DNA from: a virus | Taxonomy: Duplodnaviria; Heunggongvirae; Uroviricota; Caudoviricetes | DNA: 64,000 bases | Strand: one strand, 5' to 3' | Virus record (IMG/VR): IMGVR_UViG_2541047850_000005 | Coordinates: 3,554-67,553 of that record | Shown: positions 1 through 64,000 of the stretch, in pieces | Numbering within the stretch: the stretch's first letter is position 1 | Layout of the letters: each line of letters begins with the position of its first letter | Position numbers and translations under genes: made by a program | Notes under the pieces: model-generated | The model's database searches: none | What the model was told of the DNA's origin: nothing | What the model saw: the letters and a program-made list of their open reading frames with translations, nothing else

Positions 1-173
1 AAATTAAATTGGACGCTGGCTATACTCAAGCCAACCAGTTGATCAATCTTTGCGAACGTCTTGGACTTGTTGAAAAAGTCAAAGGAGCTGGGATCGCAAA
101 AGCTGGTACTCAGCAATATCGCTTCATTAAAAATGATTTCTACAATTATTTAGCTGATGCTTTCAAAGCGTAA
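1..173 (+). CDS. hypothetical protein, 3' end only (truncated by window edge)
   Basis: Open frame from window start to TAA at 171-173 (…YRFIKNDFYNYLADAFKA*); followed by hairpin AGCGCCCATAGTGGGCGCT at 187-205. Confidence 0.3.
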   Translation, partial: IKLDAGYTQANQLINLCERLGLVEKVKGAGIAKAGTQQYRFIKNDFYNYLADAFKA

Positions 174-220
174 TTAATGGAATCAAGCGCCCATAGTGGG
201 CGCTTTAAAGGAGCTTTAAA

Positions 221-424
221 ATGATCAGCTATGACAAGATCCGCGCGGAATATCGCGCAAAGTATCGCGCTTATAAACTGGAATTAATCGATGATTTGAT
301 CGCGCAACGCGACCAATTAAATTTTACGTTTTCTGATTTGCTTAACAGCAAGCAAGATTGCAAGCGCAAACGTGAATACTTACGTTTAAGCGCATTAATC
401 GGAAAACTTCAAAATTCTATTTAA
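221..424 (+). CDS. hypothetical small protein (67 aa)
   Basis: ORF track; AAAGGAG Shine-Dalgarno about 8 nt upstream of the ATG; no recognisable domain. Confidence 0.4.
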   Translation: MISYDKIRAEYRAKYRAYKLELIDDLIAQRDQLNFTFSDLLNSKQDCKRKREYLRLSALIGKLQNSI

Positions 425-445
425 TTTTTTTTAAGGAGCTTAATC

Positions 446-676
446 ATGTTTGTTCTTATCGCTGGCGTTAACGTCCATAATGAATATTATGTTAATCGCA
501 TCGCTGGGATCGCTGGTTACGCTGGGCGCGCAGTCGAGCTTATAGATGAAACGACGCGCAAAATTGACTTATTGAGCGACCAGGAGCGAAAAAAAGCAGA
601 CGTGAACGACGCTGATATATTTTTAATGTTAAAAGCGTTTGTAGAAATGGGGTTTAAAATCAGTTTACACAAATAA
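446..676 (+). CDS. hypothetical small protein (76 aa)
   Basis: ORF track; TAAGGAG SD upstream; followed directly by a hairpin plus T-run. Confidence 0.4.
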   Translation: MFVLIAGVNVHNEYYVNRIAGIAGYAGRAVELIDETTRKIDLLSDQERKKADVNDADIFLMLKAFVEMGFKISLHK

Positions 677-681
677 AATCG

Positions 682-706
682 AGCGCCCACTATGGGCGCT
701 TTTTTC
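682..706 (+). terminator. rho-independent terminator-like hairpin
   Basis: AGCGCCCACTATGGGCGCT stem-loop followed by TTTTT, 6 nt after the stop of the 446..676 ORF; same stem with inverted loop occurs at 187-205. Confidence 0.55.
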
Positions 707-1291
707 GTTTCCAATACACCTACCATAACGCGCCAATGATGGCGCGTTTTTATTGTCTTTAACTCACTCCAACAACATAAAAATAAGCGCCAAAATAACG
801 CCATAGACGCGATTTTATATCCTTGCCAGTACACACCCATTACTTAACACATTAACGCGCTTAAAACGCGTTATATTGCGCTATAGAGTATGGTTAATCA
901 TTGGCTTTTAGTCTTGCTTTATGATCCGCGTTTATTTGTCGGCGCGGATCGGCATTTTGTTTTGTTCCGTATCCGCTCGCGTATTATGTGCGCGTGATTT
1001 TTCACATAATCACACCACTTAATCACGTATGTGATTACGCTACGAAAGAAATCTGGATGTCTCAGGCGACGAAAGTCATAATAATTTTCCCCGCTCACCT
1101 GTCCGACAACCGCTGGTTGGATTCCACCAGCTTCCCGATGTTTTTTCTACATAAAGGCGAATGCAGCCGTTTCCCGAAAAAATCCTGGCCGTTTCCCGTC
1201 GGCTAATGAATACGTTCCTCGCCGTTTCTGAAAATTTCCCTACGGCAGCTGATGGATATAGAGAAAGGGCCGTTTCTGGCCCTCTTCTCAG

Positions 1292-1774
1292 TTACACGCC
1301 ATCAAGGATGTGGATGCGGTTGCTTGCGTATACATTCAGCATAAAGTTAGCGCAAAACAGTTTCCATGTATCAACGCCAGCGGTATACGTAATGTTTTTG
1401 CATTTAATTGCATTGTTGGCGATCCGCATCCCCTGCGATACTGCTTCATCGTCGGAAAATTTGAACGACGATTGAGTTTTAATCCAGACAGAAATCTGCG
1501 TAGCGAACTCAATCAGCTTGGACTGGCAGAATCGCCCGGAGCGCACCGGAAAGACGAACGTTCCGAATCCAGAATTTACCACATACGCTTTCTCAAATAC
1601 CCGCGAGTAACGACGATTGCCAATGATGTCGCGTGCAATAATGCATTTTTCTTGTGCTGACAGTTCTACCGTCTCATTGTCGCGCCATGCACCAAGTACT
1701 CGTTTTTCAATGTCAGAGAACGTTACAGCGATATTGCCATGTGCGGGTGCGTTTACAGTAGCGATAAAATTCAT
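1292..1774 (-). CDS. hypothetical protein (160 aa)
   Basis: ORF track; preceded (high-coordinate side) by motif-1 element at 1792-1812. Confidence 0.5.
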   Translation of the reverse strand: MNFIATVNAPAHGNIAVTFSDIEKRVLGAWRDNETVELSAQEKCIIARDIIGNRRYSRVFEKAYVVNSGFGTFVFPVRSGRFCQSKLIEFATQISVWIKTQSSFKFSDDEAVSQGMRIANNAIKCKNITYTAGVDTWKLFCANFMLNVYASNRIHILDGV

Positions 1775-1791
1775 GATTAATTCCTTATCGT

Positions 1792-1812
1792 AAATAACAA
1801 ATTGTTTTCTTG
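1792..1812 (-). promoter_or_regulatory. motif-1 palindromic operator/promoter element (AAAACAAsTTGTTTT family)
   Basis: aaataacaaattgttttcttg immediately upstream of the 1292..1774 start; one of at least 13 copies in the window. Confidence 0.45.
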
Positions 1813-2124
1813 TTGGCGTTAATTATCGTTGTACGAATAAGGCATCAAAGTGGAAAGTTGCGGTAGCCGGACGGGAACAGGTGGGTTTGTCGGTTGCCTG
1901 GAGGTAAGAGGTTGGTGTTTTTAGCCTGCGGGAAACAGGATGGTCATTTAAGGCCACCAGCAGTGGTGGCCTTAATAATTATCGACCGATTACGCTAAGG
2001 ATCTTTTCCTCAACTGATTTGTTGTTGCGACTAAACTGCCTTGCGTATCTGATGACAGAAGAGGCGTTTTGCTTTCTGACTATCTCGGCTCTTTCCTTCA
2101 GGCGTTTCTTGAAATCGCCCATAT

Positions 2125-2499
2125 TTACCACCAGGCGCAGAAGGTCAGTCTGTTATTGTGAAAGTCGTGGTTCTTAATCAGCTCTTCCACAAGTTTTTTC
2201 AACTCCCCCACGTCATGCCAGTACCCTTCATCGTACTCCTGACTGCCGAAGAAAAAACCTTCACAGGTAGGTAAGTACTCTTCGCAGTTACTTTCGTTCA
2301 TGTGCATCAAATGAGCTTTCAGAGCACAAATGTCATTCATCGTTAATTCTAAAAGCTCACAATTTTTGACTTCACCTACGTTGCGTTCCATCCACCCAAA
2401 GAGAGCATTGAACTTACGGAAGTAAGCAACCTTCTTTCTGGATGCATCGTTATTCAGATCGTTTTTTGGTTGCGTCTCAATGTAGATATCAAGTCCCAT
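2125..2499 (-). CDS. hypothetical protein (124 aa)
   Basis: ORF track; motif-1 copy at 2556-2574 upstream; hairpin GGCCACCAGCAGTGGTGGCC at 1961-1980 after the stop. Confidence 0.5.
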   Translation of the reverse strand: MGLDIYIETQPKNDLNNDASRKKVAYFRKFNALFGWMERNVGEVKNCELLELTMNDICALKAHLMHMNESNCEEYLPTCEGFFFGSQEYDEGYWHDVGELKKLVEELIKNHDFHNNRLTFCAWW

Positions 2500-2617
2500 G
2501 ATGGTTTCCTTATCAAGTTGCTTTCAGTGAAAGCATTTTCACAAATCAGATAAGGCAGAAAACAAATTGTTATCGGGCATAAGAAAATGGCGCGGTTTAC
2601 GCGCCATTCAAAGAGGA

Positions 2618-3025
2618 TTAAGCGAATACGCTTTCAGGGATTAAGGTGTCAGCAGGAATGCCGGAGGTAATGCGCAGACCATACTGACCAATCCAGGTAG
2701 TGTTAGTGTTCAGACTGGAAGCGAATACGGTGTTAACCATATTCATCATGGTTTCAAACACCTCTTTATTCACCTTACGGAAGTAACTTTCAATTTTCAA
2801 CAACAACGGGTCCGTTGCATCAAAAATGGACTGATATTGCGCCTCATATTCCCCGCCTGATGTATCTCCTTTACGCACAATAGTACTTGCCTGAACTTCA
2901 GTTCCAGTTTCGGTGTTGTACGTAACGACGGTGATTTTAGCTACATTCTTACCTTCGGCGCTTTCTGAAGCATAGTAGACATCAACTGTCAGGTTTTCTC
3001 GTTTAACGCTCATATCACTCTCCAT
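2618..3025 (-). CDS. hypothetical protein (about 131-135 aa)
   Basis: ORF track; likely true start a few codons inside (MSVKREN…). Confidence 0.45.
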   Translation of the reverse strand: MESDMSVKRENLTVDVYYASESAEGKNVAKITVVTYNTETGTEVQASTIVRKGDTSGGEYEAQYQSIFDATDPLLLKIESYFRKVNKEVFETMMNMVNTVFASSLNTNTTWIGQYGLRITSGIPADTLIPESVFA

Positions 3026-3139
3026 AGTGTCTTGGTTATTTTTCTATTTTATAGACATAGGTATGTACTTACAATACAAAAAAAACCCGTAAGGATGGCG
3101 GGGCTGTCGTACTGTCGACTAATTACCACTTGCACATTA

Positions 3140-3451
3140 TCAGGCTATTGCCATCACTGATGCTCTCTGAATCTCTTGCTGGGCCACGCGGTTAACTTCC
3201 ATCAAAGCCAGTTCGAGCTGATGTTCCGGCCACATTCTTTGAAATGCCATCCAGCCTTTTCCACGCTGGCGACGAACATTCATTACATAACGAGTAAAGG
3301 TGTTTTTATCGAAAGACACCGCTGTTTCACGGAACAGACGAATAGAGGTTCCATTGGCAACGATGTCCAGCAAAGTTAATTGAGCAACCAGCGCAGGCTT
3401 CTCTTTTCTCTTCTGGTCTTTGTCCAGACCAAGAACCAATGATTTTTTCAT
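3140..3451 (-). CDS. hypothetical protein (about 104 aa)
   Basis: ORF 3140..3481 trimmed to the ATG at 3451 (MKKSLVLG…) that follows a GGAG SD and lies downstream of motif-1 copy 3461-3479. Confidence 0.45.
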   Translation of the reverse strand: MKKSLVLGLDKDQKRKEKPALVAQLTLLDIVANGTSIRLFRETAVSFDKNTFTRYVMNVRRQRGKGWMAFQRMWPEHQLELALMEVNRVAQQEIQRASVMAIA

Positions 3452-3604
3452 CACAACTCCGTAAACAACTTGTTTTCTCAATGTCGTAAATAATACCAGT
3501 AAGAAAACGGCTACAAAGCATATTGATCAGGTGCATGAGCGATATGCAGGTTCTTCCCTGCGGCTATAGAGAAATTAAGCCAGCAATGCTGGCTTTGGTT
3601 GGGA

Positions 3605-3934
3605 TTACGCGAATACCTCAAGAAACTCCTGAACGTCCCAATGCTGGACGAGGTGAAGATAGACCTTAGAAATCACGTCATTTTCACTATCGCATGTGAA
3701 GTAGTACTTCTGGCTGCGGTTGTATGTGTCCACACAAAATTCGCTCATATCCATAAAGTCAGCATCTTCACCCATGTCGCAAATCATCAAAGCAGGTGCG
3801 TCATCACGAGTCATCAGCTCCAGCACCCATATTGAATTAATCAGAGTGGAAGACCAACCTTCCAGCTCATAAAACTGGTCAAACTCTTTTTGAGTCAATT
3901 TCTTAATTTGGTTGATGTCGATATTTGCAAACAT
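3605..3934 (-). CDS. hypothetical protein (about 109 aa)
   Basis: ORF 3605..4000 trimmed to ATG at 3934 (MFANIDINQ…) preceded by AAGGA; motif-1 variant at 3945-3962. Confidence 0.4.
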   Translation of the reverse strand: MFANIDINQIKKLTQKEFDQFYELEGWSSTLINSIWVLELMTRDDAPALMICDMGEDADFMDMSEFCVDTYNRSQKYYFTCDSENDVISKVYLHLVQHWDVQEFLEVFA

Positions 3935-4039
3935 AAAGCAATCCTTAAACATGTTGTTTTCTGAATTACGTAAACAATACCAGTAAGAAAACGGCCACAA
4001 AGTATATCGTTACGGTGCTGCGCTGCCCCGGAGGTTAAT

Positions 4040-4066
4040 AGCGACAAAAGCCACCGTGCTGGTGGC
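4040..4066 (-). terminator. rho-independent terminator-like hairpin
   Basis: Minus-strand GGCCACCAGCACGGTGGC followed by CTTTTGT, directly after the 4074..4292 stop. Confidence 0.5.
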
Positions 4067-4073
4067 CTCACTC

Positions 4074-4292
4074 TTAATCTTGGTCGTCCGGGAACTCGCT
4101 GTGTACCGCGCCAACCAGCTCCCGCTTTTCATCTTCACTCAGCAGGTGCCAGATATCCTTCCCTTTGGGCGATTCCCCTTCTGCCGGGACGAACGACCAC
4201 AACTTGCGGTACAACTCCGGCCCCACTGCATCCAGACACTCAGCCAGGGAATCCACGCCCCACACCTCAACCGTCACAGGCATCTTAATCAT
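4074..4292 (-). CDS. hypothetical small protein (72 aa)
   Basis: ORF track; terminator-like hairpin GCCACCGTGCTGGTGGCC at 4049-4066 just after the stop. Confidence 0.4.
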   Translation of the reverse strand: MIKMPVTVEVWGVDSLAECLDAVGPELYRKLWSFVPAEGESPKGKDIWHLLSEDEKRELVGAVHSEFPDDQD

Positions 4293-4879
4293 CTCTTCAT
4301 CCTCACTTCGTTTCTATAACGTCTAAATATGCTGTTTACTTGTTGGTGTTATTATCGCAATAAGACAAAGGCGAAAAAGGATTTTATGTCGGGAAAGCCA
4401 GGCTGGGCAGTGAATATCCGGGAACGACACGAGAGCCAGTATTTACGATATTCTGCTCTACGCACGCCGCGGGGCTGGTGGGCAGAATAATCCTCTCCCC
4501 GAAAACCTACTGAAATCGATTGTGACCCGCTGGCTGTCTGGCACAATTACGCTGTATCTGGCATTCAGAGGGAATCCAGCGGTAAGCAAGTCAGCCTGCA
4601 CGTGAGCGTCTCTCTTCTTCCCGCACATTACAGGTGGGTAGCTGCAACTCTCTCTCGCTATACCGGTACGCCGCCGTTCCTGAACCGGCATCGAGCCTTT
4701 TCCCGAAATCCACACAGGCAACTCGACCGTTTCCCTGAAAATCCCCAGCCGTTTCTGTAGCGTATGCAACCTTTTCTCTGTATGGACCGAAGGCTGACCG
4801 TAGGGGTGTTACGGGGGATGATGGTAAGATGTTGAATAAATACGAAAAAGGAGGCGACACCCCTCCTTCCCTCCCCACT

Positions 4880-5660
4880 TATACATACCTTGCTTCTTCG
4901 CTATACATGTTGTGTTTTCTTCGTGTTTTATCTGTCTCAACCTCTCTATAGGCGTTAATGCTTACTCCTTCCAGAACGTTCTATACGGCGACTATTTCTG
5001 TTGGTGAATTGGGTGTGTTGTTTTCTCTGTCGATGTATGTGGTTTCGTTCGTTTTGCGGTGGTTCTTCTATGGGGTGTTCTCGTCGTTTTGGTGATTGTT
5101 CTTCTCCGTGTATGGAGTAATGGCAGGTGGGCGATTCCTTTCGTTATTGTGTTTGAGTTGTTTGTCTGGAGTGTGTGAAGGGCTTTTGTAGTTATTCGTG
5201 TATTGGGTAATGGCGTTTCCCGTGATTGTTATGTTTCGTGTCTTTTGGGATTGAGAGAAACCTTGCGGTTACAGGCTTCGTTGGGGTTTCAGCGGTTCAG
5301 GTGTTTCTTCGCTGTTTGGGTAATGGCGTGTCGTGGGTATCGCGCGTATGAATGTTTTCGGATTGCCTGTGAAAGTTAGGTTGGTTATCCGGTAGCCTGG
5401 GAAGAAGAGGTGGGGTCTTTTCGGTAGCCTGCCATAAAGAGGTTGGTTGTTTTGGGTAATGGCATATGTGTTATTTGGTTGTTTTGTTATGCCTGAAAAT
5501 AAGTTGTTTATATGGTTGTGTAACGCAACGGGAGCGATTTTGAGCGTGTGTTTTTGTTGGTAGTGTGTTGAGTCGTCTGTGGTGAAAATTGGACGCTGTG
5601 GAGCTGTCTGCTGCGTAGGTTTACGGGTATAAGAAGTGATGTGTGAAAACGTCAATTTTT
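4880..5660. repeat. strand-asymmetric GT-rich repeat block (no credible ORF)
   Basis: Plus strand is almost only G and T over about 800 bp; at least 4 copies of GGGTAATGGC plus one GGAGTAATGGC, and repeated CGGTAGCCTG; ORFs called here are low-complexity. Confidence 0.5.
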
Positions 5661-5861
5661 TAGACCAAATCGGGAGAAAGCGTTGATGTTTCGTTGATCT
5701 GTTATTTAGTTGTTTTCTTATTGGTATAAACAACTGTAACCTATTGATATTTAAGGATGTGATTGCAGGCATGGAAGGGGAGTAGTGGCGATCAACGGAT
5801 TCTTATAGAAAAGAATCAAATTGTGACCGCCATTATCAACGGTTTGAATATGTTTGCAGAT

Positions 5862-6170
5862 TTACCAGTTCCAGCACTCAAGCCCTTCAACGACCGGCGC
5901 ACCACAATCAAAATGTACAGAGTCAAAGCCTACATCAAGTACTTTCTGAATGTTAGCAATCGCGCCTTCGGATATACCATATCGACGCAAGTCGTCTTTC
6001 CAGACATCATCCTGTAACCCGGCGTGGACAATACAACCGCCATCAATTTGTGAAACCCAATCCAGCTCATTGCTTGCGATCATGAATCGGCGAGCATCTT
6101 CCTCTGATGTATGAGATGAACTGATCAATGCCACCTGGTAGGCTTGGGTAATGTTCAACATTTCAACCAC
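5862..6170 (-). CDS. hypothetical protein (102 aa)
   Basis: ORF track; two motif-1 copies upstream at 6172-6194 and 6221-6240. Confidence 0.45.
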   Translation of the reverse strand: MVEMLNITQAYQVALISSSHTSEEDARRFMIASNELDWVSQIDGGCIVHAGLQDDVWKDDLRRYGISEGAIANIQKVLDVGFDSVHFDCGAPVVEGLECWNW

Positions 6171-6322
6171 TCCAAAACAAGTTGTTTTCTTATGTGGCTT
6201 ATTATCTCTAACAACAAAAGGCAGAAAACAAATTGTTTTAGGTACTGTGTAAATCAGAAGGGATTGTGTCTATATGAAAATGCCCGGCGTGTTGCCGGGC
6301 ATTGCGAAGAGAGGTTGCTTAA

Positions 6323-8356
6323 TTACTTAACCTGGTGACCAGGTTTAGCACCAGCATCCGGGCTTAACAGGAAGATATCTTTCCCACCAGGACCAGCAGC
6401 CATCACCATGCCTTCTGAGATACCGAAACGCATTTTACGCGGAGCCAGGTTAGCCACCATAATGGTGTGACGACCAATCAGTGCCTGTGGGTCTGGATAA
6501 GCAGAACGAATGCCGGAGAAGACATTACGCTTTTCCCCACCGAGATCCAGTGTCAGACGCAGCAGTTTGTCAGAGCCTTCAACAAACTCCGCGTTTTCAA
6601 TCAGCGCCACACGCAGGTCAACTTTGGCGAAGTCGTCAAAGGTGATGGTTTCCTGAATCGGGTCGTCAGCCAGTGGGCCAGTTACCGGTGCGGCTGTGGC
6701 TTTCACTTCTTCTTTGGATGCTTCCACCAGTGCTTCCACCTGTTTCATATCGATGCGGTTATACAGCGCCTTGAACGGATTCACTTTGTGGCCCAGCAGC
6801 GGTTGCTGGATACCATCCCAGGTCAGTTCTGTATTGAGGAATGCTTCTGCGCGCTCGGTCAGTTTCGGCAGTACCGGTTTCAGGTAAGTCATCAGCACGC
6901 GGAACAGGTTAATGCCCATAGAGCAAATCGCCTGCAGATCGGCATCGCGACCTTCCTGCTTCGCCACCACCCACGGAGCCTGTTCATCGACATAGCGGTT
7001 AGCCAGGTCAGCCAGTGCCATGATTTCACGGATAGCTTTACCAAATTCGCGGCTTTCCCATGCTTCGCCAATCACTTCAGCGGCATCAGTAAAGGTTTTG
7101 TACAGTTGCGGGTCAGCCAGTTCGCTTGCCAGCACGCCGTCAAAACGCTTGTTGATAAAGCCTGCATTACGGGAGGCCAGGTTAACCACTTTGTTCACGA
7201 TATCGGCATTCACTCGCTGAACGAAATCTTCCAGGTTGAGATCGATATCATCAATGCGCGAAGAGAGTTTCGCAGTGTAGTAGTAACGCAGGCTGTCGGC
7301 GTCAAAATGATTCAGCCAGGTGCTGGCTTTAATGAACGTGCCGCGAGACTTGGACATCTTCGCACCGTTCACCGTCACATAGCCATGAACAAACAGGTTG
7401 GTCGGCTTGCGGAAGTTGCTGCCTTCCAGCATGGCAGGCCAGAACAGGCTGTGGAAGTAAACGATATCTTTACCGATGAAGTGGTACAGCTCGGCGGTGG
7501 AGTCTTTCTTCCAGTATTCATCGAAGCTGGAGGTGTCGCCGCGTTTGTCGCACAGATTCTTGAAGGAACCCATGTAGCCAATCGGCGCGTCCAGCCAGAC
7601 GTAGAAATATTTGCCCGGCGCGTTCGGAATTTCAAAACCGAAATAAGGGGCGTCGCGGGAGATATCCCACTGTTGCAGGCCAGATTCAAACCACTCCTGC
7701 ATTTTATTTGCCACCTGCTCCTGCAACGCACCGCTGCGGGTCCATGCCTGCAGCATTTCGCTGAAAGAAGGCAGATCAAAGAAGAAGTGTTCGGAATCAC
7801 GCATTACCGGCGTAGCACCAGAAACTACCGATTTCGGCTCGATCAGTTCAGTCGGGCTGTAAGTCGCGCCGCAGACTTCACAGTTATCGCCGTATTGATC
7901 TGGCGCTTTACATTTAGGGCAGGTGCCTTTTACAAAACGGTCCGGCAGGAACATGCCTTTTTCCGGGTCGTATAACTGAGAGATGGTGCGGTTTTTAATA
8001 AAACCGTTCTCTTTCAGGCGAGTATAAATAAGCTCGGACAACTGACGGTTCTCTTCGCTGTGCGTCGAGTGATAGTTGTCATAGCTGATGTTAAAGCCTG
8101 CAAAATCAGTCTGGTGTTCCTGACTCATTTCGCCAATCATCTGTTCCGGTGTGATACCAAGCTGCTGTGCTTTCAGCATGATCGGTGTGCCGTGGGCATC
8201 GTCGGCACAGATGAAATTAACCTCGTGGCCGCGCATTCGCTGGTAACGAACCCAGACATCAGCCTGGATGTGCTCCAGCATATGGCCGAGGTGGATTGAG
8301 CCGTTAGCGTACGGCAGCGCGCACGTCACCAGAATTTTCTTCGCGACTTGGGTCAT
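6323..8356 (-). CDS. metG: methionine--tRNA ligase (MetG), E. coli-type
   Basis: 677 aa from [41 protein letters not shown]…; class I aaRS HIGH/KMSKS (KMSKS present), C-terminal tRNA-binding domain; from memory near-identical to E. coli MetG. The ORF track's 43-residue N-terminal extension (to 8485) is rejected. Confidence 0.95.
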
Positions 8357-8513
8357 AGTAGGCATTACTTCTTTGTAGTGAAAAGGGGCTTGATAGTAAC
8401 AAAATGGCCTTATGTCTGCCATGTGATAACAGCATTTCTCATAAATGATTAAATGCCGTAGCTGGAGTACACTACAAGGCGACAATTGCGCAAATTAAAA
8501 TAAAGGAGACGGG

Positions 8514-9614
8514 ATGAGCGAGTCCAAATCGCCGGATGCCCTGAGAGCAATGGTAGCCGGTACGCTGGCTAATTTTCAGCACCCAACCCTGAAACACAAC
8601 CTGACTACGCTTAAAGCGTTACACCATGTTGCGTTGATGGATGACACACTGCATGTCGAACTAATCATGCCTTTCGTGTGGAATAAGCCTTTTGAAGACC
8701 TGAAAGAGCAATGTAGTGGTGATCTGCTCCGTATCACTGGCGCAAAGGCTATCGACTGGAAGCTGTCGTACAACATTGCCACGCTTAAGCGCGTCAAAAA
8801 CCAACCAGGCATTAATGGCGTTAAGAACATTATCGCCGTCAGCTCAGGCAAGGGCGGCGTTGGTAAATCCTCCACGGCGGTAAACCTGGCACTGGCGTTG
8901 GCTGCTGAAGGTGCGAAAGTTGGTATTTTGGATGCCGATATCTACGGGCCATCAATTCCAACCATGCTTGGCGCGGAAAACCAACGTCCAACCTCACCGG
9001 ACGGTACTCACATGGCACCGATTATGTCTCATGGACTGGCAACCAATTCAATTGGTTATCTGGTAACTGACGACAATGCGATGGTGTGGCGTGGTCCGAT
9101 GGCGAGCAAGGCGTTAATGCAGATGTTGCAGGAAACTCTATGGCCTGATCTGGACTATCTCGTTCTCGATATGCCGCCGGGTACTGGTGATATTCAGCTG
9201 ACGCTGGCGCAGAACATTCCTGTAACTGGTGCTGTTGTGGTAACTACGCCGCAAGATATCGCGCTGATCGATGCGAAGAAAGGCATTGTGATGTTCGAAA
9301 AAGTCGAAGTGCCGGTACTGGGTATCGTCGAAAACATGAGTGTGCATATTTGCAGTAACTGCGGTCATCACGAGCCAATTTTTGGCACCGGTGGCGCACA
9401 GAAACTGGCCGAGAAATACAACACGCAGTTGTTAGGCCAAATGCCACTTCATATCTCTCTTCGTGAAGATCTGGATAACGGAACACCAACCGTTATTAGT
9501 CGTCCAGATAGCGAATTTACGGCTATTTATCGTGACCTTGCAGATCGCGTTGCTGCCCAAATGTATTGGCAAGGTGAAGTAATACCTGGCGAAATCGCAT
9601 TCCGCGCAGTGTGA
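8514..9614 (+). CDS. apbC: Fe-S cluster carrier ATPase ApbC/Mrp
   Basis: 366 aa with Walker A SSGKGGVGKSSTAVNLA and CxxC (CSNCGHH) motif; divergent from metG as in the E. coli chromosome. Confidence 0.93.
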   Translation: MSESKSPDALRAMVAGTLANFQHPTLKHNLTTLKALHHVALMDDTLHVELIMPFVWNKPFEDLKEQCSGDLLRITGAKAIDWKLSYNIATLKRVKNQPGINGVKNIIAVSSGKGGVGKSSTAVNLALALAAEGAKVGILDADIYGPSIPTMLGAENQRPTSPDGTHMAPIMSHGLATNSIGYLVTDDNAMVWRGPMASKALMQMLQETLWPDLDYLVLDMPPGTGDIQLTLAQNIPVTGAVVVTTPQDIALIDAKKGIVMFEKVEVPVLGIVENMSVHICSNCGHHEPIFGTGGAQKLAEKYNTQLLGQMPLHISLREDLDNGTPTVISRPDSEFTAIYRDLADRVAAQMYWQGEVIPGEIAFRAV

Positions 9615-9651
9615 TAAAAAGGTGGTGCAATGCACCACCTAAACAGTTCTC

Positions 9652-10041
9652 CTACATCACAGGACAATCATCAAACTCGCCACTTCTTGCGTCGTTGATA
9701 ATGTGAGTGATCACACCAAACACGGCATTGCTGCCCGTGCATCCATCATCATCCTTTGGCAATGCTTCCTTCTTACCAGTTCTTAAATCCTCCAGATGCT
9801 GACGTGGATACTTCCGGTATCTTTTTACGCGATATTCCCCATCCAGAGCACATACAAGAAGAGATCCATCAACAGGAGTGAGTGAGGAATCGACCACCAG
9901 CAATGCACCCTGCAATATTCCCTCACGATGATGGCTATCAGCTGCCCTCAAGAAGTAGGTCGCTGAAGGATGTCTAATTATCTGCTGATCAAGAGAAATA
10001 CGGCTCTCAGCATAATCCGCCGCAGGAGAGGGGTACCCCAT
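9652..10041 (-). CDS. UmuD'-like S24 peptidase domain protein (N-terminally pre-truncated)
   Basis: MGYPSPAADYAESRISLDQQIIRHPSATYF… aligns with E. coli UmuD from Gly25 onward ([29 protein letters not shown]); Ser (DSH) and Lys (RVKR) of the catalytic dyad retained; in-frame stop 3 codons upstream of the ATG. Confidence 0.7.
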   Translation of the reverse strand: MGYPSPAADYAESRISLDQQIIRHPSATYFLRAADSHHREGILQGALLVVDSSLTPVDGSLLVCALDGEYRVKRYRKYPRQHLEDLRTGKKEALPKDDDGCTGSNAVFGVITHIINDARSGEFDDCPVM

Positions 10042-10059
10042 AGCGTTTTACCTCAAAAA

Positions 10060-10079
10060 TACTGTTTATCTGTACAGTA
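10060..10079 (-). promoter_or_regulatory. LexA (SOS) box
   Basis: TACTGTTTATCTGTACAGTA = CTGT-N8-ACAG, 19-38 bp upstream of the UmuD'-like start. Confidence 0.65.
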
Positions 10080-10198
10080 TACATTAAAGAAGCACCTTTG
10101 GTGCATTAGAGAAATGCAAAACGATAATAGAGGCTAAATCGAGGTAGAAAACACATTGTTTAAGGCCACTAATTGTGGCCTTAATGGAGAGGGGATGC

Positions 10199-10762
10199 TT
10201 ATTGGCTATGGCTAAAAATCAAATTAGACACTTCATGTGGTTGTAGCTCGTCAAGATCCGGTGCCACAAAACCTTTTCCGAAAGACTTCACAAGTGATTC
10301 ACCAGCCGCATCATTGTCACCTATTACACGAAAGTCATACGGCAGCATTGCCAGTTGACGACGTAATCCTGCTGAGAAAGTCGAACCTAACAGCGCCCAC
10401 GAATTTCCGCCCGCGTTGTGCACTGCTGCACTTTTAAAAATCGACTCAGTTATCCATATCGGTCCATCTTTTAAAGGAAGATAGGTTCCCCATAGTAGCT
10501 GTCTGCCGTGCGCTCGTGTGAAATACCGGGCCATCTTCGGATTGCTGTGCTGCTTAGGAGCGCCTGGTCTGTATGTCTGATACCCGGCCAACATCCCATC
10601 AAACCTGTATAGAGGGAATGTAACAACTCCTTCGCTTTCATCGATCCACTGTCTATATGGGTGTATATCATGGCGGTAGTTACGAGTCAGCAAATGAGCT
10701 TCCAGCTTTCCAAATTTGGTCATAACTTCGCATCCCTCATAACACTTCCCATTTATCACCAT
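10199..10762 (-). CDS. Toprim-domain protein (primase-like), hypothetical
   Basis: WITESIF (conserved Glu) and VIGDNDAAG (DxD) resemble the DnaG-type Toprim fold; true start may be the internal MTKFGK. Confidence 0.4.
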   Translation of the reverse strand: MVINGKCYEGCEVMTKFGKLEAHLLTRNYRHDIHPYRQWIDESEGVVTFPLYRFDGMLAGYQTYRPGAPKQHSNPKMARYFTRAHGRQLLWGTYLPLKDGPIWITESIFKSAAVHNAGGNSWALLGSTFSAGLRRQLAMLPYDFRVIGDNDAAGESLVKSFGKGFVAPDLDELQPHEVSNLIFSHSQ

Positions 10763-11591
10763 ATTTCTCCATAGCTCTTAGCCAGTAAACATGGCCACTA
10801 GGCATAGTGATGTGAGGCTCGCCAAACTCTTCTCCATGCACATCAAAGATGTCCCCAACAGAGAATTGGGGGATTTCTGTGCCGTTTTCACCTATATGCG
10901 TAATTCGTATACGTTTCGGTTGAGATTCGCCCCCTTTGAGCGAGTTGTTCACGGCTCTTGCAATCTTCTCCCGCAATTGCTGCGTTCCGTGATACGAAAC
11001 CGCAATATCCCGCAACTCGTTCACCAGTTCTCGAATTTGGTGATCTTTAAGCTCATTATTTGGGTGATGGGCAACAACTCTGGTTAATTCACCCTTGTCT
11101 TTTGCTCTTACGTATGCAGCTCTTGTGCATTCGACCCATGTATTACCGCCTACATTAACTTCGTAGATTAGGCTGGACTTATCTGTTAATTCGGCACAAA
11201 TACGGGCCGTGGTCTGACAACTAGAGCATTCGCAGTGATCACGGAAACCGTGATCTACTGGCTTCGGTTTCACATCATCAACTTTTTCTACCCTATTGGA
11301 ATTTAAATACTTCGAAGCCTTGCTATGCCAATCGCTGGTTTTAGGATCTTGTCCATCCATCAAACGCCAGGCTTCAGCGATTAACTCATAACTAGTGACT
11401 GTAGCTTCCTGCGCATCACCAATAAGTCGTGTAATCTCTCTTTCAAGCCGACCGCCTAATTCCGTTTTAGTGCAATGTTCTGACCAATCGCCAGCCTCAA
11501 GAAGCGCGAGAATGTTTAAAATATCGTCCAATAGAACGGTAGTATTTTCGACTTCCTTCTGAAGCTCTCCGGCTGCTGATTTATGCGTCAT
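10737..11591 (-). CDS. hypothetical protein with Cys/His cluster (HCECSSCQ)
   Basis: ORF track, 284 aa; overlaps the downstream Toprim ORF by 26 nt, suggesting coupling. Confidence 0.4.
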   Translation of the reverse strand: MTHKSAAGELQKEVENTTVLLDDILNILALLEAGDWSEHCTKTELGGRLEREITRLIGDAQEATVTSYELIAEAWRLMDGQDPKTSDWHSKASKYLNSNRVEKVDDVKPKPVDHGFRDHCECSSCQTTARICAELTDKSSLIYEVNVGGNTWVECTRAAYVRAKDKGELTRVVAHHPNNELKDHQIRELVNELRDIAVSYHGTQQLREKIARAVNNSLKGGESQPKRIRITHIGENGTEIPQFSVGDIFDVHGEEFGEPHITMPSGHVYWLRAMEKYGDKWEVL

Positions 11592-11857
11592 TCGTCATCC
11601 TCATCCGACTCATCCTCATCACAGGTTGAGAGTAGTGGGTTAGTCATTCGTCCTACTTGAGTGGCGTAGCCACGCCGACAGAGATTGCGCAGCACACTGT
11701 ATATTTCGAACATCTCGGTTCGTTCCTCACCAACATCAAGCTCAGATGCTATAGCGTGGCATTCAGTCGCGAGAGCCGATATTTTCTGAAATAACTCTGC
11801 TTTATTCACTCTTCGACTCCTGCGGAGGTTCTGGTAGCGGCATCCAGTGTGTGACAT
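11588..11857 (-). CDS. hypothetical small protein with acidic C-terminus
   Basis: ORF track, 89 aa, ends …DEDESDEDDE; start uncertain. Confidence 0.3.
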   Translation of the reverse strand: MSHTGCRYQNLRRSRRVNKAELFQKISALATECHAIASELDVGEERTEMFEIYSVLRNLCRRGYATQVGRMTNPLLSTCDEDESDEDDE

Positions 11858-12413
11858 TGCTAATCAGACCATATTCATTCGTTTGAGGATGGTTGCCGTT
11901 ATCGTCTCCGTATTTAAGACTCTCCATAAAGCCATAATGCCTATCACCATTAACGCTCACAAAGCCGTAATAAGCAGGTATAACGCCGATCTCACACGTA
12001 ACCAGCAAAGGAAAACTAGTTCTCCAATTTAGCTCGCCGATTACAGGCATCTGCTCACTACAGCTTATCCAACCATCAGGAGTAACCGGATAGTTGCGCA
12101 TTGCGACCTTAAATGCCTCATAGAAGCAACCTTTCAGATTATTGAACTGACGCCCGTTCAGAGGGCCATGTTCTGTCAACATGTTGTGTAATTTCCATGC
12201 CGCGTCGTTAACTTCGTTGGATGATCTGGGAGGCAACTTGCAAGTTTGGCTTACAGGTTCTGCACTATCAGCTTCGCGCCGCTTCTGTAGCTCTGCTGCC
12301 ATCGCTCTCACGACTTCAACTGGTGCCCTTGCAGCAAACTCTATGTTGGTGATCAGCTCATTAAGATATTGCTCGCCTGGATACTGTTTCTTATCGGTTA
12401 TAGTAGTCATATC
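11802..12413 (-). CDS. hypothetical phage protein (DUF551-like C-terminus)
   Basis: ORF trimmed to MTTITDKK…; C-terminal …VTHWMPLPEPP resembles the DUF551 signature. Confidence 0.4.
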   Translation of the reverse strand, partial: DMTTITDKKQYPGEQYLNELITNIEFAARAPVEVVRAMAAELQKRREADSAEPVSQTCKLPPRSSNEVNDAAWKLHNMLTEHGPLNGRQFNNLKGCFYEAFKVAMRNYPVTPDGWISCSEQMPVIGELNWRTSFPLLVTCEIGVIPAYYGFVSVNGDRHYGFMESLKYGDDNGNHPQTNEYGLISNVTHWMPLPEPPQESKSE

Positions 12414-12849
12414 ACTCTCCTTTTCCCTGAAGCATGGCAGCGTGGCAGGCATCCTCTACGCCCTTAACTGCATCTGCGCAGTAGTTATAGCGATTGCATT
12501 CCACTAACTTCTGCTTGAGATTTTCAATTGCTTGCGCGACATCAGCCTGTATTACGGGAACGAGGGGAGCGGCGTATACTTCAATTGTCCCATTATCAAT
12601 AGGCCACTCCCCATCCTTGATGTAGTCACTTGTGCCGTCAACTTGCTGTTCTGCAATGTGGAATGCACCTATTGGTTTTGTCTCAAGTGAGGCCAGTGCA
12701 ATTCGTGCCAGTTTTAGATCTCGTTCGACCATCTCAATAACAACTTTGCAGTCCGCACCTTCTTTACTAACACGTCCTTTCAAGTCTTCCAGATAACTAA
12801 CGCTTTCGCGTGCATGGGAGATTAACTGTTCTTTGGTTAAGGTGGTCAT
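12412..12849 (-). CDS. hypothetical protein (145 aa)
   Basis: ORF track; stop/start overlap with neighbours. Confidence 0.45.
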   Translation of the reverse strand: MTTLTKEQLISHARESVSYLEDLKGRVSKEGADCKVVIEMVERDLKLARIALASLETKPIGAFHIAEQQVDGTSDYIKDGEWPIDNGTIEVYAAPLVPVIQADVAQAIENLKQKLVECNRYNYCADAVKGVEDACHAAMLQGKGE

Positions 12850-13034
12850 TAGGCAGCTCTCTCAACAACAAGCAATTCGTCGTAGTCATAATCAGTTTCG
12901 GAACCATCCGTACCGAACAGAGTCACTTTGTCATCTTCCATCCAAAAAGATTTAACCGCACATTGTTGACCTTTAGATGTTATGAGCACATCACCAGGGA
13001 TTACATCTTCAGCGCGAACTTCTAGTGTTCTCAT
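12849..13034 (-). CDS. hypothetical small protein (61 aa)
   Basis: ORF track; packed between coupled genes. Confidence 0.3.
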   Translation of the reverse strand: MRTLEVRAEDVIPGDVLITSKGQQCAVKSFWMEDDKVTLFGTDGSETDYDYDELLVVERAA

Positions 13035-13561
13035 CGTGCTGACCCCTCTTTGGTTAAAATGCCTGCTGCAATGCTGTTTATGATGCTGTCAGTGCATGGA
13101 GTAGAAAGCTGGGCATCTCCAGCAATTTTCATGACCTCAACATCCGCATATCGAATACCGAGGTGTATCAGACCGGCTATACCTGACTTAAGTCGAACAT
13201 TTTCCATAAACAGATCTTTTTCCCGCTGTTTAGCGGCTTCCAACTCCATCGACAATTTTTCCAACTGCTCTTTATGCTTCTTGTATTCCTGATACGCGTG
13301 CCAAGACTGACCTTTGCGCACACTATCAGTGATATCAGCAACCTGCTCCGGTGTTAGCGTGGTCAGTGGCTGTGCTGGAAAAATCATCACCTTCCCGGCA
13401 TCCCAATCAAAACCCGCCTGAATTGACTGAACCTCAACTGATGGTGTTGAACCGATGCGACCAGGCGAATGAACAACGATCGTTACATCCATATCGCGAC
13501 GATGGCTGTGGTTGTTGGACAAAATACGATTCACCAACTCAGAAAATTTGGAAAATTTCAT
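13031..13561 (-). CDS. hypothetical protein
   Basis: ORF 13031..13690 trimmed to MKFSKFS… which overlaps the upstream stop by 4 nt. Confidence 0.4.
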
Positions 13562-13881
13562 GCTGATCCCTCTTTTTCTCCCCGGATAATTCTGTTGCAC
13601 ACATCCACACACTCGTCGCAGATGAAAACGGCGTCCCCAGCAATTAACTTTTTGACGGCGTACTGGGATTTGTTGCAGAAGCTGCAACAAAGTGTTCGCC
13701 TGACTGATAAGGATGGAGCGCCAGATGTCAGCCGCTCCATATCGTTCTTGCGACGCAATATCACACGGCTGAACTCAACCAGTTTCTCCGGGGATATCTC
13801 CTCCTCCGTAGCAAGCGCCTCTAATCGTTCGAGTATGTGGAAGGCTTTTTTCTGGGTAATTGCAGAATGCGATGTGGTCAT
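13558..13881 (-). CDS. stand-alone ClpX-type zinc-binding domain (C4 zinc finger) protein
   Basis: …[36 protein letters not shown]… matches the ClpX N-terminal ZBD ([36 protein letters not shown]); no AAA+ module follows; start taken at MTTSHS after an AAGGAG SD. Confidence 0.6.
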
Positions 13882-13882
13882 C

Positions 13883-14413
13883 TCACTCTCCTTTGATGCG
13901 AATGCCAGCGGCGCGGGAATCATTCCATCGCTTTACTTCTTCACGAATTACGTCAATGCATTCTTTCGAATCCATTAGGTAATCTTCATCAAAAAGACGT
14001 TCCTGTTCGTTTTCTATCGCAACAATGATTGCTTCAACTAACTTTTGTGCCTGAGAATCACTTTCTAACTCTGCTATGCGCTTACTTCCATCCGAGATAA
14101 CGCCCTCGTAATACTCACGCTGCTCGTTGAGTTTTGATTTTGCCAACTCCAGTTGTTTTGTTAGTTCCGCAATACGGCAAACATCGTTGATACGCGTTTC
14201 CTCTAATGCGTTGATCTCATCCAGTAGTGCCAGCACGGTTTCTGGTCCGGCCAGAAATTTGAAGGCGTTGAGGGCATCAATATCAACACCGCTATCTTTA
14301 AGTTCCTGTTCACTTAACAAGTCATCATCAGCTGGCAACATTAACAGGCGTTCCATTGCTGGAATTGCACGTTCCGCCACCTCACGCAGTGCCTGGTAAT
14401 TAATTTCGCTCAC
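13883..14413 (-). CDS. hypothetical protein (coiled-coil-like, 176 aa)
   Basis: ORF track. Confidence 0.45.
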
Positions 14414-14654
14414 TGGCTGCCTCCTGCTTTTCTGCCTTCAACACCATGCGAGAACCATCATCCAGCTCCCACACTATCTCACCACCTTCAGCCATGACCA
14501 GTTGCCACACCAATTGAGCAGCCTCATTGGTAACATCACGACCTGGATCATTGCCAACGCGCATACGTCCACCTTCAACATCGCGCATTTTTGCCAGCAT
14601 GATAGTTTTTGATAGCGGTGAAAAACCAAGCTGTAGTCGTGCTGAATTACTCAC
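14400..14654 (-). CDS. hypothetical protein (84 aa)
   Basis: ORF track. Confidence 0.35.
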   Translation of the reverse strand: MSNSARLQLGFSPLSKTIMLAKMRDVEGGRMRVGNDPGRDVTNEAAQLVWQLVMAEGGEIVWELDDGSRMVLKAEKQEAASERN

Positions 14655-15157
14655 TGGTTGCCTCCTTTGCGAAGCTGGTCGGCGAACAAACGTACACCAG
14701 ACGCTTCACTGCGTAGAAACTTAACGGCATCATCAAAACCACCTCGTTCTGCGTCGTCTGCTCCGTTGTCGAGGTTATCTGCGTACATCTCTACCCCCTG
14801 CGCCCGTACTTCAGCCAGAAAAGCATCGGTGGCTGGAGTCTCCGTTAATTCGCTAACCCAATTATCTCCGTGTTCCTCGGCACGCATCGCATCGAATGCT
14901 CGCTCAGATTCTTTCAGGGCTGCATTCTCCGCCGCTAATGCGTCTCTCTGCGCCCGCAACTTCTCAATTTCGGCAGCCATGTAGTAACCAACCATAGCGA
15001 AGACGGCAAAAGAGTTGTCTGCCTCATCAGGCGACACTGAGGCCATTAGCAGACCATCGTAATAATCGTGACTCCCATTGGTGATCGCCACCGCATAGGA
15101 GTCGTGGTTCTCACGCTTGTGAATGAGAACTACGGGGTTTTCGATTTTGTTACTCAT
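14651..15157 (-). CDS. hypothetical protein (168 aa)
   Basis: ORF track; conserved AAGGAAAAACAC-ATG initiation context; motif-1 copy at 15227-15248. Confidence 0.45.
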   Translation of the reverse strand: MSNKIENPVVLIHKRENHDSYAVAITNGSHDYYDGLLMASVSPDEADNSFAVFAMVGYYMAAEIEKLRAQRDALAAENAALKESERAFDAMRAEEHGDNWVSELTETPATDAFLAEVRAQGVEMYADNLDNGADDAERGGFDDAVKFLRSEASGVRLFADQLRKGGNQ

Positions 15158-15295
15158 GTGTTTTTCTCTTCTTTGCTGTTACATAAGCACTACCAAGTGC
15201 TGGTTTATTTTCACAAATAAGAAAATGTAGAAAACAATTTATTTAAGGCCACAACTTATGGCCTTTATTTATTCATGCCGAAGGATTTGTAGCGT

Positions 15296-15676
15296 CTAAT
15301 TGCCGTATAAAATGGGGTGAGGTGCTTGCCAGTAGGCTCCACCGGTCCATGTGAACCCCATGCGAATAAGAGTGTTTATTGCGGCTTTGGTAGACTCCGA
15401 TTCGACACTGGCTTTACGAAACTCTTGAACCTCTTTCGCCAACCTGTATGTAATTGTGCAGGGGACGATTGCAGCCCAGCCTTTCTCATGACTGTTAATG
15501 ACCATCTGGATGTGACCATCCAGAATAGGTTGATTAGACATGTTATTGAAAATGTCTGCCTGTTTTTGAATGTGAAGAAAAAGCCTTGCCAGCTCCATTT
15601 GCTCACTACGAGACAAGGGATTATCAAGAGGGCTTTTTGCAAAAGCGGCTATACGCTGTGCGTCAATGCCAAACAT
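15296..15676 (-). CDS. hypothetical protein (126 aa)
   Basis: ORF track. Confidence 0.4.
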   Translation of the reverse strand: MFGIDAQRIAAFAKSPLDNPLSRSEQMELARLFLHIQKQADIFNNMSNQPILDGHIQMVINSHEKGWAAIVPCTITYRLAKEVQEFRKASVESESTKAAINTLIRMGFTWTGGAYWQAPHPILYGN

Positions 15677-16380
15677 CAGCGCACCTCACCATCTTTATGG
15701 CTGGAGTTAACTTCCGCCATTAAATGTCTGACGTAATCGACAAGAGAGCCACCTGGTGGAATCTGGCATTCCTCAACTAACTGGAAGTAGATATCCGCAG
15801 CATTACGTGTATTGCTACCCGCGCATATTCTTTCTTCCCGAAGTGCATGAAGCTCGTTGATCAAACGGTCACACTCTCCGTTACGCTGATCCACAACAGC
15901 CTCAAGTTCTGCGACGCGTTCACCTGGCGTCTTACCTTCTTCGCGTTGGATGGTAACGACGAAATCGCCAATTGCAGGGACGTTGTAATCCAGCTCAAGG
16001 TAGTTTTTGGCACCGCTGCGGACGAACTCACCCGCGAACATGGTGGCGAACATCTCAGAGGCCATTGTGCTGTTGAAAAGTGACTCCAGATCTAACGGAG
16101 TCCCGGCAGCCAGAGCCTCTTTTGCTGTATCCATTGCATCCATGAACCGATCAAACTCATTAGCGCGCTTTTCCAGGTCTTTCCATTGCTCGCTCCAACG
16201 TTTGGCAATGAAGTCTATGAATGTTTTCGCGGATTCATCAAAATCCCCCTCAAACTTAACGATGCCTTTATCAATAATGATCTGGCCTACCGCATCCTCT
16301 GCATAACCTTTCAATGTAAACTTGAAAGGAAAATCAGAATGGCCTGTGACGTTAAAATGCTCTAACTGGAGGTTGTTCAT
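15676..16380 (-). CDS. hypothetical protein (234 aa)
   Basis: ORF track; motif-2 palindrome at 16423-16443 upstream. Confidence 0.45.
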   Translation of the reverse strand: MNNLQLEHFNVTGHSDFPFKFTLKGYAEDAVGQIIIDKGIVKFEGDFDESAKTFIDFIAKRWSEQWKDLEKRANEFDRFMDAMDTAKEALAAGTPLDLESLFNSTMASEMFATMFAGEFVRSGAKNYLELDYNVPAIGDFVVTIQREEGKTPGERVAELEAVVDQRNGECDRLINELHALREERICAGSNTRNAADIYFQLVEECQIPPGGSLVDYVRHLMAEVNSSHKDGEVR

Positions 16381-16441
16381 ATGTTTTTCTCTTATCGTTT
16401 AGTTATTACATTCTTACACAAATTAAGTAAGTATTTACCTA

Positions 16442-18127
16442 TCATTTAACGCGTTTGAAAACGTATACGCTGACTGTGATCCCTGTGTCTTCAAACTCGT
16501 TGGTAAACGACTTCCCTCTGGCATAAACGTAATTATCCATCGTCATCCAGTCCAGTATTGGCGCAGTGCCCGGCAATACTGCTACAAGACGCCCGCCGAC
16601 TTTCAGATGCCCCAGCGCAGCCAGCGTGTGCTCTCTATGACGACCAAGCGAGTACGGCGGGTTCATAACGATTTTGTCGAACTGATAACCTGCGTTGTCC
16701 TCAGACCACTTTATGAAGTCGCAGCAAATCGTGTTCGTATACCCTTTTCCACGCAGGATATCAGCGAAGAGAGGTGCGATTTCTATACAGGTAACATCTT
16801 CCAGATCGGCGTTAATATAGGCCAGAAGATCCCCACGTCCGGCTTGAGGCTCCAGCAGCTTCTCACCAGGCTTCAATTCAGTGGCTCTGGCAACGTACTC
16901 AGCAATCAAGCGTGGGGTAGGGTAGAACTGGTGTGATTTTGTATCCGGTATTAAACCGGTAGCCACAATCGTATTTAGCGTATGGCCGATCTCATACTGG
17001 AACTGCCAGTGCTTTTTCTCCTGCACGCCGCCAATGAAGCTCAGTGTGCGCTCAAGCTCTTCCACCTGCGACTTCTGGAGAGCTGAATCAGAGAAGTACC
17101 ATACGCCTTTGTCTTTGCTCAATCGCCCGTCACGAAGCGCAGTGCGAACCGGCACGGAGATCGTCTTCTGGATTAACCCGAACTGCTTTGGTGCCCGTGT
17201 TTTTGGCGCAGTTCGGCATGGCGCGGGGATTGCAGCAGGCATACTGTAAGCCAGCACCTCATTCAACTTCCAGGCCACGTCAGGATGTATTTCAAAGTGA
17301 ACGTTGCCGTTCTTGAACATCTTCACGCGCATCAGATTTCCATCGACGTTCATCCAGTCACCGGTCTGGCAGTCGTTTGCCCTATACGCAGCTGATAGCA
17401 CCTCAGCAGTGCGGTTGATGGTAATAAATTCTTTGTGCGCGAAGAAATGAAGCAAGACACGCAGATCGTCGATGTAGTCCTCTTTGCGATAGTTCACGCT
17501 AACGCTGTCCCGCCAGAAATCAGAAATGCAGTCAGCGATTATCAGCCGCTCGCTGAAACCGTTTGTCTTATTTGTCTTGTGCGCAGGACTCAGCGCCTTA
17601 AACAAGCCATACACGCGCTCAGAGAGATATTTGTGCCTGTCATTCAGCAAATTAAGCATCGTGGGTATGACCGTTTCTGCTTTGAACTCCGGTACACCAA
17701 CGAACTCTTTAACCTTCATCTGATAGCCGGTTCTGTCAGTTTTGATGACTTCCTGCTTGCCCTCGATAAATTGCTCACGCCACTCGTCGCGACGGGAAGC
17801 TGGCATGATCAGCAGAACGTTAGTCATATCCGTGACCTTCCTCCAGTACTCGGCCCAAATATTCTGTTTCACCCATTCCAGATCGACGTTATCCAGCCAG
17901 ACTCGATTCAAACGTGAGCGATCTTCATCTGGTCGGTGGTTTAGTCGAAGCAGGCGATTAATCATGTTGTGGCGTTCATCGCCATAAACGAAGTCGTGTA
18001 CCTGATACATGAAGGAGATCTCTTTCTCGCACTCGGCCACAATTTCGTGGATGACGTTCATTTCCTGTCGATAGTCGATAGCAGTGTTTGAGCTGGCATC
18101 GTCCATGATGGAAAGAGCTGTATTCAT
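16442..18127 (-). CDS. N6-adenine DNA methyltransferase fused to a large N-terminal domain of unknown function
   Basis: C-terminal third has motif I-like LEPQAGRGDL and motif IV MNPPYS; about 380 N-terminal residues have no recognisable family. Confidence 0.6.
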   Translation of the reverse strand: MNTALSIMDDASSNTAIDYRQEMNVIHEIVAECEKEISFMYQVHDFVYGDERHNMINRLLRLNHRPDEDRSRLNRVWLDNVDLEWVKQNIWAEYWRKVTDMTNVLLIMPASRRDEWREQFIEGKQEVIKTDRTGYQMKVKEFVGVPEFKAETVIPTMLNLLNDRHKYLSERVYGLFKALSPAHKTNKTNGFSERLIIADCISDFWRDSVSVNYRKEDYIDDLRVLLHFFAHKEFITINRTAEVLSAAYRANDCQTGDWMNVDGNLMRVKMFKNGNVHFEIHPDVAWKLNEVLAYSMPAAIPAPCRTAPKTRAPKQFGLIQKTISVPVRTALRDGRLSKDKGVWYFSDSALQKSQVEELERTLSFIGGVQEKKHWQFQYEIGHTLNTIVATGLIPDTKSHQFYPTPRLIAEYVARATELKPGEKLLEPQAGRGDLLAYINADLEDVTCIEIAPLFADILRGKGYTNTICCDFIKWSEDNAGYQFDKIVMNPPYSLGRHREHTLAALGHLKVGGRLVAVLPGTAPILDWMTMDNYVYARGKSFTNEFEDTGITVSVYVFKRVK

Positions 18128-18230
18128 AATTGCACCATTAAGAAATGATTTGTTTAATGATGCAATTATTTCAAAAATAAAAAGGTGCTAAATAGAAATT
18201 AACAGGCAATACTTAAAATAAAGGCATTGA

Positions 18231-18905
18231 CTAATCATACTTGGATGTATTTATAACCAGGACTTTATTTGTATATAGTTTTTTTACATCCCATGTAACA
18301 TTACTTGAATACCATTCACCATTATATATTTGGTTTCCCGTTGCGCCTGTCATTGTTACGTATACAGGTCTGTCGTAAGGTGTTCGTCTATAGTTATATA
18401 CTCCAACCATTGCAGGCATTATCGCACACGGGTATCCCATATTTATGGTAAATTGAGGATTTGTAATAGTGATAATCTCTGCATCAAGGGGCATCATCTC
18501 ACCGTGATATACCATTTTACCTGCGCTATTATACATGGCAATACCATATCCTGAATGTGGTAACACCATATCAGAAAAAGCATAAACTGTTATCGTTCCG
18601 GGGTTTCCTCCAACCTGATTCAGTCTGAGAACATTATACCCATCTCTAAATTCATGAACGAACATCATATTCGCCTTATTACTGCTTTTTATAAAGAAAA
18701 AACATGATTTGTTCGACGGTATTGAAGTCTTAAAAACAGAACCTTTAGACGTGGACATTGTCCCCCTATTAATCAAATTTTGCGGTGTAAATTCTGGACT
18801 CATCCACACATTACCATTTGACTGAGTAATTGACATCCCGAACATTATTGTTATCCCCAATATGTATATATATAAGATCCAAGTCCCTTGTATAAATTTG
18901 ACCAA
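18231..18905 (-). CDS. hypothetical membrane-anchored/secreted protein in AT-rich island
   Basis: N-terminal hydrophobic segment WILYIYILGITIMFG; strongly AT-rich codons unlike neighbours. Confidence 0.4.
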   Translation of the reverse strand: MVKFIQGTWILYIYILGITIMFGMSITQSNGNVWMSPEFTPQNLINRGTMSTSKGSVFKTSIPSNKSCFFFIKSSNKANMMFVHEFRDGYNVLRLNQVGGNPGTITVYAFSDMVLPHSGYGIAMYNSAGKMVYHGEMMPLDAEIITITNPQFTINMGYPCAIMPAMVGVYNYRRTPYDRPVYVTMTGATGNQIYNGEWYSSNVTWDVKKLYTNKVLVINTSKYD

Positions 18906-19132
18906 CTTACTGTATTGCCGTTAATAGTGATAGTTGGTGTAGGTATATTTACATGGTTATCGTTATTTAAAGGCATCAATGAGCACACAGCATGTAATGA
19001 TTTGCCAGGTGGTGGATTTGGGTAAGTCTTAGAGCCTGACGTGGTTGTAAATCGATCAAGAAAAAAAATAGGAGTAAGGAAGCCGGTAACGTTAACTCCC
19101 TTATTATTGTAGATCCCTGTACCGTATGCCAT
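18851..19132 (-). CDS. hypothetical protein in AT-rich island
   Basis: ORF track, 93 aa; overlaps the next ORF in another frame, so boundaries uncertain. Confidence 0.3.
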   Translation of the reverse strand: MAYGTGIYNNKGVNVTGFLTPIFFLDRFTTTSGSKTYPNPPPGKSLHAVCSLMPLNNDNHVNIPTPTITINGNTVSWSNLYKGLGSYIYTYWG

Positions 19133-19186
19133 TTTTCATCCTTGTTTTTATCAACATAATATGGCCGATCATGCGGCCATATCAGA

Positions 19187-19756
19187 TCAATTAGAGCTTT
19201 GAAAGGCTTTGTGTGGCTGTGTTGCGAGGTTATGTCGATGGCTTAACTCACGCATCATGTCTTCAAAGCGACTCTTTGTGTCGTCGAGTTGGTCAGCCAT
19301 TGCTCCTAAAAGCTGACGAACTACCATCGGATCGTCGCTGTTTAGTGATGGCATTTTATAACCCGCCTGAGAAGACATCAGATTGAATGCAGACATCAAC
19401 ATCGTTAGAGAGGATTTAAGCCCGGCAATTTCACGATCTTTGCTGGCAATAATCGTCTCACTTTTGTTACTGTCATGAGTTCCTTGAGTCTCGCTCACCA
19501 TATCCAAAGTCGCCTGCAACTTATCAGCGCGCTCTTTTTCAGCAAGATAATGAACACCGAAATGATGTGCTAAAGCTACAACCTGAGTTGGCTCTTCAAA
19601 GGTGGACTCAAAATTAAGTGCTGTAACCACTCTCTCAAAAATGGAAACGTCTTCTATTCCTCGAAGAATGGCTAACATTTTGACCAGTTCATTAGCATCC
19701 ATTTCTTCGAATAAGGCGTTTTGTTCATCAGCTATCGCTTTGCATTTCTTGCACAT
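19187..19756 (-). CDS. hypothetical protein (189 aa)
   Basis: ORF track; motif-1 copy 19773-19797 plus AGGAAAAACAC-ATG context. Confidence 0.45.
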   Translation of the reverse strand: MCKKCKAIADEQNALFEEMDANELVKMLAILRGIEDVSIFERVVTALNFESTFEEPTQVVALAHHFGVHYLAEKERADKLQATLDMVSETQGTHDSNKSETIIASKDREIAGLKSSLTMLMSAFNLMSSQAGYKMPSLNSDDPMVVRQLLGAMADQLDDTKSRFEDMMRELSHRHNLATQPHKAFQSSN

Positions 19757-20053
19757 GTGTTTTTCCTAATGCTTAAACAAGTTGTTTTCTTATTGGCTTT
19801 ATTGTGATGTGGCATAAAAGGGGAGCAAGCTAAACGTAAAGGTGCAAACTCTCTATTTCGGTCAACGAAACACAATGGCCATTTGACCCTTGTCATTAAC
19901 ACGTTGCTTTACGGACTAGCGGATAAGCGAAGTAGATCGCCAGACCAATGAGGACGCCATCAGAAATGACAGACATCATCTTTCCCGTAAAATCCACCAA
20001 CACCGCCATCACCAGAAGAGCAATGACGGTCACAAGCCGGAATCTCTCAAGCA

Positions 20054-20479
20054 TTAGAGATAAGCATCCAGTGACAACTGAAGCGCCTGGGCGATCTTTT
20101 TCAGCGCCTGCTCTTCTGGTTCATCAATGCCGTCTTGGTCGGCAATATCAAGGCACAGACAAAGTACATCTACTGCATCATCAGTCCCGGCCACATCCGC
20201 CAGCTCACGTAAAGCCTGGGCATTAGCACGGCGCGGTGAGGCTTCGTATTGAGCGCGGATATTGGCGCTCATCTGGGCAATCTCACCAGCAAAAGGAGAA
20301 AATGCAGGCAGAGCTGCAATTGTTTTCTCAAGAATGGAAATTTCTTTTGCATCGCATGTACCGTTGGCATAGGAGATCATGTACCCACCCCACACGGTGG
20401 CTTCAACCGCATCACGGTTCTCCATTTTTTTGACTTCGATAACTGCTTTACGAGTTTTCTTTTTGAAGAAACCTAACAT
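20054..20479 (-). CDS. hypothetical protein, possibly TerB-like
   Basis: Acidic C-terminal segment …DQDGIDEPEEQALKKIAQAL… resembles TerB-family proteins (weak); motif-1 copy at 20500-20520. Confidence 0.35.
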   Translation of the reverse strand: MLGFFKKKTRKAVIEVKKMENRDAVEATVWGGYMISYANGTCDAKEISILEKTIAALPAFSPFAGEIAQMSANIRAQYEASPRRANAQALRELADVAGTDDAVDVLCLCLDIADQDGIDEPEEQALKKIAQALQLSLDAYL

Positions 20480-20572
20480 GTGTTTTCCTTTTGTTATTTG
20501 TCAAAACAAGTTGTTTTCTAGTTAAATAAATTGCTTACGCAAAGGCGGTCAATGCATATGCACTAACAACCG

Positions 20573-20761
20573 TCAGAAATAACCAAGTACCGAACCGACT
20601 GGAAAAATAAAAATCCCAACTACACGAGCCAAGGTCATGCCAGCCTGAAACTGGAGATCGCCAGAGCAAACAAGTTTTATAATGTTCGATACCCAACCGG
20701 CGGCCATGAGGGCAAGAATTGCCAGCCAAATTTTTCCAAAGTGATTTGAAAACCAGTTCAT
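20573..20761 (-). CDS. small hydrophobic membrane protein (62 aa)
   Basis: Two predicted TM stretches (IWLAILALMAAGWV, VVGIFIFPVGSVLGYF). Confidence 0.35.
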   Translation of the reverse strand: MNWFSNHFGKIWLAILALMAAGWVSNIIKLVCSGDLQFQAGMTLARVVGIFIFPVGSVLGYF

Positions 20762-21009
20762 ACAACCGCCTTAGTCACAGCATGATCCTGAGTAACTGGA
20801 TGAACTTGAGGTATCGCATCCACCGTCATCCCATCCAGAGTGACAGGACGCTCTGCTGGAGTGGTGGTAATTGTCGTCGACGGAGGTGTGGTGATGGATG
20901 AATCCGGCATCAAAAGGCTCTGGCCGGCTGGAACGGCTACCGTCGCCAGTGAAACTATAATGAGAACGTAGGCCATTGGTTTCAGCCTCTTTCTTTGAAA
21001 ATTTTCCAT
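20758..21009 (-). CDS. small membrane/secreted Thr-Pro-rich protein (83 aa)
   Basis: Hydrophobic N-terminus MAYVLIIVSLATVAV followed by TTPPSTTITTTP. Confidence 0.35.
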   Translation of the reverse strand: MENFQRKRLKPMAYVLIIVSLATVAVPAGQSLLMPDSSITTPPSTTITTTPAERPVTLDGMTVDAIPQVHPVTQDHAVTKAVV

Positions 21010-21286
21010 TCGAACTGTCCTTGTTGTTTTTCTCCTTCACTAAAGGCCGTGCATTTTTCGCTTGGTGTGAAGAACCAGAGGTAACAATCGCCCCCACGTT
21101 CGCAACAACTGACGCTTGCTTATCTAAACGTTCATTCAGCAACCGAACGGTAGTCTCAAGTTCATCAAGACGTGACAGAACACGACCGCTAAATAATTCG
21201 GCCAAAATTTGACGTAGTGAACGAGGACGTTTAGTTGCAGAAGTGAAATAGGTTTGACGTGCCATGTGGACTCCATCCAGTGTCAT
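20771..21286 (-). CDS. hypothetical protein (only N-terminal part credible)
   Basis: ORF track; C-terminal half is low-complexity and overlaps 20758..21009 in another frame; motif-2 variant at 21384-21405 upstream. Confidence 0.3.
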   Translation of the reverse strand: MTLDGVHMARQTYFTSATKRPRSLRQILAELFSGRVLSRLDELETTVRLLNERLDKQASVVANVGAIVTSGSSHQAKNARPLVKEKNNKDSSNGKFSKKEAETNGLRSHYSFTGDGSRSSRPEPFDAGFIHHHTSVDDNYHHSSRASCHSGWDDGGCDTSSSSSYSGSCCD

Positions 21287-21410
21287 AAAGAGTTGCGGCT
21301 GGCGATTGCCAGCCGCCTTTCTCGTTCCATCCTGGAACTGTGTCTTACCGACACATTGTCATCCTGACGCCGATAAGATACATGATTTATAATGATAGGT
21401 AAACACTTAC

Positions 21411-22005
21411 TTACTGCTTGTTATAAACAAAACCAATATCTTTCTTGTGAGGCATATCTGCTGCGGAAAAAGCTGCGATCTTCGCGAGTCGATCACATAT
21501 TTCATTTTCACGATGCCCGGCGTGACCTTTAACCCACTTCCAGCGAACATTATGTCGACTTGCGGCCTCATCCAGACGCTTCCACAGATCAACATTCTTT
21601 ACCGGTTTTTTGTCAGAAGTCATCCATCCATTGCGTTTCCACCATTTCATCCACTGTGTCATGCCGTTTTTCAGATACTGGCTATCAGAGTGCAAAATAA
21701 CGTTGCATGGATATTTCAAACGCTCCAGCCCGATAAGTGCCCCCATCATCTCCATGCGGTTATTGGTGGTGCTATGAAAACCATCTGAGAACTCGCGTTC
21801 CTCACCACGATACTGAAGAACGATACCGTAACCGCCCGGGCCACCCGGATTTTTAAGGCAAGAGCCATCACTGAAGATTTTCACGGTTTTAAGCTGGGGA
21901 TTGAACTCTACGACAGGCGTTGTGGGATTGGTACGGGGAGAATTTTTGTTTTTGGCTTTTTTGCGAGTTTTTGCTTGCGATCGGGCTGGTGTCTTCGTCG
22001 TCATA
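21411..22005 (-). CDS. rnhA: ribonuclease HI-like
   Basis: [22 protein letters not shown]…[10 protein letters not shown]…[18 protein letters not shown] are the RNase H DEDD-type motifs; start set at MTTKTPA after an AGGAG SD. Confidence 0.8.
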
Positions 22006-22588
22006 TAAACTCCTGAATCAAGCGCCGCGCCGATTTTTTTTTCCTCGCGCGTGCGCACACGCGTGCGTGTTAATAATTATTAAAATAAACAAATTACTTC
22101 CCAGAACAGGTTTTTATAAACCTGAACTGAACGAACGAAGTGAGTGAAGTTCACCTCGAACGAAGTGAGAGGTTGTCTTTTCAGGTAATACTCTCCCAGG
22201 GAGGTGAGTATAAAATTCCTCACCAACCTGGTCGTTTCATAACCTGAAAAGTTATGGTCTAAGTCTACTGCCAGCTTAGACTTGGGAAGTTATGGATGAC
22301 AGCACCCCAGAACCGAGATCTTCCCACACTTTATGAAGGGGAGTACTGGATTCAACCTCTCGAAACACCCCAGACTCGACAATCATAAAGTGACCCTTGT
22401 CTCTGCTCACTTTGGTTCCCCCTTCCCCGACACCTAAACGGCACCGGTTCTACGCTGGTAGTGAGCTTTTTAAACCTGACGCCAGTGACGCTTACCCCCA
22501 CCCATCAGGTCGAGCCTCCAGTCTACGACTGGAAACAATCAGATCTTAGCACTTACAATTCACTTTATGAATAGTTTGTACTTATCTA
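22006..22588 (-). other. ORF-free, structure-rich segment (candidate non-coding RNA)
   Basis: About 580 bp with no ORF of 60 aa or more on either strand in a densely packed region; several hairpins and tandem GAACGAAGTGAG repeats. Confidence 0.3.
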
Positions 22589-22843
22589 TCATTGTGATTG
22601 ATTATTTTCTCGACCATGTAGTTGAACATTCAAGGCAAACACCTCATTGATCAACTCACCTAAAAGCTGTTCAACAAGTTCGCGATGCTCCCCAAGATGC
22701 AAGCACTTAATTGCCCATTCGTACAAGTTGAAAGCCTGCTCTCGATCTTTCATCATTTCACGAGCCTTAGCCAGAAAATCGCTCTCTACGAGCGCAACGA
22801 CATTAGTCGGGTATGACATGTTGGTTTCCTTAAAGTGGTTCAT
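22589..22843 (-). CDS. hypothetical small protein (84 aa)
   Basis: ORF track. Confidence 0.4.
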   Translation of the reverse strand: MNHFKETNMSYPTNVVALVESDFLAKAREMMKDREQAFNLYEWAIKCLHLGEHRELVEQLLGELINEVFALNVQLHGRENNQSQ

Positions 22844-22927
22844 AAAATCGATTTTAAAGCGTCTGGGAAGGGGGTCTAGTGGATTCTGTAGTGATGTTCA
22901 GGTCTGGGAGTCTCTGATACAAAACAG

Positions 22928-22980
22928 CCTGCTTCCGTATATTAATAATTAATATGTAGTTATTTATATACAGAAGCAGG
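22928..22980 (-). terminator. long inverted repeat / putative terminator
   Basis: CCTGCTTCCGTATAT … ATATACAGAAGCAGG (15-bp arms, 1 mismatch, 23-nt AT loop), 24 nt after the Dam-like gene stop. Confidence 0.4.
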
Positions 22981-23003
22981 TTAATTACACTCGCCAGAAC
23001 AAA

Positions 23004-23597
23004 CTAAGCAGCCTTCTTTGATGCTCTTTTTTTTCTGACCACATTCGCAGGATCATACCCTCCCAGACTTTTCATGACGTCCAAAGGGATCTTGCTTATA
23101 GAGTGCCCAGCGTCCTGACAGAATCCTCGAAAAACAACGAGCATACTGCCACCGGGGTTGATGTTTACTTCTACCTGACCCAAATTGACGTCAGGCTCGA
23201 CAAACGCTACGCGGCCACCAGACAGAATAATCGTCTCATTCGCATACTCTGTTGCACGCTCATACCACTTTGTATCGAGGGATTGAGGAATTAGCATCAC
23301 TGTTGTAACTCCGCGAGCCTGCTCACGTATAGCCGCATCAATCCAGGGGGAGATTTTGGAGTAGGGTGGATTGAGGAAGGCAATTGTACCTGGCTGCCCC
23401 CATTCAGATTTCAAAGCATCGCGCTCAACGCCTATGAAAATAGGCAGCTTTGCATTGTCCTTGTTGCAGGCAACGTCAACATCAAATGTCACTCCAAGAT
23501 AACGTTGAATGGCAGAAAACAGCCAATCAGGTGTTCTCCAGAGATCACGAAGAGAGTTGTCGCGCTTTCGCTGTTTGATTTTTTCGGCTGCAATCAT
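23004..23597 (-). CDS. phage-type Dam-like N6-adenine DNA methyltransferase
   Basis: 197 aa with NPPYS motif (FLNPPYSKISPW) and the short single-domain architecture of phage N6A methyltransferases. Confidence 0.7.
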   Translation of the reverse strand: MIAAEKIKQRKRDNSLRDLWRTPDWLFSAIQRYLGVTFDVDVACNKDNAKLPIFIGVERDALKSEWGQPGTIAFLNPPYSKISPWIDAAIREQARGVTTVMLIPQSLDTKWYERATEYANETIILSGGRVAFVEPDVNLGQVEVNINPGGSMLVVFRGFCQDAGHSISKIPLDVMKSLGGYDPANVVRKKRASKKAA

Positions 23598-23608
23598 CTT
23601 TTTTCTCG

Positions 23609-23628
23609 ATAGGTAAGTGATTACCTAT
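23609..23628. promoter_or_regulatory. motif-2 palindromic operator (ATAGGTAAG-N-CTTACCTAT family)
   Basis: ATAGGTAAGTGATTACCTAT, perfect 8-4-8 palindrome 12 bp upstream of the Dam-like start. Confidence 0.5.
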
Positions 23629-23780
23629 TTTTGCATTTGATTTCATGTATGGCAATCAAATAAAACGCGCCAGAAATGCGAACAAGAAGCTCTCTGGCGC
23701 GTTTTTGTGGTGCTGGGTATGGGTTATGCTTACCCAGCACTATAAAGCTCTCTATGGGCTTTATTTTCAGTAGGGGAACG

Positions 23781-24590
23781 TCATCCAATAGTGTACTCCG
23801 CGACAAACTTCTTAACGATCGGTGATTCTTCGTTCAATGTTAGATTTCCACCGTCTCTAACAGCAATTCCTGTAGCTGGAAATACAGCCATCATTTGCCC
23901 AGCCTGAGTTGACGCAGTGTTAAGCGGATACGGTTTTTCTGGATTGCTCATTAAAGCAATCTTAATACTATTACTTGTAGCCTTCTTTTCTGTGAGAAGG
24001 TGTCTCATGGAAATTACCGTGTAAACACTAATATCTGGACCTCCGCTAAACCAATTAAGAAGATTTAATATCTTATCCTTCGCTTTGACAGGCGCGTTTT
24101 CGTAAGCGTCTAAGAAAATATCTTTTTCTAAGCCTGCTTTATTGAAAAACGAATCATCTTTATCACTTAAAGTAAAACGAGGACCTCTTGCAACACGAGC
24201 TTTTTTATTTGTATTGCTATCATTTGACTGTTGAACTTTTAATTCATCATTAACCTCAACACACTCTTCAACCTCAATAAATCCCAATTGTTCTGGCTCG
24301 TTTTCGGCAGCTTCAACACTTTCAGCGTTAATTACGTTTATAGGCTCATGCGCTAACTCCAACTCATTTAAAGCAGAGCTGAAATCACCTGCTTTTTCTT
24401 CATTGAACAGTTCTTCGGCAACATCATCAGAACTCATGGCTACGCCAGCATCGAGGCCGAGAAGCAGATCGTCAATATCATCAGTATTTTCAACCTGTGC
24501 AGCTTTTTTTACTGGTTCATCAAGTGATTGCAACATGGCTGTCAGCTCATCCAGATCATCATTTGTCATTACATTTTCAACCGAACTCAT
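23781..24590 (-). CDS. hypothetical protein with acidic N-terminal half (269 aa)
   Basis: ORF track. Confidence 0.45.
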   Translation of the reverse strand: MSSVENVMTNDDLDELTAMLQSLDEPVKKAAQVENTDDIDDLLLGLDAGVAMSSDDVAEELFNEEKAGDFSSALNELELAHEPINVINAESVEAAENEPEQLGFIEVEECVEVNDELKVQQSNDSNTNKKARVARGPRFTLSDKDDSFFNKAGLEKDIFLDAYENAPVKAKDKILNLLNWFSGGPDISVYTVISMRHLLTEKKATSNSIKIALMSNPEKPYPLNTASTQAGQMMAVFPATGIAVRDGGNLTLNEESPIVKKFVAEYTIG

Positions 24591-24750
24591 GTAAGTCTCC
24601 TTCTGTTTAGTTGCATTTGCGTTTCGATGGCTACATTTTGACTAAACCTATCAGGCGGAAAAGTATTAAATACAGGCAGGAAATGATTGAAAGGCGACTG
24701 TTCTTTAAAAGAAAGCCTGCTTCAAACTCTCTTTAAAGCAGGCTTTTGTT

Positions 24751-25308
24751 TTACACAATTTCAGAGGGTAATTTAAAAAATCCGTATTTATTACGTGCCT
24801 TAAAGAAGCATTGCATCATTAAGTTTGTGTCATATAAGGCACTATGTGCTTTGGCATGATCGTATATAAAGCCAAGAGAGAAGGCCAATTCTTCAAGGCG
24901 AGGACGTTTACCGTCTTCTGTGGCCCACAATCCCGATAACATAGTATCTATAACGGGAACGTCTGGCAGTCTTACTCCATACCCTGAAAACTCGTGTCGA
25001 ATAAATGGTATATCAAACGCTTCGCCGTTATGAGCAATCCACGCACTACATGCCCCCATATAAGCGCCAATTTCGCTGGCATGATTTGACAACAAAGGTT
25101 CAGCTGCGAGCTGTTCTAATGAAATGCCATGAACGGCTTGAGCTTTCGGATCTATGTTTCTGCGAGGGTTAAAACGCATCTCCAGACTATCAATATGTCT
25201 CTGTGTCTCCAGTTCATAGCGGGTAATTGCGATTTCAATAATTTTATGACCAGCAAGGAAATCCAGTCCCGTAGACTCGATATCGATGCCTGCAACAATC
25301 GTTGTCAT
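24751..25308 (-). CDS. DEDDh 3'-5' exonuclease (DnaQ/epsilon-like)
   Basis: Exo I GIDIESTGL, Exo II AHNGEAFDIPF, Exo III HSALYDT. Confidence 0.75.
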   Translation of the reverse strand: MTTIVAGIDIESTGLDFLAGHKIIEIAITRYELETQRHIDSLEMRFNPRRNIDPKAQAVHGISLEQLAAEPLLSNHASEIGAYMGACSAWIAHNGEAFDIPFIRHEFSGYGVRLPDVPVIDTMLSGLWATEDGKRPRLEELAFSLGFIYDHAKAHSALYDTNLMMQCFFKARNKYGFFKLPSEIV

Positions 25309-25317
25309 CAGAACTCC

Positions 25318-25737
25318 TTACAACTTCTTAGCGCCCTTAAGTAGTGCGCTACGTACAAATTGAGCCGCTTTTTTCAAAGTTTCTTGACTGGTTTCACAGA
25401 CAATCGGATTTTTCCACTTACCTGACGCAGTGTTGAGAATATTGATTTGGTTGCTATCCAGACAAACAGAGATATAAAGCACCGTGCCACCAGCCAGCAT
25501 CAAATGCATAGGAAACAGAGGCTTTTTACTGTCTTCACTGAACTGAGACATGGCGATGTTAATGGCTTCACCTACTTGTGCGCCAACAAGCCCCTGCGCA
25601 GTTTCGAATATGGCACGAATAGCCAGACGAGCCTCTCGATCGCTCATAAGCGACCGGGAATGTTCGTCCGCTACACGAATCAAAGCCTCTGTTGTTTTCC
25701 GATCCAGTTCATCTTCAAGCAACATTTCACTAAACAT
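25318..25737 (-). CDS. hypothetical protein (139 aa)
   Basis: ORF track. Confidence 0.4.
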   Translation of the reverse strand: MFSEMLLEDELDRKTTEALIRVADEHSRSLMSDREARLAIRAIFETAQGLVGAQVGEAINIAMSQFSEDSKKPLFPMHLMLAGGTVLYISVCLDSNQINILNTASGKWKNPIVCETSQETLKKAAQFVRSALLKGAKKL

Positions 25738-25798
25738 TTTTTATCCTTAACCCATTTTGAGAGTTTTATTGTCGCAATGTCGAAGAGGCGAACAATTT

Positions 25799-26443
25799 CT
25801 AATGAACGGTCACTCGGCCACAGAACCGGTTTTCTATCTTTTCTACAGCGTTATCTAGCACTCTCATCACTGATCTGGCTCTTGCTTCAACCGTGCGATA
25901 TCGGTTGGAAACGACGAAGGTTTGCAGATCCCCCCTTTGCGGATGCAGGTGAATTTTTGTCAGTTCCCCGCACATCAACGCATCAATACGAGCGACATAC
26001 AGACGGTCTAATGATGCTCGTTGTGATCGCAAGTAATCTCGCTCTGAGAGAGCGACTCCCGGGCGTAGGCCAGCAATGGCGTTAAAGTTTGAAATAGCAG
26101 TTTTGTGGCAAAACTTTTCGATATCGAGGGCTAACTCAATACATCGATCTTCATTGGTATGGCCGACCAAATCCAACGTGTAGGCCATAACATCAGCAGG
26201 TGTGCGATCGATAACAAAGCCTTCAACACCACGCGTAAGTAGCTCTATATGCTTTGCTATTTCCATTTGAATCTGAAGCCGCTCATATAGAGGCATAGAC
26301 TCACCTACTCGAACACCGAGTCGGCTCATCAAACTTCCGACACCAGCATCCACGTAAGGGATTCCGTAATGTTTGTCGATATATTTTGCCAGGGTTGTTT
26401 TCCCACTGCCCTGAGCACCAGTGATCCCAATCCGGTAATCCAT
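25799..26443 (-). CDS. P-loop NTPase, putative (deoxy)nucleotide kinase
   Basis: Walker A GITGAQGSGKTTLAKYI and a DRT motif; sits in the thyA-folA precursor cluster. Confidence 0.5.
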   Translation of the reverse strand: MDYRIGITGAQGSGKTTLAKYIDKHYGIPYVDAGVGSLMSRLGVRVGESMPLYERLQIQMEIAKHIELLTRGVEGFVIDRTPADVMAYTLDLVGHTNEDRCIELALDIEKFCHKTAISNFNAIAGLRPGVALSERDYLRSQRASLDRLYVARIDALMCGELTKIHLHPQRGDLQTFVVSNRYRTVEARARSVMRVLDNAVEKIENRFCGRVTVH

Positions 26444-26919
26444 TACGACCTTCTGTATACGATCTGCGAAAAGCCAGGCTCTTCCTCGCTGGCTCGTTGG
26501 GTAAAAACTGTTTCAACAGGCACAAAGCCTAAATTACGCATCATGCTTGCCGGGAAGAATGCATCGGCGTTTGGCACATCAACGCCGATGTGGGAGAGCC
26601 AAATCTCTTCAACATGCGGCATGAATAGCGAGTAAATTTGTTCCCCGCCAATCACCCACACAGGCTCTGGTAATCGCAACACATCATCCACACCAGCAGG
26701 GTAGAATCCATTTGGTACAAAGCCATGAGAGCGCGTCAAAACGAGGTTATGACGCTCTGGAAGAGGGCGTTTGAGACTTTCCATCGTTTTACGCCCCATA
26801 ACGACAGTGGCGTTTTTGGTGAGTCTCTTAAATAGCTTCAGATCGGTAGAACAACGCCAGGGCAGTTCGTTCGCTATGCCGATCTCATAGTTACGGCCAA
26901 CAGCAGCTATCATCTTCAT
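26443..26919 (-). CDS. folA: dihydrofolate reductase
   Basis: MKMIAAVGRNYEIGIANELPW…VVMGRKTMESL…LVLTRS matches the DHFR fold signature; 158 aa. Confidence 0.8.
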   Translation of the reverse strand: MKMIAAVGRNYEIGIANELPWRCSTDLKLFKRLTKNATVVMGRKTMESLKRPLPERHNLVLTRSHGFVPNGFYPAGVDDVLRLPEPVWVIGGEQIYSLFMPHVEEIWLSHIGVDVPNADAFFPASMMRNLGFVPVETVFTQRASEEEPGFSQIVYRRS

Positions 26920-27332
26920 TTGCTCACCTCATAGATGACCGGTCTATGATGAGAGTCAGCTAAAGCGGCACGGAGTCGAGGATCGTGCACCAGCGCAGCG
27001 ATAAGCAGATCGCCTTTATGCTCCGCTAATGTGCGCTTAATATGCTTCTCATAACTGGTGCCATTCGGTACGAGATGAAGCCAGTCGTAATCAACGCCAA
27101 AATCTTTCAGCCATCGTTTAGTGGGCGCTTCAAGAGTTTCAGAGCGGCTACTGATAAGCACCACTTCAGCCCCTGAGCGAGCAAAACCACGCAACATACG
27201 GCTGGTGGGGAAAATGAGTTCATCACCGGCAATGAGCTGGTCTGCATCCGTGTCAGGTACAGATTTACGATGGCTGGTATTTGCCAGCACACCTTCAATT
27301 TCGCATAAGACATACATACCTCTTGCCATATC
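26916..27332 (-). CDS. hypothetical protein (possible nucleotide-metabolism enzyme)
   Basis: ORF trimmed to MARGMYVL…; coupled between thyA-like and folA-like genes; no confident motif. Confidence 0.35.
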   Translation of the reverse strand, partial: DMARGMYVLCEIEGVLANTSHRKSVPDTDADQLIAGDELIFPTSRMLRGFARSGAEVVLISSRSETLEAPTKRWLKDFGVDYDWLHLVPNGTSYEKHIKRTLAEHKGDLLIAALVHDPRLRAALADSHHRPVIYEVSK

Positions 27333-28434
27333 ACACCGCCACTGGAACCTTGATCCACGGTAGAGGGTCATAGCCAAGAATCAGAATATCGTCCCATTTG
27401 AAATCATCCAGCTCAGACCATTCATGAGGGAAAATAACGACCGGATCTGAATGCTCTGGAGCCTGTCGTTTCATTAGCTCACACACACCTTCCATGTGGT
27501 TGTTGTACAAATGCACGTCAAAGCCAAAATGCACAAATGCACCGGCCATGTGACCCGTAATCTTCGCGAGAAAATGAGTGAGAATGCCATAGCCAGCAAT
27601 ATTGAATGGCATACCAACAAAAGTGTCTACGCTACGCTGTACGAGGCAGGAGTTGAGGATGCGTTTGGGGATTCCAAGTTCATCCAGTTCAGTTTCAGTA
27701 ACACTGCCGTCCATCTCCAGATCGTATAGCATCTTGGTGTAGATAGACTCATAACCGAGGCGACTGTGTTGAAGACCAATGTCAGTTGCCATCGTTAAAC
27801 GGGTTTCAAAATCAAGCTCACGACTCCACAAAGAGAAGACAAAGTGGCAAGGTGGCAGTTTCATATCCTCAAGCTCGCCTACGTTCCATGCGTTAAGCAT
27901 GATGCGACGATCGGTAGGGTTCGTGCGCAGTGTGTCGACAATACGCTGTAGCTGATCGATTTCACGGGACAGCACTACGCGATCTTCACTGATACCCAGG
28001 TATCCCTCGACTTTGTACCCGCGTTCACGGAAAGTAGCGATCTTGCTCAGATATTCACTATGGCTCACGATGCGGGTATCTTCCCATCGACGCCACTGCT
28101 TACCGTAAACCGGCCCCAAATCGCCATTCTCATCGGCCCATGCATCCCAAATCTTAACGCCGTTATCCTTAAGAAATTGGATGTTGCCCGTGCCTTTCAG
28201 ATACCACTCAAGTTCGACAAGCAGTGGTTTAAGATTTACCGCCTTTCCAGAAATAAGCGGCACAGTCCCACCAGTAAGCATGTAGTAAGAGGGAACGTAG
28301 CAGGTGCTTAAAGTACCAGTGCCTGTGCGATCATCAGTCTGCACGCCGCTTTTAAGCACCGTCTCAATAACTTTTGCATACGATGCGTTTGTTACCTGAC
28401 CGTTCGTATGCTCACGATTCAAAAGGAGTGACAT
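27331..28434 (-). CDS. thyA: thymidylate synthase (ThyA family) with two internal insertions
   Basis: DRTGTGT, WADENGDLGPVYGKQWR (as in E. coli ThyA), catalytic PPCH, MPFNIAGY, GFDVHLYNNH; 367 aa against about 264 for E. coli ThyA. Confidence 0.8.
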   Translation of the reverse strand: MSLLLNREHTNGQVTNASYAKVIETVLKSGVQTDDRTGTGTLSTCYVPSYYMLTGGTVPLISGKAVNLKPLLVELEWYLKGTGNIQFLKDNGVKIWDAWADENGDLGPVYGKQWRRWEDTRIVSHSEYLSKIATFRERGYKVEGYLGISEDRVVLSREIDQLQRIVDTLRTNPTDRRIMLNAWNVGELEDMKLPPCHFVFSLWSRELDFETRLTMATDIGLQHSRLGYESIYTKMLYDLEMDGSVTETELDELGIPKRILNSCLVQRSVDTFVGMPFNIAGYGILTHFLAKITGHMAGAFVHFGFDVHLYNNHMEGVCELMKRQAPEHSDPVVIFPHEWSELDDFKWDDILILGYDPLPWIKVPVAV

Positions 28435-28507
28435 AAAACCTCACGAAGATAAGTAATCAATTATTTATCACGTGAGTTTACATTCATTGATAACACAAGA
28501 CCAGATA

Positions 28508-28535
28508 GATAAAAAATGGTGGCCATAGGCCACCA
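28508..28535 (-). terminator. rho-independent terminator-like hairpin
   Basis: TGGTGGCCTATGGCCACCA followed by TTTTTT on the minus strand, downstream of the 28602 stop. Confidence 0.5.
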
Positions 28536-28601
28536 AAAAGAATAGTCGCTCCAGAGTTTTATACGCAAATCAAATATACATTAGTAGATAATCACCTACA
28601 A

Positions 28602-29471
28602 TTATTTTTTGATCATTCCGTACATTGCTGAGGCTTTAGCTTGCTCAACAAAGGAGGATAAATCGACATCACTATAGGTTGGAGACTTCAGAATCTTTCC
28701 ATCGGAAATTCGAAAACCGATCATCTTATCGGTGCCATCAGCATGGCGGAATCCCAGATCTGAAGAGTCGTATTTGCAGTTGGCCACAGCCTGGCGACGT
28801 TCCTCGACATCAGCAGGCCATAATTTTGTCATGTTAGACCGATGAATTTCGCCAACCAGCTCGACTACATTGATACCGAGGAAATCAGCCAGTCGATAGG
28901 TCATCATGCACGCCACATAGATTTTGTTCATGACACGGCGCAGTTCCTGAATCAGCTCAGAATCCTTAACAGTCTTGTTCTCAAGTTTATCTGCCAGCTC
29001 TTCGAGCATACATGACGCCTCACGAGCTTCCTGAAATGGCATTGCCATATCATCGAAAACAGTGTTACCGGGCACAAAAATTGTCTGCATAAAGCGATCA
29101 ATGCTCTGTTCCTGCGTGTAATAGGTCATGCCGGTAGAAATACCACCTTTGATGGCGACCATCGTACCAACACCAACGTATAAAAAGTCGGCCATTGCAT
29201 CCAGCAGTTGCTCAATATCCCCATTCATTGCAGCTGGAATACCTTCCACTACAGCTTCTTCATGAATCAGGCTTGCACGGAGACGAAGCAGCTCTGGTGT
29301 CGGCATAACGCGTCTCGGATGCTGGAAGAGTTCATGAAACTGATCGACCATCTTGTAAATACTTTCAGTAGCTACACCATGACCTTCATGCAACTCATAT
29401 GGTTCTGGCTTAAATCCAATGAGACGATCGGTGGCAAGTTTCAGGTGGTCAGTCAGTTTGGTAAAGTTCAT
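28602..29471 (-). CDS. hypothetical protein, possibly all-alpha NTP pyrophosphohydrolase (MazG-like)
   Basis: ORF 28602..29669 trimmed to MNFTKLTD… because the upstream part overlaps the nrdB 3' end; Glu-rich helical motifs; weak assignment. Confidence 0.35.
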   Translation of the reverse strand: MNFTKLTDHLKLATDRLIGFKPEPYELHEGHGVATESIYKMVDQFHELFQHPRRVMPTPELLRLRASLIHEEAVVEGIPAAMNGDIEQLLDAMADFLYVGVGTMVAIKGGISTGMTYYTQEQSIDRFMQTIFVPGNTVFDDMAMPFQEAREASCMLEELADKLENKTVKDSELIQELRRVMNKIYVACMMTYRLADFLGINVVELVGEIHRSNMTKLWPADVEERRQAVANCKYDSSDLGFRHADGTDKMIGFRISDGKILKSPTYSDVDLSSFVEQAKASAMYGMIKK

Positions 29472-29548
29472 GCTAGTTTTGTTCCTTCTTAATTCTTGTG
29501 ATCCATTGTGGCCCAGCGTTGCCAGGCCACATAATGCTTTGTATCGGT

Positions 29549-30694
29549 TTACAGGTCTGCAAACTGGCTTAGAGAAGCCTTGTCCACGGTAGAATCGATC
29601 TGACCTACCAGATATGTGCTTTGCTCTGCCTCTTGTGGTGCAATTTGCAGTGTGTCGGTTAACAACCACTTGTTCATCCAGACCAGCGGATCGGTGGTAA
29701 CCTCTGGAAATAAAGCCTTCAGGCCAAGACGATTCATAGCCAGATTGGTGCGGTATTTTACATAGGTCTTCAAAATATCCGCGTTTAAACCAATCATCGA
29801 ACCGTCTTTGAAGAGATACTCGGCCCAGTTCATTTCTTGTTCGGCGACTGATTTCATGGTGTCGTAAATGACGTTTTCTTCATCAGCAGCAATCTCTTTC
29901 CACAATAAACCTTCGCGACCGGTACGCATGAAGCGGATCATGCGTTCAGTTCCTTCGCAATGCAGAGCTTCATCACGGGCAATAAAGCGCATAATTTTGG
30001 TGTTACCCTCAAGCAACTTCCGTTCGCCAAAGGCAAACGTACATGCAAAACTTACATAGAAACGGATCGCCTCAAGCGCATTAATGGACACCAACGTGCG
30101 GAAAAGCTGACGGTGCAAAGGGTATGGCTCCCAGCCATATTCATTTACGTACAGACGTTCAAACTCCTTCTCACCTAACGACTGGCGCTCGCAGGTCATC
30201 CCATAAAGCCTGTCATATTCAGCAGAGATACTGATCGCTCGGTTGATGATTTCTTCATCCGTAACAATACCGTCAAAAACAATGCTCGGATCGTCCACCA
30301 TGCCACGAATAATGTGGGTGTAGCTGCGGCTATGGATAGTCTCAGAGAAAGACCATGTTTCAACCCACGTTTCCAGTTCAGGAATAGAGATAAGCGGCAG
30401 CAGCGTTGCATTTGGGCTACGTCCCTGAACTGAATCGAGTAACGTTTGATAACGGAGATTGCTCAGAAAAATGTGACGTTCGTGGTCCCGCAGCTTCGTG
30501 TTGAAGTCGATACGATCGCTCGAAATATCAACTTCTTCCGGCCGCCAGAAGAAAGACAATTGACGTTCAATCAACTTTTCAAAATCACGGTATTTTTGCT
30601 GATCGTAACGTGCCACGTTGACAGATTGTCCGAGGAACATAGGCTCTTTGGTTGCATCATTAGCACCCAAACGGAACGTTGAATATGACATGTG
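29549..30694 (-). CDS. nrdB: ribonucleotide reductase class Ia beta subunit (NrdB)
   Basis: …[20 protein letters not shown]…[11 protein letters not shown]… collinear with E. coli NrdB; start set at MSYSTFRL. Confidence 0.9.
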
Positions 30695-30796
30695 TTTTTC
30701 CTTTTGCTTTTTGATGTGTTTAAACAAGTTGTTATCCTATTTGTTTAAACAAGGCTTACAAATCAAAGAGAAGGTGGGGATACACCCCACCATATG

Positions 30797-33112
30797 TCAG
30801 ATTTTGCAGGCTCCGTCGCACTCATCTTCTGGCTCGACGGCTACAGCTTGCGTCAGTGGATTCTGCGGTTCGTCGTCATCACGCTTTCCTGCCCCATCTC
30901 TGGTGTTGTGGTAGTAAAGCGTTTTAACTCCCATCTTGTAGGCGAGAAGCAAATCTGACAGTAGCGTCATCATTGGGACTTTATCGTCTTCAAAGCGAGA
31001 AGGGTCATAGTTGGTATTGGCCGAAATAGCCTGGTCAAAGAACTTCTGGATGATCGCCACCTTTGTCAGATAGCCGCGGTTGTCCGGCATATCCCACAGG
31101 TATTCATACTGTTCCTTCAGTTTTTCAAACTCAGGCACGACCATCTTAACGATGCCGTCCTTAGAAGATTTCACCGACACCGGTCCACGAGGCGGTTCGA
31201 TGCCGTTTGTGGAATTAGTGATCTGGCTGGAAGTCTCGCATGGCATTTGTGCCGTCAGTGTGGAGTTGCGAAGACCGTATTTTGCAATACGTTCACGCAG
31301 TTCTTCCCACGGCATCTTTAACTCAAAGTTGGTTTCGCCACTTTCGTCTAATGAAGAACGATAGTGGTCGATCGGCAACTGACCAATTGCGTACTTGGTC
31401 TGCTCAAACCAGTCACACTCACCTTTTGCTTCAGCAAGTCGGCAGCTGGCATCAAGAAGGTAATACTGGATAGCTTCGAACGTTTCATGCACCAGTTTAT
31501 TGCCAGCGGTATCAGAATAACGAACGCCATTCTTTGCCAGGTAATAAGCAAAGTTGGTTACACCGATTCCCAGGCTACGACGAGCTTTGGCAGGCACTTC
31601 AGCTGCCTCCATCGGATAGTCTTGATAATCCAGTAACGAATCCAGTGCAGCAACGGCATAGAACGCCACCTCTTTAAGAGACTCCAGTGAACGGATGGCT
31701 CCGAGGTTAAAAGCGGATAAAGTGCAAAGCGCGATCTCACCGTTCGGGTCGTCGGTAAATGCCAGTGGACGAGTGGGTAGAGTGATCTCCATGCACAGGT
31801 TTGACTGGCGAACAGGTGCAAGAGCAGGAATGAAAGCGCCATGCTCATTAATATGATCGACGTTCGCAATATAAATTCGGCCAGTGGACGCTCGTTCCTG
31901 CATCAGAGATGAAAACAGCTCAATGGCAGGCACTGACTTCTTGCGAATTGAATCATCGGCTTCGTATTTATGGTACAGCTTTTCAAACAGATCTTGGTCT
32001 GTGAAAAAGGCTTCGTACATATCAGGCACATCATGCGGGCTGAACAGAGTGATGTTCTCGCTTCTGACGAGTCGACGGTACATCAGACGGTTACTCATGA
32101 CGCCGTAATCAAGATGGCGAACGCGGTTTTCATCGATACCACGGTTATTTTTCACCACCAGCAGACTTTCAACTTCAAGATGCCAGATCGGGTAAAACGC
32201 TGTTGCTGCGCCACCACGAACACCACCTTGCGAGCAAGATTTAACAGCAGTCTGGAAATGCTTCAGGAATGGAATAACTCCGGTATGGGTGGCTTCACCA
32301 TTGCGGATCTCACTGCCCAGCGCACGGATACGGCCAAAACCAATACCAATTCCAGCACGACGTGAAACGTAGTCGATAATTGCGGCTGAAGCTGCACTAA
32401 TACCTTTCAGACTATCGCCAGACTCAATCAGCACACAACTGGAGAACTGACGGGTTGGAGTACGGACGCCGACCATGATTGGTGTGGGCAGAGACAGTTT
32501 GAACGTACTTGTAACGTCATAGAAACCTTTGACCATCTCCATACGTGTTTTGCCAGCGCAGTCGTCTTCCCAATTCTGGAACAGACACATGCCCACCAGC
32601 ATATAGATATGTTGCGGCCCCTCATGAATCTCACCAGTAACACGGTTTTGAACGAGGTATTTGCTTTGCAACTGCGCCGTAGCTGCATAGCCAAAAAGAT
32701 CGTCACGTTTCGGCTTAATGTAATTGCCGAGTTCTTCGATCTCTTCAAACGAATAATGTGTCAGCAAATCCTTGTCATAAACGCCCTTGTTAACGTTCTT
32801 GACAATGTGTTGGTAGAAGTTCGGATAGTCGTAACGACCGAAGGCATCTTTGCGGATTTTAAAAATGTTCAGGCGGGCAGCCACCTGCGAGTAATTTGGT
32901 GCATCTGGTGAGATCAAATCAGCGGCAGATTTAACCAAAGCCTCATGCAACTGGCTGGTGGTAATCCCATCAAAAATGCTGGCCGCAGCTCCCATTGCTA
33001 CAGCGGATGCGCTTACACCACGAATGCCTTCTACGCCATACATTACGACGCGGTTGTATTTTTCTTCGGATAACGGCTCTGTTTGGCCGTTACGTTTTAC
33101 GATGCTTATCAT
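30797..33112 (-). CDS. nrdA: ribonucleotide reductase class Ia alpha subunit (NrdA)
   Basis: 771 aa; …LPTPIMVGVRTPTRQFSSCVLIE…SCSQGGVRGGAATAFYPIWHLEVESLLV… collinear with E. coli NrdA; normal length, so no intein. Confidence 0.92.
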   Translation of the reverse strand: MISIVKRNGQTEPLSEEKYNRVVMYGVEGIRGVSASAVAMGAAASIFDGITTSQLHEALVKSAADLISPDAPNYSQVAARLNIFKIRKDAFGRYDYPNFYQHIVKNVNKGVYDKDLLTHYSFEEIEELGNYIKPKRDDLFGYAATAQLQSKYLVQNRVTGEIHEGPQHIYMLVGMCLFQNWEDDCAGKTRMEMVKGFYDVTSTFKLSLPTPIMVGVRTPTRQFSSCVLIESGDSLKGISAASAAIIDYVSRRAGIGIGFGRIRALGSEIRNGEATHTGVIPFLKHFQTAVKSCSQGGVRGGAATAFYPIWHLEVESLLVVKNNRGIDENRVRHLDYGVMSNRLMYRRLVRSENITLFSPHDVPDMYEAFFTDQDLFEKLYHKYEADDSIRKKSVPAIELFSSLMQERASTGRIYIANVDHINEHGAFIPALAPVRQSNLCMEITLPTRPLAFTDDPNGEIALCTLSAFNLGAIRSLESLKEVAFYAVAALDSLLDYQDYPMEAAEVPAKARRSLGIGVTNFAYYLAKNGVRYSDTAGNKLVHETFEAIQYYLLDASCRLAEAKGECDWFEQTKYAIGQLPIDHYRSSLDESGETNFELKMPWEELRERIAKYGLRNSTLTAQMPCETSSQITNSTNGIEPPRGPVSVKSSKDGIVKMVVPEFEKLKEQYEYLWDMPDNRGYLTKVAIIQKFFDQAISANTNYDPSRFEDDKVPMMTLLSDLLLAYKMGVKTLYYHNTRDGAGKRDDDEPQNPLTQAVAVEPEDECDGACKI

Positions 33113-33157
33113 GTATCACCAAATAAAGAGGGCCACTAAATATAGTGGCCCATGTTA

Positions 33158-33178
33158 ATAGATAAGCACCTACCTATC
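33158..33178. promoter_or_regulatory. motif-2 palindromic operator
   Basis: ATAGATAAGCACCTACCTATC in a TTGATA-N17-TAACAT promoter-like context upstream of nrdA; followed by 5'-UTR hairpin GGGCCACTAAATATAGTGGCCC (33131-33151). Confidence 0.45.
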
Positions 33179-33185
33179 AATGAAA

Positions 33186-33755
33186 TCAAATGAGAGACTT
33201 AAGAACATCGCGCACCTGGCGGAACTGATCTGTTTGCATACCGGTATGGATGGCAGCCACCGCATCAGCCAAATGTTCGTTTTTGTTCACGAGAACATCC
33301 TGTCCAGATTGCTTACGACGCAGCCACGGTGCTTTAGGGTGTTTTTTCGTAGCCCACTGGATAATCTCTTCTTTCGATGTAGTAAGTTTATTGCCGACAA
33401 AATGCTTGATTTCGTTTGGAGTAACCTGGATCAATGGCTTATCCACACACGCAAGTACACCGATACAAATACCGTAAGACGTCTGCGAACGAGAGTTTTG
33501 GCTCCCAACCGGTAGCTCACAAAAAACCATATTTGCCTTATCAATGATTGGCTTCGCAACACGCCATATTTCACTGGCTCGGCGCAGATCGTCACTGTTC
33601 ACACGAACGGTCTTTTTGTTACTCCCCGCTTTAGTCTCAACAAGAGTAAGGCCGTGAATCTCAAGTTCGTCCGTCTCAAGGTCTAAAGTGCCCACAGCAA
33701 GCCCAAAGTTGCTCATTGAGGGATCAACACCAACTACGCTGATTTTTTTACTCAT
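33186..33755 (-). CDS. RuvC-like Holliday-junction resolvase (phage type), putative
   Basis: N-terminal VVGVDPSMSNFGLAV and C-terminal HLADAVAAIHTG resemble the RuvC/RNase H-fold resolvase pattern. Confidence 0.5.
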   Translation of the reverse strand: MSKKISVVGVDPSMSNFGLAVGTLDLETDELEIHGLTLVETKAGSNKKTVRVNSDDLRRASEIWRVAKPIIDKANMVFCELPVGSQNSRSQTSYGICIGVLACVDKPLIQVTPNEIKHFVGNKLTTSKEEIIQWATKKHPKAPWLRRKQSGQDVLVNKNEHLADAVAAIHTGMQTDQFRQVRDVLKSLI

Positions 33756-33764
33756 ATAGTCTCC

Positions 33765-34523
33765 TTACCATGTTCCCCATATAGGGTTTTCCAATAATCT
33801 CGCCTCCAACGAATTGGCTACTATTGCCGTTTGCAACGTTGGTTGGGGATAGTTTGCAAAGTCTGAATACTCATTTTCCTGCGTGACACGTTTATCTGCG
33901 GCATGTTTATCTGCGGCATGTTTTACACCACTTGCTATGAAATGACGCATGATGCCCAACAGCCTCCGACTGTCTGCACTATCGTTTGCTAAAACATGAG
34001 GGAGCTGAAGTTCGATTTCTACCATTTCTCCATACTTACCAACAAACTGTAGTTTGTCCGCACTGTACTTTTTATCCCTCCTTTGGATAAGGAAACCAAT
34101 AAAAGCATCACCTGGCGATGCCAAACTATCCACCCGCTTATTGGCAAGTCGAATAAGGTTCGTGAAAGCCATACAGTGATGCGCACCCATTCCCCCAAAG
34201 AACCCTTCGCTATTAATGTTAAGATCTTCAGTTTCATGGGATGCAATAAACCCAGGCCCGACGTTGGGAAGATATCCCCCCTCAACAAAAGGATTAATCA
34301 GGATCGGCGCAATACATCCAGGTGGTAGTGATTTCAAACTTTGCATCAATGGCGTCTCGGATATTAGACCAAGCAACGCGGCGAATTGTACTCCGTCAAT
34401 ATTGTTGCTGCCCCACAGAATACGTGGAGCCGCACCATTGGAAGTATGCCCATTGATCAGTTTTATCGACTGCATCACTGCAAATACCTGCAAAAACTGC
34501 GAGCGGCTTAATTTAAACGACAT
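33765..34523 (-). CDS. hypothetical protein (252 aa)
   Basis: ORF track. Confidence 0.45.
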   Translation of the reverse strand: MSFKLSRSQFLQVFAVMQSIKLINGHTSNGAAPRILWGSNNIDGVQFAALLGLISETPLMQSLKSLPPGCIAPILINPFVEGGYLPNVGPGFIASHETEDLNINSEGFFGGMGAHHCMAFTNLIRLANKRVDSLASPGDAFIGFLIQRRDKKYSADKLQFVGKYGEMVEIELQLPHVLANDSADSRRLLGIMRHFIASGVKHAADKHAADKRVTQENEYSDFANYPQPTLQTAIVANSLEARLLENPIWGTW

Positions 34524-36429
34524 AGCTGCGCCCCTCTTTAACTTCCAGCGTAATAGTTTCCCGGAACCATGACTTCATCTCTTTATGGGAGATAATCAGC
34601 ACAGTACCTCGCTCGCGAGCTTTGGACTCCAGAATACCCATGAGGCGTTCAAGACCGGCTGTATCGAGTGCATCGTCAATTTCGTCGCCGATAAACAAAT
34701 CGATGTTTTTACTCGCCCGGTTACTAACCAGATCCTGCAATGCCAAAGAACACGCAATGCGAACCTTCCGCTTCTCACCACCAGAGAGGGTCTGGAACGA
34801 CTTACTTGAACCTTTCTTCTGCACACTAATGTTGAATTTGTCGCGATACTCACCTTTTTTGGTGACATCCATCGTCGACCACTCAGCAGTAATATTCCCG
34901 TCAGACAACGTATTGAGATACTCGGCAGTGCGTGTATTCAGGAAAGGCGTAACAGACGTCAAAATATGAGAACGCACCCCGGCAGGAGAGTAGACCTGAC
35001 GAGCTTTTTCCAATAGCAACGTTTGTTCCTGAATAGCCTTCAACTCATCTTTTAAGGACTTGAAGGTAGACTTACTGGATACCAGGTTATCTTCGTGTCT
35101 GGCGATAAGAGCAATAAACGGATTAATCTCTTTTGATATACGATCGACCTCAGTACGAGCACGAGTCACAAGAGACTCAATAGCAACAACCTCCTTCTCA
35201 CGATGACGCAAAGATGAGAGTTGTTTCGTAAGCTCTTCAATCCGGGCAATGATAGCCGTTACATCAGGTGTCGTTTTAACAAGGGCAGACTCAATGCTTA
35301 ACGCTTTCTCAAGATTCGTTTTGTGTTTAGCCATTGCCTCTGCAAGTGTCTTCGCCTGACCAATTTCCTGACGTGCTTGTTCAATGAAATTCTCCTTCAC
35401 CGTTGATAGATCTTCTTCGCAGTAGGCTTTGCCACAAGTAGGGCATGGTGATCCCACTTTAGTACCAACCTCTTCTGCTTTGGTCTTAAAATTACGCGCG
35501 CGGCTCATTGCATCAGCCTGACTATTTTCTGTAGCTTTGATGCTTGCCCGAATATCAGTTATCGCACCACGAACTTTGAGCAACTTGGCGTCATGTTCTT
35601 CTTTTGAGGCTAACTTTTTGCGCTCACTTTCGATTGCCTTCTCGGTATCACGGATCTGTTCGGGAAGAGTGCGGATCTCAAGTTCAACTTCCGTTAACTC
35701 AACTTCGGCACTGGCCAGCCCAGCCAGGGCATCGTCATAACGTTTAGAACGCTCTTGCTCCCATGATTCAGAGGAGGCTTTCGCTGACTCAATTTCTGAC
35801 TGTGTTGCCTCAATGGTCGAGATTGTCGACTCCAATTTGGTTTTAACCACATCCATACGTGCGGCAGCTGCATTAGCTCGCTCACGAGCAATAGCGTAGG
35901 CGCGTGTCAGTCTGTCAACGCCAGCGGCTTCTTCTACGATGGTTTTGAGGTTTTTGTCGGACATTCCAGGTAAATCTGGCATAGCTTCTTGGCTCGCATA
36001 GATGGAAGCCATGAAAACCTCTTTAGATGCACCGATCAGACGCTCGACGAACTCTTGCGTCAGCGCATCTTTGCCTTTCGTCATATCGCCGTCTTCACCA
36101 CGAACGATAAGCCGATTTTTGAACTCTTTGTGTTTACGGTGACGAATGATCGCATATCTCTTGCCTTCATCCTCGATGGTTACTGCAACACGACAGTTCT
36201 TTTCATGGTCGGTAGACAACACATCGTCACCCTTCACACCATGAGCTGTTTCGCCATAAAGACACCACATCAGGCTATTCATTAGCGTTGACTTTCCAGA
36301 GCCATTACTTGATGCGGAACTATCATCACTATTAACACCCTGAATGAGCACTAAACCACGCTGATCTAACTCGACCTCCGCGCTGGCGATAGCCATAAAA
36401 TTCTCAACCTGGAGCTTTAAAAACTTCAT
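34513..36429 (-). CDS. sbcC: SbcC/Rad50-like ATPase
   Basis: Walker A NGSGKSTLMNSL, central CPTCG zinc hook in a coiled coil, C-terminal signature LSGGEKRKV and Walker B LFIGDEIDDALD. Confidence 0.8.
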   Translation of the reverse strand: MKFLKLQVENFMAIASAEVELDQRGLVLIQGVNSDDSSASSNGSGKSTLMNSLMWCLYGETAHGVKGDDVLSTDHEKNCRVAVTIEDEGKRYAIIRHRKHKEFKNRLIVRGEDGDMTKGKDALTQEFVERLIGASKEVFMASIYASQEAMPDLPGMSDKNLKTIVEEAAGVDRLTRAYAIARERANAAAARMDVVKTKLESTISTIEATQSEIESAKASSESWEQERSKRYDDALAGLASAEVELTEVELEIRTLPEQIRDTEKAIESERKKLASKEEHDAKLLKVRGAITDIRASIKATENSQADAMSRARNFKTKAEEVGTKVGSPCPTCGKAYCEEDLSTVKENFIEQARQEIGQAKTLAEAMAKHKTNLEKALSIESALVKTTPDVTAIIARIEELTKQLSSLRHREKEVVAIESLVTRARTEVDRISKEINPFIALIARHEDNLVSSKSTFKSLKDELKAIQEQTLLLEKARQVYSPAGVRSHILTSVTPFLNTRTAEYLNTLSDGNITAEWSTMDVTKKGEYRDKFNISVQKKGSSKSFQTLSGGEKRKVRIACSLALQDLVSNRASKNIDLFIGDEIDDALDTAGLERLMGILESKARERGTVLIISHKEMKSWFRETITLEVKEGRSYVV

Positions 36430-36658
36430 ATAACACCTTTGATACCGTGTGTTAGCTTTTGACCTTCTTTCAATCTGAACTCCGTATGCGCCGGGAAGGA
36501 TCTGCGCCTCAATACGCCTTTTCTGGTTAACCTTCCAAGATAAAACGCTACGGGATTTCCTTGTGGCGGGTAGGGCTTGTGAAACATCACCGTCTGGCCT
36601 CGTTCAAGTCTTTTCATCGTGATGGCAAAGTCTCGAAAGCTCCCATAACGACTTTGCC

Positions 36659-37744
36659 TCACACAGCCTCCGAACTCTCCGCTTCGGTGAGGATTTCCTG
36701 ACACAAAATATCCAACTTGCTCAGATCAAATCCGCCGTCAGTATCGTGGACAATCTTGCAATAAGCAGATACCGACTCTCCCAGGCTATCGATTTTGCTG
36801 GTTTCCGTTGTGCTTACTGTCCCTTCCATCATTGATGACTTACGGATGAAGTTGCACACGACACCTTTTGCACCCATTGTTTTGAGGATGTTCTGGTACT
36901 TAATGCCTTCTTCATCGTTCTCAATTACGGCGCGGAAACGCACGTAGTTGCCGCGAATTTGGTCATCGGCAACATAATCTTCTAGGTTAATGAATTTAGG
37001 CGCACTGGTTTCGTAGTGACTGAAACTGCCGTCCGGGTTTACGATCATGTAACCAGCCAGAGATCCAACATCTCCCCAATTTTGATGGGTCAGCGCACCG
37101 ACACTGATAACTCCAGGAATGACCTCTTTGTGGTTGTGGTAATGCCCACTAAGCACGAGACGAAAGCCGATATCCTTTAACTCCTGCGCATCGATACCGA
37201 CGTCAGGCATTGTTGGAATGGCTTTGTTAATGGATGTATGGATAACAACGTCATGATTATCACCTTCTACGCTCTTACGTAATGCTTTCAGATCGCTGAT
37301 AAGCTCCGCATGATTGTTACGCCAGCTAATCAGGTGGACAGTCACATCACCAATTTTTATTGAGTGTGGGCGTTTGCCACATACGATTACCACGCCGATA
37401 GAACTCAGCGATGCTGCTGCGTTGGCGCTATATACTGAATCGTTGGTTTCAAGATCGTGATTACCGGCCAGCATTACTACTGTCAGATCAAGCTCGTTGA
37501 TAATCCACTTGTACGTTTCAGTTACGTAATGCAAAACAGAAGGGGACACAGTTCCTCGGACGTGAAATGTATCACCGGCAACCAACATGTACTTACAACC
37601 GGCCTTCTTCATGGCGATGGCTGCTTCTTTCGTTGCTTCCAACTGTATTTCAAGTCTGGAGTTAAGCCCCTCAGCGTTCGTCGTGGAGAACGCATCCCAT
37701 TTGTGGTAGTGGCAGTCAGAAATGACGCCGTATGGCAAAGTCAT
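36659..37744 (-). CDS. sbcD: SbcD/Mre11-like nuclease (calcineurin-like phosphoesterase)
   Basis: MLVAGDTFH, LAGNHD, GHYHNH phosphoesterase motifs; directly upstream of the SbcC-like gene. Confidence 0.8.
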   Translation of the reverse strand: MTLPYGVISDCHYHKWDAFSTTNAEGLNSRLEIQLEATKEAAIAMKKAGCKYMLVAGDTFHVRGTVSPSVLHYVTETYKWIINELDLTVVMLAGNHDLETNDSVYSANAAASLSSIGVVIVCGKRPHSIKIGDVTVHLISWRNNHAELISDLKALRKSVEGDNHDVVIHTSINKAIPTMPDVGIDAQELKDIGFRLVLSGHYHNHKEVIPGVISVGALTHQNWGDVGSLAGYMIVNPDGSFSHYETSAPKFINLEDYVADDQIRGNYVRFRAVIENDEEGIKYQNILKTMGAKGVVCNFIRKSSMMEGTVSTTETSKIDSLGESVSAYCKIVHDTDGGFDLSKLDILCQEILTEAESSEAV

Positions 37745-37855
37745 GTGTTTTTCCTTTGTGGTTATTTTGATACAAATTTTAAGAGCAATGAGAAGGTAAA
37801 CAACTATGCATAACGGTATGTTAGGAATGAAACGAGCGTCTTAATATACAAAATT

Positions 37856-37876
37856 TATAAGTAAGTATATACCTAT
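37856..37876. promoter_or_regulatory. motif-2 palindromic operator
   Basis: TATAAGTAAGTATATACCTAT upstream of the SbcD-like gene. Confidence 0.45.
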
Positions 37877-37998
37877 TTGTTGTGACGCAACTTTGCTTGT
37901 CTGTATGACTAAAAATAAGACAGGATCACTGTAGAACGCTATGAGAGCTATTTTGAGGGGGCGTAGATTCTATCTACGCCAATATACGATCTGGAGGG

Positions 37999-38643
37999 TT
38001 ACAGCGCGTCAGTGGGCTTTTTACGCGCTGCGTTTATGCTTATGACGCCAGCTTTTGGACGTGGGTCAACAAGGTTAAGCTCTTCTTCACTGTGGTATTC
38101 GAGGTCGAACTCACGTTTTACATGTCTGATGTAGATTGCGGTGAGCAGGCTATCTTTGGTCAGAAAGTGTCCGTAGGATTTGCGGATCACTTCTTTTACC
38201 TTCTCGATTTTCTCACCACCCATACAGAGATGATTAAATCGGCTGTGTTTCCGCAACATTTCGTCTACTGGGCCTGAGTAAACCTTGTCCACTTTCCCAA
38301 AACGGATGATTTTCCCTGTGTCTGCGGATACGAGGCAAATCAGCTTGTCTGGTGATAAACGATCTCGCCACGTCACACCTGAACGGAGTGTGTTGAAGTA
38401 GGGGGCATCCAATCCGATGATCGGTTTACGAAATGCGAGCAATGGAACGTACCTGATGCAACTGTTTAAATGAAAATTCACACCAGCCTTATCAAGTTTT
38501 ATTCTGGTTTCGTAGATCGGGCACTTCGCCGCTATACCGCAGATGTCACAAAGCAACTTCTGCTTGTTCAGGTTGGAATTTGATTCGATAGTGTAGGAGC
38601 CGTCTTCAAGACGACGAACCCAGCGCGTGCGTTTTAGATCCAT
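37999..38643 (-). CDS. hypothetical protein with CxxC motifs (possible nuclease)
   Basis: ORF track, 214 aa; LCDICGIAAKCP cluster; no confident family. Confidence 0.4.
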   Translation of the reverse strand: MDLKRTRWVRRLEDGSYTIESNSNLNKQKLLCDICGIAAKCPIYETRIKLDKAGVNFHLNSCIRYVPLLAFRKPIIGLDAPYFNTLRSGVTWRDRLSPDKLICLVSADTGKIIRFGKVDKVYSGPVDEMLRKHSRFNHLCMGGEKIEKVKEVIRKSYGHFLTKDSLLTAIYIRHVKREFDLEYHSEEELNLVDPRPKAGVISINAARKKPTDAL

Positions 38644-38721
38644 ATGTCATTTTTCTGTGATTGTTAGCCGAGGCAACGATAACCCACCAGGTGCGCCGAA
38701 GGTAGTAAATGCCTGTTTTAA

Positions 38722-38943
38722 TTATTCACATATCCACAGGATAGATCCTAATAAAGAGATCCATAGATAGATCCTTGTATAGATCAAATAAGATCCCCGA
38801 TCGCTGTAAGCCGCGCCACGACTGGTCTGAAGCCATGTTCATGTATGCTGTCAGCGGTAATTGATAGTCTGTCAGCGGTTCACCGTATGCTGCCAACTGT
38901 TTTTGGTATTCTGTCAGCGGCAAATCAAGTATGCTGTCAGCGG
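38722..38943 (+). promoter_or_regulatory. plasmid-type replication origin (DnaA boxes + GATC cluster + iterons)
   Basis: Tandem DnaA boxes TTATTCACA/TATCCACA (38722-38738), six GATC sites within 38744-38803, then 4-5 copies of iteron TATGCTGTCAGCGGT (38844-38943) ending 22 bp before the rep start. Confidence 0.7.
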
Positions 38944-38964
38944 TTGAATGACAAAGGTGTCCAC

Positions 38965-40059
38965 ATGTCCACAAAAAATAAAAAAGGTAAAAATAACAAA
39001 GAAGTAGAAGATAACATCGACAACTTTGAAGAAGGTTCCCTTGAATTGTACACAGGGGAACTTGTCCCTAATAGCAACAATACAGTCCAACCAATTGCGT
39101 TGATGCGACTGGGGTTGTTCGTCCCCACGCTTAAGGGAACAAAATACAGTAAACGTAACAAGCCAAATGAGATCGATGCTTCAAAGGAGCTTGTCCAGCT
39201 CGAAGTAGCCCGTTCTGAAGGCTATTCCGATATCAAGATAACCGGTCCTCGTCTCGACATGGATCATGATTTCAAAACGTGGGTGGGCGTTGTGCGTTCG
39301 CTGGCAGAATACGGCGAACCTAATGGTCGTGTCGAGTTAAGCATCACGAAATTTGCGAAGTTTTGTGGCTATCCATCGTCACAGATCCGCAAAACACTCC
39401 GCGACCGGCTTACAAACAGTCTTTTGAAGATCATGCGTACAACTCTGTCTTTCCAGAGAACGTATGAAGAAAAGAACGTCGACGGCTCTAACAAGATCTC
39501 GCTTCTGATGGTGCACCTCATCAATAGCGTGGACTACAACGAGCAGAAAGATACGGTGGTGTTCTATGCAGAACCGAAGCTGGCCGAACTATATCGCTTT
39601 GACCATAAGGTTCTTTTGCAGTTAAAGGTTATCAATAAGCTACCACGCAAAGAAACAGCACAGGCTCTGTACACCTTCATCGAAAGTCTTCCAACCAAGC
39701 CTGCGCCGGTATCGCTTGCTCGATTGCGTGCGCGACTCAATTTGAGTAGCAGGAATGTCAGCTCGCAGAATCAGACTATACGTAACGGCTTAAAAGCTCT
39801 CCAAGATTTGGGCTATCTCGAATACAGCGAGATTAAGCGTGGGCGGTCGATCTATATCCAGATTCACAGCCGCAATCCAAAACTCAAAGTCGCACCGCCA
39901 AAACCTGAAGACATCGAACCCAAAAAACCAGATGAGAAAGCTGGGGAAATTGATGCCAAACAGAACATTATCAACAAGATAACCGAACTTTCGCAGAATT
40001 TGACGCCTGAAAATATCAAGATGATTGAGATCCTTTCCAATAGTCTCAAACTGCTTTGA
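38965..40059 (+). CDS. repA: iteron-binding replication initiator (RepA-like)
   Basis: Only large plus-strand gene in the element, flanked by iterons; start set at MSTKNKKGK because the ORF-track start at 38845 lies inside the iterons. Confidence 0.7.
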   Translation: MSTKNKKGKNNKEVEDNIDNFEEGSLELYTGELVPNSNNTVQPIALMRLGLFVPTLKGTKYSKRNKPNEIDASKELVQLEVARSEGYSDIKITGPRLDMDHDFKTWVGVVRSLAEYGEPNGRVELSITKFAKFCGYPSSQIRKTLRDRLTNSLLKIMRTTLSFQRTYEEKNVDGSNKISLLMVHLINSVDYNEQKDTVVFYAEPKLAELYRFDHKVLLQLKVINKLPRKETAQALYTFIESLPTKPAPVSLARLRARLNLSSRNVSSQNQTIRNGLKALQDLGYLEYSEIKRGRSIYIQIHSRNPKLKVAPPKPEDIEPKKPDEKAGEIDAKQNIINKITELSQNLTPENIKMIEILSNSLKLL

Positions 40060-40590
40060 TATGCTGTCAGCGGTGAAATGTATGCTATCAGCGGCTATTT
40101 TTCTGAAAAGTATGCTGTGAACGGTTAAAGATATGCTACCAGCGGTATAGTGAGATAAACGTATGCTGTGAGCGGTAAATCATCTATCACCACTCAATGC
40201 TCTTTTATACCTCCCCAGTGGTTACTAACCTCGAAGAGTGCATTCCATATAGGTTTGCGCTCACTAACATTCTATTCCCATTGCGCTGATTACTTGTAGT
40301 GAAAGGTATTTATTGCCTGCTGCTCCCTGATAGAACGTATGCTGTCAGCGGTGTTTTATTGAGGAATTTTTGTTTGGATATGCTATCAGCGGTAATTAAT
40401 GGCATATGTCAGACCTTCGTATGCTGCCAGCGGTAATTTTGTTCTGGTTATACCCATACCGGTACACATTATTCATGCAATGTCTTAAGTATGCTGTCAG
40501 CGGTAAAAAATCGAGTAAAGTATGCTGTGAGCGGTGAGATAGACTCTCGATATGCTATCAGCGGCAGTTGATTGTGTATGCTGTCAGCGG
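40060..40590 (+). repeat. downstream iteron array (incA-like control locus)
   Basis: 12 copies of TATGCT(G/A)(T/C)(C/G)A(G/A)CGG(T/C) in two clusters (5 + 7) with irregular 3-170 bp spacing; same unit as upstream of the rep gene. Confidence 0.75.
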
Positions 40591-40638
40591 TGACGACTAT
40601 GAAATATGACTGCGGAACGTGCCGCAGTCAGTTTGCAT

Positions 40639-40851
40639 TTAGTGTATTTTCTTCAACAGACCCCAAAGTGTTCCGGCTTTTGTAGTCAGTTTTCCTGTTT
40701 CTGGATCGTACATACGCCATTCACGCCGCTGGTGGACGATATACCCATCTTCACGTTCCAGACGCTCAAGAATGCCAGGCTGCTTGAAACCCTTAGCACG
40801 CCAGTATCCGCTTGTTTTCTCGATTTCCAGACCTGCCAGTGTTAATGCCAT
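40639..40851 (-). CDS. hypothetical protein (70 aa)
   Basis: ORF track. Confidence 0.35.
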   Translation of the reverse strand: MALTLAGLEIEKTSGYWRAKGFKQPGILERLEREDGYIVHQRREWRMYDPETGKLTTKAGTLWGLLKKIH

Positions 40852-41186
40852 TATCCAACCTCCTTGCAGTCATCGAAAAGGTAGCTTTGCTGAGAAGCGT
40901 GAACGCCATAGAAGCCCTTGTATTTGTTGTATACGAAGTGGTCTTCTCCGACGCCGGTTAATTTGCCATTACGGTTTGTGAGATATGGGGATGACAATAC
41001 TCGATCGTCACGCACAACATAGAACTGGTCGCCGCTGTCTACGACCATCGCTCCATATGGTGCTTTTATGACGTCGGTAAGAGCGCCATTCTTAACGTCG
41101 GCTACAGACATTTCACACTGATAAACAGTGGTGTCGGTCACAACGATCGAGGAAAGGAACAACAGAGCGAATGGGATGGCCTTCAT
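40851..41186 (-). CDS. hypothetical secreted protein (signal peptide)
   Basis: N-terminal MKAIPFALLFLSSIVVT signal-like sequence; ATGA-type overlap with a possible upstream 55-aa hydrophobic ORF (about 41187-41350). Confidence 0.4.
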   Translation of the reverse strand: MKAIPFALLFLSSIVVTDTTVYQCEMSVADVKNGALTDVIKAPYGAMVVDSGDQFYVVRDDRVLSSPYLTNRNGKLTGVGEDHFVYNKYKGFYGVHASQQSYLFDDCKEVG

Positions 41187-41401
41187 GCTGCCACCTCTTT
41201 GATTACATCAAATGCTGAATTAAATACGAGCACGATAGCCAAAGCGTTTATGACTACGTCGTTCACCGGGGAAAAGACTTTACGAATGACACCGGTGAAA
41301 ATGCAGTCGATGACAAAAGCTATTGAAACGATGAGTAACAAGTATTCAATAAAAATCTTAATGATAGGTAGATACTAACTTATATAAATTTTACTGTAAA
41401 C

Positions 41402-41677
41402 TCACTCAAAAGTGCTGATGCTTAAAATACGCTCAAGATGTGCGGCATCTTCATCACTGATTTGTTGAGTCTCTTCTACGTACCAACAGTTGCCGTTATG
41501 CCAACAAACACCATCATCATCAACCATCACTGAATCAGCGTCATGACCTGTATATTCAACGAGAATACGCTGGATCAGCGCGTCAGTTTCTTCGTCGTTA
41601 AGACCATCGGCTTTGACCATAAAAAGCGGAAACACGTCATAGACAGTGCTGGTAACGATTCGAACTAAAACTCTCAT
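41402..41677 (-). CDS. hypothetical protein (91 aa)
   Basis: ORF track; AAAAGGAAAAACAC-ATG context. Confidence 0.4.
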   Translation of the reverse strand: MRVLVRIVTSTVYDVFPLFMVKADGLNDEETDALIQRILVEYTGHDADSVMVDDDGVCWHNGNCWYVEETQQISDEDAAHLERILSISTFE

Positions 41678-41732
41678 GTGTTTTTCCTTTTGTGGTTAGT
41701 GTTTACTTATTTTGTTAGTTATGAATAGGCGA

Positions 41733-42158
41733 TCAATCTTCTTGTTTAGGGAAAAACTGTTCAATAACTCTGTCAACGGCTGTGTCTATATGGAGTAGAT
41801 GCCACACAACCATATCTTTGCTTCCCATGCCTTGTGTGAATATCACGTCATACTTACGCCATGCGCAGTGGAACCAATATGCTGAGTCATCAATTGGTAA
41901 ATCCTCTCCCGCCTCTTTGAAGTATTTCAGCAGCATTGCCTGCTCTGCCGTTGGCGTTGGGCCTATTTCCTGAGCGTACATACGGATGAATCGCTGCCAG
42001 TCTGTCTCGTCGGGGGTTGGATCTGGTGGGGTCATTTCTGAGATAGCGTTTCGTAGCTGATGCGCCCAATCAGGTTCAGGAAAGCCTTTTGCTACTTCAT
42101 CATCAATAACATCCAGAGCCACGTTTGCGGCATCGTAGAGTTTCTTAATAGCTGTCAT
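41733..42158 (-). CDS. hypothetical protein (141 aa)
   Basis: ORF track; motif-1 copy at 42170-42194. Confidence 0.45.
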   Translation of the reverse strand: MTAIKKLYDAANVALDVIDDEVAKGFPEPDWAHQLRNAISEMTPPDPTPDETDWQRFIRMYAQEIGPTPTAEQAMLLKYFKEAGEDLPIDDSAYWFHCAWRKYDVIFTQGMGSKDMVVWHLLHIDTAVDRVIEQFFPKQED

Positions 42159-42204
42159 GTTTTCTTATCCTTTTAAACAAATTGTTTTCTTAATAAGATA
42201 ATTG

Positions 42205-42233
42205 CGATAAAAAAGGCGTCCAACTGGACGCCT
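42205..42233 (-). terminator. rho-independent terminator
   Basis: Minus-strand AGGCGTCCAGTTGGACGCCT + TTTTT, 18 nt after the SPFH gene stop. Confidence 0.7.
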
Positions 42234-42250
42234 GATCTTCTCAAAGAGAG

Positions 42251-43081
42251 TTATTTCACTGTAATGAAAGGAGTGTTAGCCCCTTGAGTCATGTACTGCG
42301 GTAACTGGCCATTCCATTTATTGATGGCTTCCAGCTCCATAACGTTCGGGTTTTGACGCAGAGCTTCACCGCGCAGACGAATGGCGTCTGCTTCTGCTTG
42401 CGCACGAGCACGGATAGCATCAGCTTCACCATTAGCCTGTTCACGTAGCATATTCGCCTCAGCTTTACGTTGTTCAACTTCCTGCTGACGTTGCAGAGTA
42501 CGCTGGTTAGCCGTTACTTTGGCGTTGATAGATTCAATGACGGTTTTTGGGTAATCAGGCTTTCCAACCCATGACAGGCTCAGTACCTCAATACCAACCG
42601 GAGACATCTCTTTCTGAATATCTTTCAGTGCGTTGTCCAGCAATTGTGCCTTACCACCGTCGATAAATGAGTCAGTGGTCATACGGCTGGCCAAACGGTT
42701 TAGAGAGTCGGCAATTTTCTGACGCAGATCTGATTCGGTGATATCGTCTACGCCTTTGCGATAGGTCTGGAACACCGTCGTTACCTTGTCACGATTAACC
42801 AGATACGCAACGCCAATTTTGTGACCAATAGCAGTACCGTCACTCATCTGGAATGTGAACGGCTCGTCGTAGGTCTTCATTTGTTTGAAGGTCGGGAATA
42901 CGTAAAGTTCGGTGTTAAGACCTGTCCATTGGCGACCAACGCCAACTACTTCACCAATCCCTTTGTCTTCACCTAATTTGTTTACTTTGATGCCAACGTA
43001 TCCAGGCTCCACGCGATCACAGCCAGTAAGACCCATTGTGCAAACAGCGGCCACGATCACTGCCAGTAAACCTTTCTTCAT
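42251..43081 (-). CDS. SPFH/band-7 domain lipoprotein
   Basis: Lipobox LTGC after a signal peptide; band-7-like core and C-terminal coiled coil (EADAIRARAQAEADAIRLRGEAL). Confidence 0.6.
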   Translation of the reverse strand: MKKGLLAVIVAAVCTMGLTGCDRVEPGYVGIKVNKLGEDKGIGEVVGVGRQWTGLNTELYVFPTFKQMKTYDEPFTFQMSDGTAIGHKIGVAYLVNRDKVTTVFQTYRKGVDDITESDLRQKIADSLNRLASRMTTDSFIDGGKAQLLDNALKDIQKEMSPVGIEVLSLSWVGKPDYPKTVIESINAKVTANQRTLQRQQEVEQRKAEANMLREQANGEADAIRARAQAEADAIRLRGEALRQNPNVMELEAINKWNGQLPQYMTQGANTPFITVK

Positions 43082-43084
43082 TAC

Positions 43085-43285
43085 TTACTTCTCCTTCGAA
43101 TTGATGAGTGACTTTAGAAACTTACGACCTGCAATAAACCCGATCACAGGAGCGCCAAAAGCAACGATGATTCCAAGCATTACGGCAATGTCGCTTTTAG
43201 TAGAGATCAGCGACGGAACCAGCAAACAGTAGATGAAAACTACAGATAGACCTGTAACTACTGCCATAAGATAGAGTTTGATCAT
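43085..43285 (-). CDS. small two-TM membrane protein (66 aa) coupled to SPFH gene
   Basis: Two hydrophobic helices; stop 3 nt before the SPFH start; motif-2 element at 43314-43336. Confidence 0.45.
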   Translation of the reverse strand: MIKLYLMAVVTGLSVVFIYCLLVPSLISTKSDIAVMLGIIVAFGAPVIGFIAGRKFLKSLINSKEK

Positions 43286-43344
43286 GTGTTTTCCTATGTG
43301 GTTGTTATGCGAAAATAATAAGTAAGTGCTTATGTATTTTCAAG

Positions 43345-43372
43345 AGATAAAAAAGGCGTCCTGTGGACGCCT
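43345..43372 (-). terminator. rho-independent terminator
   Basis: Minus-strand AGGCGTCCACAGGACGCCT + TTTTTT directly after the RecA-like stop. Confidence 0.7.
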
Positions 43373-43377
43373 TGTGT

Positions 43378-45717
43378 TTACTCTTCTACTGACTCGGTGG
43401 GGTTGTCTTTTGCTCTTCGGTCGTCGATTGCCTGCAAAGCCGCAATGATTTCAGCCAGTGGCTTCTCCCGATACATCTCGACGATCTGCGATTTGGTGTA
43501 TTTCTTGTCACCAATTTCAACTCGCCCGCTGGCGTTCTTTGGCAGGTATCCTTCTTCCAGCATGTACTCGACGAGCGATTCGATAACGTCGAGGCCACGA
43601 GTAGGATCGAAGTAGAATTTCCAGGTGCATTTGCCATACGGTGGTGCAACTTTGTTTTTGATGCATTCTGCGCCTACGTCCTGGCCGATCTTCTCTTTAC
43701 CATCCTTCATCACCGATGCACCAAGACGGATACGTACAGAAGCGTAGAACTTCGGTGAATCTCCACCTGGCGACGTAGTAGGGTCGCCAAACATTACACC
43801 GATTTTTGTGCGAACCTGATTCAAGAAGATGATGCAGGCGTTGTATTTGCGTGCCCACAAAGCCAGAGTAGGGAAGTTCGCACTTGTCGCACGAGCCAGT
43901 GCCGTATTGTCGTTCATGTTTAGCTGATCTTTGTCTTTGGCAGTGCCTTCAGCCATCTTTTCGAACTTCTCGGCTTTGGAGTTCGGAACCATAGACGCAA
44001 GTGAGTCAGCCACGATACAGATAGGTGCTGATTCAGGAATAAGCTCTTCATCACGTACCAATTTAAGAATTGTGCCGATCAACTCTACAGAGTCTTCGAA
44101 GGTATCAGGCTGCTTGTATACCCACTGACCGTCATCCTCATCTGCGTTCAGGCCATTGGCTACAGCCAGGCCAACGTCAAAACTGTTTTCATGATCGAGG
44201 AATACCGCCAGACCATCTTGTTTTTGAGCGGAGATCATCGCTGCTGTTGCAAGGAATGTGTTGTGGCTGATAATCCCGTTAGACCAGAAAGAGTGTGTTT
44301 CCGGCATCGCTACGTCGAACGTTGGTGCTTCACCTTCCTCAATAGCCACGACTTCGTCGTAGAATAAGTTAGAGCCAATTACCGCTGCCAGTTGTGCAAA
44401 CAGATGCTCGTTAAAACGATTCTTTCTGCCAATGAAGGAGACATAGATTTCTCGCAGTTTGTCTATTCCGACACGATCGCCGCGGCCAATAACGTGGTCT
44501 ACCAGAGCGTAGTCTTCACGGGTGGTCTTGGTGAGCGACTCGTAGAGTGATTTCACTAAGCCGCTGATGTGCGGAACATAGCCTGAGTAAGTGCGGTCAA
44601 AACCAATGTCCCGTTTGGTTGCCACTGATAAACGTGCCGGAGATTCGAAACCAATCGTTGACAGAAAAAGGTCGTAATTAGAGCCACTGAATGACAGCCG
44701 GTAATATGTATTTTCATAACCCGCGACGTGTTTTTCAGAGATAGTTGACGTAATCCCCAGATTCAGGAGCATGAGGCGAATTTGCTGTAGCAGCAGCCCA
44801 CTCGCGCTCACAACCTCAATGCAGCGACCACCATTGACGTGGCATTCCAGCTCAAAGTAGCCGCGAAGGAATGCAATTTGAGCCTCGCTATTGGCGCGAC
44901 GCACACTCAACGGAACCTGCTTGCCAGCAGCTTTCTCATACTCCAGACCATATTCTTTAAAAAGCAGCGAACGCACCTCTTTGCTAAACAGCACATGGTC
45001 TTCCGAGCCGTTATGTTTTCTCGTAACTGGCATCTTGTCTGATACCAGCGAAATGAGGCGGTAGTACTCATCCTTGATGAATGGATCTGTGTTAGAAAAA
45101 TGCACAGAATTTTCAGAGGCCACGTATCCGTCAGCAATTAAATAGCCCATCAGTTTTGCGATATTGGCATCCAAGTGCTGATCGCCGAATTGATGTGTGC
45201 CAACCATTGAAGGAATCGTGTCGCCTACACTGATTTTTTCAGCATACCGCCAGACGATATTGCCTAAGTCGTCAACCACACGAATTGGGTGACGGAACGT
45301 AGCCTCGATGTAACCCCCTGATGCCAGCTTAATGCGCTTGAATTTGCGACGGTTGTTCCATGTCAGGTGTGAGGTTTTCTCTATCACGCCATTTTCATTG
45401 ATGAGTCCAACGTTATGCTCTACATCGCGAGTAGTGCATGTTGCTTTGTGCCCCTCAATCTCAAACAGTTCTTTCACTGTTACCATTCCACGCTCCGTCA
45501 GCAGCATGGTGTCTGCGGTAACACATTTCCCCGCACTTGGAGGACCGAATACTTCGACGATACGACCACATGGGAAACCGCCATCGTAACGACCGGAAAT
45601 CGCTTTGTTTAACGGAGGAAAGCCTGTGTCAATCCAATGAGTTACTTTCTGAATTTCGTCGTTGCTACCGATTTTCTTTTTCAGAGCAAGTGCCAGTGCG
45701 GATTTTCCTTTTGCCAT
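43378..45717 (-). CDS. recA: RecA-family recombinase interrupted by an intein
   Basis: N-extein ends …VFGPPSAGK, C-extein resumes TFLATAAM…FLNQVRTKIGVMFGDPTTSPGG…FYASVRIRLG (collinear with bacterial RecA); 779 aa total, 357 aa after predicted splicing. Confidence 0.85.
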   Translation of the reverse strand: MAKGKSALALALKKKIGSNDEIQKVTHWIDTGFPPLNKAISGRYDGGFPCGRIVEVFGPPSAGKCVTADTMLLTERGMVTVKELFEIEGHKATCTTRDVEHNVGLINENGVIEKTSHLTWNNRRKFKRIKLASGGYIEATFRHPIRVVDDLGNIVWRYAEKISVGDTIPSMVGTHQFGDQHLDANIAKLMGYLIADGYVASENSVHFSNTDPFIKDEYYRLISLVSDKMPVTRKHNGSEDHVLFSKEVRSLLFKEYGLEYEKAAGKQVPLSVRRANSEAQIAFLRGYFELECHVNGGRCIEVVSASGLLLQQIRLMLLNLGITSTISEKHVAGYENTYYRLSFSGSNYDLFLSTIGFESPARLSVATKRDIGFDRTYSGYVPHISGLVKSLYESLTKTTREDYALVDHVIGRGDRVGIDKLREIYVSFIGRKNRFNEHLFAQLAAVIGSNLFYDEVVAIEEGEAPTFDVAMPETHSFWSNGIISHNTFLATAAMISAQKQDGLAVFLDHENSFDVGLAVANGLNADEDDGQWVYKQPDTFEDSVELIGTILKLVRDEELIPESAPICIVADSLASMVPNSKAEKFEKMAEGTAKDKDQLNMNDNTALARATSANFPTLALWARKYNACIIFLNQVRTKIGVMFGDPTTSPGGDSPKFYASVRIRLGASVMKDGKEKIGQDVGAECIKNKVAPPYGKCTWKFYFDPTRGLDVIESLVEYMLEEGYLPKNASGRVEIGDKKYTKSQIVEMYREKPLAEIIAALQAIDDRRAKDNPTESVEE
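44260..45525 (-). mobile_element. intein with LAGLIDADG homing endonuclease, inserted in the RecA P-loop
   Basis: Begins CVTADTMLL, contains ATFRHP (TxxH), LMGYLIADGYV and FLRGYFELECHV, ends GIISHN followed by Thr; about 422 aa. Confidence 0.85.
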
Positions 45718-45719
45718 GA

Positions 45720-45992
45720 TCAGGCTCCTTTTGTTTCGTTGATTCGTTTTAAAGCGGCGGATTCGTCGAATACAATCGCATCGTGGTTAAGGTGTCTGGA
45801 TACACGAGCGAGGATTTTTACGACCTGCTCGCTGACTAATCCAAACTCGCGATCTGTCGCTTTCATTCCGGCAGCGTCTAGAATTGACGGCAGTGCGATG
45901 ACAGCGTACTCACCGTGATAAAAGACAATCTCTTTTGCCAGTTGGGTAGGGGTGGTTGTAGCGCCATTAATAATCGATTTAAGCATTAGCAA
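45720..45992 (-). CDS. hypothetical protein (90 aa)
   Basis: ORF track; coupled to RecA and FEN genes. Confidence 0.4.
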   Translation of the reverse strand: MLMLKSIINGATTTPTQLAKEIVFYHGEYAVIALPSILDAAGMKATDREFGLVSEQVVKILARVSRHLNHDAIVFDESAALKRINETKGA

Positions 45993-46981
45993 TACCTTTC
46001 GAATGGAAGAACAAACACTTCAAGGTCTTCAAGGAACGAACGGAAATTCAGCTCGTAGCACAGTTGCTCGAATGCTTTCACGTCACGATTGCCTTTGATT
46101 GTTTCGATTTCGGTAGGCGGAAACTTCGTCTCAATCAGGTTCATTAGCGTGATGTTTCTCTTGAACGCTTCGAGCATTCGACAGCCTGTTTTCTCGTTGA
46201 AGGCATTCTTCGCTAGTTTGTTGAAGGCGGTCTTATGACGCCCTTTATTAACCACGATTGAGCCGTCGTTGATGCCGCGTACCATCGTTGCGACACTTCC
46301 CCATTCATGCAGTAGCTCTTTCGCACCGCCAGCACCAATGCCACCAACACCGCTAATGTTGTCCGATTTATCGCCTTGTAATGCTTTTGCTTCCAAAAAT
46401 GCGCGAGGAGTAGCGAATCCTGTCAGCTCCGCAAATTGCTCAAAATTAACCTGCTTGTTTTTGGCGTCTTCGCGCAGGCTTACCCAGCTTACGTTTTCGC
46501 GAACTAACTGAAGCCAGTCGCTATCGCCTGTTAACAGATAGATGTGTTCAACGATTGGCTGCGGTGCAATGCTGGCTACCAGCAGCCCGGCCAGATCATC
46601 CGCTTCTGCATCTTTTGCAATGAGTTGGGTAACTCCAAGCGCGGTCATCATTTTGAGGATGTATGGCTTCTGGATAGCAAAGCCTTCCTTCATCTTTTTC
46701 ATATCAGGATCGTCGTCGCGATTTGCTTTGTAGTCCGGGTAAAAGTCGCGACGCTTGTCACTAAATCCATCCCAAAGAATCATAGGTCGGGCATGGAGGA
46801 TGGAGGCATAACGACGGACGTTCTTAACAAAGCCGAAAGCAGCCTGTACTTCCATTTCGCCGTTGTGCAATTTGTCAGATTGTTGGTGGTAATAACCCAG
46901 GCTATTGCCATCTACGAAGAGATAATTCTCCGGTACATTCCTTCCAAAAAGTAAGGCGTCCGTAGACGCCTTACTGGTCAC
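45986..46981 (-). CDS. 5'-3' exonuclease / flap endonuclease (FEN, Pol I 5'-nuclease family)
   Basis: LFVDGNSLGYY, AEADDLAG, LTGDSDWLQL, QGDKSDNISGVGGIG; start is GTG at 46981 and the first codons contain a hairpin, so the exact start is uncertain. Confidence 0.75.
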   Translation of the reverse strand: MTSKASTDALLFGRNVPENYLFVDGNSLGYYHQQSDKLHNGEMEVQAAFGFVKNVRRYASILHARPMILWDGFSDKRRDFYPDYKANRDDDPDMKKMKEGFAIQKPYILKMMTALGVTQLIAKDAEADDLAGLLVASIAPQPIVEHIYLLTGDSDWLQLVRENVSWVSLREDAKNKQVNFEQFAELTGFATPRAFLEAKALQGDKSDNISGVGGIGAGGAKELLHEWGSVATMVRGINDGSIVVNKGRHKTAFNKLAKNAFNEKTGCRMLEAFKRNITLMNLIETKFPPTEIETIKGNRDVKAFEQLCYELNFRSFLEDLEVFVLPFERYC

Positions 46982-46990
46982 GTAATGGGA

Positions 46991-48019
46991 TTAAAGAGAG
47001 TCCAGCTCTCTCAGTAGGTCATCCAGACCTTCATCTTCCGTCGCAGATGCGGCTGCTACAGATGTCGCTGCGACTGCTTCAGACTCTTTGACTGATACTG
47101 CAACGGCAGCGGAACTTGCTTCTGGTTTAAATTCAGTTTCAACGGCACGGAGGATTTCTTCATCAACCAGACTGGTTGGTTCAGAAGCTGGGGTGTGAGC
47201 GGTAGCTACAGCAGTCGCACCCTCCGTATGACCAGTGACAGAGCCAAATCCAGGCAGTGCCGCAGCCGATGTTTTCGCGGTTGAGGAAATTGCTGGTGCA
47301 GATGCTGCGGCAGTTGGTGCAGCGATGCCAATCAGACGACCCATAGTGCGAACTGTCGACAGAAGACGAGTTTCATCAGCCTGATTTGCGTATGCGATCA
47401 GATCATGCTGGGTGTTCCAGAATTTATCTTCGATATCGCCTTTGTAGACTTTACGCTTAGGCGAGACGTCATATTTGGTATCGCGACCAGAGCCAGTACG
47501 TTTAATCAGGAATGCGTAGCCTTCCTCTTTGCTCAGTGGATTACCGATATCATCAGCGATGTCTTCGGTGATTGCTTTGCAGATATCATCGAATACAGTA
47601 GACGGCAGCTCGATTAACTGGCATTTCTCAGCATCTGCGAAATCCTCACGAGCAGAAAGAATGCCGTTGACCAGGTAGCGAGGAGTGGCACGCATTTGAC
47701 CGATGCGTTCTTCCATTGCTTTGTTACCCTTGTGACGAGCGCGACCTTCCATCACCATTTCGCATAGCTGACAAGCGCGACCGTGAGTATGTTGCTCACA
47801 AATATAAGCGTTGGTTGCTTCTTTACCTTCCTCGTTCTGATACTTAACGTAGTGCATACCGAAAGTCTGGAAGAACTTACCGTTTGGGTCGTCTTTATTC
47901 GGGAAGATGCGGATATAGTTGACGCCGTCTTTTAAGCGAGTCAGATCAACGTTGTTACCACGTTTGGCGGCAATGTCTTCACGAGTTTTGTTAAGCAAAT
48001 CAAGTAATGTCTTAGACAT
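46991..48019 (-). CDS. putative single-stranded DNA-binding protein (gp32-like)
   Basis: Cys/His cluster CEQHTHGRACQLC, long Ala/Ser-rich linker and acidic C-terminal tail …EDEGLDDLLRELDSL typical of SSB interaction tails; inference. Confidence 0.45.
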   Translation of the reverse strand: MSKTLLDLLNKTREDIAAKRGNNVDLTRLKDGVNYIRIFPNKDDPNGKFFQTFGMHYVKYQNEEGKEATNAYICEQHTHGRACQLCEMVMEGRARHKGNKAMEERIGQMRATPRYLVNGILSAREDFADAEKCQLIELPSTVFDDICKAITEDIADDIGNPLSKEEGYAFLIKRTGSGRDTKYDVSPKRKVYKGDIEDKFWNTQHDLIAYANQADETRLLSTVRTMGRLIGIAAPTAAASAPAISSTAKTSAAALPGFGSVTGHTEGATAVATAHTPASEPTSLVDEEILRAVETEFKPEASSAAVAVSVKESEAVAATSVAAASATEDEGLDDLLRELDSL

Positions 48020-48136
48020 GTGTTTCTCCTTGTTGTGATTTGGCCGATGGCGCTATGCGCGTTGGGCTTTCGTTCATTCGTGGCTCTTTCGAGCTGTTTA
48101 ATGATAGATCAGTGCTTACTTATTATCTATCAAAAA

Positions 48137-48568
48137 TCAACGGGGAGTAATAAAGCGTTCAGAGCCTAATCGCTCTAATTCAACGATGGCCATCTTTGAC
48201 GCCTGAACGATCATGTCTCGGCGATGCGAAAAGGCGGCGACAGCATGTTTGTATATGTCTGCGATGTGCCGTGCTTCATCCAACTTCTGCCGTTTAGACA
48301 GATACTGTGGGTTTGTTTTAACCTTAGCGTCCAGTACAGATTCGTTGAACTTAATGCCGTTCATACTCAAGTTCTTACGCTCTGTGTCGTATAGCTTTGC
48401 TTCAACAGCTTCAAGGTTAAGTTTTGCTTCTGCGACACTTCTTTCTGCATGGGCGAGTTTTGAGCCATATTCCATCAACAGGCGGGGTTGTCTACGCCAG
48501 ACTTCCTCCAGATTGTCTCGGTCAAACTCGAGATCAGACATTATTTTCTCGTAAATATCGGTGATCAT
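48137..48568 (-). CDS. hypothetical helical protein (possible recombination mediator)
   Basis: ORF track, 143 aa; sits between the SSB-like and DnaE genes. Confidence 0.35.
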   Translation of the reverse strand: MITDIYEKIMSDLEFDRDNLEEVWRRQPRLLMEYGSKLAHAERSVAEAKLNLEAVEAKLYDTERKNLSMNGIKFNESVLDAKVKTNPQYLSKRQKLDEARHIADIYKHAVAAFSHRRDMIVQASKMAIVELERLGSERFITPR

Positions 48569-48654
48569 GTGCTTTCCTTTTTACTTATCATCTTATATTG
48601 ATTATATCATTGTGATGATAAGGCAAGGAGTTCGAGGATAGGGGATATGAGGGG

Positions 48655-48684
48655 ATAAGAGAAAACATGGCCATAGAGGCCATG
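48655..48684 (-). terminator. rho-independent terminator (bidirectional hairpin)
   Basis: CATGGCCTCTATGGCCATG + TTTTCTCTT on the minus strand, 10 nt after the DnaE stop. Confidence 0.6.
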
Positions 48685-48693
48685 TTTATTGGA

Positions 48694-51600
48694 TCACGAC
48701 TTAATAGTTTCTGCTACGTCGGCTAATATCGCTTCTAGTCGTTCTCCCTCTTCAGGTCTGAAGTAAAGAATGTTGGGGTTAAACCCGTAAAAGACAGTAA
48801 CGTCAAGGTCTGGAAGATACTCCTTCCTGCCGACCAAATCGGATGGCTTGTTTTTGTTGTTAAACAATGCCGTTGCCCGGCTGCCACACGTCAGCACATA
48901 GGTCGGACGCACCAGATTGATCTCTTCACGTATAAAGTCGGTGAACTGGCCGATCTCGTCTTTGGTGTAGTCTTTTTCTTTGTCTTTAACCTTCTTGCAA
49001 ACGCCTGTGACATAGAGATCGCCCATGCGTAAATCTCCAGCCGTCAATAGCTTGGCCTTAAAGTCGTCGTATCCGTTCTCCATAAAGTAACCTGTTCGAG
49101 CATCATTGCCGTTCGCATTGTCCAGAATGATCATGATTTTCGGCTTAATACCAATGCTGGGGCGGATTAGTTCATCACCTAAGCCCATTTCAGCCGCCAT
49201 CCGTGTCATGAGCACGTTAATCTCAGCCGAACGTTTGGGGTTCATCTCAAACGGACGTGAGGCTTTAACTGCGTCTATGACAAGATTTCCCATCAATTCC
49301 GCTTGGTCGCGGAGACGTTCTGGATCAGTTGCTGGCAGACTACCTGGCTCGATGGATGCAAACGCACCTACTTTTCGCAGTGATTCGCGCACTCGACTAT
49401 TACAGGCACGTTTCTCGACAGCTTCTTCGAATTGCGCCAGTGACTCGAATTTGCCGCCAACTTTTTCTCGCGCTCTCATGATGGCTTGGCAGCCATTCTC
49501 AGAACACCCCTTCACAGCAGAGAAGGGTGCATACAGAACCTGGCTGCCATCTTCAAGCGTGCGGATCTCGATTCGGTTAGATGACACGTTAACGTCTGGT
49601 GGCAATACGCGAATACCATAGGTCAGCGCATCTTTAACCAGCCCTTGGTGTTTATCTTCGCCAAGAATAGTGAGAGCAGCAGCGAAAAACTCTGCGGGAT
49701 AATGAGTTTTCAACCACATAGATTGATAACTGATTAAGGAGTAAGCAACAGAGTGTGATTTGTTGAACTGGTAGGCACCATTTTTTTCGAATGCGGTCCA
49801 GATCTCCTTCGCTTTCATCTCTGATAGGCCAGGATGTGACGCTGTAACGCGTACTGCGTTTATAGGTAGTTTTGCGCCGTGCTCAAGTGCCTCTTCGACA
49901 GTTTTCAGAGTTCCGTCTTCGCATTTAAAATGTTCCGCACGGTGAATGCGCTGTGTAGTGCCATCTTCCAGCTCAACGTCTATCCAGCCAGCTTGAGCCT
50001 GAACGATGAACTTCTCGCCCATGCTCTTCATTTTTTCCATGTTCTTCTTACCGATTGCGGAACGCACACCGTCAGCTTCAGCCATTGTGAAGCCGGCAAG
50101 CAATCGAGTCGCGTTCATCGTCTGTTCCTGATAGAGAATCACGCCATTTGTTTCCGCGGTAAGTTCATCAAGAACGGGGTGTAATGATTCCGGCGTCATA
50201 AAGCCTTTGGCGACAGAAACATAGTCATCCAACATGCCTGATTGAATTGGCCCCGGCCGGAAGAGCGCAGTTGTAGCGACGACCGTTTTAAAGCTCATTG
50301 GCTCAATTCCACCACCTAAATCTTTAAGCAGCTTGCGCATTGGGCCTGATTCAAGCTGGAAAACACCTTGAGTGTACCCAGCAGCAAAACCATCCAGTAC
50401 CTTGCGATCTTCAAGAGAAATGGCATCAAGATTGATATCCTCACCTGTGTTCTCTTTAATGTAGCGTTTTGCACTATCGAGCAAATCGAGAGTCGCCAGG
50501 CCAAGTACATCCAGCTTAATTAGGCCCATAGCCTCGCAGTAACGCTTGTCAAATGCGATACAACGCGCGTCACCACGGCGTTCAACCGGTGTACGTTCTG
50601 TCAAGGGAACACCTGCTACGATCATCCCTGCCGCATGTCTGCCAAAGCCACGCATAATGCTTTGTAACTTACAGGCTGCATTGAATGCATCAGGATATTT
50701 TGTCGCGTATTTGTCGAGACTTGCTAGTTGTTCGCGCAGCTCTTCCAATGGAAGGCTATCATCCTCGACGTTCTTCAGTTCTTTTGATACCGCCATATCC
50801 GCAGCATCGACACCGTAAATACGCGCAGTGTCACGCAGCGCAGAAGCAGCGCCCAGATAGGTGAAGTTCGGAATACCGGCAACGTAATCTTCGCCATAGC
50901 GTTCATTCAGATACTCGATCACCTCATGACGACGTGCCTGACTGAAGTCTAAATCAGCATCCGGCAAGTCGAGACGCTCAGGGTTGATGAAACGCTCAAA
51001 CAGAAGACCGTGACGGATTGGGTCGACGTTGGTTATGCCTATGCACCACGCCACCAGAGAACCGGCAGAGGAACCACGACCAGGCCCAACGGGAATGCCA
51101 GTTTCACGACTATGATTCATCAGATCGCGCACCATCAGGAAGTAACCACAGAATCCCAGGCGAGTCAGCGTGTCCATTTCGTACTTTAGCCGCTCAACAT
51201 AAACCCTGTTCTCAGAAGCAGGTGGTGTGTATCCAAACTCTTTTGTGGTAAGACGTTTACGCAGCCCTGCAACAGCCAGTTTCATCAGCGTTGCAGGTTC
51301 GTCGTCTGCCATCTTGGGCAGTGCTGGTGGCAATTCATGCCAGCGCCATGTGCAGGCATCGATAATGGTATCCTGCGTTGTTGAGGCCATTGCAGCTGTT
51401 ACCGGCACATCCATGCGAACGGAGAAGGCTTTAAGCGACTCAAGGAGATGGCGGCGACCATTGACGGCGTTATCTCGCTGGTGGGGGATACGCAGACGAT
51501 GCGGCTGGTCGATTTTTATGTTGTTCGTAACCATGTGCGCAATGTCTTTAATGTCTGCATCGTCGATCGATTCGTAATAAGCGGGATAGAACGCTACTGG

Positions 51601-52212
51601 CTCTATTTTCAGTGCGCTGGCTACTTTCATCGCTCGGACGTTAATCTGGTCGTAGAATGGGGTAGGGTGCGGATAAACCACGCTATAGAAGTTGTCTTTT
51701 CCACCCGCTGTAATCAGTGTGCTTATGATTTTTGCAAAATCGTTGCGTTGGAACACGCTACCGATGTCGGAAGTGAGCAGGATGATGTTGCCTTTGGCAT
51801 ATGTAGAAACCAACTGTTCGAGCGAGAGACGCGGTACAAAGTAGAACTGTTCTCGTGTGTTGGCCACCGTCATTAGTTCGCAGATGTCGCGATATCCTTG
51901 CTCATTTTTAATTAGAGCGGTAAACGAGTAGTTACGTCCCCGCTCTAATGATTCCATACATCTCATAGATTCTTTAGCAAGTTTAGCACGGTGCTCGTAT
52001 GTGGGATCATCAACAATGTTTAGTTTCACACCACAAATAACCGCCATGTCGTCACCAGCGGCACGTTGTAGTGGAATAACGCTCGCAATATTCATGCTAT
52101 CTGCTGAAATTACAGCGGTGTAGCCAGCTTCTCTGGCAATCTTCACCGCGTTTTCTGCTTTTAAAGCCGACTCCCCAAGTGAGAAGTCAGTTCGAACCAT
52201 CAGTGCCTTCAT
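48694..52212 (-). CDS. dnaE: DNA polymerase III alpha subunit (DnaE family)
   Basis: 1172 aa; GIPVGPGRGSSAGSLVAWCIGITNVDP…LLFERFINPER and AYQFNKSHSVAYSLISYQSMWLKTHYPAEFF match the DnaE polymerase core; N-terminal PHP-like domain. Confidence 0.9.
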   Translation of the reverse strand: MKALMVRTDFSLGESALKAENAVKIAREAGYTAVISADSMNIASVIPLQRAAGDDMAVICGVKLNIVDDPTYEHRAKLAKESMRCMESLERGRNYSFTALIKNEQGYRDICELMTVANTREQFYFVPRLSLEQLVSTYAKGNIILLTSDIGSVFQRNDFAKIISTLITAGGKDNFYSVVYPHPTPFYDQINVRAMKVASALKIEPVAFYPAYYESIDDADIKDIAHMVTNNIKIDQPHRLRIPHQRDNAVNGRRHLLESLKAFSVRMDVPVTAAMASTTQDTIIDACTWRWHELPPALPKMADDEPATLMKLAVAGLRKRLTTKEFGYTPPASENRVYVERLKYEMDTLTRLGFCGYFLMVRDLMNHSRETGIPVGPGRGSSAGSLVAWCIGITNVDPIRHGLLFERFINPERLDLPDADLDFSQARRHEVIEYLNERYGEDYVAGIPNFTYLGAASALRDTARIYGVDAADMAVSKELKNVEDDSLPLEELREQLASLDKYATKYPDAFNAACKLQSIMRGFGRHAAGMIVAGVPLTERTPVERRGDARCIAFDKRYCEAMGLIKLDVLGLATLDLLDSAKRYIKENTGEDINLDAISLEDRKVLDGFAAGYTQGVFQLESGPMRKLLKDLGGGIEPMSFKTVVATTALFRPGPIQSGMLDDYVSVAKGFMTPESLHPVLDELTAETNGVILYQEQTMNATRLLAGFTMAEADGVRSAIGKKNMEKMKSMGEKFIVQAQAGWIDVELEDGTTQRIHRAEHFKCEDGTLKTVEEALEHGAKLPINAVRVTASHPGLSEMKAKEIWTAFEKNGAYQFNKSHSVAYSLISYQSMWLKTHYPAEFFAAALTILGEDKHQGLVKDALTYGIRVLPPDVNVSSNRIEIRTLEDGSQVLYAPFSAVKGCSENGCQAIMRAREKVGGKFESLAQFEEAVEKRACNSRVRESLRKVGAFASIEPGSLPATDPERLRDQAELMGNLVIDAVKASRPFEMNPKRSAEINVLMTRMAAEMGLGDELIRPSIGIKPKIMIILDNANGNDARTGYFMENGYDDFKAKLLTAGDLRMGDLYVTGVCKKVKDKEKDYTKDEIGQFTDFIREEINLVRPTYVLTCGSRATALFNNKNKPSDLVGRKEYLPDLDVTVFYGFNPNILYFRPEEGERLEAILADVAETIKS

Positions 52213-52396
52213 GTGTTTTTACCTTTCTGGTTTTTTTGATTTTGTCATTTGGGAAGCCTACGAACTTCCCATGCATCGAAATCGCAACTTCTTTTGCTGA
52301 TTGGTGACAATAAGGCTTGTCTGGACACACCAGACAAGCCTTACCAGTTTCAGAAGCAGCGATAAGAGAGCCGAAACATCCTTTACGCACGATCAA
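52187..52396 (-). CDS. hypothetical small Cys-rich protein (69 aa)
   Basis: ORF track; CLVCPDKPYCH cluster; overlaps the dnaE start by 26 nt. Confidence 0.3.
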   Translation of the reverse strand: MIVRKGCFGSLIAASETGKACLVCPDKPYCHQSAKEVAISMHGKFVGFPNDKIKKTRKVKTHEGTDGSN

Positions 52397-53628
52397 CCAA
52401 ATATTTTTTGAACAACTTCACGAGCCGCTTGTGCAGAAGCTGAAGGGAGTTTGTTAATGAAAGAACGCTCAATACCTGTCACAAAATCGCCTCGCATCAT
52501 TCCAATCTTGGCCGACAACAAAAGCTCACGAGGCCCAATCGGTTGGCTGATATTGTGTTCTTCGTATCCATCGCGAACGATACCGGCAAACTTAACCATC
52601 TTTTCAGCGTATTCATCCACGATGCCGGCATTTATCAACATGTTGATCTCTGCCTCTTTGCTCATGTATTTCACATTCGAAACGATGCCAAAACGCGAAA
52701 AGTTAGCGGCGTTCTGGATGTTTGTACCCTGGTACAAGCCGGTTTCATCACCAGATCCGTTCGTGTTGCCAGTGCCAATGAAAGCAAACCGTTCATGCGG
52801 AGTAATGCGACGCCATTCTGGAGTCGCCTCTTTGATGACCAACGCTTCACCTTCCAGCACTGGCTGATACACGCCAAGAATCTGTGGAAACGCAAAGTCG
52901 TATTCATCCGCGAGGTAAACCCAGCCATGCTTCATTGCGAGCGCAAGCAAACCAGGCTCGAAATACGTAGAGCCATCACGCGCCAGAATTTGTCCCGTAA
53001 CATGAGCCTCTTCCATTGATGCTGTATGTTGGGCACGGATTAACGGACGATTGAGCAAAGCACATAGTTGTGTAGGCAATGAAGATTTGCCTGTTCCTGC
53101 ATGACCCCACAAATAGCCTGGTATGCCAAGTTCAAGCATCATGAAAATGTCTTTGATCAGTTCGAAGTCGCCATATACGTATCCCTTCTTCACTTCTGGA
53201 ACGAACTCTGGAAACGGCGTATTGACGTTGACGCTAACCATGAGCGGCGTCCCACGTTTTGTTCCGAGTTCTTTCACCGTTACATTTAGCATTTCGTGAG
53301 CTGCGACCAGATCTGTCTTGTACTCAACTGTGCCTGTATAGCCTGGGCTATTGGTCACGCCAGATGATTTGGCCATTTCGCTTTTTTGCTCGGCACGTTT
53401 AGCTTGAATTGCATCAAGTGCCTTTTTCGATAGCGTTGGCTCATCTGGAAACTGCGTTGTGTACATTTTCAGTACGGTGTCAGGATCGGCATCTTTTACT
53501 GACTCAGGAATGCCCTCGCAATTACCATTGGCTACATGGGACTTAAAATAGTGAAATGATTTTCCGCACCACTTGCAAACAAGGTAATCAGAAGGATTTT
53601 TTTCATTTTGCAGTGCAGTAGTAGTCAT
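52393..53628 (-). CDS. AAA+ ATPase, CobS/MoxR-like
   Basis: Walker A GHAGTGKSSL and Walker B-like VYLADEYD. Confidence 0.65.
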   Translation of the reverse strand: MTTTALQNEKNPSDYLVCKWCGKSFHYFKSHVANGNCEGIPESVKDADPDTVLKMYTTQFPDEPTLSKKALDAIQAKRAEQKSEMAKSSGVTNSPGYTGTVEYKTDLVAAHEMLNVTVKELGTKRGTPLMVSVNVNTPFPEFVPEVKKGYVYGDFELIKDIFMMLELGIPGYLWGHAGTGKSSLPTQLCALLNRPLIRAQHTASMEEAHVTGQILARDGSTYFEPGLLALAMKHGWVYLADEYDFAFPQILGVYQPVLEGEALVIKEATPEWRRITPHERFAFIGTGNTNGSGDETGLYQGTNIQNAANFSRFGIVSNVKYMSKEAEINMLINAGIVDEYAEKMVKFAGIVRDGYEEHNISQPIGPRELLLSAKIGMMRGDFVTGIERSFINKLPSASAQAAREVVQKIFG

Positions 53629-53723
53629 GCGTTTTTCCTTTGTTTTCTAATGAGCTTTCAACTTCTTATATAAATATACCATCAAATATCGTAAGTGATT
53701 ACTTATCATTAAGGCTATTCTAA

Positions 53724-55832
53724 TCACTTCAAAATGATACGAGATAGTTCAGTAACTACAGATGAACCAAGACTATCAACGCTCGTTACCAGGGCATGGT
53801 TTGCGTAAAATCTCTCCGGTGCGTCAGTCATGATGCCAATTGCCATCAAATCAATGTCAGTCTGCGTTTCAATTTGCTTCGCAACCGAACGCAAATGAGC
53901 GTCAAAACCTCTCCCAACAGCCAACGGCTCGCCATCATTCAGAACAAGCATGATCTTCCTGTCCTCCATGCGACCGGAAAATAACGATGCAAGGCTGGCT
54001 ATGCTTTCACCATCCACGTTATTAAGAAGTGGGAATGTGTAGCCTACGCACCCCATACGTGAGCGAACTTCGCGAGAATTTACCTTTTCATTCCAATTTT
54101 TGATGATAGGTAGCATTAAAGATTCAAAGCGAGAGAACTCATACTTGACAGCCTTAAGTTCTCCTGCCGCCATATGACTACCAAATGTAGTGAAGCCGGT
54201 GATAATGTTGGGAACATTTATTCGATCAAGGGCATCGGCGATGGTATATGCACTTGCAAGAGCCAATTGTATCGTTATACCACTCATTGAACCTGATAAA
54301 TCAATCACTTGTTGAACACAGGCGTTAACGGCTTTAGATTCTTCTTTTTTACGAAACACGCGATCATCATTCATTGCTAATCTGTAGATACTAGAACCAT
54401 GAATGCGCCCCCGACGCTGGCCCGGTATAAACTGAACTCTGTTTCTGCTTGCTATTGCTCGCTCCAGGTCTTTTGCCAGCGTCGACGAAACACCTGACGA
54501 AAGATGCTTTTCAATATATTTGTCGAAGAGCTGGTTGCCTTCAGGAACGATGCGATAGCGGCTGATTGGATATCCTCCTAAATCAATATCGGAGAATGTT
54601 TTAATAAGCCGTTTGATATGGGCTTCTGCCTGATCAATCGAGCCGATGAAGTCGTATGAGCGATTGTATGGCCTGTATTCACTTTTCGAGCTTTCTGTTA
54701 ACTCGCTTTTAATCGTTTCGGATAGAGCATCTTCTGTCATGCCTCCGACTTCATCTTCTATGCTATCCAGCTCCTCTAAAGCCTCTTCCAGACTCATTTT
54801 TGACGTAGTTGGAATATCTGAAGAGCCGTCTTCTGTCGTTTTTCTTTTTTCGTGGTCAGCGGTTAATGATTCTGACGCCGCGTTATCAGAAGCATCAGAA
54901 TCTGATACCTCTTTATCATTTTCTGTATCATCGAATATTGTTTCTGATGATTCAGAATTATCTGAATCATCACTGTCGTTATTATCATGTTTGTGCTTAC
55001 TATGTGATTCTGATTTGATAGATTTGTGATTATCTAACAATGAGGGTGTCTCATGATCTTCGTTGTCTTCATTGTTTTCTCCAGAGGCATCCGTCTGGTC
55101 AGCGTCTGAAGGATCGGAAGTTTTTCCCGGAGCTGACTCCTTACCTTTGCTTTCACTTTCAGTGTCTTTGAGGATCTTAGCTATGGTCGCAGCCACCTTT
55201 ACACAATCCTCGGTGCAAGACATGTTACGCACGGCCACATCGATACCATGTTCTTTTAATAATGAAATTGGTTTCTCAATGACAGGCCAATATTCATCCA
55301 TGAAATCTACGAACGGTGCTTGGCCATCCCAGGCTCTTACAACCGGACAGAGAAAGAAGTTTAGAAAAAGCGCGCGCTGATCTTTGCCACAATAAGCAAT
55401 AGCCTCTGAAGCCTTTGGTTTAAAGACTTTTTCGATTATAAGGCGCTGAGTTGCCATCAGATTACGTCTTGTTCCGTTAAAGACCTGACCCATTTTTCGC
55501 TCGATGAACACGTCTTCTAAGGCATTCCATAGCGACCAGGAAGGAACGCGTCCTTTTTCTTTCATTTTGTTGGACACACGAATATCGGTAAACAAAATGT
55601 GAGCAACCTCATGATCGAGAAATCCGCGCACAGCATTCATCAATGCCGGTGTTGCGTTATCCGGGATTGATGGGATGTTTACGAGAATTGGCTCTCCATC
55701 ATCATTATAGCGTACATAAGCGTCGTCCCCTCGTTCTGCAACAGGGATGTTTTTACCTGAAAGGAGAGCGACTACTCGTTTTACACTGTCACGGAAGTCC
55801 TGAACCTCTTTGATGGAACGTTTTTTAGACAT
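53724..55832 (-). CDS. CobT-like protein with acidic linker and C-terminal VWA domain
   Basis: Central Asp/Ser/Glu-rich low-complexity stretch; C-terminal MIDAS-like VIDLSGSMSG. Confidence 0.6.
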   Translation of the reverse strand: MSKKRSIKEVQDFRDSVKRVVALLSGKNIPVAERGDDAYVRYNDDGEPILVNIPSIPDNATPALMNAVRGFLDHEVAHILFTDIRVSNKMKEKGRVPSWSLWNALEDVFIERKMGQVFNGTRRNLMATQRLIIEKVFKPKASEAIAYCGKDQRALFLNFFLCPVVRAWDGQAPFVDFMDEYWPVIEKPISLLKEHGIDVAVRNMSCTEDCVKVAATIAKILKDTESESKGKESAPGKTSDPSDADQTDASGENNEDNEDHETPSLLDNHKSIKSESHSKHKHDNNDSDDSDNSESSETIFDDTENDKEVSDSDASDNAASESLTADHEKRKTTEDGSSDIPTTSKMSLEEALEELDSIEDEVGGMTEDALSETIKSELTESSKSEYRPYNRSYDFIGSIDQAEAHIKRLIKTFSDIDLGGYPISRYRIVPEGNQLFDKYIEKHLSSGVSSTLAKDLERAIASRNRVQFIPGQRRGRIHGSSIYRLAMNDDRVFRKKEESKAVNACVQQVIDLSGSMSGITIQLALASAYTIADALDRINVPNIITGFTTFGSHMAAGELKAVKYEFSRFESLMLPIIKNWNEKVNSREVRSRMGCVGYTFPLLNNVDGESIASLASLFSGRMEDRKIMLVLNDGEPLAVGRGFDAHLRSVAKQIETQTDIDLMAIGIMTDAPERFYANHALVTSVDSLGSSVVTELSRIILK

Positions 55833-55930
55833 GGCTAATCCTTTGTTATGAAAACAAATTATTTACTAGTATGTTTAATGTAGCACTGCGCGAACAGGGA
55901 ACTAAGCCATTCGCGCAGGTAGCAGAGGGG

Positions 55931-56143
55931 TTAACAGGTTCTGACGGCTAAAGAGCCAGAGCCGGTATTGATAAGCGTGAAGCGTTTGTTATTAAGTAGG
56001 AATATAAAGGCTGTTGCGTCATGCATACCAACCTGAATCTGCTCATTTGGTAATTCGGTGAGAATGTCAGCTACACATTCATCAGCTAATTTTTCAACGT
56101 GTCCGATCTCAAGAGTGATTAGGCTGGAAATAGTTGTTTTCAT
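55931..56143 (-). CDS. hypothetical small protein (70 aa)
   Basis: ORF track; divergent from the HTH gene. Confidence 0.35.
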   Translation of the reverse strand: MKTTISSLITLEIGHVEKLADECVADILTELPNEQIQVGMHDATAFIFLLNNKRFTLINTGSGSLAVRTC

Positions 56144-56345
56144 TCAATCAATCCATTCTAACTTAAAATATGGTAGGGAGTACTATTAAATCTTATATCA
56201 TAATTGAACTTATCTATATCATATCTGAGTTAGTTTTGTTACATGTTATTAGTCGTTTTTCTCCATTAATGAATGCTGATTGGTTAATATTTGTGCCTGT
56301 AGAAAAAATGATTATATCTTTACAACCCTAACCTTTGATGTAATA

Positions 56346-56362
56346 TCGGTAAGCACTTACCA
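56346..56362. promoter_or_regulatory. motif-2-like palindrome upstream of HTH regulator gene
   Basis: GGTAAGCACTTACC about 30 bp upstream of the 56391 ATG; candidate autoregulatory operator. Confidence 0.4.
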
Positions 56363-56390
56363 GAGAGTTTAACGCGCAAAGGTCGCAATA

Positions 56391-56777
56391 ATGTCTGACA
56401 AAAACATTGAATTTATAGAAAGTCGCTATGCTGCTTTTATCGCAGGGCTGATTGAATCCTCACCTATGAGTCAGGCCCAAATAGCCAGACTTATTGGTTA
56501 TAAAAATGCCAACAACCTTTCTTTAATTAAAAGTGGTAAAATTCCTTTGCCTATCGATAAGGTTCGTCCGCTGGCGTTGGCGCTGGGTATTGAGCCAAGT
56601 CGTCTTATGATGATGGTGCTGGAAGAACGCCAACCTGAACTCGCAGCATTTTTATACAAAGAAGGCACCGCTCCTCTTAACGAGGACGAAAAACAGGTTC
56701 TTGCTGCATATAACGAGCGATTCGGTAAAGAGAAAGGCGCATCACAAAAGGTTGTTGAGGCCATAAAGTCTCTATGA
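56391..56777 (+). CDS. XRE-family helix-turn-helix transcriptional regulator
   Basis: …SQAQIARLIGYKNANNLSLIKSGK… HTH signature; 128 aa; convergent with the recombinase gene. Confidence 0.65.
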   Translation: MSDKNIEFIESRYAAFIAGLIESSPMSQAQIARLIGYKNANNLSLIKSGKIPLPIDKVRPLALALGIEPSRLMMMVLEERQPELAAFLYKEGTAPLNEDEKQVLAAYNERFGKEKGASQKVVEAIKSL

Positions 56778-57875
56778 AAAATTTAGACGAATAAGCTCTG
56801 TTGATAGACGATCTCCCTTGAATTTGTGGTCAATTTCGTCTAAATCCGGTTGCTCTACGATTGATGCGATGTACGTTGAGAAACTTTCTAAGGCGTCTCG
56901 CATCTCGTCCATATAATCGTGCCGGTCGTAGACCCGATCTATCCCCTCAAGACTGTGGTTCATGATTTTGCGTGATACCTCCTGGCTTATGCCTAATGCT
57001 GGGAAGTAACTACGCGCAGTACGACGCAAATCTCGGGGTGTAAATGGCGCAAGCTCCATCAGTTCTGGTCGTTCCAGAATACGACGTAATGCCTGGGCTA
57101 TTGCCACTTTAGACATAGGAAGGTCTTTCCCGATTTTTTTATTCGAAGGCACGAGCCACTGGCTGTCTTTACCGTATTCGAACAACTCTTCAATGCATGT
57201 GCGCATTAATGTGCTTAAAGGCAGCGAATGCTCACGTGCTGACTTGTTTCTCTTGCCTTGATTCCAAACTCCACGCTTAAGATTGAACTCACTTTTTTTA
57301 GCCCTCAGTACTTCGTCAGGTCGTCTTGCTGATACAAGACACAGCCTGGCCGCCCATTTTGTACCAGCGCACACATTGAAGTAGTCCCATATATTCCAGA
57401 ACACCCATACCTCTGCGTCGGTCAGCTTCCGCTCGCGAGGTGTGGGCTTTGCGCCACCGGCAACTTTGTTTAGTGACATATCGTTTAACGGTGACACGTC
57501 TATCATCCCCTGGAAGGCGCACCAGCTAAGGAACTGCTTCATCAGAGAGAAAACGCGGCGGCCCATAACAATTTTGCCATCCAGTATTAGTGGGTTGACC
57601 AGTTGGTTCACCATGAACCTATTAATGTCACTTACTTTTACATCGGCAATGTGCGGCAAAACATGTATCAAAATACAATGAACAGCGATCTCTGGCCGAC
57701 GTCTGGTTATCAGCAGAGATAAGCGAGTGAATAACATGAATGCGTCCGAGAATTTCATATCATTGCTAACCTGCGAGATCATAACGGCCTGCATTTGAGA
57801 TGCTCTTTCGAGATACTCAATCGCCTCTTTTGAGGTGTTCTCAGCAGCGCGTGCTCTGTCAAAGCTATTTTTCAT
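56772..57875 (-). CDS. tyrosine-type site-specific recombinase/integrase
   Basis: 367 aa; candidate catalytic Arg (ARRPDEV), RDLRRTARSYF and HSLEGIDRVYDRHDY fit the R…H-x-x-R…Y pattern. Confidence 0.75.
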   Translation of the reverse strand: MKNSFDRARAAENTSKEAIEYLERASQMQAVMISQVSNDMKFSDAFMLFTRLSLLITRRRPEIAVHCILIHVLPHIADVKVSDINRFMVNQLVNPLILDGKIVMGRRVFSLMKQFLSWCAFQGMIDVSPLNDMSLNKVAGGAKPTPRERKLTDAEVWVFWNIWDYFNVCAGTKWAARLCLVSARRPDEVLRAKKSEFNLKRGVWNQGKRNKSAREHSLPLSTLMRTCIEELFEYGKDSQWLVPSNKKIGKDLPMSKVAIAQALRRILERPELMELAPFTPRDLRRTARSYFPALGISQEVSRKIMNHSLEGIDRVYDRHDYMDEMRDALESFSTYIASIVEQPDLDEIDHKFKGDRLSTELIRLNFS

Positions 57876-57901
57876 ATGACAATCACCGAGTTACGCCGAT
57901 T

Positions 57902-64000: not shown

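Follow-up and report, generated by a model that had tools for sequence, protein, structure and literature searches.

In Escherichia coli, UmuD is made as a 139-residue precursor that undergoes RecA-filament cleavage at Cys24/Gly25, carries the motif G-D-S-M together with Lys97, and is co-transcribed with umuC under SOS control by LexA. The plasmid and ICE homologues MucA, RumA, ImpA and SamA are mobile accessory subunits of Y-family polymerases under LexA-family regulation (PMC7092418, PMC8460599). These proteins are full-length and cleavable, and are encoded in an operon with their own polymerase gene (mucB, rumB and others). HumD differs from them in being neither cleavable nor paired with a polymerase gene. 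The humD family has been named since 1999, has been partly characterised and is routinely annotated. Work by McLenigan in 1999 reportedly found mutagenesis and UV survival to be restored by HumD in suitable mutants, and HumD to form dimers and to bind UmuC and RecA filaments; P1 HumD is said to have complemented well only from a high-copy plasmid, and to have had low steady-state levels. The P1 genome record carries the note 'DNA repair; functionally complements E. coli UmuD'' on humD. In PMC7092418, HumD is described as an already-activated, shorter UmuD, and a CRISPRi screen classed humD as non-essential in the lytic growth of P1 (PMC10695390).

We analysed a gene of this kind in a 64,000-nucleotide stretch of viral DNA (the window). 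The gene is an unremarkable representative of the known HumD family, with the following coding sequence and translation signals.

9652..10041, minus strand: humD coding sequence, 129 amino acids plus stop, encoding a pre-processed UmuD'-type protein
10050..10048, minus strand: in-frame TAA, 3 codons 5' of the humD ATG at 10041 (TAA AAC GCT ATG)
10054..10051, minus strand: GAGG Shine-Dalgarno sequence, 9 nt 5' of the humD ATG, kept in P1

The open reading frame list and reading of the sequence give a protein that begins MGYPSPAADYAESR..., and translation of the minus strand gives the 129-codon product as MGYPSPAADYAESRISLDQQIIRHPSATYFLRAADSHHREGILQGALLVVD...EFDDCPVM. This product passed the NCBIfam equivalog model NF051876 ('HumD family translesion DNA polymerase') with 215.5 bits against a cut-off of 120 (E = 1.7e-64), and the match was full length, with residues 1-129 on profile positions 1-129 of 129. 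Its score fell below the cut-off of the self-cleaving UmuD subfamily model NF007621 (84.9 bits, cut-off 110) and far below that of the LexA model TIGR00498 (29.4 bits, cut-off 110.95), where profile positions 89-166 only were matched. Peptidase_S24 was the only Pfam domain (E = 4.4e-10). The 129-residue product consists of this S24 domain alone, and the N-terminal winged-helix/HTH DNA-binding domain of LexA and phage CI-type repressors was not found in it. The best matches among solved structures were E. coli UmuD' (1umu, E = 1.9e-22; 1i4v; 1ay9) and UmuD bound to the RecA filament (8gmt), with which the product shares the S24/LexA-type C-terminal fold. An AlphaFold model, which served solely to confirm the UmuD' fold, was of moderate quality (pLDDT 68.7), with confident core residues 26-115 and both termini below 50; its best PDB fold matches were again UmuD'.

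The first-pass annotation, made from the DNA letters and their translations, had claimed that the protein starts where RecA-mediated cleavage would cut UmuD, and that an in-frame stop three codons upstream precludes an N-terminal arm. Both claims were borne out. The product begins M-G-Y-P-S-P-A-A-D-Y, like the G-F/Y-P-S-P-A-A-D-Y arm of UmuD', and its residue 2 (Gly) aligns with UmuD Gly25, which is residue 1 of crystallised UmuD' (1umu). The TAA at 10050..10048 rules out an N-terminal arm or cleavage site in this reading frame. Alignment to the UmuD family, which the first-pass annotation had proposed as a check, gave a match to residues 25-139 of E. coli UmuD at 41% identity (tblastn with the full-length protein), and no trace of UmuD residues 1-24 was detected upstream of humD in this search. 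An upstream non-canonical start giving a full-length UmuD, which had been raised as a possible objection, was ruled out by the TAA at -3 codons and by the tblastn search without a match to residues 1-24. An in-frame stop lies 3-9 codons upstream of the start in 78 of 80 related humD loci. Among 120 homologues from a large protein collection, 103 start with M-G-F-P-S-P-A or -V, and the sequence M-G-F-P-S-P-A(-x-D) is near-invariant at the HumD N-terminus; most of the longer homologue calls hold M-G-F-P-S-P internally, consistent with over-extended gene calls. Compared with UmuD, the product has no precursor arm, has lost GDSM, carries a 12-13-residue acidic C-terminal extension, and is encoded without umuC. 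Comparison with P1 humD gave dN = 0.049 and dS = 0.98 (dN/dS = 0.05), and humD is under strong purifying selection. A pseudogene reading of humD was rejected on the same ratio.

The 3' and 5' flanks of the gene contain the following predicted regulatory features.

10060..10079: LexA (SOS) box, TACTGTTTATCTGTACAGTA, 18 nt from the humD ATG, predicted from the sequence
10076..10105, minus strand: candidate weak sigma-70 promoter of humD, putative and from a relaxed scan, with -35 TGCACC at 10105..10100, an 18-nt spacer and -10 TATACT at 10081..10076
9620..9640, found on the minus (humD) strand, between the converging humD and apbC ends: G+C-rich hairpin from a terminator scan, with a 9-bp stem of which 6 pairs are GC, then TTTTAT

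A good LexA box just upstream of the gene had been noticed in the first reading, and the predicted box stood up to closer analysis. Read on the humD strand (10079..10060) it is TACTGTACAGATAAACAGTA, and both arms are a perfect match to the E. coli consensus TACTGT-N8-ACAGTA. This pattern, with 12 specified bases, occurs twice in the 64-kb window, against 0.00 expected from 100 dinucleotide-preserving shuffles; the looser pattern CTGT-N8-ACAG occurs three times, against 0.88 expected. A CTG-N10-CAG box ends 16-19 nt before the ATG in all 80 IMG/VR humD loci, which are relatives of at least 90% identity. These loci have 18 distinct box sequences, all with the CTG and CAG cores, and the variation falls chiefly in the spacer while the arms are mostly kept, which is the pattern expected of a selected operator. 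Since the scan of viral contigs gave only humD relatives of at least 90% identity, divergent phages were taken individually (n = 7). In six of the seven (P1, N15, phiKO2, HK639, BTP1 and Aeromonas phage pAEv1818), a LexA-type box precedes the start codon by 34-64 nt; in the remaining one, HK140, an extra small ORF intervenes. The P1 record annotates a 'LexA binding site in the regulatory region of lxr and humD', ending 19 nt before the humD ATG, and the phiKO2 record likewise carries an annotated lexA site at the homologous position.

A strict sigma-70 scan of 9500-10300 found no promoter, and the relaxed scan gave only the weak candidate listed above, so the humD promoter can be offered only as a putative one. 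Its -10 element, TATACT, shares bases with the left arm of the LexA box. In BTP1 this position is taken by an equivalent TTGATC-N16-AATACT, and the candidate in the window falls within the ~55 nt upstream of the box that the window has in common with P1. At the other end of the gene, the hairpin at 9620..9640 is likely the terminator of humD, and it may also serve apbC. A further short hairpin, GCACC-AAA-GGTGC followed by TTCTTTAAT, lies directly upstream of the LexA box (window 10092-10104, minus strand); it is kept in P1 and forms the 5' edge of the DNA common with P1. This hairpin may act weakly as an insulator or terminator that limits read-through from the toprim gene upstream, or may just belong to the -35 region.

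We compared the product with proteins encoded by deposited phage genomes using tblastn. An identical protein is already in GenBank, as the annotated 'error-prone repair protein' of Escherichia phage PhiR41_1 (100% identity). The proteins of phages Cyrano and CMS-2020a are 97-98% identical, HumD of P1, P7, RCS47, SJ46 and D6 90-91%, the UmuD-like proteins of phiKO2, N15, HK140, HK639 and BTP1 61-70%, and an Aeromonas phage protein 49%. The HumD of P1 and P7 (P1 gp103) has the same length of 129 amino acids at 90% identity, with the M-G-[FY]-P-S-P-A start and the EFDDCPV tail; its gene is preceded by a LexA box equally far from the ATG, and umuC is absent. P1 HumD differs by 13 amino acid changes, including F3Y, and its gene has different neighbours: in P1, humD lies between the divergent lxr and the phd-doc operon, whereas here its neighbours, on a phage-plasmid of ~108 kb, are a toprim-domain gene on one side and a captured apbC-metG block on the other. 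In DNA alignment, the sequence common with P1 runs from ~55 nt upstream of the box (window ~10105) to the stop codon. The promoter, operator and gene thus form a cassette common to otherwise different elements.

The more distant UmuD-like proteins of N15 (gp26), phiKO2 (gp23), HK140, HK639 and BTP1 also have the pre-processed start, the EFDDCPV tail and an upstream LexA box (with the small intervening ORF in HK140). Their genes occupy a moron-like site near tail-fibre, integrase or partition genes, with no umuC nearby. These proteins differ from the product described here in their 61-70% identity, HK639 has Met at the position equivalent to Lys97, and in phiKO2 and HK140 the humD homologue is paired with dinI. 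The product of dinI is a RecA-filament-binding protein. In both phiKO2 (locus L087, 2181-2884) and HK140 (locus L089, 1910-2890) the humD homologue adjoins a divergent dinI, and in phiKO2 the annotated LexA site lies between the two genes; together, humD and dinI make up a small moron pair that modulates SOS.

The window runs collinear with the circular PhiR41_1 genome of 108 kb, at 99.7-99.9% identity, and the same region is present on ~109-kb plasmids in complete E. coli assemblies. Two places depart from this collinearity. At window 40505-40575, a stretch of ~70 bp has no megablast match to PhiR41_1, and the matches on either side of it have a 16-base overlap in phage coordinates; at window 63423-64000, the last ~580 bases depart from PhiR41_1, past phage position 81093 and close to a 'mobile element protein' fragment. 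Among the genes of the element are those for ribonucleotide reductase, thymidylate synthase, DHFR, Pol III alpha and epsilon, a RecA-like protein and ParA, as well as lambda-like tail genes. The Pol III alpha gene shows ~80% identity to those of Klebsiella phages, for example ST13-OXA48phi12.3. Such a gene content is expected of an SSU5-type phage-plasmid, which, from gene content alone, we take the element to be. Literature searches turned up nothing useful on PhiR41_1 or on humD in SSU5-like elements.

No umuC-like gene follows humD. As the first-pass annotation had reported, the 3' end of apbC is found there instead:

8514..9614, plus strand: apbC/mrp, convergent with humD, its downstream neighbour

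In tblastn searches with E. coli UmuC, the best E value was 4.4 for the window and 4.2 for the complete 108-kb genome of PhiR41_1. No umuC match was found at E <= 1e-3 in the ±4-kb flanks of the 80 related viral loci, nor at E <= 1 in the flanks of the 7 divergent phages. The apbC gene belongs to the phage-plasmid and not to a host chromosome: a junction between host chromosome and prophage was considered and rejected, since the window is collinear with the circular 108-kb phage genome. Window ~6322-9614 holds full-length metG (minus) and apbC/mrp (plus), divergent as on the E. coli chromosome, and ends just before the humD cassette. Along 3298 bp, up to about the stop codon of apbC, the pair is 88.7% identical in DNA to E. 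coli K-12 mrp-metG, with protein identities of 98.8% for MetG and 94.8% for Mrp. The metG-apbC pair is captured host-type cargo under strong purifying selection.

We consider that the gene is very probably humD, a phage or phage-plasmid version of umuD that is translated directly as activated UmuD'. In an undamaged lysogen, humD would be kept off by host LexA on its box, which overlaps the weak promoter or lies against it. Upon DNA damage, RecA would be activated, LexA would cleave itself, and humD would be transcribed with the host SOS regulon. Methionine aminopeptidase favours an initiator Met that is followed by Gly at position 2, and the M-G-Y-P-S-P start would in this way probably be trimmed to the same N-terminal Gly as that of RecA-cleaved UmuD'. 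HumD would then dimerise and bind host UmuC and RecA to give a Pol V-like translesion polymerase. The slow RecA-filament-dependent cleavage of UmuD would be bypassed, and host UmuC would receive an active partner at once. The presumed benefit would be that damaged phage-plasmid or host DNA is copied during SOS or induction, at the cost of mutations. In a structural model of Pol V, one UmuD' places the arm at its N-terminus inside UmuC, with the extreme N-terminus near the active site (PMC12926913), and this insertion would account for the near-invariance of M-G-F-P-S-P-A-x-D in HumD.

The first-pass annotation had suggested either that the protein supplies active UmuD' to host UmuC or that it titrates host UmuD, UmuC and RecA. 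The role as a UmuD' surrogate is better supported than the titration role. It agrees with the published description of P1 HumD, which is 90% identical, and with the passing of NF051876, and it is not a new idea. Counting against it are the negative strict promoter scan, the non-essentiality of humD in P1, the reportedly low levels of HumD, and the extra tail. Reading of the sequence had by itself recovered a real regulatory and functional unit, a LexA-controlled orphan humD.

Alternatively, HumD could act mainly as a modulator, either as a heterodimer with UmuD or by occupying UmuC or the RecA filament, and could lift the UmuD2C checkpoint, reduce recombination, or adjust RecA* activity and, through it, prophage induction. 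We regard this as unlikely. A modulator would suit an element with no cognate UmuC, and would fit the work by McLenigan in 1999, in which native HumD levels were reportedly low and complementation at low copy number weak; the position of dinI, another RecA-filament modulator, beside humD at the same LexA site in phiKO2 and HK140 also argues mildly for it. However, the complementation of UmuD' noted in the P1 record is a positive effect and not an inhibitory one, and the UmuD'-type N-terminal arm is strictly conserved, in keeping with its productive insertion into UmuC (PMC12926913).

The role as a UmuD' surrogate has also to be reconciled with the C-terminus of HumD.

9652-9696, minus strand: humD C-terminal tail, the last 15 codons of humD

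The HumD family carries an extension of 12-13 residues past the end of UmuD, I-N-D-A-R-x-x-E-F-D-D-C-P-V-[MIL], that is invariant or nearly so in 23 diverse members. Of 22 pre-processed representatives, 12 carry a related acidic tail, which no N-extended one has (0/32), and the tails of some relatives end in ..EFDDTPF, ..DDTPF, ..DNLPF or ..FHDNLPF. The C-terminal tip of SSB is DFDDDIPF. The apparent resemblance of the HumD tail to this tip is a lead and not a result, and the tail hints at an extra partner, or a different one, from those of UmuD'. One conjecture, to which we give a low probability, is that the HumD lineage, with its protease site decayed and an acidic tail gained, could use the tail to dock HumD or HumD2-UmuC onto SSB-client proteins or Pol III subunits. 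If true, such docking would provide a recruitment route for phage-made Pol V that host UmuD' lacks. SSB-like tail docking was not found described in the searchable literature, a scope that excludes the primary HumD paper, and the conserved acidic tail of HumD may be a new point.

A stronger version of this conjecture would have HumD acting through the tail on a partner other than UmuC, such as an SSB-interacting protein or Pol III alpha or beta, possibly the element's own DnaE-type polymerase. We think this very unlikely. The confinement of the tail to pre-processed forms (12/22 against 0/32 N-extended), the ..DDTPF and ..DNLPF endings that recall DFDDDIPF, and the presence of Pol III alpha and epsilon genes on the phage-plasmid are consistent with it, but this support is purely one of sequence resemblance, and the tail is of low confidence in the structure model. 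N15, the lambdoid phages and BTP1 have the same tail, yet no DnaE gene was present in their ~2.5-kb flanks, and to our knowledge these phages are without any DnaE gene. A degradation tag or a contact with UmuC or RecA is an equally possible role for the tail.

A further claim of the first-pass annotation, that the protein keeps the Ser/Lys dyad, was likewise confirmed.

9934-9948, minus strand (humD): codons of A-D-S-H-H
9823-9825, minus strand (humD): codon of Lys73

Ser35 and Lys73 of the product do align with Ser60 and Lys97 of UmuD. However, G-D-S-M of UmuD is replaced by A-D-S-H-H together with a one-residue deletion. Among 104 close HumDs, 50 have Ser at the nucleophile position, 53 have Thr and 1 has Ala, and the residue equivalent to Met61 is His in 90. 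Among cluster representatives drawn from 1.84 billion proteins, ~20 separate 50%-identity clusters contain pre-processed M-G-F-P-S-P forms, and we scored the active-site state of these distant representatives by direct motif inspection. The distant pre-processed forms mostly lack the motif and the Ser, and their Lys is often Arg, Val, Cys or Met. The N-extended UmuD types (n = 32), in contrast, have G in 31, S in 29, M in 28 and Lys in 30, with D or E at motif position 2 in 26. With GDSM lost, and the dyad not conserved across pre-processed relatives, the Ser/Lys dyad of the humD product is best read as a relic and should not be taken for retained protease function. A protein with nothing to cleave would have lost selection on its protease site, and the family-wide decay of this site in HumD may be a new point.

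It is scarcely credible that the gene is a decaying, 5'-truncated umuDC remnant, or encodes a still self-cleaving S24 peptidase or a LexA-like regulator, as the S24 domain with Ser35 and Lys73 and the naming of some homologue records as 'LexA family transcriptional regulator' might suggest, given a dN/dS of 0.05, the gene's own Shine-Dalgarno sequence, ATG and LexA box, kept across hundreds of elements, the lack of a DNA-binding domain with 29 bits against a cut-off of 111 for the LexA model, and the lack of a cleavage site, the loss of GDSM and the replacement of the dyad in many pre-processed relatives.

Genes of this type are common in E. coli. We found humD-like DNA in 892 of 5426 complete E. 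coli genomes (~1 in 6), and 738 of its 954 places were on plasmids, mostly P1-like and SSU5-like phage-plasmids. Such phage-plasmids also spread resistance genes. With humD-like DNA in about one sixth of complete E. coli genomes and on elements that spread resistance, a pre-activated Pol V subunit from a phage could increase the mutagenesis that damage induces in clinical strains.

A second near-consensus LexA box, TACTGTATAAGTAAACAGTA, is at window 57902-57921; besides it and the humD box, the window has no further TACTGT-N8-ACAGTA (0.00 expected). It lies ~27 nt upstream of an ORF at 56772..57875 on the minus strand, which encodes 367 amino acids and has a PhiR41_1 counterpart annotated 'integrase'. 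The position of this predicted box suggests SOS control of a recombinase on the phage-plasmid.

Follow-up and report, generated by a model that had tools for sequence, protein, structure and literature searches.

A stand-alone ClpX-type zinc-binding domain preceded by a predicted helical hairpin in temperate enterobacterial phages: a putative decoy for ClpX N-domain ligands

The window, i.e., the whole stretch of 64,000 nucleotides of phage DNA analysed here, encodes a small protein in which a ClpX-type zinc-binding domain (ZBD) stands without the AAA+ module and is preceded by a conserved hairpin predicted to be helical. A preliminary description had proposed such a stand-alone ClpX ZBD, and the profile, sequence and fold evidence presented below bears this out. 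As the best-supported mechanism, we suggest that the protein may act as a “decoy” which titrates the ligands of the ClpX N-domain; our probability for this reading is about 0.4.

Results

The coding sequence occupies positions 13558-13881 of the minus strand, reading from an ATG at 13881 to a TGA at 13558 (ORF list and sequence), and its product is 107 amino acids long. The preliminary description had the coordinates right, while it counted about 108 residues and missed the strand. The protein is identical to XSB42465.1 of Escherichia phage PhiR41_1, with a 100% match to the PhiR41_1 coding sequence 22534-22857, and the PHROGs search matched it over its full length to phrog_6797 (E = 2.9e-58). 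A GGAG ribosome-binding site, recognised by reading the sequence (13888-13891, minus strand), lies 6 nt 5′ of the ATG, inside the 3′ end of the upstream gene. This 5′ neighbour (13883-14413, minus strand) is Ead/Ea22-like (Pfam Ead_Ea22, E = 7.6e-24), and its stop is placed 1 nt before the start of the ZBD gene. On the 3′ side, the TGA of the ZBD gene shares bases, in an ATGA overlap, with the ATG of a 176-aa gene (13031-13561, minus strand) that matches phrog_6026 over its N-terminal ~105 aa. Because of the adjacent stop, the ATGA overlap and the GGAG site, we regard the ZBD gene, on sequence grounds, as translationally coupled inside a long minus-strand run of small genes. An alternative start at 13923, which would give 121 aa, was rejected: it overlaps the upstream gene, it is unused in the GenBank record of the near-identical phage, and the conserved N-terminus of the family disfavours it.

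The minus-strand accessory run with the ZBD gene extends from about 15157 down to 9652 and probably ends at a terminator-like hairpin at 9620-9640 (minus strand; 9-bp stem, six G-C pairs, T-run), which was located by consensus scan and gene order; it is taken as the probable end since the scan showed no strong terminator-like hairpin earlier on the minus strand. A consensus scan for a sigma-70 promoter of the run gave nothing on the minus strand, and for this reason the operon boundaries are putative. The 138-nt gap 5′ of the first gene of the ea-like run (15158-15295) contains a palindromic hairpin at 15245-15265, AAGGCCACAACTTATGGCCTT, and no minus-strand sigma-70 consensus. No composition anomaly of the ZBD cassette was seen.

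The ClpX-type C4 ZBD spans residues 62-102 (13576-13698, minus strand), as follows from Pfam, sequence and fold matches. The assignment of the C-terminal part to the N-terminal C4 domain of ClpX, made in the preliminary description together with the proposal of Pfam and fold checks, proved correct when these checks were run. With the PF06689 profile (zf-C4_ClpX), the score is 57.4 bits, the cut-off being 27 (E = 1.3e-15); residues 65-100 align with profile positions 2-38 of 39, and the identity with residues 11-51 of E. coli ClpX is about 70% (72% over the 39-aa core). The zinc ligands C66, C69, C88 and C91 correspond to ClpX C14, C17, C36 and C39 in the pattern C-x2-C-x18-C-x2-C; the four cysteines are invariant in the family alignment and in the 42 distinct family cores tabulated. 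A phmmer search against PDB sequences gave E = 1e-14 for 2ds5 and 1ovx, which are both entries of the ZBD of E. coli ClpX. The ZBD of the AlphaFold2 model (pLDDT 74 overall, 77-86 in the ZBD) has the treble-clef ββα fold and superposes on the solved ZBD structures 2ds7, 2ds6 and 2ds5 at 0.5-0.6 Å.

The AAA+ module, the Walker motifs and the ClpP-docking IGF loop of full-length ClpX are absent from the protein. The NCBIfam ClpX equivalogs NF003745 and TIGR00382 give scores of 41.9 and 39.7 bits, far from their cut-offs of 359 and 370.75, and the match is limited to profile positions 4-48; these sub-threshold scores, together with the end of the protein five residues past the aligned ZBD, argue that no AAA+ module is present. 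Pfam and NCBIfam matched nothing but the ZBD. An SspB-like substrate-binding domain and an LRVVK-type C-terminal motif are absent too, the C-terminus reading ...RGEKEGSA, and the defence-system models of PADLOC-DB (E ≤ 0.01) gave zero matches for the protein or for either flanking protein. Judged by these searches, the protein is to be classified as a PF06689 domain member and neither as ClpX, nor as an SspB-type adaptor, nor as a known defence component.

The N-terminal 55 aa, passed over in the preliminary description, represent a conserved family-specific hairpin and not a filler. According to the AlphaFold2 model and to conservation, the helical hairpin covers residues 9-52 (13726-13857, minus strand), with helices at 10-26 and 31-52 and a pLDDT of 72-86 across the stretch. 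It is followed by a Ser/Gly/Pro-rich linker of low confidence (residues 53-61; 13699-13725, minus strand; pLDDT <50 at residues 56-60), whose length and sequence differ between the two subfamilies of the protein in the alignment. Ten hairpin residues, K12, R19, E21, A24, E26, E27, R43, R44, D47 and L51, are invariant in both subfamilies, which is indicative of either a dimer core or a conserved surface for interaction. Scanning of IMG/VR with the hairpin profile yielded 72 loci in 72 viral contigs, with 41 distinct proteins. Since the hairpin and the zinc-site Cys pattern occur together in every one of these proteins that is not cut off by a contig end, the hairpin and the ZBD form an obligate pair.

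An exhaustive phmmer search with the first 60 residues against 1.8 billion representative proteins matched nine proteins, namely family members of the two subfamilies, truncated pseudogene forms and one BAG-repeat protein (P0122); beyond P0122, these representatives did not contain the hairpin in another architecture. No relative came up when the species-representative genomes of GTDB were scanned with the hairpin profile, and fold searches with the hairpin returned generic helical hairpins, nothing more specific. P0122 itself is a eukaryote-like protein of 650 aa that contains six BAG-domain stretches and faintly matches the ubiquitin family (Pfam E = 0.17). Its likeness to the hairpin is weak (phmmer E = 6.6e-5; hhalign of the hairpin family against the BAG repeats, 64.7% probability over 51 columns), and Pfam BAG (PF02179) does not match the ZBD protein even at E ≤ 10. 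We take the likeness as no more than a weak lead; since Hsp70 is bound by BAG domains, a connection of the hairpin to DnaK is conceivable but speculative.

In a search of 5.8 billion proteins, full-length relatives of 102-121 aa, 63-97% identical, made up about 30 clusters; where the organism is named, they belong to Escherichia or Salmonella. The weaker matches have only the ZBD in common. The family falls into two subfamilies that are about 42% identical: “MTTSH...”, from lambdoid and plasmid elements, and “MQHIDREKAQ...”, from P2-like phages. The blastn search with the gene was positive for 220 (~4%) of 5,426 complete E. coli genomes, with 127 places on chromosomes and 106 on plasmids. A survey of 50,697 phage records showed the full-length protein only in PhiR41_1, CMS-2020a, D6 (orf93), P88 (gp19) and PhiR44_2, of which D6 is a P1-like plasmid-prophage and P88 a P2-like phage. 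RefSeq names the protein “ClpX C4-type zinc finger protein”, older records carry the spurious name “carboxylate--amine ligase”, and the annotation of PHROG 6797 is unknown function. The question raised in the preliminary description, whether the protein is already described, thus has a divided answer: the family is catalogued (RefSeq name, PHROG 6797), whereas full-text literature searches found no functional study of a phage-encoded or stand-alone ClpX ZBD.

Over 1.9 kb, the ZBD gene and its surroundings are 99.9% identical to PhiR41_1 (PV340561.1), a circular genome of 108 kb, and about 97-100% identical to records of “phage CMS-2020a” and to E. coli plasmids of 106-113 kb. Judged by its gene content, the element is a putative SSU5-like phage-plasmid; its annotation includes ribonucleotide reductase, thymidylate synthase, DHFR, RNase HI, MetRS and a UmuD-like protein. 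The ZBD gene is situated in an array of Ea22-, EaA-, Eae-like, DUF551 and DUF7446 genes, which are of the sort seen in the lambdoid ea and nin regions. The related phage Cyrano lacks this stretch, which marks the ZBD gene as accessory. In SSU5-like and P1-like phage-plasmids, the gene is located between Ea22-like genes, within arrays of small early accessory genes. In P2-like prophages, including that of UTI89, it directly follows the genes for the replication endonuclease, ParM and a partition protein, and in a lambdoid prophage a 100% identical copy lies between the replication genes and rusA; in both of these element types the position is 3′ of the replication genes, in the early operon. 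We conclude from the comparison of these loci that the ZBD gene is a mobile accessory gene of temperate enterobacterial phages, present in four phage types.

The upstream neighbour is Ea22-like in 28 of the 35 lambdoid-type IMG/VR loci, and in at least 28 of the 35 the N-terminal ~105 aa of the downstream gene (phrog_6026, no Pfam match) are near-identical. The C-terminus of the downstream gene is exchangeable, with Ea22-like, DUF551-containing and other ends, so that the total length is 173-310 aa; the recombination joint apparently lies within a coiled-coil segment. The co-travel of the Ea22-like gene and the downstream 105 aa with the ZBD gene in the lambdoid branch may result from such mosaic recombination joints. 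A conserved partner gene common to all contexts was considered and rejected: the genes that follow the ZBD gene in one subfamily are unrelated to those in the other, and the neighbours vary with the phage type.

Several copies of the gene are rearranged. In four proteins (P0005, P0007, P0018, P0023) and in loci L043-L045, the first seven residues, MTTSHSA, are swapped for the 20-residue MKSEGLTPAQLAERNAEL(P/L)R, which represents a further mosaic joint, just ahead of the first helix of the hairpin. In the IMG/VR contigs L022 (4001-4849) and L037 (3941-4822), the ZBD gene is joined to the downstream gene by a frameshift just past the CDEC motif; the fusion products, of 282 and 285 aa, have lost the ZBD helix and keep the Cys pattern. 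Truncated or frameshifted forms also occur among P0123-P0126, with P0123, P0125 and P0126 being truncated P2-type copies. In some lineages, the ZBD gene is dispensable.

The last gene of the accessory run (9652-10041, minus strand) encodes a 129-aa S24 peptidase/UmuD-like protein that begins MGYPSPAADYAE. This start is placed just past the Cys24/Gly25 self-cleavage site of E. coli UmuD, so that the product is a ready-processed UmuD′-like protein, resembling HumD of P1. UmuD docked on the ClpX N-domain delivers UmuD′ to ClpXP and, on this basis, one can speculate that a ZBD decoy encoded in the same operon could shield the UmuD′-like protein. No UmuD homologue was found near the ZBD gene in the P2-like and lambdoid loci examined. 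The window also holds a full-length 677-aa methionyl-tRNA synthetase (6323-8356, minus strand; Pfam tRNA-synt_1g, E = 4e-166, with the anticodon-binding and C-terminal tRNA_bind domains), an unusual cargo in a temperate phage. Between it and the UmuD′-like gene, on the opposite strand, lies a gene for an Mrp/ApbC/NUBPL-type P-loop ATPase of the iron-sulfur cluster carrier family (8514-9614, plus strand; PF10609, E = 2e-102).

By pairwise Nei-Gojobori estimation, dN/dS lies at 0.2-0.4 in the hairpin and at 0.2-1.15 in the ZBD, where few sites are available and the close pairs, again with few sites, give 0.5-1.15; in most comparisons, the ratio is below 1. These values place the hairpin and the ZBD alike under purifying selection, with the hairpin as the more tightly constrained half. 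Since the hairpin is conserved, obligate and more constrained than the ZBD, the protein goes beyond a mere free ZBD.

The phage ZBDs are 72% (lambdoid type) and 79% (P2 type) identical to the E. coli K-12 clpX protein, the DNA identity is 62-67%, and the synonymous sites are saturated. The retained protein identity against saturated synonymous sites marks the ZBD as an old acquisition that has been kept by selection. A recent capture of the host clpX is rejected, since the DNA identity is just 62-67%, the synonymous sites are saturated and blastn picked up no host clpX. Host-specific mimicry is not supported for the branch of the window: its ZBD is 83% identical to acidobacterial-type ClpX fragments and 72% to E. 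coli ClpX, and, being nearer to the former, it does not seem to be tuned as a mimic of the host’s own ClpX.

A position-by-position comparison of the 42 distinct family cores with eight ClpX ZBDs showed which residues have been retained. The four Cys, F16, K19, Q21, V24, I28, G30, V33, I35, E38, V40, N44 and I47 (ClpX numbering) are kept family-wide, and the position of I46 is hydrophobic: the P2 type and the window protein have I, whereas V prevails in the lambdoid type. The ClpX-invariant P31 is replaced by D/E in the lambdoid/plasmid branch, including the copy in the window, and the surface of the ZBD helix in this branch varies (D41 to E/D/K, L42 to V/A/D/L, D45 to R/N/E/S, I46 to V/I). 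The P2 branch retains the ClpX-like helix. The variable helix surface, the lost P31 and the ZBD dN/dS of up to 1.15 suggest that the ligand specificity of the lambdoid/plasmid branch may have drifted from that of ClpX.

Discussion

In ClpX, the N-domain serves as an independent domain of dimerisation (PMC5415555), and the ZBD likewise is described as dimerising (PMC7804408). UmuD, MuA, λO and FtsZ are bound by the N-domain directly, SspB docks on it through its XB tail, and the XB peptide at the SspB site inhibits the degradation of λO and FtsZ (PMC3983244). Degradation of λO requires the ClpX ZBD, in which F16 and I46 line a hydrophobic pocket; trigger factor, SspB and RssB make use of this pocket, and it overlaps with the site for λO (PMC7804408).

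We suppose that the phage ZBD would fold and dimerise in the manner of the ClpX N-domain, with the hydrophobic ligand pocket kept, and that the protein, being expressed early, would compete with the ClpX N-domains for docking proteins. The titrated partners would be adaptors (SspB, RssB, UmuD) and substrates (λO-type replication initiators, MuA, FtsZ). As a result, the N-domain-dependent proteolysis by ClpXP would be dampened selectively, while direct degradation of ssrA-tagged proteins would be largely spared. For the conserved hairpin, two roles are conceivable: it would reinforce the dimer by forming a four-helix bundle, or it would provide another conserved contact with the host. In the work of Wojtyra et al. 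in 2003 and Thibault et al. in 2006, purified ZBD is reported to bind λO and SspB and, when supplied in trans, to compete and to inhibit λO degradation.

A role as decoy or inhibitor of host ClpXP, which the preliminary description had raised, is plausible. The decoy reading is favoured because the core ZBD residues, including F16, are kept, the I46 position is hydrophobic and the gene belongs to early operons. We do not put it higher because the function is deduced from sequence, the pocket rim of the lambdoid type has diverged and the conserved hairpin is left over. The residue comparison speaks against a decoy in the variation of the lambdoid/plasmid ZBD surface and the replacement of P31, and a pure decoy model does not account for the obligate, strongly conserved hairpin. 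A wider reading, which we consider doubtful, gives both halves a task: the phage protein would rewrite the targets of ClpXP early, the hairpin gripping a host protein while the ZBD engages the ClpX network, where it may either soak up adaptors and N-domain-dependent substrates or pair with the ClpX N-domain. Should this be true, phage replication or SOS-mutagenesis proteins might be spared, for example, the UmuD′-like protein of the same operon, and stabilised antitoxins might defuse abortive infection, or ClpXP might be redirected onto a host factor.

In a rival explanation, the ZBD would have been repurposed as a generic binding or dimerising zinc module, and the hairpin would be the effector; its target would be a conserved host or phage protein that has nothing to do with proteolysis by ClpXP, e.g., a chaperone, a regulator or a protein of cell division. 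Zinc fingers of the treble-clef type are interaction modules of a generic kind, and the hairpin is the more constrained half (dN/dS 0.2-0.4), its charged residues being invariant across subfamilies that are only ~42% identical; the helix surface of the lambdoid-branch ZBD varies and Pro31 is lost, and even the weak likeness to the Hsp70-binding BAG repeats (P0122, E = 6.6e-5; hhalign 65%) fits such a role. We nevertheless hold this explanation to be somewhat unlikely. Less probable still is a direct pairing of the phage ZBD with newly made ClpX subunits, by which the N-domain would be poisoned, or a host protein such as a defence factor would be tethered by the hairpin to ClpXP. The ClpX ZBD is indeed a dimerisation domain (PMC7804408, PMC5415555), the hydrophobic core positions are common to the phage ZBD and ClpX, and an obligate second domain with a conserved surface suits a “two-handed” adaptor design; the C-terminus (...RGEKEGSA), however, lacks an XB-like tethering motif. 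A further difficulty is that the ZBD dimer of ClpX is reportedly very stable and constitutive, as attributed to Wojtyra et al. in 2003, which would make subunit exchange with ClpX unlikely.

The truncated and frameshifted copies (P0123-P0126), the fusions in L022 and L037 and the spurious names given by gene callers or annotators, e.g., carboxylate--amine ligase, could suggest that the gene is decaying, being left over from the 5′ end of a captured clpX and having no function of its own. This is contradicted, and effectively refuted, by the conservation data: 41 distinct intact proteins occur in 72 viral contigs and about 30 clusters in the protein databases, the architecture is kept in two subfamilies despite saturated synonymous divergence with dN/dS mostly below 1, and the gene, found on four unrelated phage backbones, has its ribosome-binding site and translational coupling intact.

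ClpXP governs the stability of λO, MuA, the P1 Phd antitoxin, cleaved-repressor fragments, UmuD′, RpoS and FtsZ, and its selectivity runs mostly through the small N-terminal zinc domain. If the decoy model holds, the protein would be the first case of phage interference with a host AAA+ protease via mimicry of its substrate-docking module, and it would provide a selective tool for separating the N-domain-dependent from the N-domain-independent functions of ClpXP in vivo. If the ZBD is a mere scaffold for the hairpin, the gene would be one more ea/nin-type accessory gene of unknown function. In either case, the candidate is widely distributed, occurring in four kinds of temperate phages and in about 4% of complete E. 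coli genomes.

Compared with the ClpX N-domain, the phage protein has the common fold, the same C-x2-C-x18-C-x2-C zinc site and the core of the pocket (F16, I/V46); it differs in the lack of the AAA+ ATPase and in the 55-aa preceding hairpin, which is absent from ClpX. Isolated PF06689 domains with no ATPase are known from phrog_12435 (“protease”), phrog_5259, Caulobacter phage Cr30, Bacillus phage G (gp258) and Pseudomonas phage PP9W2, and many metagenome proteins of 60-190 aa likewise consist of the ZBD only. All these proteins match the window protein over the ZBD alone and have no N-terminal hairpin.

Phages are known to block host proteases by small proteins: T4 PinA and T7 gp4.5 act on Lon and λ RexB on ClpP (PMC10286901), the target of RexB being the ClpP-dependent degradation of λO and antitoxins (PMC10286901; references in PMC11077077). 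Like the ZBD protein, all three are small phage accessory proteins, and the stabilising outcome would be the same if the decoy model is right. Their sequences have zero relationship to the ZBD protein in Pfam and PHROGs, where the PHROG matches of the latter are phrog_6797 and ZBD-only families. PinA, gp4.5 and RexB are not copies of a protease domain, and docking-domain mimicry, undescribed for them, is putative in the ZBD protein.

The nearest conceptual analogue is Rki, a stand-alone J-domain protein of the T4-like phage RB43 (PMC3486835). Rki is an isolated domain of a host-proteostasis cofactor which reprogrammes DnaK and stabilises σ32, and its activity was shown experimentally; it differs from the ZBD protein, whose activity is predicted, in the domain and in the chaperone system concerned.

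By functional analogy, the anti-adaptors IraD, IraM and IraP of the RssB-ClpXP pathway, as well as the SspB XB peptide as a competitive inhibitor, are comparable in that competition takes place at the interface between the adaptor and the ClpX N-domain and leads to a selective change of substrates (PMC3983244). The means would be different: the anti-adaptors bind the adaptor via unrelated folds and the XB peptide fills the ZBD pocket, whereas the phage protein would offer a surplus pocket.

Follow-up and report, generated by a model that had tools for sequence, protein, structure and literature searches.

Dispersed 20-bp palindromes as candidate operators of a lysogeny repressor in SSU5-supergroup phage-plasmids

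The window analysed here, a 64,000-nt stretch of DNA, derives from an E. coli SSU5-type phage-plasmid and is 99.6 to 99.9% identical to phage PhiR41_1; the SSU5 supergroup of phage-plasmids includes pHCM2 of S. Typhi, pMT1 of Y. pestis, the pKpn elements of K. pneumoniae, and related Acinetobacter and Cupriavidus elements. On the plus strand, a gene at 56391..56777 encodes a 128-aa XRE/Cro-CI-type HTH protein, a candidate master repressor and the putative binder of a recurrent palindrome, hereafter motif 2. The predicted promoter of this gene (TTTACA-16-TAATAT, 56319..56346, plus strand) has a -35 and a -10 that are invariant in a four-lineage alignment, and a variant copy of motif 2, ATCGGTAAGCACTTACCAGA (56345..56364; 13.5 to 17.4 bits), covers its -10 edge and the predicted start site. 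The core of this copy is invariant in the window, Cyrano, pHCM2, and pKpn, whose surrounding intergenic regions have otherwise diverged; the copy before the HTH gene, placed at 56346 by an earlier sequence-only reading, is real, and the promoter beneath it is phylogenetically footprinted. In a cro-like position, a 70-aa gene (55931..56143, minus strand; PHROG 2627, no known function) diverges from the HTH gene. A small gene occupies this position in six of seven lineages, with none annotated in the pKpn record, and the Cyrano ortholog is raised by 6.4 log2 in macrophages. A minus-strand tyrosine-recombinase (integrase-like) gene (56772..57875; Pfam Phage_integrase) converges on the HTH gene with a 6-bp overlap, and 29 bp upstream of it lies a LexA box, CTGTATAAGTAAACAG (57904..57919), which is kept in Cyrano, pHCM2, pKpn, and pL3995-2. 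The exact pattern CTGT-N8-ACAG has three matches in the window, two of them just upstream of genes (10062, umuD-like; 57904, integrase-like); we take these two to be LexA boxes separate from motif 2, which itself does not fit the LexA pattern.

The HTH gene is syntenic in all seven lineages, that is, in every plasmid-form lineage examined. In all seven, a motif copy lies between it and the divergent gene block, with the lineage-specific core in six; the pL3995-2 copy is a weak match (12.9 bits). The HTH protein matches PHROG 8 "transcriptional regulator" (E=7e-12) and, in Pfam, HTH_19 (E=0.0015) and HTH_37 (E=0.007), neither of which reaches its curated gathering cut-off; the S24 peptidase domain of RecA-mediated self-cleavage is absent by Pfam. 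An AF2 model gives a five-helix Cro/CI fold for residues 12-80 (pLDDT of about 88 to 90), which superposes on C.AhdI, 434 Cro, and P22 C2 at 1.5 to 1.9 A over 61 to 63 residues. A profile search of solved structures matched HTH repressor domains in the PDB, among them the 8bny chain named "Immunity repressor protein," at an E value of about 1e-3 and over a generic HTH stretch; the fold search with the AF2 model listed no chain of that name.

Motif 2 is a 20-bp palindrome of fixed form, ATAGGTAAGT/ACTTACCTAT, with a 2-nt centre and invariable spacing, and its copies in the window are degenerate. The looser pattern first proposed, ATAGGTAAG-N(2-4)-CTTACCTAT, is matched exactly nowhere in the window, and the spacing is not N(2-4), but a palindromic operator-like family does exist: a weight matrix trained on 22 SSU5 sites only and then run over the window returned 9 sites of at least 17 bits (0 expected) and 11 of at least 14 bits (0.05 expected), the expected counts being taken from third-order Markov simulations. 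Conversely, a matrix built from the 9 window sites found 9 further sites of at least 17 bits (0.02 expected) in the 44.7 kb of PhiR41_1 that lie outside the window and served as an independent test region. Across 40 sites, the information profile shows two conserved blocks, positions 2-9 and 12-19, which are mirror-symmetric and one helical turn apart. Changes in the half-sites were one-sided in 107 cases and compensatory in 15, and Watson-Crick pairs per site numbered 7.22 against 7.25 in permutations; the half-sites therefore deviate from the consensus independently, which favours a protein dimer over an RNA hairpin and points to motif 2 as a two-fold symmetric, protein-type site. We know of no E. 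coli regulator whose consensus motif 2 resembles.

The best copy in the window, ATAGGTAAGTGATTACCTAT (23609..23628; 26.7 bits), lies 11 bp ahead of the start of the Dam-like gene and covers the predicted start site of a minus-strand promoter-like match, TTGCCA-17-AAAAAT (23655..23627). Equally clear are TTAAGTAAGTATTTACCTAT (16423..16442; 25.5 bits), which abuts the upstream stop codon 42 bp before a minus-strand gene (15676-16380), and the copy before nrdA (33158..33177; 24.6 bits), which takes up the stretch between -35 and -10 of a TTGATA-17-TAACAT promoter-like site, with a hairpin after it at 33130-33151. All three had been correctly placed beforehand, the sequence quoted for 23609 was right, and four others were listed within a few nucleotides of their true starts (as 37856, 41362, 43314, and 48103): the copy before sbcD (37857..37876; 26.0 bits), one within a TTTATA-16-TATCAT promoter-like site (41364..41383; 21.6 bits), one that exactly fills the 17-bp spacer of TTGAAA-17-TATTAT, a 10/12 promoter-like match (43318..43337; 22.4 bits; just downstream of a terminator-like match at 43353-43373), and one lying in the TAGATA-17-TATCAT spacer ahead of the gp32-like SSB gene (48104..48123; 23.3 bits). 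The site listed at 21384 is real but lies 11 nt away (ATAGGTAAACACTTACTTAC, 21395..21414; 25.3 bits). At 28582 a copy is indeed present, though weak (28580..28599; 12.5 bits), and a better one, ATAAGTAATCAATTATTTAT (28449..28468; 20.5 bits), flanked by the inverted repeat CTCACG/CGTGAG, stands 14 bp before thyX. Likewise, the copy listed at 53690, ahead of cobS, keeps an intact core (GTAAGTGATTAC, 53687..53706) and has similar counterparts ahead of cobS in SSU5 (45124) and pHCM2 (17023), but it is weak, scoring about 12 bits by the window matrix and less than 11 by the SSU5 one. Two further weak copies are absent from that list: ATAGGTATGTACTTACAATA (3057..3076), about 44 bp upstream of a minus-strand gene, with 14.4 bits by the SSU5-derived matrix and five consensus mismatches, and TGTGGTTAGTGTTTACTTAT (41691..41710), about 14 bp before the gene at 41402-41677, with 12.6 bits by an iterated window-derived matrix and a PhiR41_1 counterpart at 102805 (13.3 bits). 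The downstream genes had been named correctly apart from the thymidylate synthase, whose annotation is ThyX and not ThyA.

Genome-wide counts were taken on PhiR41_1 (108 kb), over which about 19 sites of at least 17 bits and about 6 weaker ones are spread singly. Of the 19 strong sites, 18 are intergenic, in a genome of which intergenic DNA makes up 11%; they lie 0 to 30 bp past upstream stop codons and 1 to 130 bp ahead of start codons, in gaps of 60 to 150 bp. Only one site occupies the regulator's intergenic region in the E. coli element, with no lambdoid-style immunity-region cluster. Motif 2 stands in front of early genes (replication, recombination, nucleotide) as well as late ones (head, tail, lysis); in the complete genome the genes that follow it include portal, capsid-region, tail, tail-fibre, holin/lysis, and ParB-like genes. 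It is therefore not a "replication/precursor" class, as had been supposed. A second motif, AAACAAnTTGTTT (motif 1), exists as the sequence-only reading had proposed, but within single functional modules the two are intermingled (nrdA has motif 2, nrdB motif 1), so a division into two temporal gene sets does not follow. The motif ahead of parA is motif 1 and not motif 2. The observation behind that reading is confirmed and its interpretation partly supported.

The position of the sites relative to promoter-like elements varies among spacer, -35 overlap, and start site, which would suit a repressor, being tolerant of position, and not an activator. A recognisable -35 is missing at most sites, and a promoter model placed on motif 2 scored no better in the gene direction than in reverse; promoter overlap is thus demonstrated for a handful of sites only. 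TAnnnT is embedded at motif positions 18-23 in 57% of sites, at equal frequency on both strands, and we saw neither a directional element at a fixed offset from motif 2 nor significant strand asymmetry in its flanks for promoter-type elements.

The same motif occurs in SSU5, pHCM2, pKpn (Klebsiella), and pL3995-2, and its core changes from TAAG to TCAG..CTGA in Acinetobacter CP137931 and the Cupriavidus relative, where the TCAG-core sites hold orthologous positions before sbcD-like, SSB-like, cobS-like, and holin genes. The A. baumannii elements CP137931 (TCAG) and p5388_2 (TAAG) are sisters by CobS and DnaB (57% identity), and their HTH proteins are only 31% identical. The N-cap residue of the recognition helix is Asn throughout the five TAAG lineages and either Arg or Ala in both TCAG lineages; the first residue of this helix thus appears to track the motif-2 core, in a correlation of seven sequences and about four independent lineages. 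The whole HTH tree showed no grouping by motif class.

RNA-seq of Cyrano lysogens shows the HTH ortholog at 10x background and the FljA-like regulator candidate at 1.8x. None of the 19 genes directly after a site is among the genes expressed in these lysogens. The first gene after a site lies below its upstream neighbour, by a median of -0.27 log2 in LB (p=0.02) and -0.9 log2 in B6 (p=0.005), with values near the detection floor and with terminators present at some of the site junctions where the drop was scored. Preferential induction in macrophages of the genes downstream of sites was not seen (p=0.29; values near the floor). Given its synteny, the conserved motif copy over its own promoter, its expression in lysogens, and the correlation between residue and core, the 128-aa protein, already put forward as a candidate regulator by the sequence-only reading, is the best available candidate for the motif-2 binder.

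Despite its 22 good motif-2 sites, phage SSU5 yielded no homolog of the HTH protein. Taken alone, this speaks against the HTH protein as binder, and it would equally fit another binder retained in SSU5. Alignment of SSU5 with pHCM2 reveals a clean 7.5-kb deletion that removes the HTH gene and the small divergent gene, and this deletion would explain why SSU5 has the sites but not the protein, provided that the protein is a repressor which can be dispensed with and not an activator. If SSU5 is a productive phage, as we take it to be, lytic growth would not need the HTH protein, as expected of a repressor but not of an essential activator.

On balance, we lean towards the reading that the copies of motif 2 are operators for the lysogeny (immunity) repressor in SSU5-supergroup phage-plasmids. 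In such a scheme, a dimeric element-encoded protein, most likely the XRE/Cro-CI-type protein of 56391-56777, would bind each 20-bp palindrome with one subunit per half-site. Binding at about 20 single sites in short inter-operon gaps, over early and late genes alike, would silence the lytic genome while the element replicates as a plasmid. Where the palindrome lies in a promoter spacer or over a start site, as at some sites, initiation would be blocked; sites with no recognisable promoter may instead stop transcripts that read through from genes for plasmid maintenance and accessory functions, in the "stoperator" mode of L5, as a roadblock. The deviant copy over the regulator's own promoter would provide negative autoregulation, and induction is probably SOS-linked, with the conserved LexA box driving the integrase-like gene convergently into the regulator gene.

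The strong sites of SSU5, which lacks an XRE homolog, would also suit a reading that we hold to be unlikely, namely that motif 2 is a positive, promoter-like element of the lytic programme bound by another factor kept in SSU5 (the FljA-like PF03614 regulator or an uncharacterised small protein), with the XRE protein regulating something else. The poor -35 at most sites is typical of activator-dependent promoters, the embedded TAnnnT could be read in the same way, and the FljA-like protein is 69% identical in SSU5 and present in 835 enterobacterial plasmids. However, TAnnnT is as frequent on either strand and comes with no fixed-offset directional element, the position relative to promoter-like hexamers is inconstant, and expression falls rather than rises across the sites in lysogens. 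A copy over the XRE gene's own start site would moreover be expected to repress, not activate, and no FljA-like homolog was found in the Acinetobacter or Cupriavidus plasmids, which carry the motif family.

It is improbable that the palindromes are dispersed centromere-like or silencing sites for the element's ParB-family proteins, in the manner of the KorB OB sites of IncP plasmids or the scattered centromeres of N15. Some 20 palindromic copies dispersed over a replicon would fit, and the element does encode ParB_N-domain proteins (PhiR41_1 42383-43063) and ParA, both retained in SSU5; yet in Cyrano lysogens, when partition or silencing would be required, transcripts of the ParB-like genes sit at the detection floor (CYRAN_119, 4.99 normalised counts; CYRAN_120, 9.5), the second of the ParB-like genes is annotated as a DNA modification methylase, and no cluster of sites lies near parA, which has motif 1. 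A motif-2 copy also stands 18 bp before a ParB-like gene, as if the gene itself were a target. We give very little credence to an RNA-level hairpin serving as a processing site, stabiliser, or terminator: a perfect copy could form an 8-bp stem and several copies lie in 5' untranslated regions, at most 15 bp from the start codon, but the half-sites show no compensatory covariation and pair no more often than the permutation mean, the stems are rich in AT and their loops no longer than 4 nt, and a consistent T-run after the palindrome was not found. A host transcription factor is just as hard to credit; palindromic sites ahead of genes would suit one, though nothing specific points to it, and motif 2 is no LexA box, while two elements of the same host species, A. 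baumannii, use different cores.

Beyond the repressor reading itself, a wider proposal is tentative and, in our estimate, rather doubtful: that all SSU5-supergroup elements silence the whole lytic genome by one short dimeric XRE repressor acting at about 20 operator- or stoperator-like sites, one per operon junction. If it were true, repressor and sites would co-evolve into immunity specificities (TAAG, TCAG, and others), in part through the residue that opens the recognition helix; SSU5, as a free phage, would be a repressor-deletion, effectively virulent derivative, as D29 is of an L5-like phage; and induction would proceed by transcription of the integrase-like gene, under LexA control, running antisense into the repressor gene. 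A control circuit with genome-wide repressor sites has not yet been described for the widespread SSU5-type group.

Several known systems offer parallels. With Cro/CI regulators (434, P22 C2, lambda), the element shares the HTH fold of the model, a palindromic operator whose half-sites are separated by one helical turn, and a regulator that diverges from a small gene and has an operator over its own promoter. Lambdoid operators, however, form a cluster of two or three tandem sites within a single immunity region, unlike the roughly 20 single sites found here genome-wide, and the HTH protein lacks an S24 peptidase domain. KorB, of the ParB family, exerts global repression from a dozen or so palindromic OB operators dispersed on IncP plasmids; motif 2 is similarly dispersed over its replicon, but the candidate is not of the ParB family and the element's ParB_N proteins are silent in lysogens. 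In P1, also a plasmid-prophage, the single C1 repressor controls many operons via genome-scattered operators, one of them at its own gene, as is the copy at the candidate repressor's gene here. The C1 operator is an asymmetric 17-mer (ATTGCTCTAATAAATTT), C1 is a 283-aa protein unrelated to XRE proteins, and P1 late operons are under the Lpa activator and not directly under C1, whereas motif 2 is a different, symmetric 20-mer with an XRE-type candidate, and it stands directly ahead of head, tail, and lysis genes as well.

In mycobacteriophage L5 and its Cluster A kin, whose immunity repressor is gp71, more than 20 repressor sites lie in promoters and short intergenic spaces and are thought to halt both initiation and elongation (PMC9283540). 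Motif 2 resembles them in its roughly 20 sites in short intergenic gaps over early and late operons and in the small drop of expression across sites in lysogens. L5 sites are asymmetric 13-mers oriented with transcription and bound by a monomer with two DNA-binding domains (PMC9283540), unlike the 20-bp palindromes described here, which imply a dimer and have a short XRE-type protein as candidate; on a gp71-type likeness of that protein, Pfam and PHROG gave generic XRE-type matches only and the PDB profile search gave the 8bny chain over the HTH stretch. The host here is moreover Gram-negative and the element a plasmid-prophage, and a stoperator-like block of elongation at its sites is putative, suggested by site placement and by RNA-seq values near the floor. 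D29, a lytic phage, seems to have arisen by deletion from a temperate parent (PMC5712189), and SSU5 is comparably a pHCM2-like element minus 7.5 kb that include the regulator; the switch of the motif-2 core may parallel the evolution of immune specificity in Cluster A, the subject of PMC6550527. By analogy with these systems, the best reading of the motif-2 sites would be as dispersed operators that work like L5 stoperators or P1 C1 operators.

In database sequence comparison, the window matched two E. coli phage-plasmids of the SSU5 supergroup, Escherichia phage PhiR41_1 at 99.6-99.9% identity and phage Cyrano (pLF82) at 95-98%. Almost all genes of the window are carried on the minus strand, and the whole PhiR41_1 genome (107,998 bp) with its annotation was used for the genome-wide motif study. 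The match to PhiR41_1 ends in the last ~580 bases (63423-64000), where Stx-converting phages match at 99.7%; this end of the window is an insertion or junction.

An earlier, sequence-only reading had described a palindromic operator family of the form ATAGGTAAG-N(2-4)-CTTACCTAT. That pattern has no exact match in the window; what lies at or near the proposed positions is a set of degenerate copies of a fixed 20-bp palindrome, ATAGGTAAGT|ACTTACCTAT (motif 2). The family itself is real: when the weight-matrix scan suggested as a check was run, copies were found far above chance. A matrix built from nine window copies recovered nine more sites scoring 17 bits or better in the part of PhiR41_1 beyond the window (44.7 kb; 0.02 expected), and a matrix built from SSU5 sites only found nine sites of at least 17 bits and 11 of at least 14 bits in the window (0 and 0.05 expected), the expected counts being taken from third-order Markov simulations. 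At the 17-bit threshold, 18 of 19 sites in PhiR41_1 are intergenic, in a genome of which only 11% is intergenic. Unsupervised iteration of the matrix at a loose threshold drifted into AT-rich sequence and was abandoned; we therefore used fixed seed sets and the independent SSU5-derived matrix. Eight of the 11 positions originally proposed are strong copies (one shifted by 11 nt) and another is a conserved variant, but those at 28582 and 53690 are weak, and a better thyX-proximal copy than 28582 was found at 28449. This copy is flanked by a short inverted repeat, CTCACG ... CGTGAG (28439-28478). The half-sites of motif 2 have an internal 4-nt period (A-TAAG-TAAG-T or A-TCAG-TCAG-T), which produces shadow matches at +/-4 nt.

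In an information profile of 40 sites from PhiR41_1 and SSU5, conservation is concentrated in positions 2-9 and 12-19, two blocks that mirror each other one helical turn apart, as would be consistent with two protein subunits each reading one half-site. Deviations from the consensus were one-sided in 107 cases and compensatory in 15, and a site had on average 7.22 complementary pairs, close to the mean of 7.25 obtained when right halves were permuted among sites; both observations indicate half-site reading by a protein rather than an RNA stem, and an RNA hairpin was rejected because covariation is absent.

Motif 2 had been assigned to replication and precursor operons, a description that proved too narrow. 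It does precede nrdA, thyX, dam, SSB, and sbcD, and in PhiR41_1 and Cyrano it is also found before the portal gene, the capsid region, the major tail and tail-tip genes, the tail-fibre gene, the holin gene, and ParB-like genes. The second palindrome to which the sequence-only reading alluded, its "motif 1", is probably AAACAAnTTGTTT, which is present as 13-mers at window positions 1795, 2560, 3463, 3947, 5497, 6175, 6226, 10149, 15232, 19775, 20504, 30722, 42175, and 55852. All 14 copies in PhiR41_1 are intergenic and lie 12-65 bp upstream of start codons, usually with AGA directly ahead of the palindrome. Motif 1 precedes nrdB, tciA-like, umuD-like, cobT, and accessory genes and, beyond the window, parA, dnaB, and terS. 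Since the two motifs interleave inside individual modules (nrdA being preceded by motif 2 and nrdB by motif 1), the data do not support dividing the genes by function into two temporal sets.

SSU5, at 76-80% DNA identity, carries 22 sites of at least 18 bits with an unchanged consensus, and motif 2 was also found in S. Typhi pHCM2, a Klebsiella pKpn element, and, at a greater distance, the Klebsiella plasmid pL3995-2. Synteny extends to the Acinetobacter plasmid CP137931 (cobT-cobS-dnaE-SSB-exonuclease-recombinase), which has a different but related palindrome, nnnAGTCAGTACTGACTnnn, at orthologous places before sbcD-like, SSB-like, cobS-like, cobT-like, and holin genes, with three copies in the regulator intergenic region. 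A Cupriavidus plasmid has a TCAG..CTGA core too, and at its sites a 6-nt spacing of the core (TCAG-N6-CTGA) is commoner than a 2-nt spacing (11 versus 3). A second Acinetobacter plasmid, p5388_2, has a TAAG..CTTA core. CP137931 and p5388_2 are sisters by CobS and DnaB (57% identity), yet their motif cores are not alike and their HTH proteins share no more than 31% identity, so the backbone does not predict the core class. Judged from these comparisons, site specificity changes between related backbones, as immunity determinants do; the unlike cores of two Acinetobacter elements also argue against a host factor as the reader of the motif.

The candidate binder of motif 2 is the 128-aa XRE protein encoded at 56391-56777 on the plus strand, and four points speak in its favor. 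Its homologs occur in ~1000 plasmid records from Escherichia, Klebsiella, Enterobacter, Yersinia (pMT1), Salmonella (pHCM2), and Acinetobacter, essentially only on contigs of about 100-116 kb, and model and profile searches predict a Cro/CI-type HTH fold. In each of the seven lineages compared, the gene points away from the cobT block, and in six of them a small gene stands at the head of that block (none is annotated in the pKpn record). In the window this small gene (55931-56143, minus strand; 70 aa, PHROG 2627) occupies a cro-like position opposite the HTH gene. The motif-2 copy reported in front of the HTH gene is real and lies over the gene's own predicted promoter. There the block CTTTACAA-N-TGTAATATC(G/A)GTAAGyACTTACCA hardly varies among the window, Cyrano, pHCM2, and pKpn, in contrast to the diverged remainder of the intergenic region. 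Lineage-specific motif copies lie in the corresponding region of the Acinetobacter and Cupriavidus elements; that of pL3995-2 gave only a weak match (12.9 bits). The recognition helix, GYKNANNLSLIKSGK, is identical in the E. coli and pHCM2 proteins, which are 65% identical overall, and is kept at 45% overall identity in pL3995-2, which keeps the motif too. The N-cap residue of the helix differs with the core: it is Asn in each of the five TAAG lineages and Arg or Ala in both TCAG lineages. A survey of further related loci, made with an alignment of four sequences, returned five loci. In one of these, a Photorhabdus asymbiotica contig, sites at 3393, 5870, 7538, and 15809 read ATAAGTAATTnnTTACTTAT, with the inner G replaced and an AATT inner core, and the regulator has Lys in place of Asn at the helix N-cap; this is possibly a third specificity variant, with too few sites to judge. 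An antisense 88-aa ORF within the HTH gene was considered as an antirepressor and rejected, as it is not conserved in pKpn or pL3995-2.

In RNA-seq of a Cyrano lysogen, the HTH ortholog CYRAN_45 is expressed at ~10 times the local background and was termed a putative master repressor by the authors, who also observed 39-fold induction of Cyrano by ciprofloxacin (PMC9928086). We set the published expression table against the sites mapped in Cyrano (21 for motif 2 and 18 for motif 1). The genes expressed in lysogens include none of the 19 that directly follow a motif-2 site. With values near the floor throughout, the median for these 19 genes was a little lower than for other genes (P = 0.04), expression stepped down across the site from the upstream neighbor by a median of -0.27 log2 in LB (P = 0.02) and -0.9 log2 in B6 (P = 0.005), and no preferential induction of motif-2 genes in macrophages was seen (P = 0.29). 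These figures hint that motif-2 sites are silent or blocking in lysogens. The ortholog of the 70-aa gene (CYRAN_46) rose from 4.3 to 10.8 log2 in macrophages, among the largest rises.

A near-consensus LexA box, TACTGTATAAGTAAACAGTA (57904-57919), lies 29 bp upstream of an integrase-like gene (56772-57875, minus strand); this gene runs toward the HTH gene, and the two share 6 bp at the HTH 3' end. Cyrano, pHCM2, pKpn, and pL3995-2 all retain the box, and the Cyrano integrase-like transcript rose from 5.6 to 10.3 log2 in macrophages, about 25-fold. A plausible, putative induction route is that the SOS response would drive convergent transcription through the integrase-like gene into the repressor gene. 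Another LexA box, CTGTTTATCTGTACAG (10062-10077), is found just upstream of a umuD-like S24 peptidase gene (9652-10041, minus strand), whose Cyrano ortholog CYRAN_98 is highly expressed, and more so in macrophages.

A few sites lie within good predicted sigma-70 promoters. The palindrome at 43318 fits exactly into the spacer of TTGAAA-17-TATTAT, which comes after a terminator, and the arrangement at 48104 and 41364 is similar. At nrdA the first three bases of the site fall within the -35 element and the -10 element comes after the site, and at dam and the HTH gene the palindrome covers the predicted transcription start. A general rule placing the operator in the spacer, with the -10 element from motif position 18, fits 43318, 48104, 41364, and PhiR41_1 49146 but was rejected, as over 40 sites a motif-anchored promoter model performed no better in the gene direction than in reverse; in a scan across sites the sole fixed-offset -10-like element was TAnnnT at positions 18-23, equally frequent on both strands, and AT-richness differed only marginally between upstream and downstream flanks. 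With no directional promoter signal, either the position of the site relative to promoters varies or many sites are without a promoter of their own. Variable placement would be tolerated by a repressor or a roadblock, but not by an activator. Directly after the nrdA site, a GC-rich hairpin, GGGCCACTATATTTAGTGGCCC, with a T-run (33130-33151) overlaps the predicted start of a TTGATA-17-TAACAT promoter; it would stop read-through from ruvC and might not form in transcripts starting at that promoter.

The main rival to repression by the XRE protein, and one that we consider unlikely, is that motif 2 is a positive element whose reader is a factor still present in SSU5: SSU5 has motif-2 sites yet no XRE homolog. 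This absence is due to a clean deletion of about 7.5 kb in a genome (NC_018843) otherwise colinear with pHCM2 at 95-96% identity; the alignment places it at ~42642-42673 in SSU5, opposite 19505-27041 of the pHCM2 locus, and the small gene, the HTH regulator, and the integrase-like, glutaredoxin, phoH, and other genes are lost with it. SSU5 was reportedly isolated as a free, plaque-forming phage; if it grows lytically without the XRE protein, the protein cannot be needed as an activator, and a repressor would fit. From this alignment, SSU5 may be a repressor-less derivative, which parallels the lytic mycobacteriophage D29, an apparent deletion derivative of a temperate parent (PMC5712189).

Other candidate readers of the motif fared less well than the XRE protein. 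A FljA-like regulator of the "repressor of phase-1 flagellin" family (PF03614, E = 1e-68) is encoded just outside the window (PhiR41_1 37192-37710; SSU5_121) and is conserved in 835 enterobacterial plasmids; it is the less likely binder, since homologs were detected in neither Acinetobacter nor Cupriavidus plasmids and lysogens express it only weakly (1.8 times background). The ParB_N proteins are silent in lysogens. A sigma-70-family gene adjoins the cobS-like gene in Acinetobacter and Cupriavidus relatives (1004-1669 in locus L013, 14900-15583 in L011, and 15041-15778 in the Cupriavidus locus L014); a phage sigma factor was rejected as the motif reader, as no homolog of this gene is detectable in PhiR41_1 or SSU5. 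Binding by the XRE protein, the sign of regulation, and roadblocking are what we infer from the data as a whole, with slightly better than even confidence.

Among clinical Enterobacterales and Acinetobacter, SSU5-type phage-plasmids are frequent. Regulation in phage-plasmids was reviewed in 2024; the review covers the mechanisms of P1, N15, VP882, and GIL01 without any entry for the SSU5 group, and a literature search found no paper with the motif-2 core, although an earlier description in a subscription journal is possible. The analysis yields an operator consensus, a named candidate repressor, and a putative SOS link, and thus a testable model of the choice between plasmid maintenance and lysis; it would make immunity groups predictable from sequence and offer a handle to induce or cure these elements. 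Genome-wide silencing at operon junctions has hitherto been best known from mycobacteriophages and P1; if the model is true, one-site-per-junction silencing arose independently with an ordinary dimeric XRE protein.

By analogy, the motif-2 system would act like the dispersed-operator silencing of L5 or P1, with a protein of the XRE fold family. Among phage-plasmids the analogue is P1 C1, a repressor with dispersed, asymmetric operators, in a phage whose late genes depend on a separate activator. Lambdoid Cro/CI proteins share the fold, the divergent arrangement, and the autoregulation, but the operators here are not clustered as theirs are. As to a possible homology with the L5 repressor gp71, a structure profile search matched an "Immunity repressor protein" (chain 8bny), but only over a generic HTH stretch. 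The best functional match is the L5/Cluster A immunity system, in which more than 20 repressor sites lie in promoters (operators) and short intergenic spaces (stoperators) and are proposed to halt both initiation and elongation (PMC9283540). The L5 sites are oriented, asymmetric 13-mers read by a two-domain monomer, whereas the palindromic sites and small XRE-type candidate described here imply a dimer.

Follow-up and report, generated by a model that had tools for sequence, protein, structure and literature searches.

The large methyltransferase gene at 16442..18127 of the window (the whole stretch of DNA that was analyzed, 64,000 nucleotides in length) encodes a 561-aa protein built of three parts: a DUF4942 module, a variable bridge and a minimal gamma-class N6-adenine methyltransferase (MTase) core. 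With a probability of roughly 55%, it is read here as an orphan gamma-class DNA m6A MTase that is expressed early and serves the self-protection of the element; DUF4942 would be its conserved module for engaging DNA or countering defence. The second, smaller MTase gene of the window is an ordinary phage T1-type Dam, which is already known in kind. The two genes and their parts were located as follows.

16442..18127, minus strand: gene of the DUF4942 and gamma-class N6-adenine MTase protein, 561 aa, ATG start, stop codon at 16442..16444
17213..18070, minus strand: DUF4942 module, aa ~20-305, helical at aa 20-122, followed by a conserved alpha/beta core at aa ~146-305
17243..17710, minus strand: Pfam DUF4942 match, aa 140-295
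17555..17593, minus strand: most conserved DUF4942 loop LSPAHKTNKTNGF, aa 179-191, pattern LSxxHxTNxxxGF derived from alignments
17279..17308, minus strand: conserved DUF4942 motif GNVHFEIHPD, aa 274-283, pattern GxxHxExHPD derived from alignments
16934..17197, minus strand: variable bridge, aa 311-398, a small alpha/beta domain directly preceding the MTase core
16445..16933, minus strand: minimal gamma-class amino-MTase core, aa 399-561, motif order X, I, IV
16913..16927, minus strand: motif X, FYPTP, aa 401-405, with the 'TP' cap as in EcoKI/TaqI-like adenine MTases
16829..16855, minus strand: motif I, LEPQAGRGD, aa 425-433, SAM-binding loop
16652..16663, minus strand: motif IV, NPPY, aa 489-492, catalytic motif in the context 'MNPPYSLG'
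23004..23597, minus strand: gene of the phage T1-type Dam family N6-adenine MTase, 197 aa, ATG start
23361..23372, minus strand: NPPY of the small protein, aa 76-79, context 'LNPPYSKI'

Both open reading frames were found exactly where a preliminary description of this DNA had placed them (561 and 197 aa). Both carry NPPY, and both have full-length database proteins with 99% identity. For the 561-aa protein these are named 'DUF4942 domain-containing protein', with 1384 member sequences in one cluster. The orthologue on plasmid p09EL50, WP_014962270.1 (RefSeq), bears the same name. The protein is matched end to end by PHROG 6263 'DNA methyltransferase' (E 2.8e-299) and, in PADLOC, by the Type II MTase models and mad2.

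For the N-terminal region, the preliminary description gave the right size of about 380 aa, as the MTase signature begins near aa 399. Its statement that the region matches nothing recognizable has to be corrected, since Pfam DUF4942 (PF13708) covers aa 140-295 with 73.9 bits against a gathering threshold of 25 bits (E 1.7e-20). A known annotated domain in this place had been named there as speaking against its own reading, and the Pfam search returned literally that. DUF4942 is a catalogued (Pfam, PHROG, RefSeq) yet unstudied module.

The mean pairwise identity of the four parts was determined for 149 representatives. The DUF4942 core (residues 146-305) showed a value of 48.0%, followed by the MTase core (residues 399-561) with 43.7% and the helical part (residues 20-122) with 30.1%, while the bridge (residues 311-398) was the lowest of the four with 26.4%. 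The most conserved stretches of the N-terminal part are aa 179-191, DDLR (aa 220-223) and aa 274-283. The residues L179, S180, T185, N186, D221, G274, H277, P282 and N289 are invariant in fused as well as stand-alone DUF4942 proteins.

Modelled alone, the N-terminal part reached a pLDDT of 87.3 and a pTM of 0.80 (81-sequence alignment) and is therefore not a loose extension; in the full-length model the loop at aa 182-185 has a low pLDDT. No solved structural relative of the DUF4942 fold was found, and the search of aa 1-398 gave no match to a nuclease family or fold. A reading of DUF4942 as a DNA mimic was rejected, since the module is not strongly acidic (pI of 6.1 for the module and 8.7 for its core).

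The MTase core follows the gamma-class motif order from X (F/Y-x-T-P) over I ((D/E)PxxGxG) to IV (NPP[YF]) in alignments of 30 sequences and of 150 representatives, the latter sharing ~32% identity with the 561-aa query. Residues conserved to at least 85-95% are Q400-F-Y-P-T-P405, L-E-P-x-A-G-x-G, E449, D470-F471 and N489-P-P-Y/F. Among the 150 representatives, E426, P427, A429, G430 and G432 of the SAM-binding loop and N489, P490 and P491 of the catalytic motif are conserved to at least 95%. Pfam N6_Mtase gave a sub-threshold match only (aa 400-441). The core has the class I Rossmann MTase fold and can be superposed on solved members, and a 'TP' cap that precedes a helix marks the EcoKI/TaqI group (Iyer et al., 2017, PMC5512222).

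Compared to M.TaqI and the HsdM-like enzymes of the EcoKI type, the core is only ~160 aa in length and has neither a TaqI_C-type target recognition domain (TRD) nor an HsdS partner. The protein ends ~70 residues past NPPY and therefore lacks a TaqI-type C-terminal recognition domain. Attached to the N-terminal side is DUF4942, which is structurally unlike any solved TRD. In the searchable literature no methylation motif, activity or experimental data were reported for any family member, DUF4942 is named in passing only, and functional results on methylases of SSU5 or pHCM2 did not turn up either.

The PHROG 6263 match and the occurrence of the same core inside giant phage proteins fit the DarB-like antirestriction MTases (PMC5512222). 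With the MTases of DarB-like polyvalent proteins the large protein shares an EcoKI/TaqI-like adenine core with TP cap that is carried by phages and plasmids, and those MTase domains are thought to serve antirestriction (Iyer et al., 2017, PMC5512222). Segments resembling the core were found in giant PHROG families of 1259-3925 aa, whereas the bridge is shared only in phrog_9133 (1259 aa), which matches aa 328-560 of the large protein (E 3.1e-50). In this family the bridge travels together with the MTase core. In contrast to the DarB-like MTase-helicase dyad, with its C-terminal SF2/SNF2 helicase and N-terminal LPD36, the 561-aa protein is small and has no helicase domain. P1 itself showed no similarity to it by tblastn.

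The same minimal core is present in a 3066-aa protein of Vibrio phage D53 (CDS 23363-32563, OZ195752.1; 37% identity over aa 399-522 of the large protein). This protein, which looks like a polyvalent protein, is common to many related Vibrio phages.

Like M.EcoGIX and M.BceJIV (PMC7736820), the large protein is an orphan adenine MTase of a mobile element for which a protective role on DNA entry is proposed. These two are leading-region MTases specific for single strands (Fomenkov et al., 2020, PMC7736820), and M.EcoGIX-type MTases occur in the same plasmid leading regions as stand-alone DUF4942 proteins. A kinship of the large protein with M.EcoGIX was rejected, since that 227-aa enzyme belongs to a different permuted class with DPPY before the SAM loop and shows no meaningful sequence similarity.

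The fusion turned out to be no peculiarity of this DNA but a fixed and widespread architecture. An exhaustive profile search returned 15019 proteins at E<=0.001 and 761 clusters (50% identity) at E<=1e-30, and the best 150 of the 761 are all full-length matches of ~500-700 aa. What makes the domain of interest belongs to a very large family rather than to this particular locus. The DUF4942 module alone gave matches in over 5000 plasmid records, of which 3901 are conjugative.

Three architectures were distinguished. The form found in the window, DUF4942 followed by the MTase (~560 aa), occurs in SSU5-like phage-plasmids, IncHI2-type plasmids, phages and early regions of lambdoid prophages. A stand-alone DUF4942 of 282-295 aa is found on IncK/I and IncL/M (pOXA-48-type) plasmids. 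The reverse order, MTase followed by DUF4942 (~530 aa), gave 6763 hits at E<=1e-5. Representatives of the last two forms, in coordinates of the respective stretch examined, are:

6722-7570, IncK2/Z plasmid pO111-CRL-115: stand-alone DUF4942 without MTase domain, 282-286 aa
5737-6597, IncL/M pOXA-48-like plasmid: stand-alone DUF4942 without MTase domain, 282-286 aa
2248-3825, Fusobacterium phage phiFN37: MTase-DUF4942 gene

The stand-alone proteins align to aa 46-301 of the large protein and end at the '..AIP' that closes the module; a single cluster contains 9732 member sequences. Their genes are located in plasmid leading regions, together with genes for ArdA-like antirestriction, ssb and DUF1380. 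The IncK gene, whose product has the accession WP_001077046.1, lies two genes from the mobA/relaxase genes. An MTase of the IncK leading region was considered as the missing partner of the stand-alone DUF4942 and was rejected, as it is not homologous to the MTase core described here. The 12.6-kb pOXA-48-type stretch that was analyzed has no annotated MTase.

In the reverse-order protein of phiFN37 (WPH65337.1) the same MTase core was found at aa 6-126 (35% identity, E 1e-18) and DUF4942 at aa 275-472 (Pfam E 7e-31). A reverse-order member in an SPbeta-like prophage adjoins an LPD29 protein, and an SNF2 helicase is encoded within a few kb; another in a conjugative element is located beside a further orphan MTase and T4SS genes.

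Among the phages with the DUF4942-MTase order, Aeromonas phage 2_D05 carries a tandem duplication of the block downstream of this gene (NinG and five small ORFs; 6334-8565 and 9176-11230). A truncated 'DNA methyltransferase' fragment at 8848-9090 precedes the second copy of the block.

The preliminary description had considered a target-recognition function for the N-terminal domain. This is partly supported by the reverse-order family, where DUF4942 occupies the place of the TaqI-type TRD, and it is weakened by a core whose conservation exceeds that of the catalytic domain (48% vs. 44%) and by the occurrence of the module alone on conjugative plasmids. For a classical specificity-determining TRD, neither the better conservation than in the catalytic core nor the presence without an MTase in leading regions would be typical. 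From this poor fit, it is proposed to be a conserved DNA-engaging module. Because its core is so conserved, a short or relaxed shared specificity or the recognition of a DNA structure would be expected rather than many specificities. Thousands of proteins combine the two modules, in one order or the other, which argues for a direct cooperation between them.

In the reading preferred here, the catalytic part of the large protein is an EcoKI/TaqI-like core reduced to the FYPTP cap, the SAM loop and NPPY, without a recognition domain of its own. DNA contact would be supplied by DUF4942, probably with a contribution of the variable bridge (aa 311-398). DUF4942 would act as a structure-specific or low-sequence-specificity DNA-engaging module, and the bridge may modulate the specificity. 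The enzyme would methylate the DNA of the element during replication or on arrival in a new host, and the restriction enzymes of that host would meet modified DNA. Counted for this reading are, among other points, the catalytic motifs, which are intact and conserved in the 150 representatives at ~32% identity.

The main rival to this reading, which is considered rather unlikely, regards DUF4942 as an autonomous anti-defence or establishment effector directed at a host restriction complex, SSB or the replisome. It would merely be joined to an adenine MTase that lacks specificity, as is seen in polyvalent proteins, and the MTase would find DNA independently of it. The high abundance of the stand-alone form (282-295 aa, 9732 sequences in one cluster) and its leading-region neighbours, with ArdA-like antirestriction, ssb and DUF1380 genes and a relaxase gene close by, point in this direction. 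The higher conservation of the DUF4942 core relative to the MTase core would be expected for a module with a fixed partner, and this MTase core is also found as part of giant phage proteins with several domains and next to an LPD29 protein. On the other hand, the MTase core has no other DNA-binding candidate except the 88-aa bridge, the existence of both fusion orders, each in a large family, speaks for direct cooperation over co-delivery, and there is no known protein target for such an effector.

A more general proposal, possible but put forward only tentatively, is that DUF4942 represents a new fold and a general module which engages mobile-element DNA on entry or during replication, or neutralizes a defence of the host. 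On its own, it would be among the first leading-region genes of IncI/K and IncL/M plasmids to reach a recipient, while in the fusions of either order, spread over thousands of phages, phage-plasmids and ICEs, it would form a TRD-less, broad protective methylase.

With no solved structural relative, a conservation above that of the catalytic core and three architectures, DUF4942 is a worthwhile target for further study. A binding target, if shown, would explain how a minimal MTase core that lacks a recognition domain gets to its DNA, and such work might reveal a new establishment or anti-defence activity. In Enterobacteriaceae, resistance genes are to a large extent carried by SSU5-like phage-plasmids and by plasmids of the IncI, IncL/M and IncHI2 groups. 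DUF4942 is extremely common on these elements, and the way in which they evade restriction affects their host range.

Two minor alternatives concern the type of enzyme. That the large protein methylates RNA (rRNA/tRNA m6A or m2G) or protein in a host-takeover function is improbable. Least probable of all is a single-chain restriction-modification enzyme of the Type IIG/IIL kind with an N-terminal nuclease, for which the annotation of a homologue in Pseudomonas phage Jeremy as 'RE endonuclease' and the invariant or near-invariant D221, D262, E279, H277 and H281 of the N-terminal core could be cited. MmeI-like enzymes have an N-terminal PD-(D/E)xK nuclease domain and a C-terminal TRD on either side of the gamma MTase; in the large protein, aa 1-398 gave no nuclease match and the chain ends ~70 aa after NPPY.

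A restriction endonuclease next to the MTase genes was absent according to the preliminary description, and none was detected here. Among the neighbours at ~14.6-25.3 kb of the window, no restriction-endonuclease family was detected in Pfam or PADLOC, where several small neighbours lacked any family match; the only matches among the tested neighbours were TerB, RNase H and a DnaQ-like exonuclease. At 12 other loci of relatives, covering both fusion orders, no restriction-endonuclease family was found either. Other orphan MTases (N6_N4_Mtase, Dam, DNA_methylase) frequently adjoin the genes of these relatives, no partner gene is conserved across the contexts, and every context examined is a mobile element.

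Both genes of the window are thus, as judged from the sequence, orphan adenine MTases without a detectable restriction partner. An anti-restriction or epigenetic role is the natural reading of two such N6-adenine-type enzymes on a mobile element. Of the overall interpretation given in the preliminary description, the two partnerless MTases on a mobile element and the Dam-like call stand, while the view of the N-terminal region as unannotated had to be given up.

The small protein was matched in full length by Pfam PF05869 (129.3 bits against a cutoff of 28.1, E 1.5e-37), by TIGR01712 'phage_N6A_met' (112.5 bits against a cutoff of 97.05, E 1.4e-32) and by phrog_111 (E 2.7e-64). The PF05869 and TIGR01712 matches support its earlier designation as Dam-like. 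Its orthologue on p09EL50 is WP_014962277.1 (RefSeq). With scores above the curated cutoffs, the NPPY motif, a phage-derived element as carrier and no restriction endonuclease, it resembles the Dam of T1 and VT2-Sa, and nothing notable differs. The characterized relatives T1 Dam and M.EcoVT2Dam are GATC-specific m6A MTases, and by analogy the small Dam is expected to methylate GATC. The Dam-like gene offers nothing new, and the locus as such holds a gene already catalogued, in plasmids of a family that has been sampled well.

A GATC-rich origin, as named in the preliminary description, does exist. Six GATC sites were found within ~60 bp (38740-38802), and a Rep3-type initiator gene at 38845..40059 (Pfam Rep3_N, E 5e-9) lies immediately downstream of them, and the GATC cluster is followed by the iteron-like repeats TGTCAGCGG at ~38850-38920. 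Over the whole window GATC is neither enriched nor avoided (263 observed, 244 expected). The P1 oriR is a Dam-sensitive origin, and the layout of the GATC cluster and the Rep3 gene resembles such a plasmid origin. The T1-type Dam could also act on this cluster beside the Rep3-type origin. For a control of the GATC-rich origin, only the Dam-like enzyme or the host Dam could come into question, not the DUF4942 enzyme.

Positions 14000-24000 of the window are matched by 1079 plasmid records (megablast). The top matches are ~108-kb non-mobilizable E. coli and Shigella sonnei plasmids with 98.9% identity, including p09EL50 of E. coli O104:H4 (NC_018651), and a protein of Escherichia phage PhiR41_1 shows 99.6% identity to the 561-aa protein. 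From the matches to p09EL50-like plasmids and to PhiR41_1, the window is assigned on sequence similarity to an SSU5/pHCM2-type phage-plasmid. In the RefSeq annotation of p09EL50, both MTase genes belong to a single long block on one strand, made up of early genes and genes of replication and nucleotide metabolism, including those for Ea22-like, RNase HI, DnaQ-like exonuclease, DHFR, ThyA and NrdB. Promoter and terminator counts around the large MTase gene were no better than in shuffled sequence.

Directly upstream of the large MTase gene, the GC content drops to 39% at 18001-20000, compared to 47-49% on either side. An ORF inside this stretch (18231..18905) matches phrog_425 'membrane associated protein' of the moron category, and the low-GC stretch may be a moron insertion. 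The RNase HI gene at 21411-22058 of the window (Pfam RNase_H at aa 58-196) encodes a lysine-rich N-terminal extension of ~57 aa which is absent from typical RnhA; for the p09EL50 orthologue a shorter start is annotated in RefSeq (594 bp). The p09EL50 annotation also contains a full methionine-tRNA ligase gene (metG) and apbC, which correspond to ~6323-9614 of the window, a position placed by correspondence only. Going by this RefSeq annotation, the window would carry both genes, an unusual cargo for a phage-plasmid.

What the first reader, a model, noticed from the sequence alone, without database searches (positions are those of the whole stretch)
18130..19150. AT-rich insert carrying two overlapping ORFs for membrane/secreted proteins (moron-like cassette)
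About 1 kb that is visibly much more AT-rich than the flanks. It encodes a 224-aa protein with an N-terminal signal-anchor and an overlapping 93-aa ORF in another frame. It has no motif-1 or motif-2 promoter of its own. Such cassettes in prophages often encode superinfection exclusion, defence or host-interaction functions; this one has no recognisable domain.
Basis: partly seen in the sequence, partly recalled or inferred. Interest (0 to 1): 0.5.

Follow-up and report, generated by a model that had tools for sequence, protein, structure and literature searches.

The report
Displaced two-gene phage receptor-binding module
The AT-rich kilobase is a real insertion in an SSU5-like E. coli phage-plasmid, but it most likely encodes a two-piece tail-tip receptor-binding protein of an already described phage family, sitting far from the tail genes, rather than membrane or secreted "moron" proteins.

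Summary
The window is an SSU5-like E. coli phage-plasmid, 100% identical to phage PhiR41_1. The AT-rich patch is real: GC 35% against a window mean of 45%. It is also a real insertion, because a related plasmid has only 141 nt at this site.

The "224-aa signal-anchor protein overlapping a 93-aa ORF" is a longest-ORF artefact. All homologs start at the ATG at 18845. That gives a 204-aa soluble protein, 5 nt after the stop of the 93-aa gene.

The pair matches PHROG 557 and PHROG 425. The same pair lies beside the tail-tip gene in Stx phages and in T1-like and Nonagvirus phages. Together the two proteins align colinearly with single ~315-aa proteins encoded just after J.

Both genes are under purifying selection (dN/dS about 0.1) but diverge about eightfold more than their flanks.

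Verdict: a displaced member of a known, mostly in-silico-proposed receptor-binding family. Its role here and its receptor are untested.

The parts
18851..19132 (-). Gene for the 93-aa small subunit (PHROG 557, the 'Ig-like small protein'). It corresponds to the N-terminal, tail-proximal ~95 residues of single-chain ~315-aa relatives.
   Evidence: ORF. phrog_557 at E 1.4e-29 over the full length. Conserved family alignment A2. hhalign against residues 16-80 of the fused family: probability 93%, E 2.9e-7. AF2 model is a beta-sandwich, pLDDT 82.5. dN/dS 0.08 against the Cyrano allele. AAGGA lies 6 nt before the ATG.
18231..18845 (-). Gene for the 204-aa large subunit (PHROG 425, the 'hand-like' or 'membrane associated' protein). 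It is the putative receptor-binding body, made of two beta-sandwich domains.
18846..18905 (-). Spurious 5' extension of the 204-aa gene (TTG at 18905). This created the '224-aa signal-anchor protein' and the apparent overlap.
   Evidence: No homolog or annotation uses it. It is out of frame over the conserved 3' end of the 93-aa gene. It contains the only hydrophobic segment.
19150..19191 (-). Stable RNA hairpin between the stop of the upstream 189-aa gene and the 93-aa gene. It could be a weak terminator or a processing or stability element at the 5' edge of the insert.
   Evidence: Minimum free energy -18.8 kcal/mol, z -3.3. The empty-site plasmid has a different GC-rich hairpin here. Its function is not shown.
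18225..19186 (.). Approximate extent of the insertion relative to the empty site in the related phage-plasmid NZ_CP070135.1.
   Evidence: Annotation of the empty site: 141 nt between the DUF4942 gene and the 188-aa gene. Alignment of both junctions. A local identity dip to 80-88% against 95-100% in the flanks, compared with Cyrano and pEC332_01. No flanking direct repeats.

Best explanation
The cassette encodes a two-polypeptide receptor-binding module of the virion tail tip.

The 93-aa protein is the equivalent of the N-terminal, tail-proximal domain of single-chain ~315-aa receptor-binding proteins. The 204-aa protein is the equivalent of their two-beta-sandwich body.

Inferred mechanism:
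- The two proteins associate.
- They cap the conserved C-terminal tip of the trimeric central tail fibre J, which is encoded about 60 kb away.
- Loops at the far end of the 204-aa protein bind an outer-membrane protein of E. coli as the terminal receptor.

The module acts in trans, so its gene position is free. In this lineage it sits as an insertion in the early/DNA-metabolism region instead of the tail operon. Different alleles are exchanged by recombination.

Shown here: gene structure, family membership, the split/fused relationship, the fold resemblance, the J-tip type, the empty site, the near-exclusive distribution of the two loci, and purifying selection.

Inferred: docking on J, receptor binding, expression timing, and the identity of the receptor. 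BamA is only a candidate, from 60% identity to the Stx-phage protein.
For: 1. Family and synteny.
- The pair matches PHROG 557 and 425.
- The same small-then-large pair lies next to the tail-tip gene in 933W (L0126/L0127 after L0125), Warwickvirus tunus, Nonagvirus JenP2 and Pectobacterium phage Koroua.
- In tunus the unit is lipoprotein gene, then 93 aa, then 204 aa, antisense to J. Phage Rtp, whose Rtp45-LptDE complex is solved, has the same layout: rtp45 lipoprotein then rtp44 RBP, antisense to J (PMC12685063).

2. Split gene.
- An HMM search finds ~315-aa relatives.
- The 93-aa family aligns to their residues 16-80 (probability 93%) and the 204-aa family to residues 101-310 (probability 99.5%).
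- The fused form in Pantoea phage Vid5 starts at the stop of J.

3. Fold.

4. J tip.
- The last ~190-240 aa of the J protein of PhiR41_1 and Cyrano are homologous (35-37% identity, E about 1e-31) to the J C-termini of JenP2, Vid5 and tunus, and more weakly (26-29% identity, E 1e-17 to 1e-19) to that of Koroua.
- The last 24 aa match 933W L0125.

5. Distribution.
- Other SSU5-like phage-plasmids carry a 25-30%-identical pair in the tail operon after J and the tail fibre. One of them has an empty early site.
- PhiR41_1 and Cyrano have no such pair in their tail operons.
- Of 254 plasmids with a hit there are only 265 places in all. So at most 11 plasmids carry two modules.

6. Selection.
- dN/dS is 0.08-0.105, with dS 0.65-0.85 against 0.07-0.10 in the flanks. 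Identity dips exactly over the cassette.

7. Literature.
- The RBP-locus allele correlates with the terminal receptor in small siphoviruses (PMC8594841).
- phi24B gp54 (204 aa) is in the virion proteome, and there is extra density at the needle tip (bioRxiv 10.64898/2026.04.10.717836).
- An in-silico RBP proposal exists for PHROG 425/557 (PMC12309495).
Against: - In Stx2 phage Sp5, in-frame deletions of the orthologs ORF72 (92 aa) and ORF73 (205 aa) were made. They are not among the nine genes whose loss abolished plaques or lysogeny on K-12 (PMC5155283 main text and supplement). The module is therefore not essential there.
- No member of the 93+204 clade has been shown to bind a receptor.
- Sequence similarity to the validated Rtp44/Oekolampad RBPs is not significant. 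The link rests on a predicted structure.
- In this genome the genes lie among early/DNA-metabolism genes, without an adjacent lipoprotein gene and with no evidence of late expression.
- The same J tip (99% identical over the last 178 aa compared) would have to accept two modules that are only 25-30% identical.
Confidence: 0.6

Rival explanations
1. Moron-type cassette. The proteins are expressed from the resident plasmid-prophage and act on the host envelope for superinfection exclusion, defence or host interaction.
For: It is an AT-rich insert with an empty site in a relative. It lies outside the structural operon. The orthologs are dispensable for Sp5 infectivity. In Stx phages it sits next to lom.
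Against: There is no signal peptide, lipobox or transmembrane segment in either protein, so they cannot reach the envelope by known routes. No PADLOC hit. The true exclusion proteins at these loci are separate small lipoproteins, and none is present here. The ortholog is found in virions (bioRxiv 10.64898/2026.04.10.717836). Low GC is family-wide.
Confidence: 0.1
2. A tail-tip cap or assembly/stabilising factor for the J fibre with no receptor specificity of its own. Alternatively, an accessory adhesin that only improves adsorption on some hosts, while J or the side fibres carry the essential specificity.
For: It is non-essential in Sp5. J in this phage is long, at 1535 aa. The two divergent modules share conserved N-terminal motifs, M-YG...LxP..(F/Y)LD.FT..GS..(T/S)Y and MYG.xI...G..WMSP, which could be the docking parts.
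Against: The fold matches a protein proven to bind LptDE through its distal loops (PMC12685063). Allelic variants at the homologous locus track receptor use in small siphoviruses (PMC8594841). Synonymous divergence eightfold above the flanks indicates that alleles are exchanged, as at host-range loci.
Confidence: 0.2
3. A functionless hitch-hiking remnant of a recombination event with another phage.
For: The position is odd. There is no obvious promoter of its own above background: 10 sigma-70-like sites against 6.5 +/- 2.1 expected in 2.2 kb.
Against: Both ORFs are intact in 150 of 5426 complete E. coli genomes. dN/dS is about 0.1 over dS 0.65-0.85. Both have good Shine-Dalgarno sequences and tight coupling.
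Confidence: 0.03

Closest known systems
PHROG 557 + PHROG 425 pair of Stx phages and small siphoviruses: 933W L0126/L0127, Sp5 ORF72/ORF73, phi24B gp55/gp54, and the Dhillonvirus JLBYU60 'Ig-like' + 'hand-like' proteins
   Same: Same two families, same order, sizes and tight coupling. Amino-acid identity of the 204-aa protein is 80% to JenP2, 60% to Stx phages and 41% to Warwickvirus.
   Different: Here the pair is not next to the tail-tip gene. It is inserted about 60 kb away among early/DNA-metabolism genes of a phage-plasmid.
Rtp44 / Oekolampad RBP (LptD-binding receptor-binding proteins of small siphoviruses; PDB 9rpt)
   Different: Those are single ~310-aa chains, whereas ours is split into 93 + 204 aa. 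There is no significant sequence similarity. The receptor of our module is unknown.
T5 pb5 (oad) with Llp
   Same: The concept of a separate monomeric RBP attached non-covalently to the tip of a central fibre, with a cognate exclusion lipoprotein encoded beside it (PMC9586334 and PMC8594841, as cited in those papers).
   Different: No sequence or fold match was found here. pb5 is about 640 aa. The analogy is functional only.
Lambda-type morons (lom, bor) and Cor/Llp exclusion lipoproteins
   Same: Compositionally deviant, dispensable genes, variably present and located near tail genes in lambdoid phages. In 933W the pair is adjacent to lom.
   Different: Those proteins carry export signals and reside in the envelope. 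The two proteins here have none.

Membership tests
PHROG 557 / PHROG 425 tail-tip pair ('Ig-like small' + 'hand-like' proteins) | Full-length profile match of both proteins | tested here: met
   phrog_425 at E 1.8e-69 (residues 1-204) and phrog_557 at E 1.4e-29 (residues 1-93).
PHROG 557 / PHROG 425 tail-tip pair ('Ig-like small' + 'hand-like' proteins) | Small gene immediately followed by the large gene on the same strand | tested here: met
   A 5-nt spacer between the stop at 18851 and the ATG at 18845. The same arrangement is seen in 933W, tunus, JenP2 and Koroua.
PHROG 557 / PHROG 425 tail-tip pair ('Ig-like small' + 'hand-like' proteins) | Location directly beside the tail-tip (J / tail spike / needle) gene | tested here: not met
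   J lies about 60 kb away in Cyrano and PhiR41_1. The neighbours here are a DUF4942 methyltransferase gene and an unknown 189-aa gene.
PHROG 557 / PHROG 425 tail-tip pair ('Ig-like small' + 'hand-like' proteins) | The genome's J protein ends in the conserved C-terminal tip domain shared by the J proteins of phages that carry the pair; it is assumed, not checked, to be the 'knife-like' domain of PMC12309495 | tested here: met
   PhiR41_1 J residues 1348-1535 match the JenP2, Vid5, tunus and Koroua J C-termini at E 1e-17 to 1e-33. The last 24 aa are 62% identical to 933W L0125.
PHROG 557 / PHROG 425 tail-tip pair ('Ig-like small' + 'hand-like' proteins) | Presence in the virion | not testable with these tools
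   Known only for phi24B gp54, at low abundance (bioRxiv 10.64898/2026.04.10.717836).
Rtp44 / Oekolampad-type receptor-binding proteins of small siphoviruses | Two-beta-sandwich RBP fold | tested here: met
Rtp44 / Oekolampad-type receptor-binding proteins of small siphoviruses | Detectable sequence homology | tested here: not met
   hhalign of A1, A2 and A3 against Rtp44 gives E 0.036 to 0.55, with only colinear motif-level matches. PDB profile searches find nothing.
Rtp44 / Oekolampad-type receptor-binding proteins of small siphoviruses | Single polypeptide of about 310 aa | tested here: not met
   The module is split into 93 + 204 aa. Fused ~315-aa relatives exist and align colinearly.
Rtp44 / Oekolampad-type receptor-binding proteins of small siphoviruses | Binding of an outer-membrane protein receptor | not testable with these tools
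   No binding data exist for any member of the 93+204 clade.
Moron / superinfection-exclusion envelope proteins (Lom, Bor, Cor, Llp, Rtp45) | Export signal: signal peptide, lipobox or transmembrane segment | tested here: not met
   Maximum 19-residue hydropathy is 1.12 and 0.79. The only hydrophobic segment lies in the spurious extension. True lipoproteins at related loci have a clear lipobox.
Moron / superinfection-exclusion envelope proteins (Lom, Bor, Cor, Llp, Rtp45) | Autonomous promoter and terminator | tested here: inconclusive
   Only weak 9/12 sigma-70-like matches at background frequency. There are stable hairpins on both sides but without T-runs.
Moron / superinfection-exclusion envelope proteins (Lom, Bor, Cor, Llp, Rtp45) | Deviant composition and presence/absence polymorphism | tested here: met
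   GC 0.354 against 0.452. An empty site exists in NZ_CP070135.1. However, low GC is family-wide.
Known anti-phage defence systems (PADLOC) | Profile match to a defence protein | tested here: not met
   No family at E <= 1 for either protein.

The most novel reading that the evidence does not exclude
The module is a free-standing host-range cassette that acts in trans. It can land anywhere in a phage genome and still cap a conserved J tip.

SSU5-like phage-plasmids with virtually the same J tip (99% identical) would then use either a tail-operon module (84 + 202 aa) or this early-region module (93 + 204 aa, 25-30% identical, closest to a virulent Nonagvirus and to Stx phages). They would switch terminal receptor by cassette exchange across phage morphotypes. 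The few plasmids carrying both, such as NZ_CP116406.1, would make virions with two tropisms.
Probability: 0.3. Interest if true: 0.6.

Novelty: new member of a known kind. Interest (0 to 1): 0.35.

Why it matters
If the reading is right, host range in a common family of E. coli phage-plasmids is set by a small portable two-gene module that does not need to sit in the tail operon. About 3% of complete E. coli genomes carry this cassette, and related elements spread resistance genes. Genome-context rules for finding receptor-binding proteins would then miss it.

The colinear split/fused relationship, together with the fold match to the LptDE-bound Oekolampad protein, ties the poorly characterised "membrane associated protein" and "outer membrane protein" annotations of Stx phages to an experimentally grounded receptor-binding fold. 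This suggests those database names are wrong. The work also corrects a mis-called start that created a false signal anchor.

The family and its proposed role are already in the literature, so this is an extension, not a discovery of a new kind.

Tried and rejected
- Pfam, NCBIfam and PADLOC scans of both proteins found nothing usable. A Thioredoxin_4 hit at E 0.25 for the 93-aa protein was dismissed as noise.
- PDB sequence and profile searches with the 204-aa, 93-aa and fused families gave no relevant hits.
- Direct BLASTP and hhalign between the 93-aa and 204-aa proteins gave only a 14-residue YG.x.YN..G motif match (E 0.018-0.24). That is not evidence of internal duplication.
- Foldseek against BFVD with the 204-aa model returned only uncharacterised phage proteins.
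- hhalign against Rtp44 to establish sequence homology with the validated LptD-binding proteins was not significant.
- A search for direct repeats or transposition signatures at the insert borders found none.
- tRNA scan of the window found none.
- Literature searches for PhiR41_1, and for a receptor of SSU5-like E. coli phage-plasmids or of JenP2, found nothing usable.
- The PGAP name "cysteine peptidase family C39 domain-containing protein" for the sister allele was considered and rejected for lack of any profile support.
- A programmed frameshift joining the two ORFs was considered and rejected. The 93-aa frame is conserved to its stop. The 204-aa family has its own conserved M-(F/Y/H)-G start (MFGMSI/MYGMSI/MYGLSI), and the window gene has its own Shine-Dalgarno sequence.
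Full report
**Origin of the window.** The region 18100-19200 is 100% identical to Escherichia phage PhiR41_1 (108 kb, circular). It is 99.7% identical to the 109-kb plasmid of E. coli O104:H4 2009EL-2050, and 86.5% identical to phage Cyrano (identical in length to the E. coli LF82 plasmid NC_011917.1) and about 147 other ~110-kb E. coli plasmids. These are SSU5-like phage-plasmids. All neighbouring genes are on the minus strand. They include Ea22/Ead-like genes, a DUF4942 N6-adenine methyltransferase, TerB-like and DUF3927 genes, RNase H and another methyltransferase.

**The observation: composition.** The composition claim holds.
- GC of 18130-19150 is 0.354, against a window mean of 0.452 (sd 0.040). 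Only 3.7% of equal-length windows are as low (profile).
- The adjacent methyltransferase gene has GC 0.50.
- This is not the most AT-rich part of the window. The stretch at 57-62 kb reaches 0.31.

**The observation: gene calls.** The gene calls do not hold as written.
- The 224-aa ORF starts at a TTG at 18905 only because that is the first possible start after a stop.
- All 14 full-length homologs begin M-(F/Y/H)-G-(M/L/A/C)-(S/A)-I at the position of the ATG at 18845. Two of three independent annotations use that start and the third (Cyrano) a start three codons inside it; none uses the TTG.
- The 20 extra residues contain the only hydrophobic stretch that passes a transmembrane threshold. 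Without them the maximum 19-residue hydropathy is 1.12 for the 204-aa protein and 0.79 for the 93-aa protein.
- The extension overlaps the 3' end of the 93-aa gene, whose product has a nearly invariant C-terminus.
- The real arrangement is two tightly coupled genes. The 93-aa stop is at 18851, five nucleotides follow, and the ATG is at 18845. Shine-Dalgarno-like AAGGA and GGGGA precede the two starts.

**What the genes are.**
- Pfam, NCBIfam and PADLOC find nothing.
- Both proteins match phage families over their full length. The 204-aa protein matches phrog_425, named "membrane associated protein", at 1.8e-69. The 93-aa protein matches phrog_557, named "outer membrane protein", at 1.4e-29. 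These names are inherited annotations. Neither protein has an export signal.
- tblastn finds the 204-aa protein in 475 phage records and the 93-aa protein in 278. The 204-aa protein is 80% identical in Nonagvirus JenP2, 60% in Stx phages (933W, VT2-Sakai and many others) and 41% in Warwickvirus phages such as tunus and SECphi27. Webervirus, Dhillonvirus and Pectobacterium phages carry it at 24-33%.
- In each phage examined the small gene is followed by the large gene, next to the tail-tip gene. Examples are 933W L0126/L0127 after L0125 and before lom, tunus gp03/gp04 beside J, JenP2 gp22/gp21 between J and a tail protein, and Koroua directly after J.

**A split gene.**
- A profile search of 1.84 billion representative proteins returned 117 relatives. 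Among them were about ten proteins of 309-325 aa, in which the 204-aa profile matches residues ~100-260.
- Profile-profile comparison shows the relationship is colinear. The 204-aa family aligns with residues 101-310 of these proteins (probability 99.5%, E 3.6e-22). The 93-aa family aligns with residues 16-80 (probability 93%, E 2.9e-7).
- Shared motifs are visible by eye: M.(Y/F)G at the N-terminus, D.F...GS.(S/T)Y, and SGNTV(S/T)W.
- The fused form occurs in Pantoea phage Vid5, where gp23 starts at the stop codon of the J-like gp22.
- The pair is therefore a two-chain version of a single-chain protein encoded directly downstream of J.

**Fold.**
- AlphaFold2 on the 15-sequence alignment gives an all-beta model of the 204-aa protein with mean pLDDT 81.5. 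Two confident domains cover residues ~20-94 and ~116-204. The N-terminus and the linker have low confidence, and these are the two places that carry the YG.x.YN..G motif.
- That protein and its relative Rtp44 are described as two lectin-like beta-sandwiches. They bind LptD through loops at the distal tip, and their phage-proximal part is poorly ordered (PMC12685063, PMC13035648).
- Sequence-level homology to Rtp44 could not be shown (E 0.036-0.55). PDB profile searches also found nothing. Membership in that family therefore rests on fold and synteny only.
- The 93-aa protein models as a small beta-sandwich (pLDDT 82.5) with no informative structural neighbour.

**Synteny with a validated locus.**
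- In phage Rtp, rtp45 (the exclusion lipoprotein whose complex with LptDE is solved) and rtp44 (the RBP) lie downstream of J on the opposite strand, lipoprotein first.
- Tunus has the same layout. gp02 has a classic lipoprotein signal (MKKLIAVIATVAALTGC), followed by the 93-aa and 204-aa genes, all antisense to J.
[quoted passage not shown] Its allelic variants matched the terminal receptor of every small siphovirus tested (PMC8594841).

**What the literature already says.**
- Matusiak et al. 2025 (PMC12309495) proposed, from modelling, that the PHROG 557 "Ig-like small" protein and the PHROG 425 "hand-like" protein terminate tail spikes that end in a "knife-like" domain and act as undetected receptor-binding proteins. 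Their examples were Dhillonvirus JLBYU60 with FhuA and phi24B with BamA.
- A 2026 preprint on phi24B found gp54 (204 aa) in the virion proteome at low abundance. It also saw unassigned density at the tip of the needle, and suggested that gp54, with or without gp55, is the BamA-binding protein.
- Against this, Mondal et al. 2016 made in-frame deletions of Sp5 ORF72 (92 aa) and ORF73 (205 aa). Neither is among the nine genes required for plaques or lysogeny on K-12.
- So the role is proposed, partly supported, and not essential in at least one phage.

**The situation in this phage-plasmid: the J tip.**
- The tail genes are far from the cassette. In Cyrano, J is at 17.7-22.4 kb and the pair at 81.9-82.8 kb. 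In PhiR41_1, J is at 62.4-67.0 kb of the record and the pair at 17.3-18.2 kb.
- Even so, the J protein has the right kind of tip. Its last 190-240 residues are 35-37% identical (E about 1e-31) to the C-termini of the J proteins of JenP2, Vid5 and tunus, and 26-29% identical (E 1e-17 to 1e-19) to that of Koroua. Its last 24 residues are 62% identical to the end of 933W L0125, as in ...IDVYDDNNVLRVRIGRL against ...IEVYDQNGRLAVRIGRLR.

**The situation in this phage-plasmid: two alternative loci.**
- Other SSU5-like phage-plasmids carry a distant version of the pair inside the tail operon. It is 84 aa plus about 202 aa, and 25-30% identical to ours. The annotated 188-aa start is probably too short: an in-frame MYGSKIYRSDGKVWMSP overlaps the upstream stop. 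The operon order is J, tail fibre, small gene, large gene, then a lipoprotein gene in the Enterobacter hormaechei plasmid, then the lysis genes.
- In the E. coli example, NZ_CP070135.1, the early locus is empty. Only 141 nt, with a GC-rich hairpin, separate the DUF4942 gene from the homolog of the 189-aa gene.
- Conversely, PhiR41_1 and Cyrano have nothing resembling the pair in their tail operons.
- The J C-terminus of the plasmid with the tail-operon pair is 99% identical to Cyrano's and 90% identical to PhiR41_1's.

**The situation in this phage-plasmid: distribution.**
- Across PLSDB, 254 plasmids have a hit and there are 265 places in total.
- The 132 plasmids whose best place is below 60% identity lack the early-type cassette at the >=60%-identity level; the 20 such plasmids listed each show a single hit, apart from K. 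aerogenes NZ_CP026760.1, which has two places of undetermined kind.
- At most 11 plasmids can have two copies.
- One plasmid, NZ_CP116406.1, demonstrably has both.
- Among complete E. coli genomes, 251 have the flanking methyltransferase gene, 150 have this cassette and 68 have the tail-operon pair.
- I did not obtain a full per-replicon census.

**Evolutionary signal.**
- Compared with Cyrano and pEC332_01, nucleotide identity is 95-100% from 15.0 to 18.2 kb and from 19.2 to 25.2 kb, apart from a short dip to 0.875-0.95 over the TerB-like gene at 20.0-20.4 kb. It falls to 80-88% exactly over 18.2-19.0 kb.
- Between the two alleles, dN/dS is 0.080 for the 93-aa gene and 0.105 for the 204-aa gene. 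dS is 0.85 and 0.65, against 0.07-0.10 in the flanking methyltransferase and 189-aa genes.
- Both genes are therefore real and constrained. The alleles are much older than their flanks, which is what allelic exchange by recombination produces. Accelerated amino-acid change would look different.
- The module has lower GC than its surroundings in all nine phages and plasmids examined, by 2.5 to 10.7 points. AT-richness is therefore a family trait, consistent with its N/Y/T/S/G/I-rich composition.
- No direct repeats flank the insert.

**Interpretation.**
- The best-supported reading is that the cassette encodes a two-chain tail-tip receptor-binding module that acts in trans on the J tip.
- Shown here: gene structure, family, the split/fused relation, fold resemblance, J-tip type, the empty site, near-exclusive locus use, and purifying selection.
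- Inferred: heterodimer formation, docking, receptor binding and late expression.
- The receptor cannot be named. BamA is a candidate only because phi24B, whose protein is 60% identical, depends on BamA.
- The Sp5 deletion result keeps my confidence at about 0.6. It also leaves room for an accessory-adhesin or cap role (about 0.2).
Its weaknesses are the lack of an export signal, the virion association of the ortholog, and the fact that the real exclusion proteins at these loci are separate lipoproteins.

**Novelty.**
- The family and its proposed function are already described, so this is a new member of a known kind.
- Two points may not have been stated before. One is the colinear split/fused relationship, together with the fold link to the LptDE-bound Oekolampad protein. 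The other is the use of two alternative loci, the tail operon or an early-region insertion, by phage-plasmids with essentially the same J tip.
- These are modest but testable.

Noticed in passing
window ~17420-17452 (inside the DUF4942 methyltransferase gene, 16442-18127, minus strand): A 33-nt stretch matches at 100% an annotated CRISPR array in the chromosome of E. coli AST85 (NZ_AP043644.1, 2998337-2998369). This looks like a natural spacer against this phage-plasmid family.
   Followed up: no
window 18126-18169: A 16-nt inverted repeat (ATAATTGCACCATTAA / TTAATGATGCAATTAT) forms a stable RNA hairpin on the minus strand (z -3.3), and its 3' arm contains the methyltransferase start codon. 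It is kept, with compensatory base changes, in the empty-site plasmid NZ_CP070135.1. This suggests translational control or an operator for the methyltransferase gene.
   Followed up: partly
window 19150-19191: A stable hairpin (-18.8 kcal/mol, z -3.3) lies just after the 189-aa gene and before the 93-aa gene. The empty-site plasmid has a different GC-rich hairpin (GGGGGCTGTCGCCCCC) at the same place.
   Followed up: partly
window 57400-62550: The most AT-rich part of the window, with GC down to 0.31 in 1-kb windows. It is lower than the finding itself and was not examined.
   Followed up: no
L003 6132-6746 (pEC332_01) and other RefSeq plasmids: PGAP names the sister allele of the 204-aa protein (WP_000467662.1) 'cysteine peptidase family C39 domain-containing protein'. 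No Pfam or NCBIfam model supports this for our allele, so it is probably a misleading name.
   Followed up: partly
window 12000-14900: The Ea22/Ead-like gene block is mosaic between PhiR41_1, Cyrano and pEC332_01, with identity falling to 10-35% in aligned 200-nt bins. This is a second variable region close to the cassette.
   Followed up: no
window 20054-20479 (TerB-like gene): Synonymous divergence from Cyrano (dS 0.33) is three to four times that of neighbouring genes. This is another locally exchanged segment.
   Followed up: no
L014 5121-5354 (E. hormaechei plasmid); L005 2025-2294 (phage tunus): Small lipoprotein genes with clear lipoboxes sit directly next to the pair in these genomes. 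They are probably cognate superinfection-exclusion proteins like Rtp45. The window cassette has none.
   Followed up: partly
plasmid NZ_CP116406.1 (E. coli HH107), 88997-89608 and 35222-36084: This phage-plasmid carries both the early-region cassette and the tail-operon pair, so it is a candidate for dual receptor specificity.
   Followed up: no
L013 4499-4545 (NZ_CP070135.1): The annotated 188-aa start of the tail-operon large subunit is probably wrong. An in-frame ATG overlapping the upstream stop (TAATG) gives MYGSKIYRSDGKVWMSP..., which restores the family's conserved N-terminus.
   Followed up: partly
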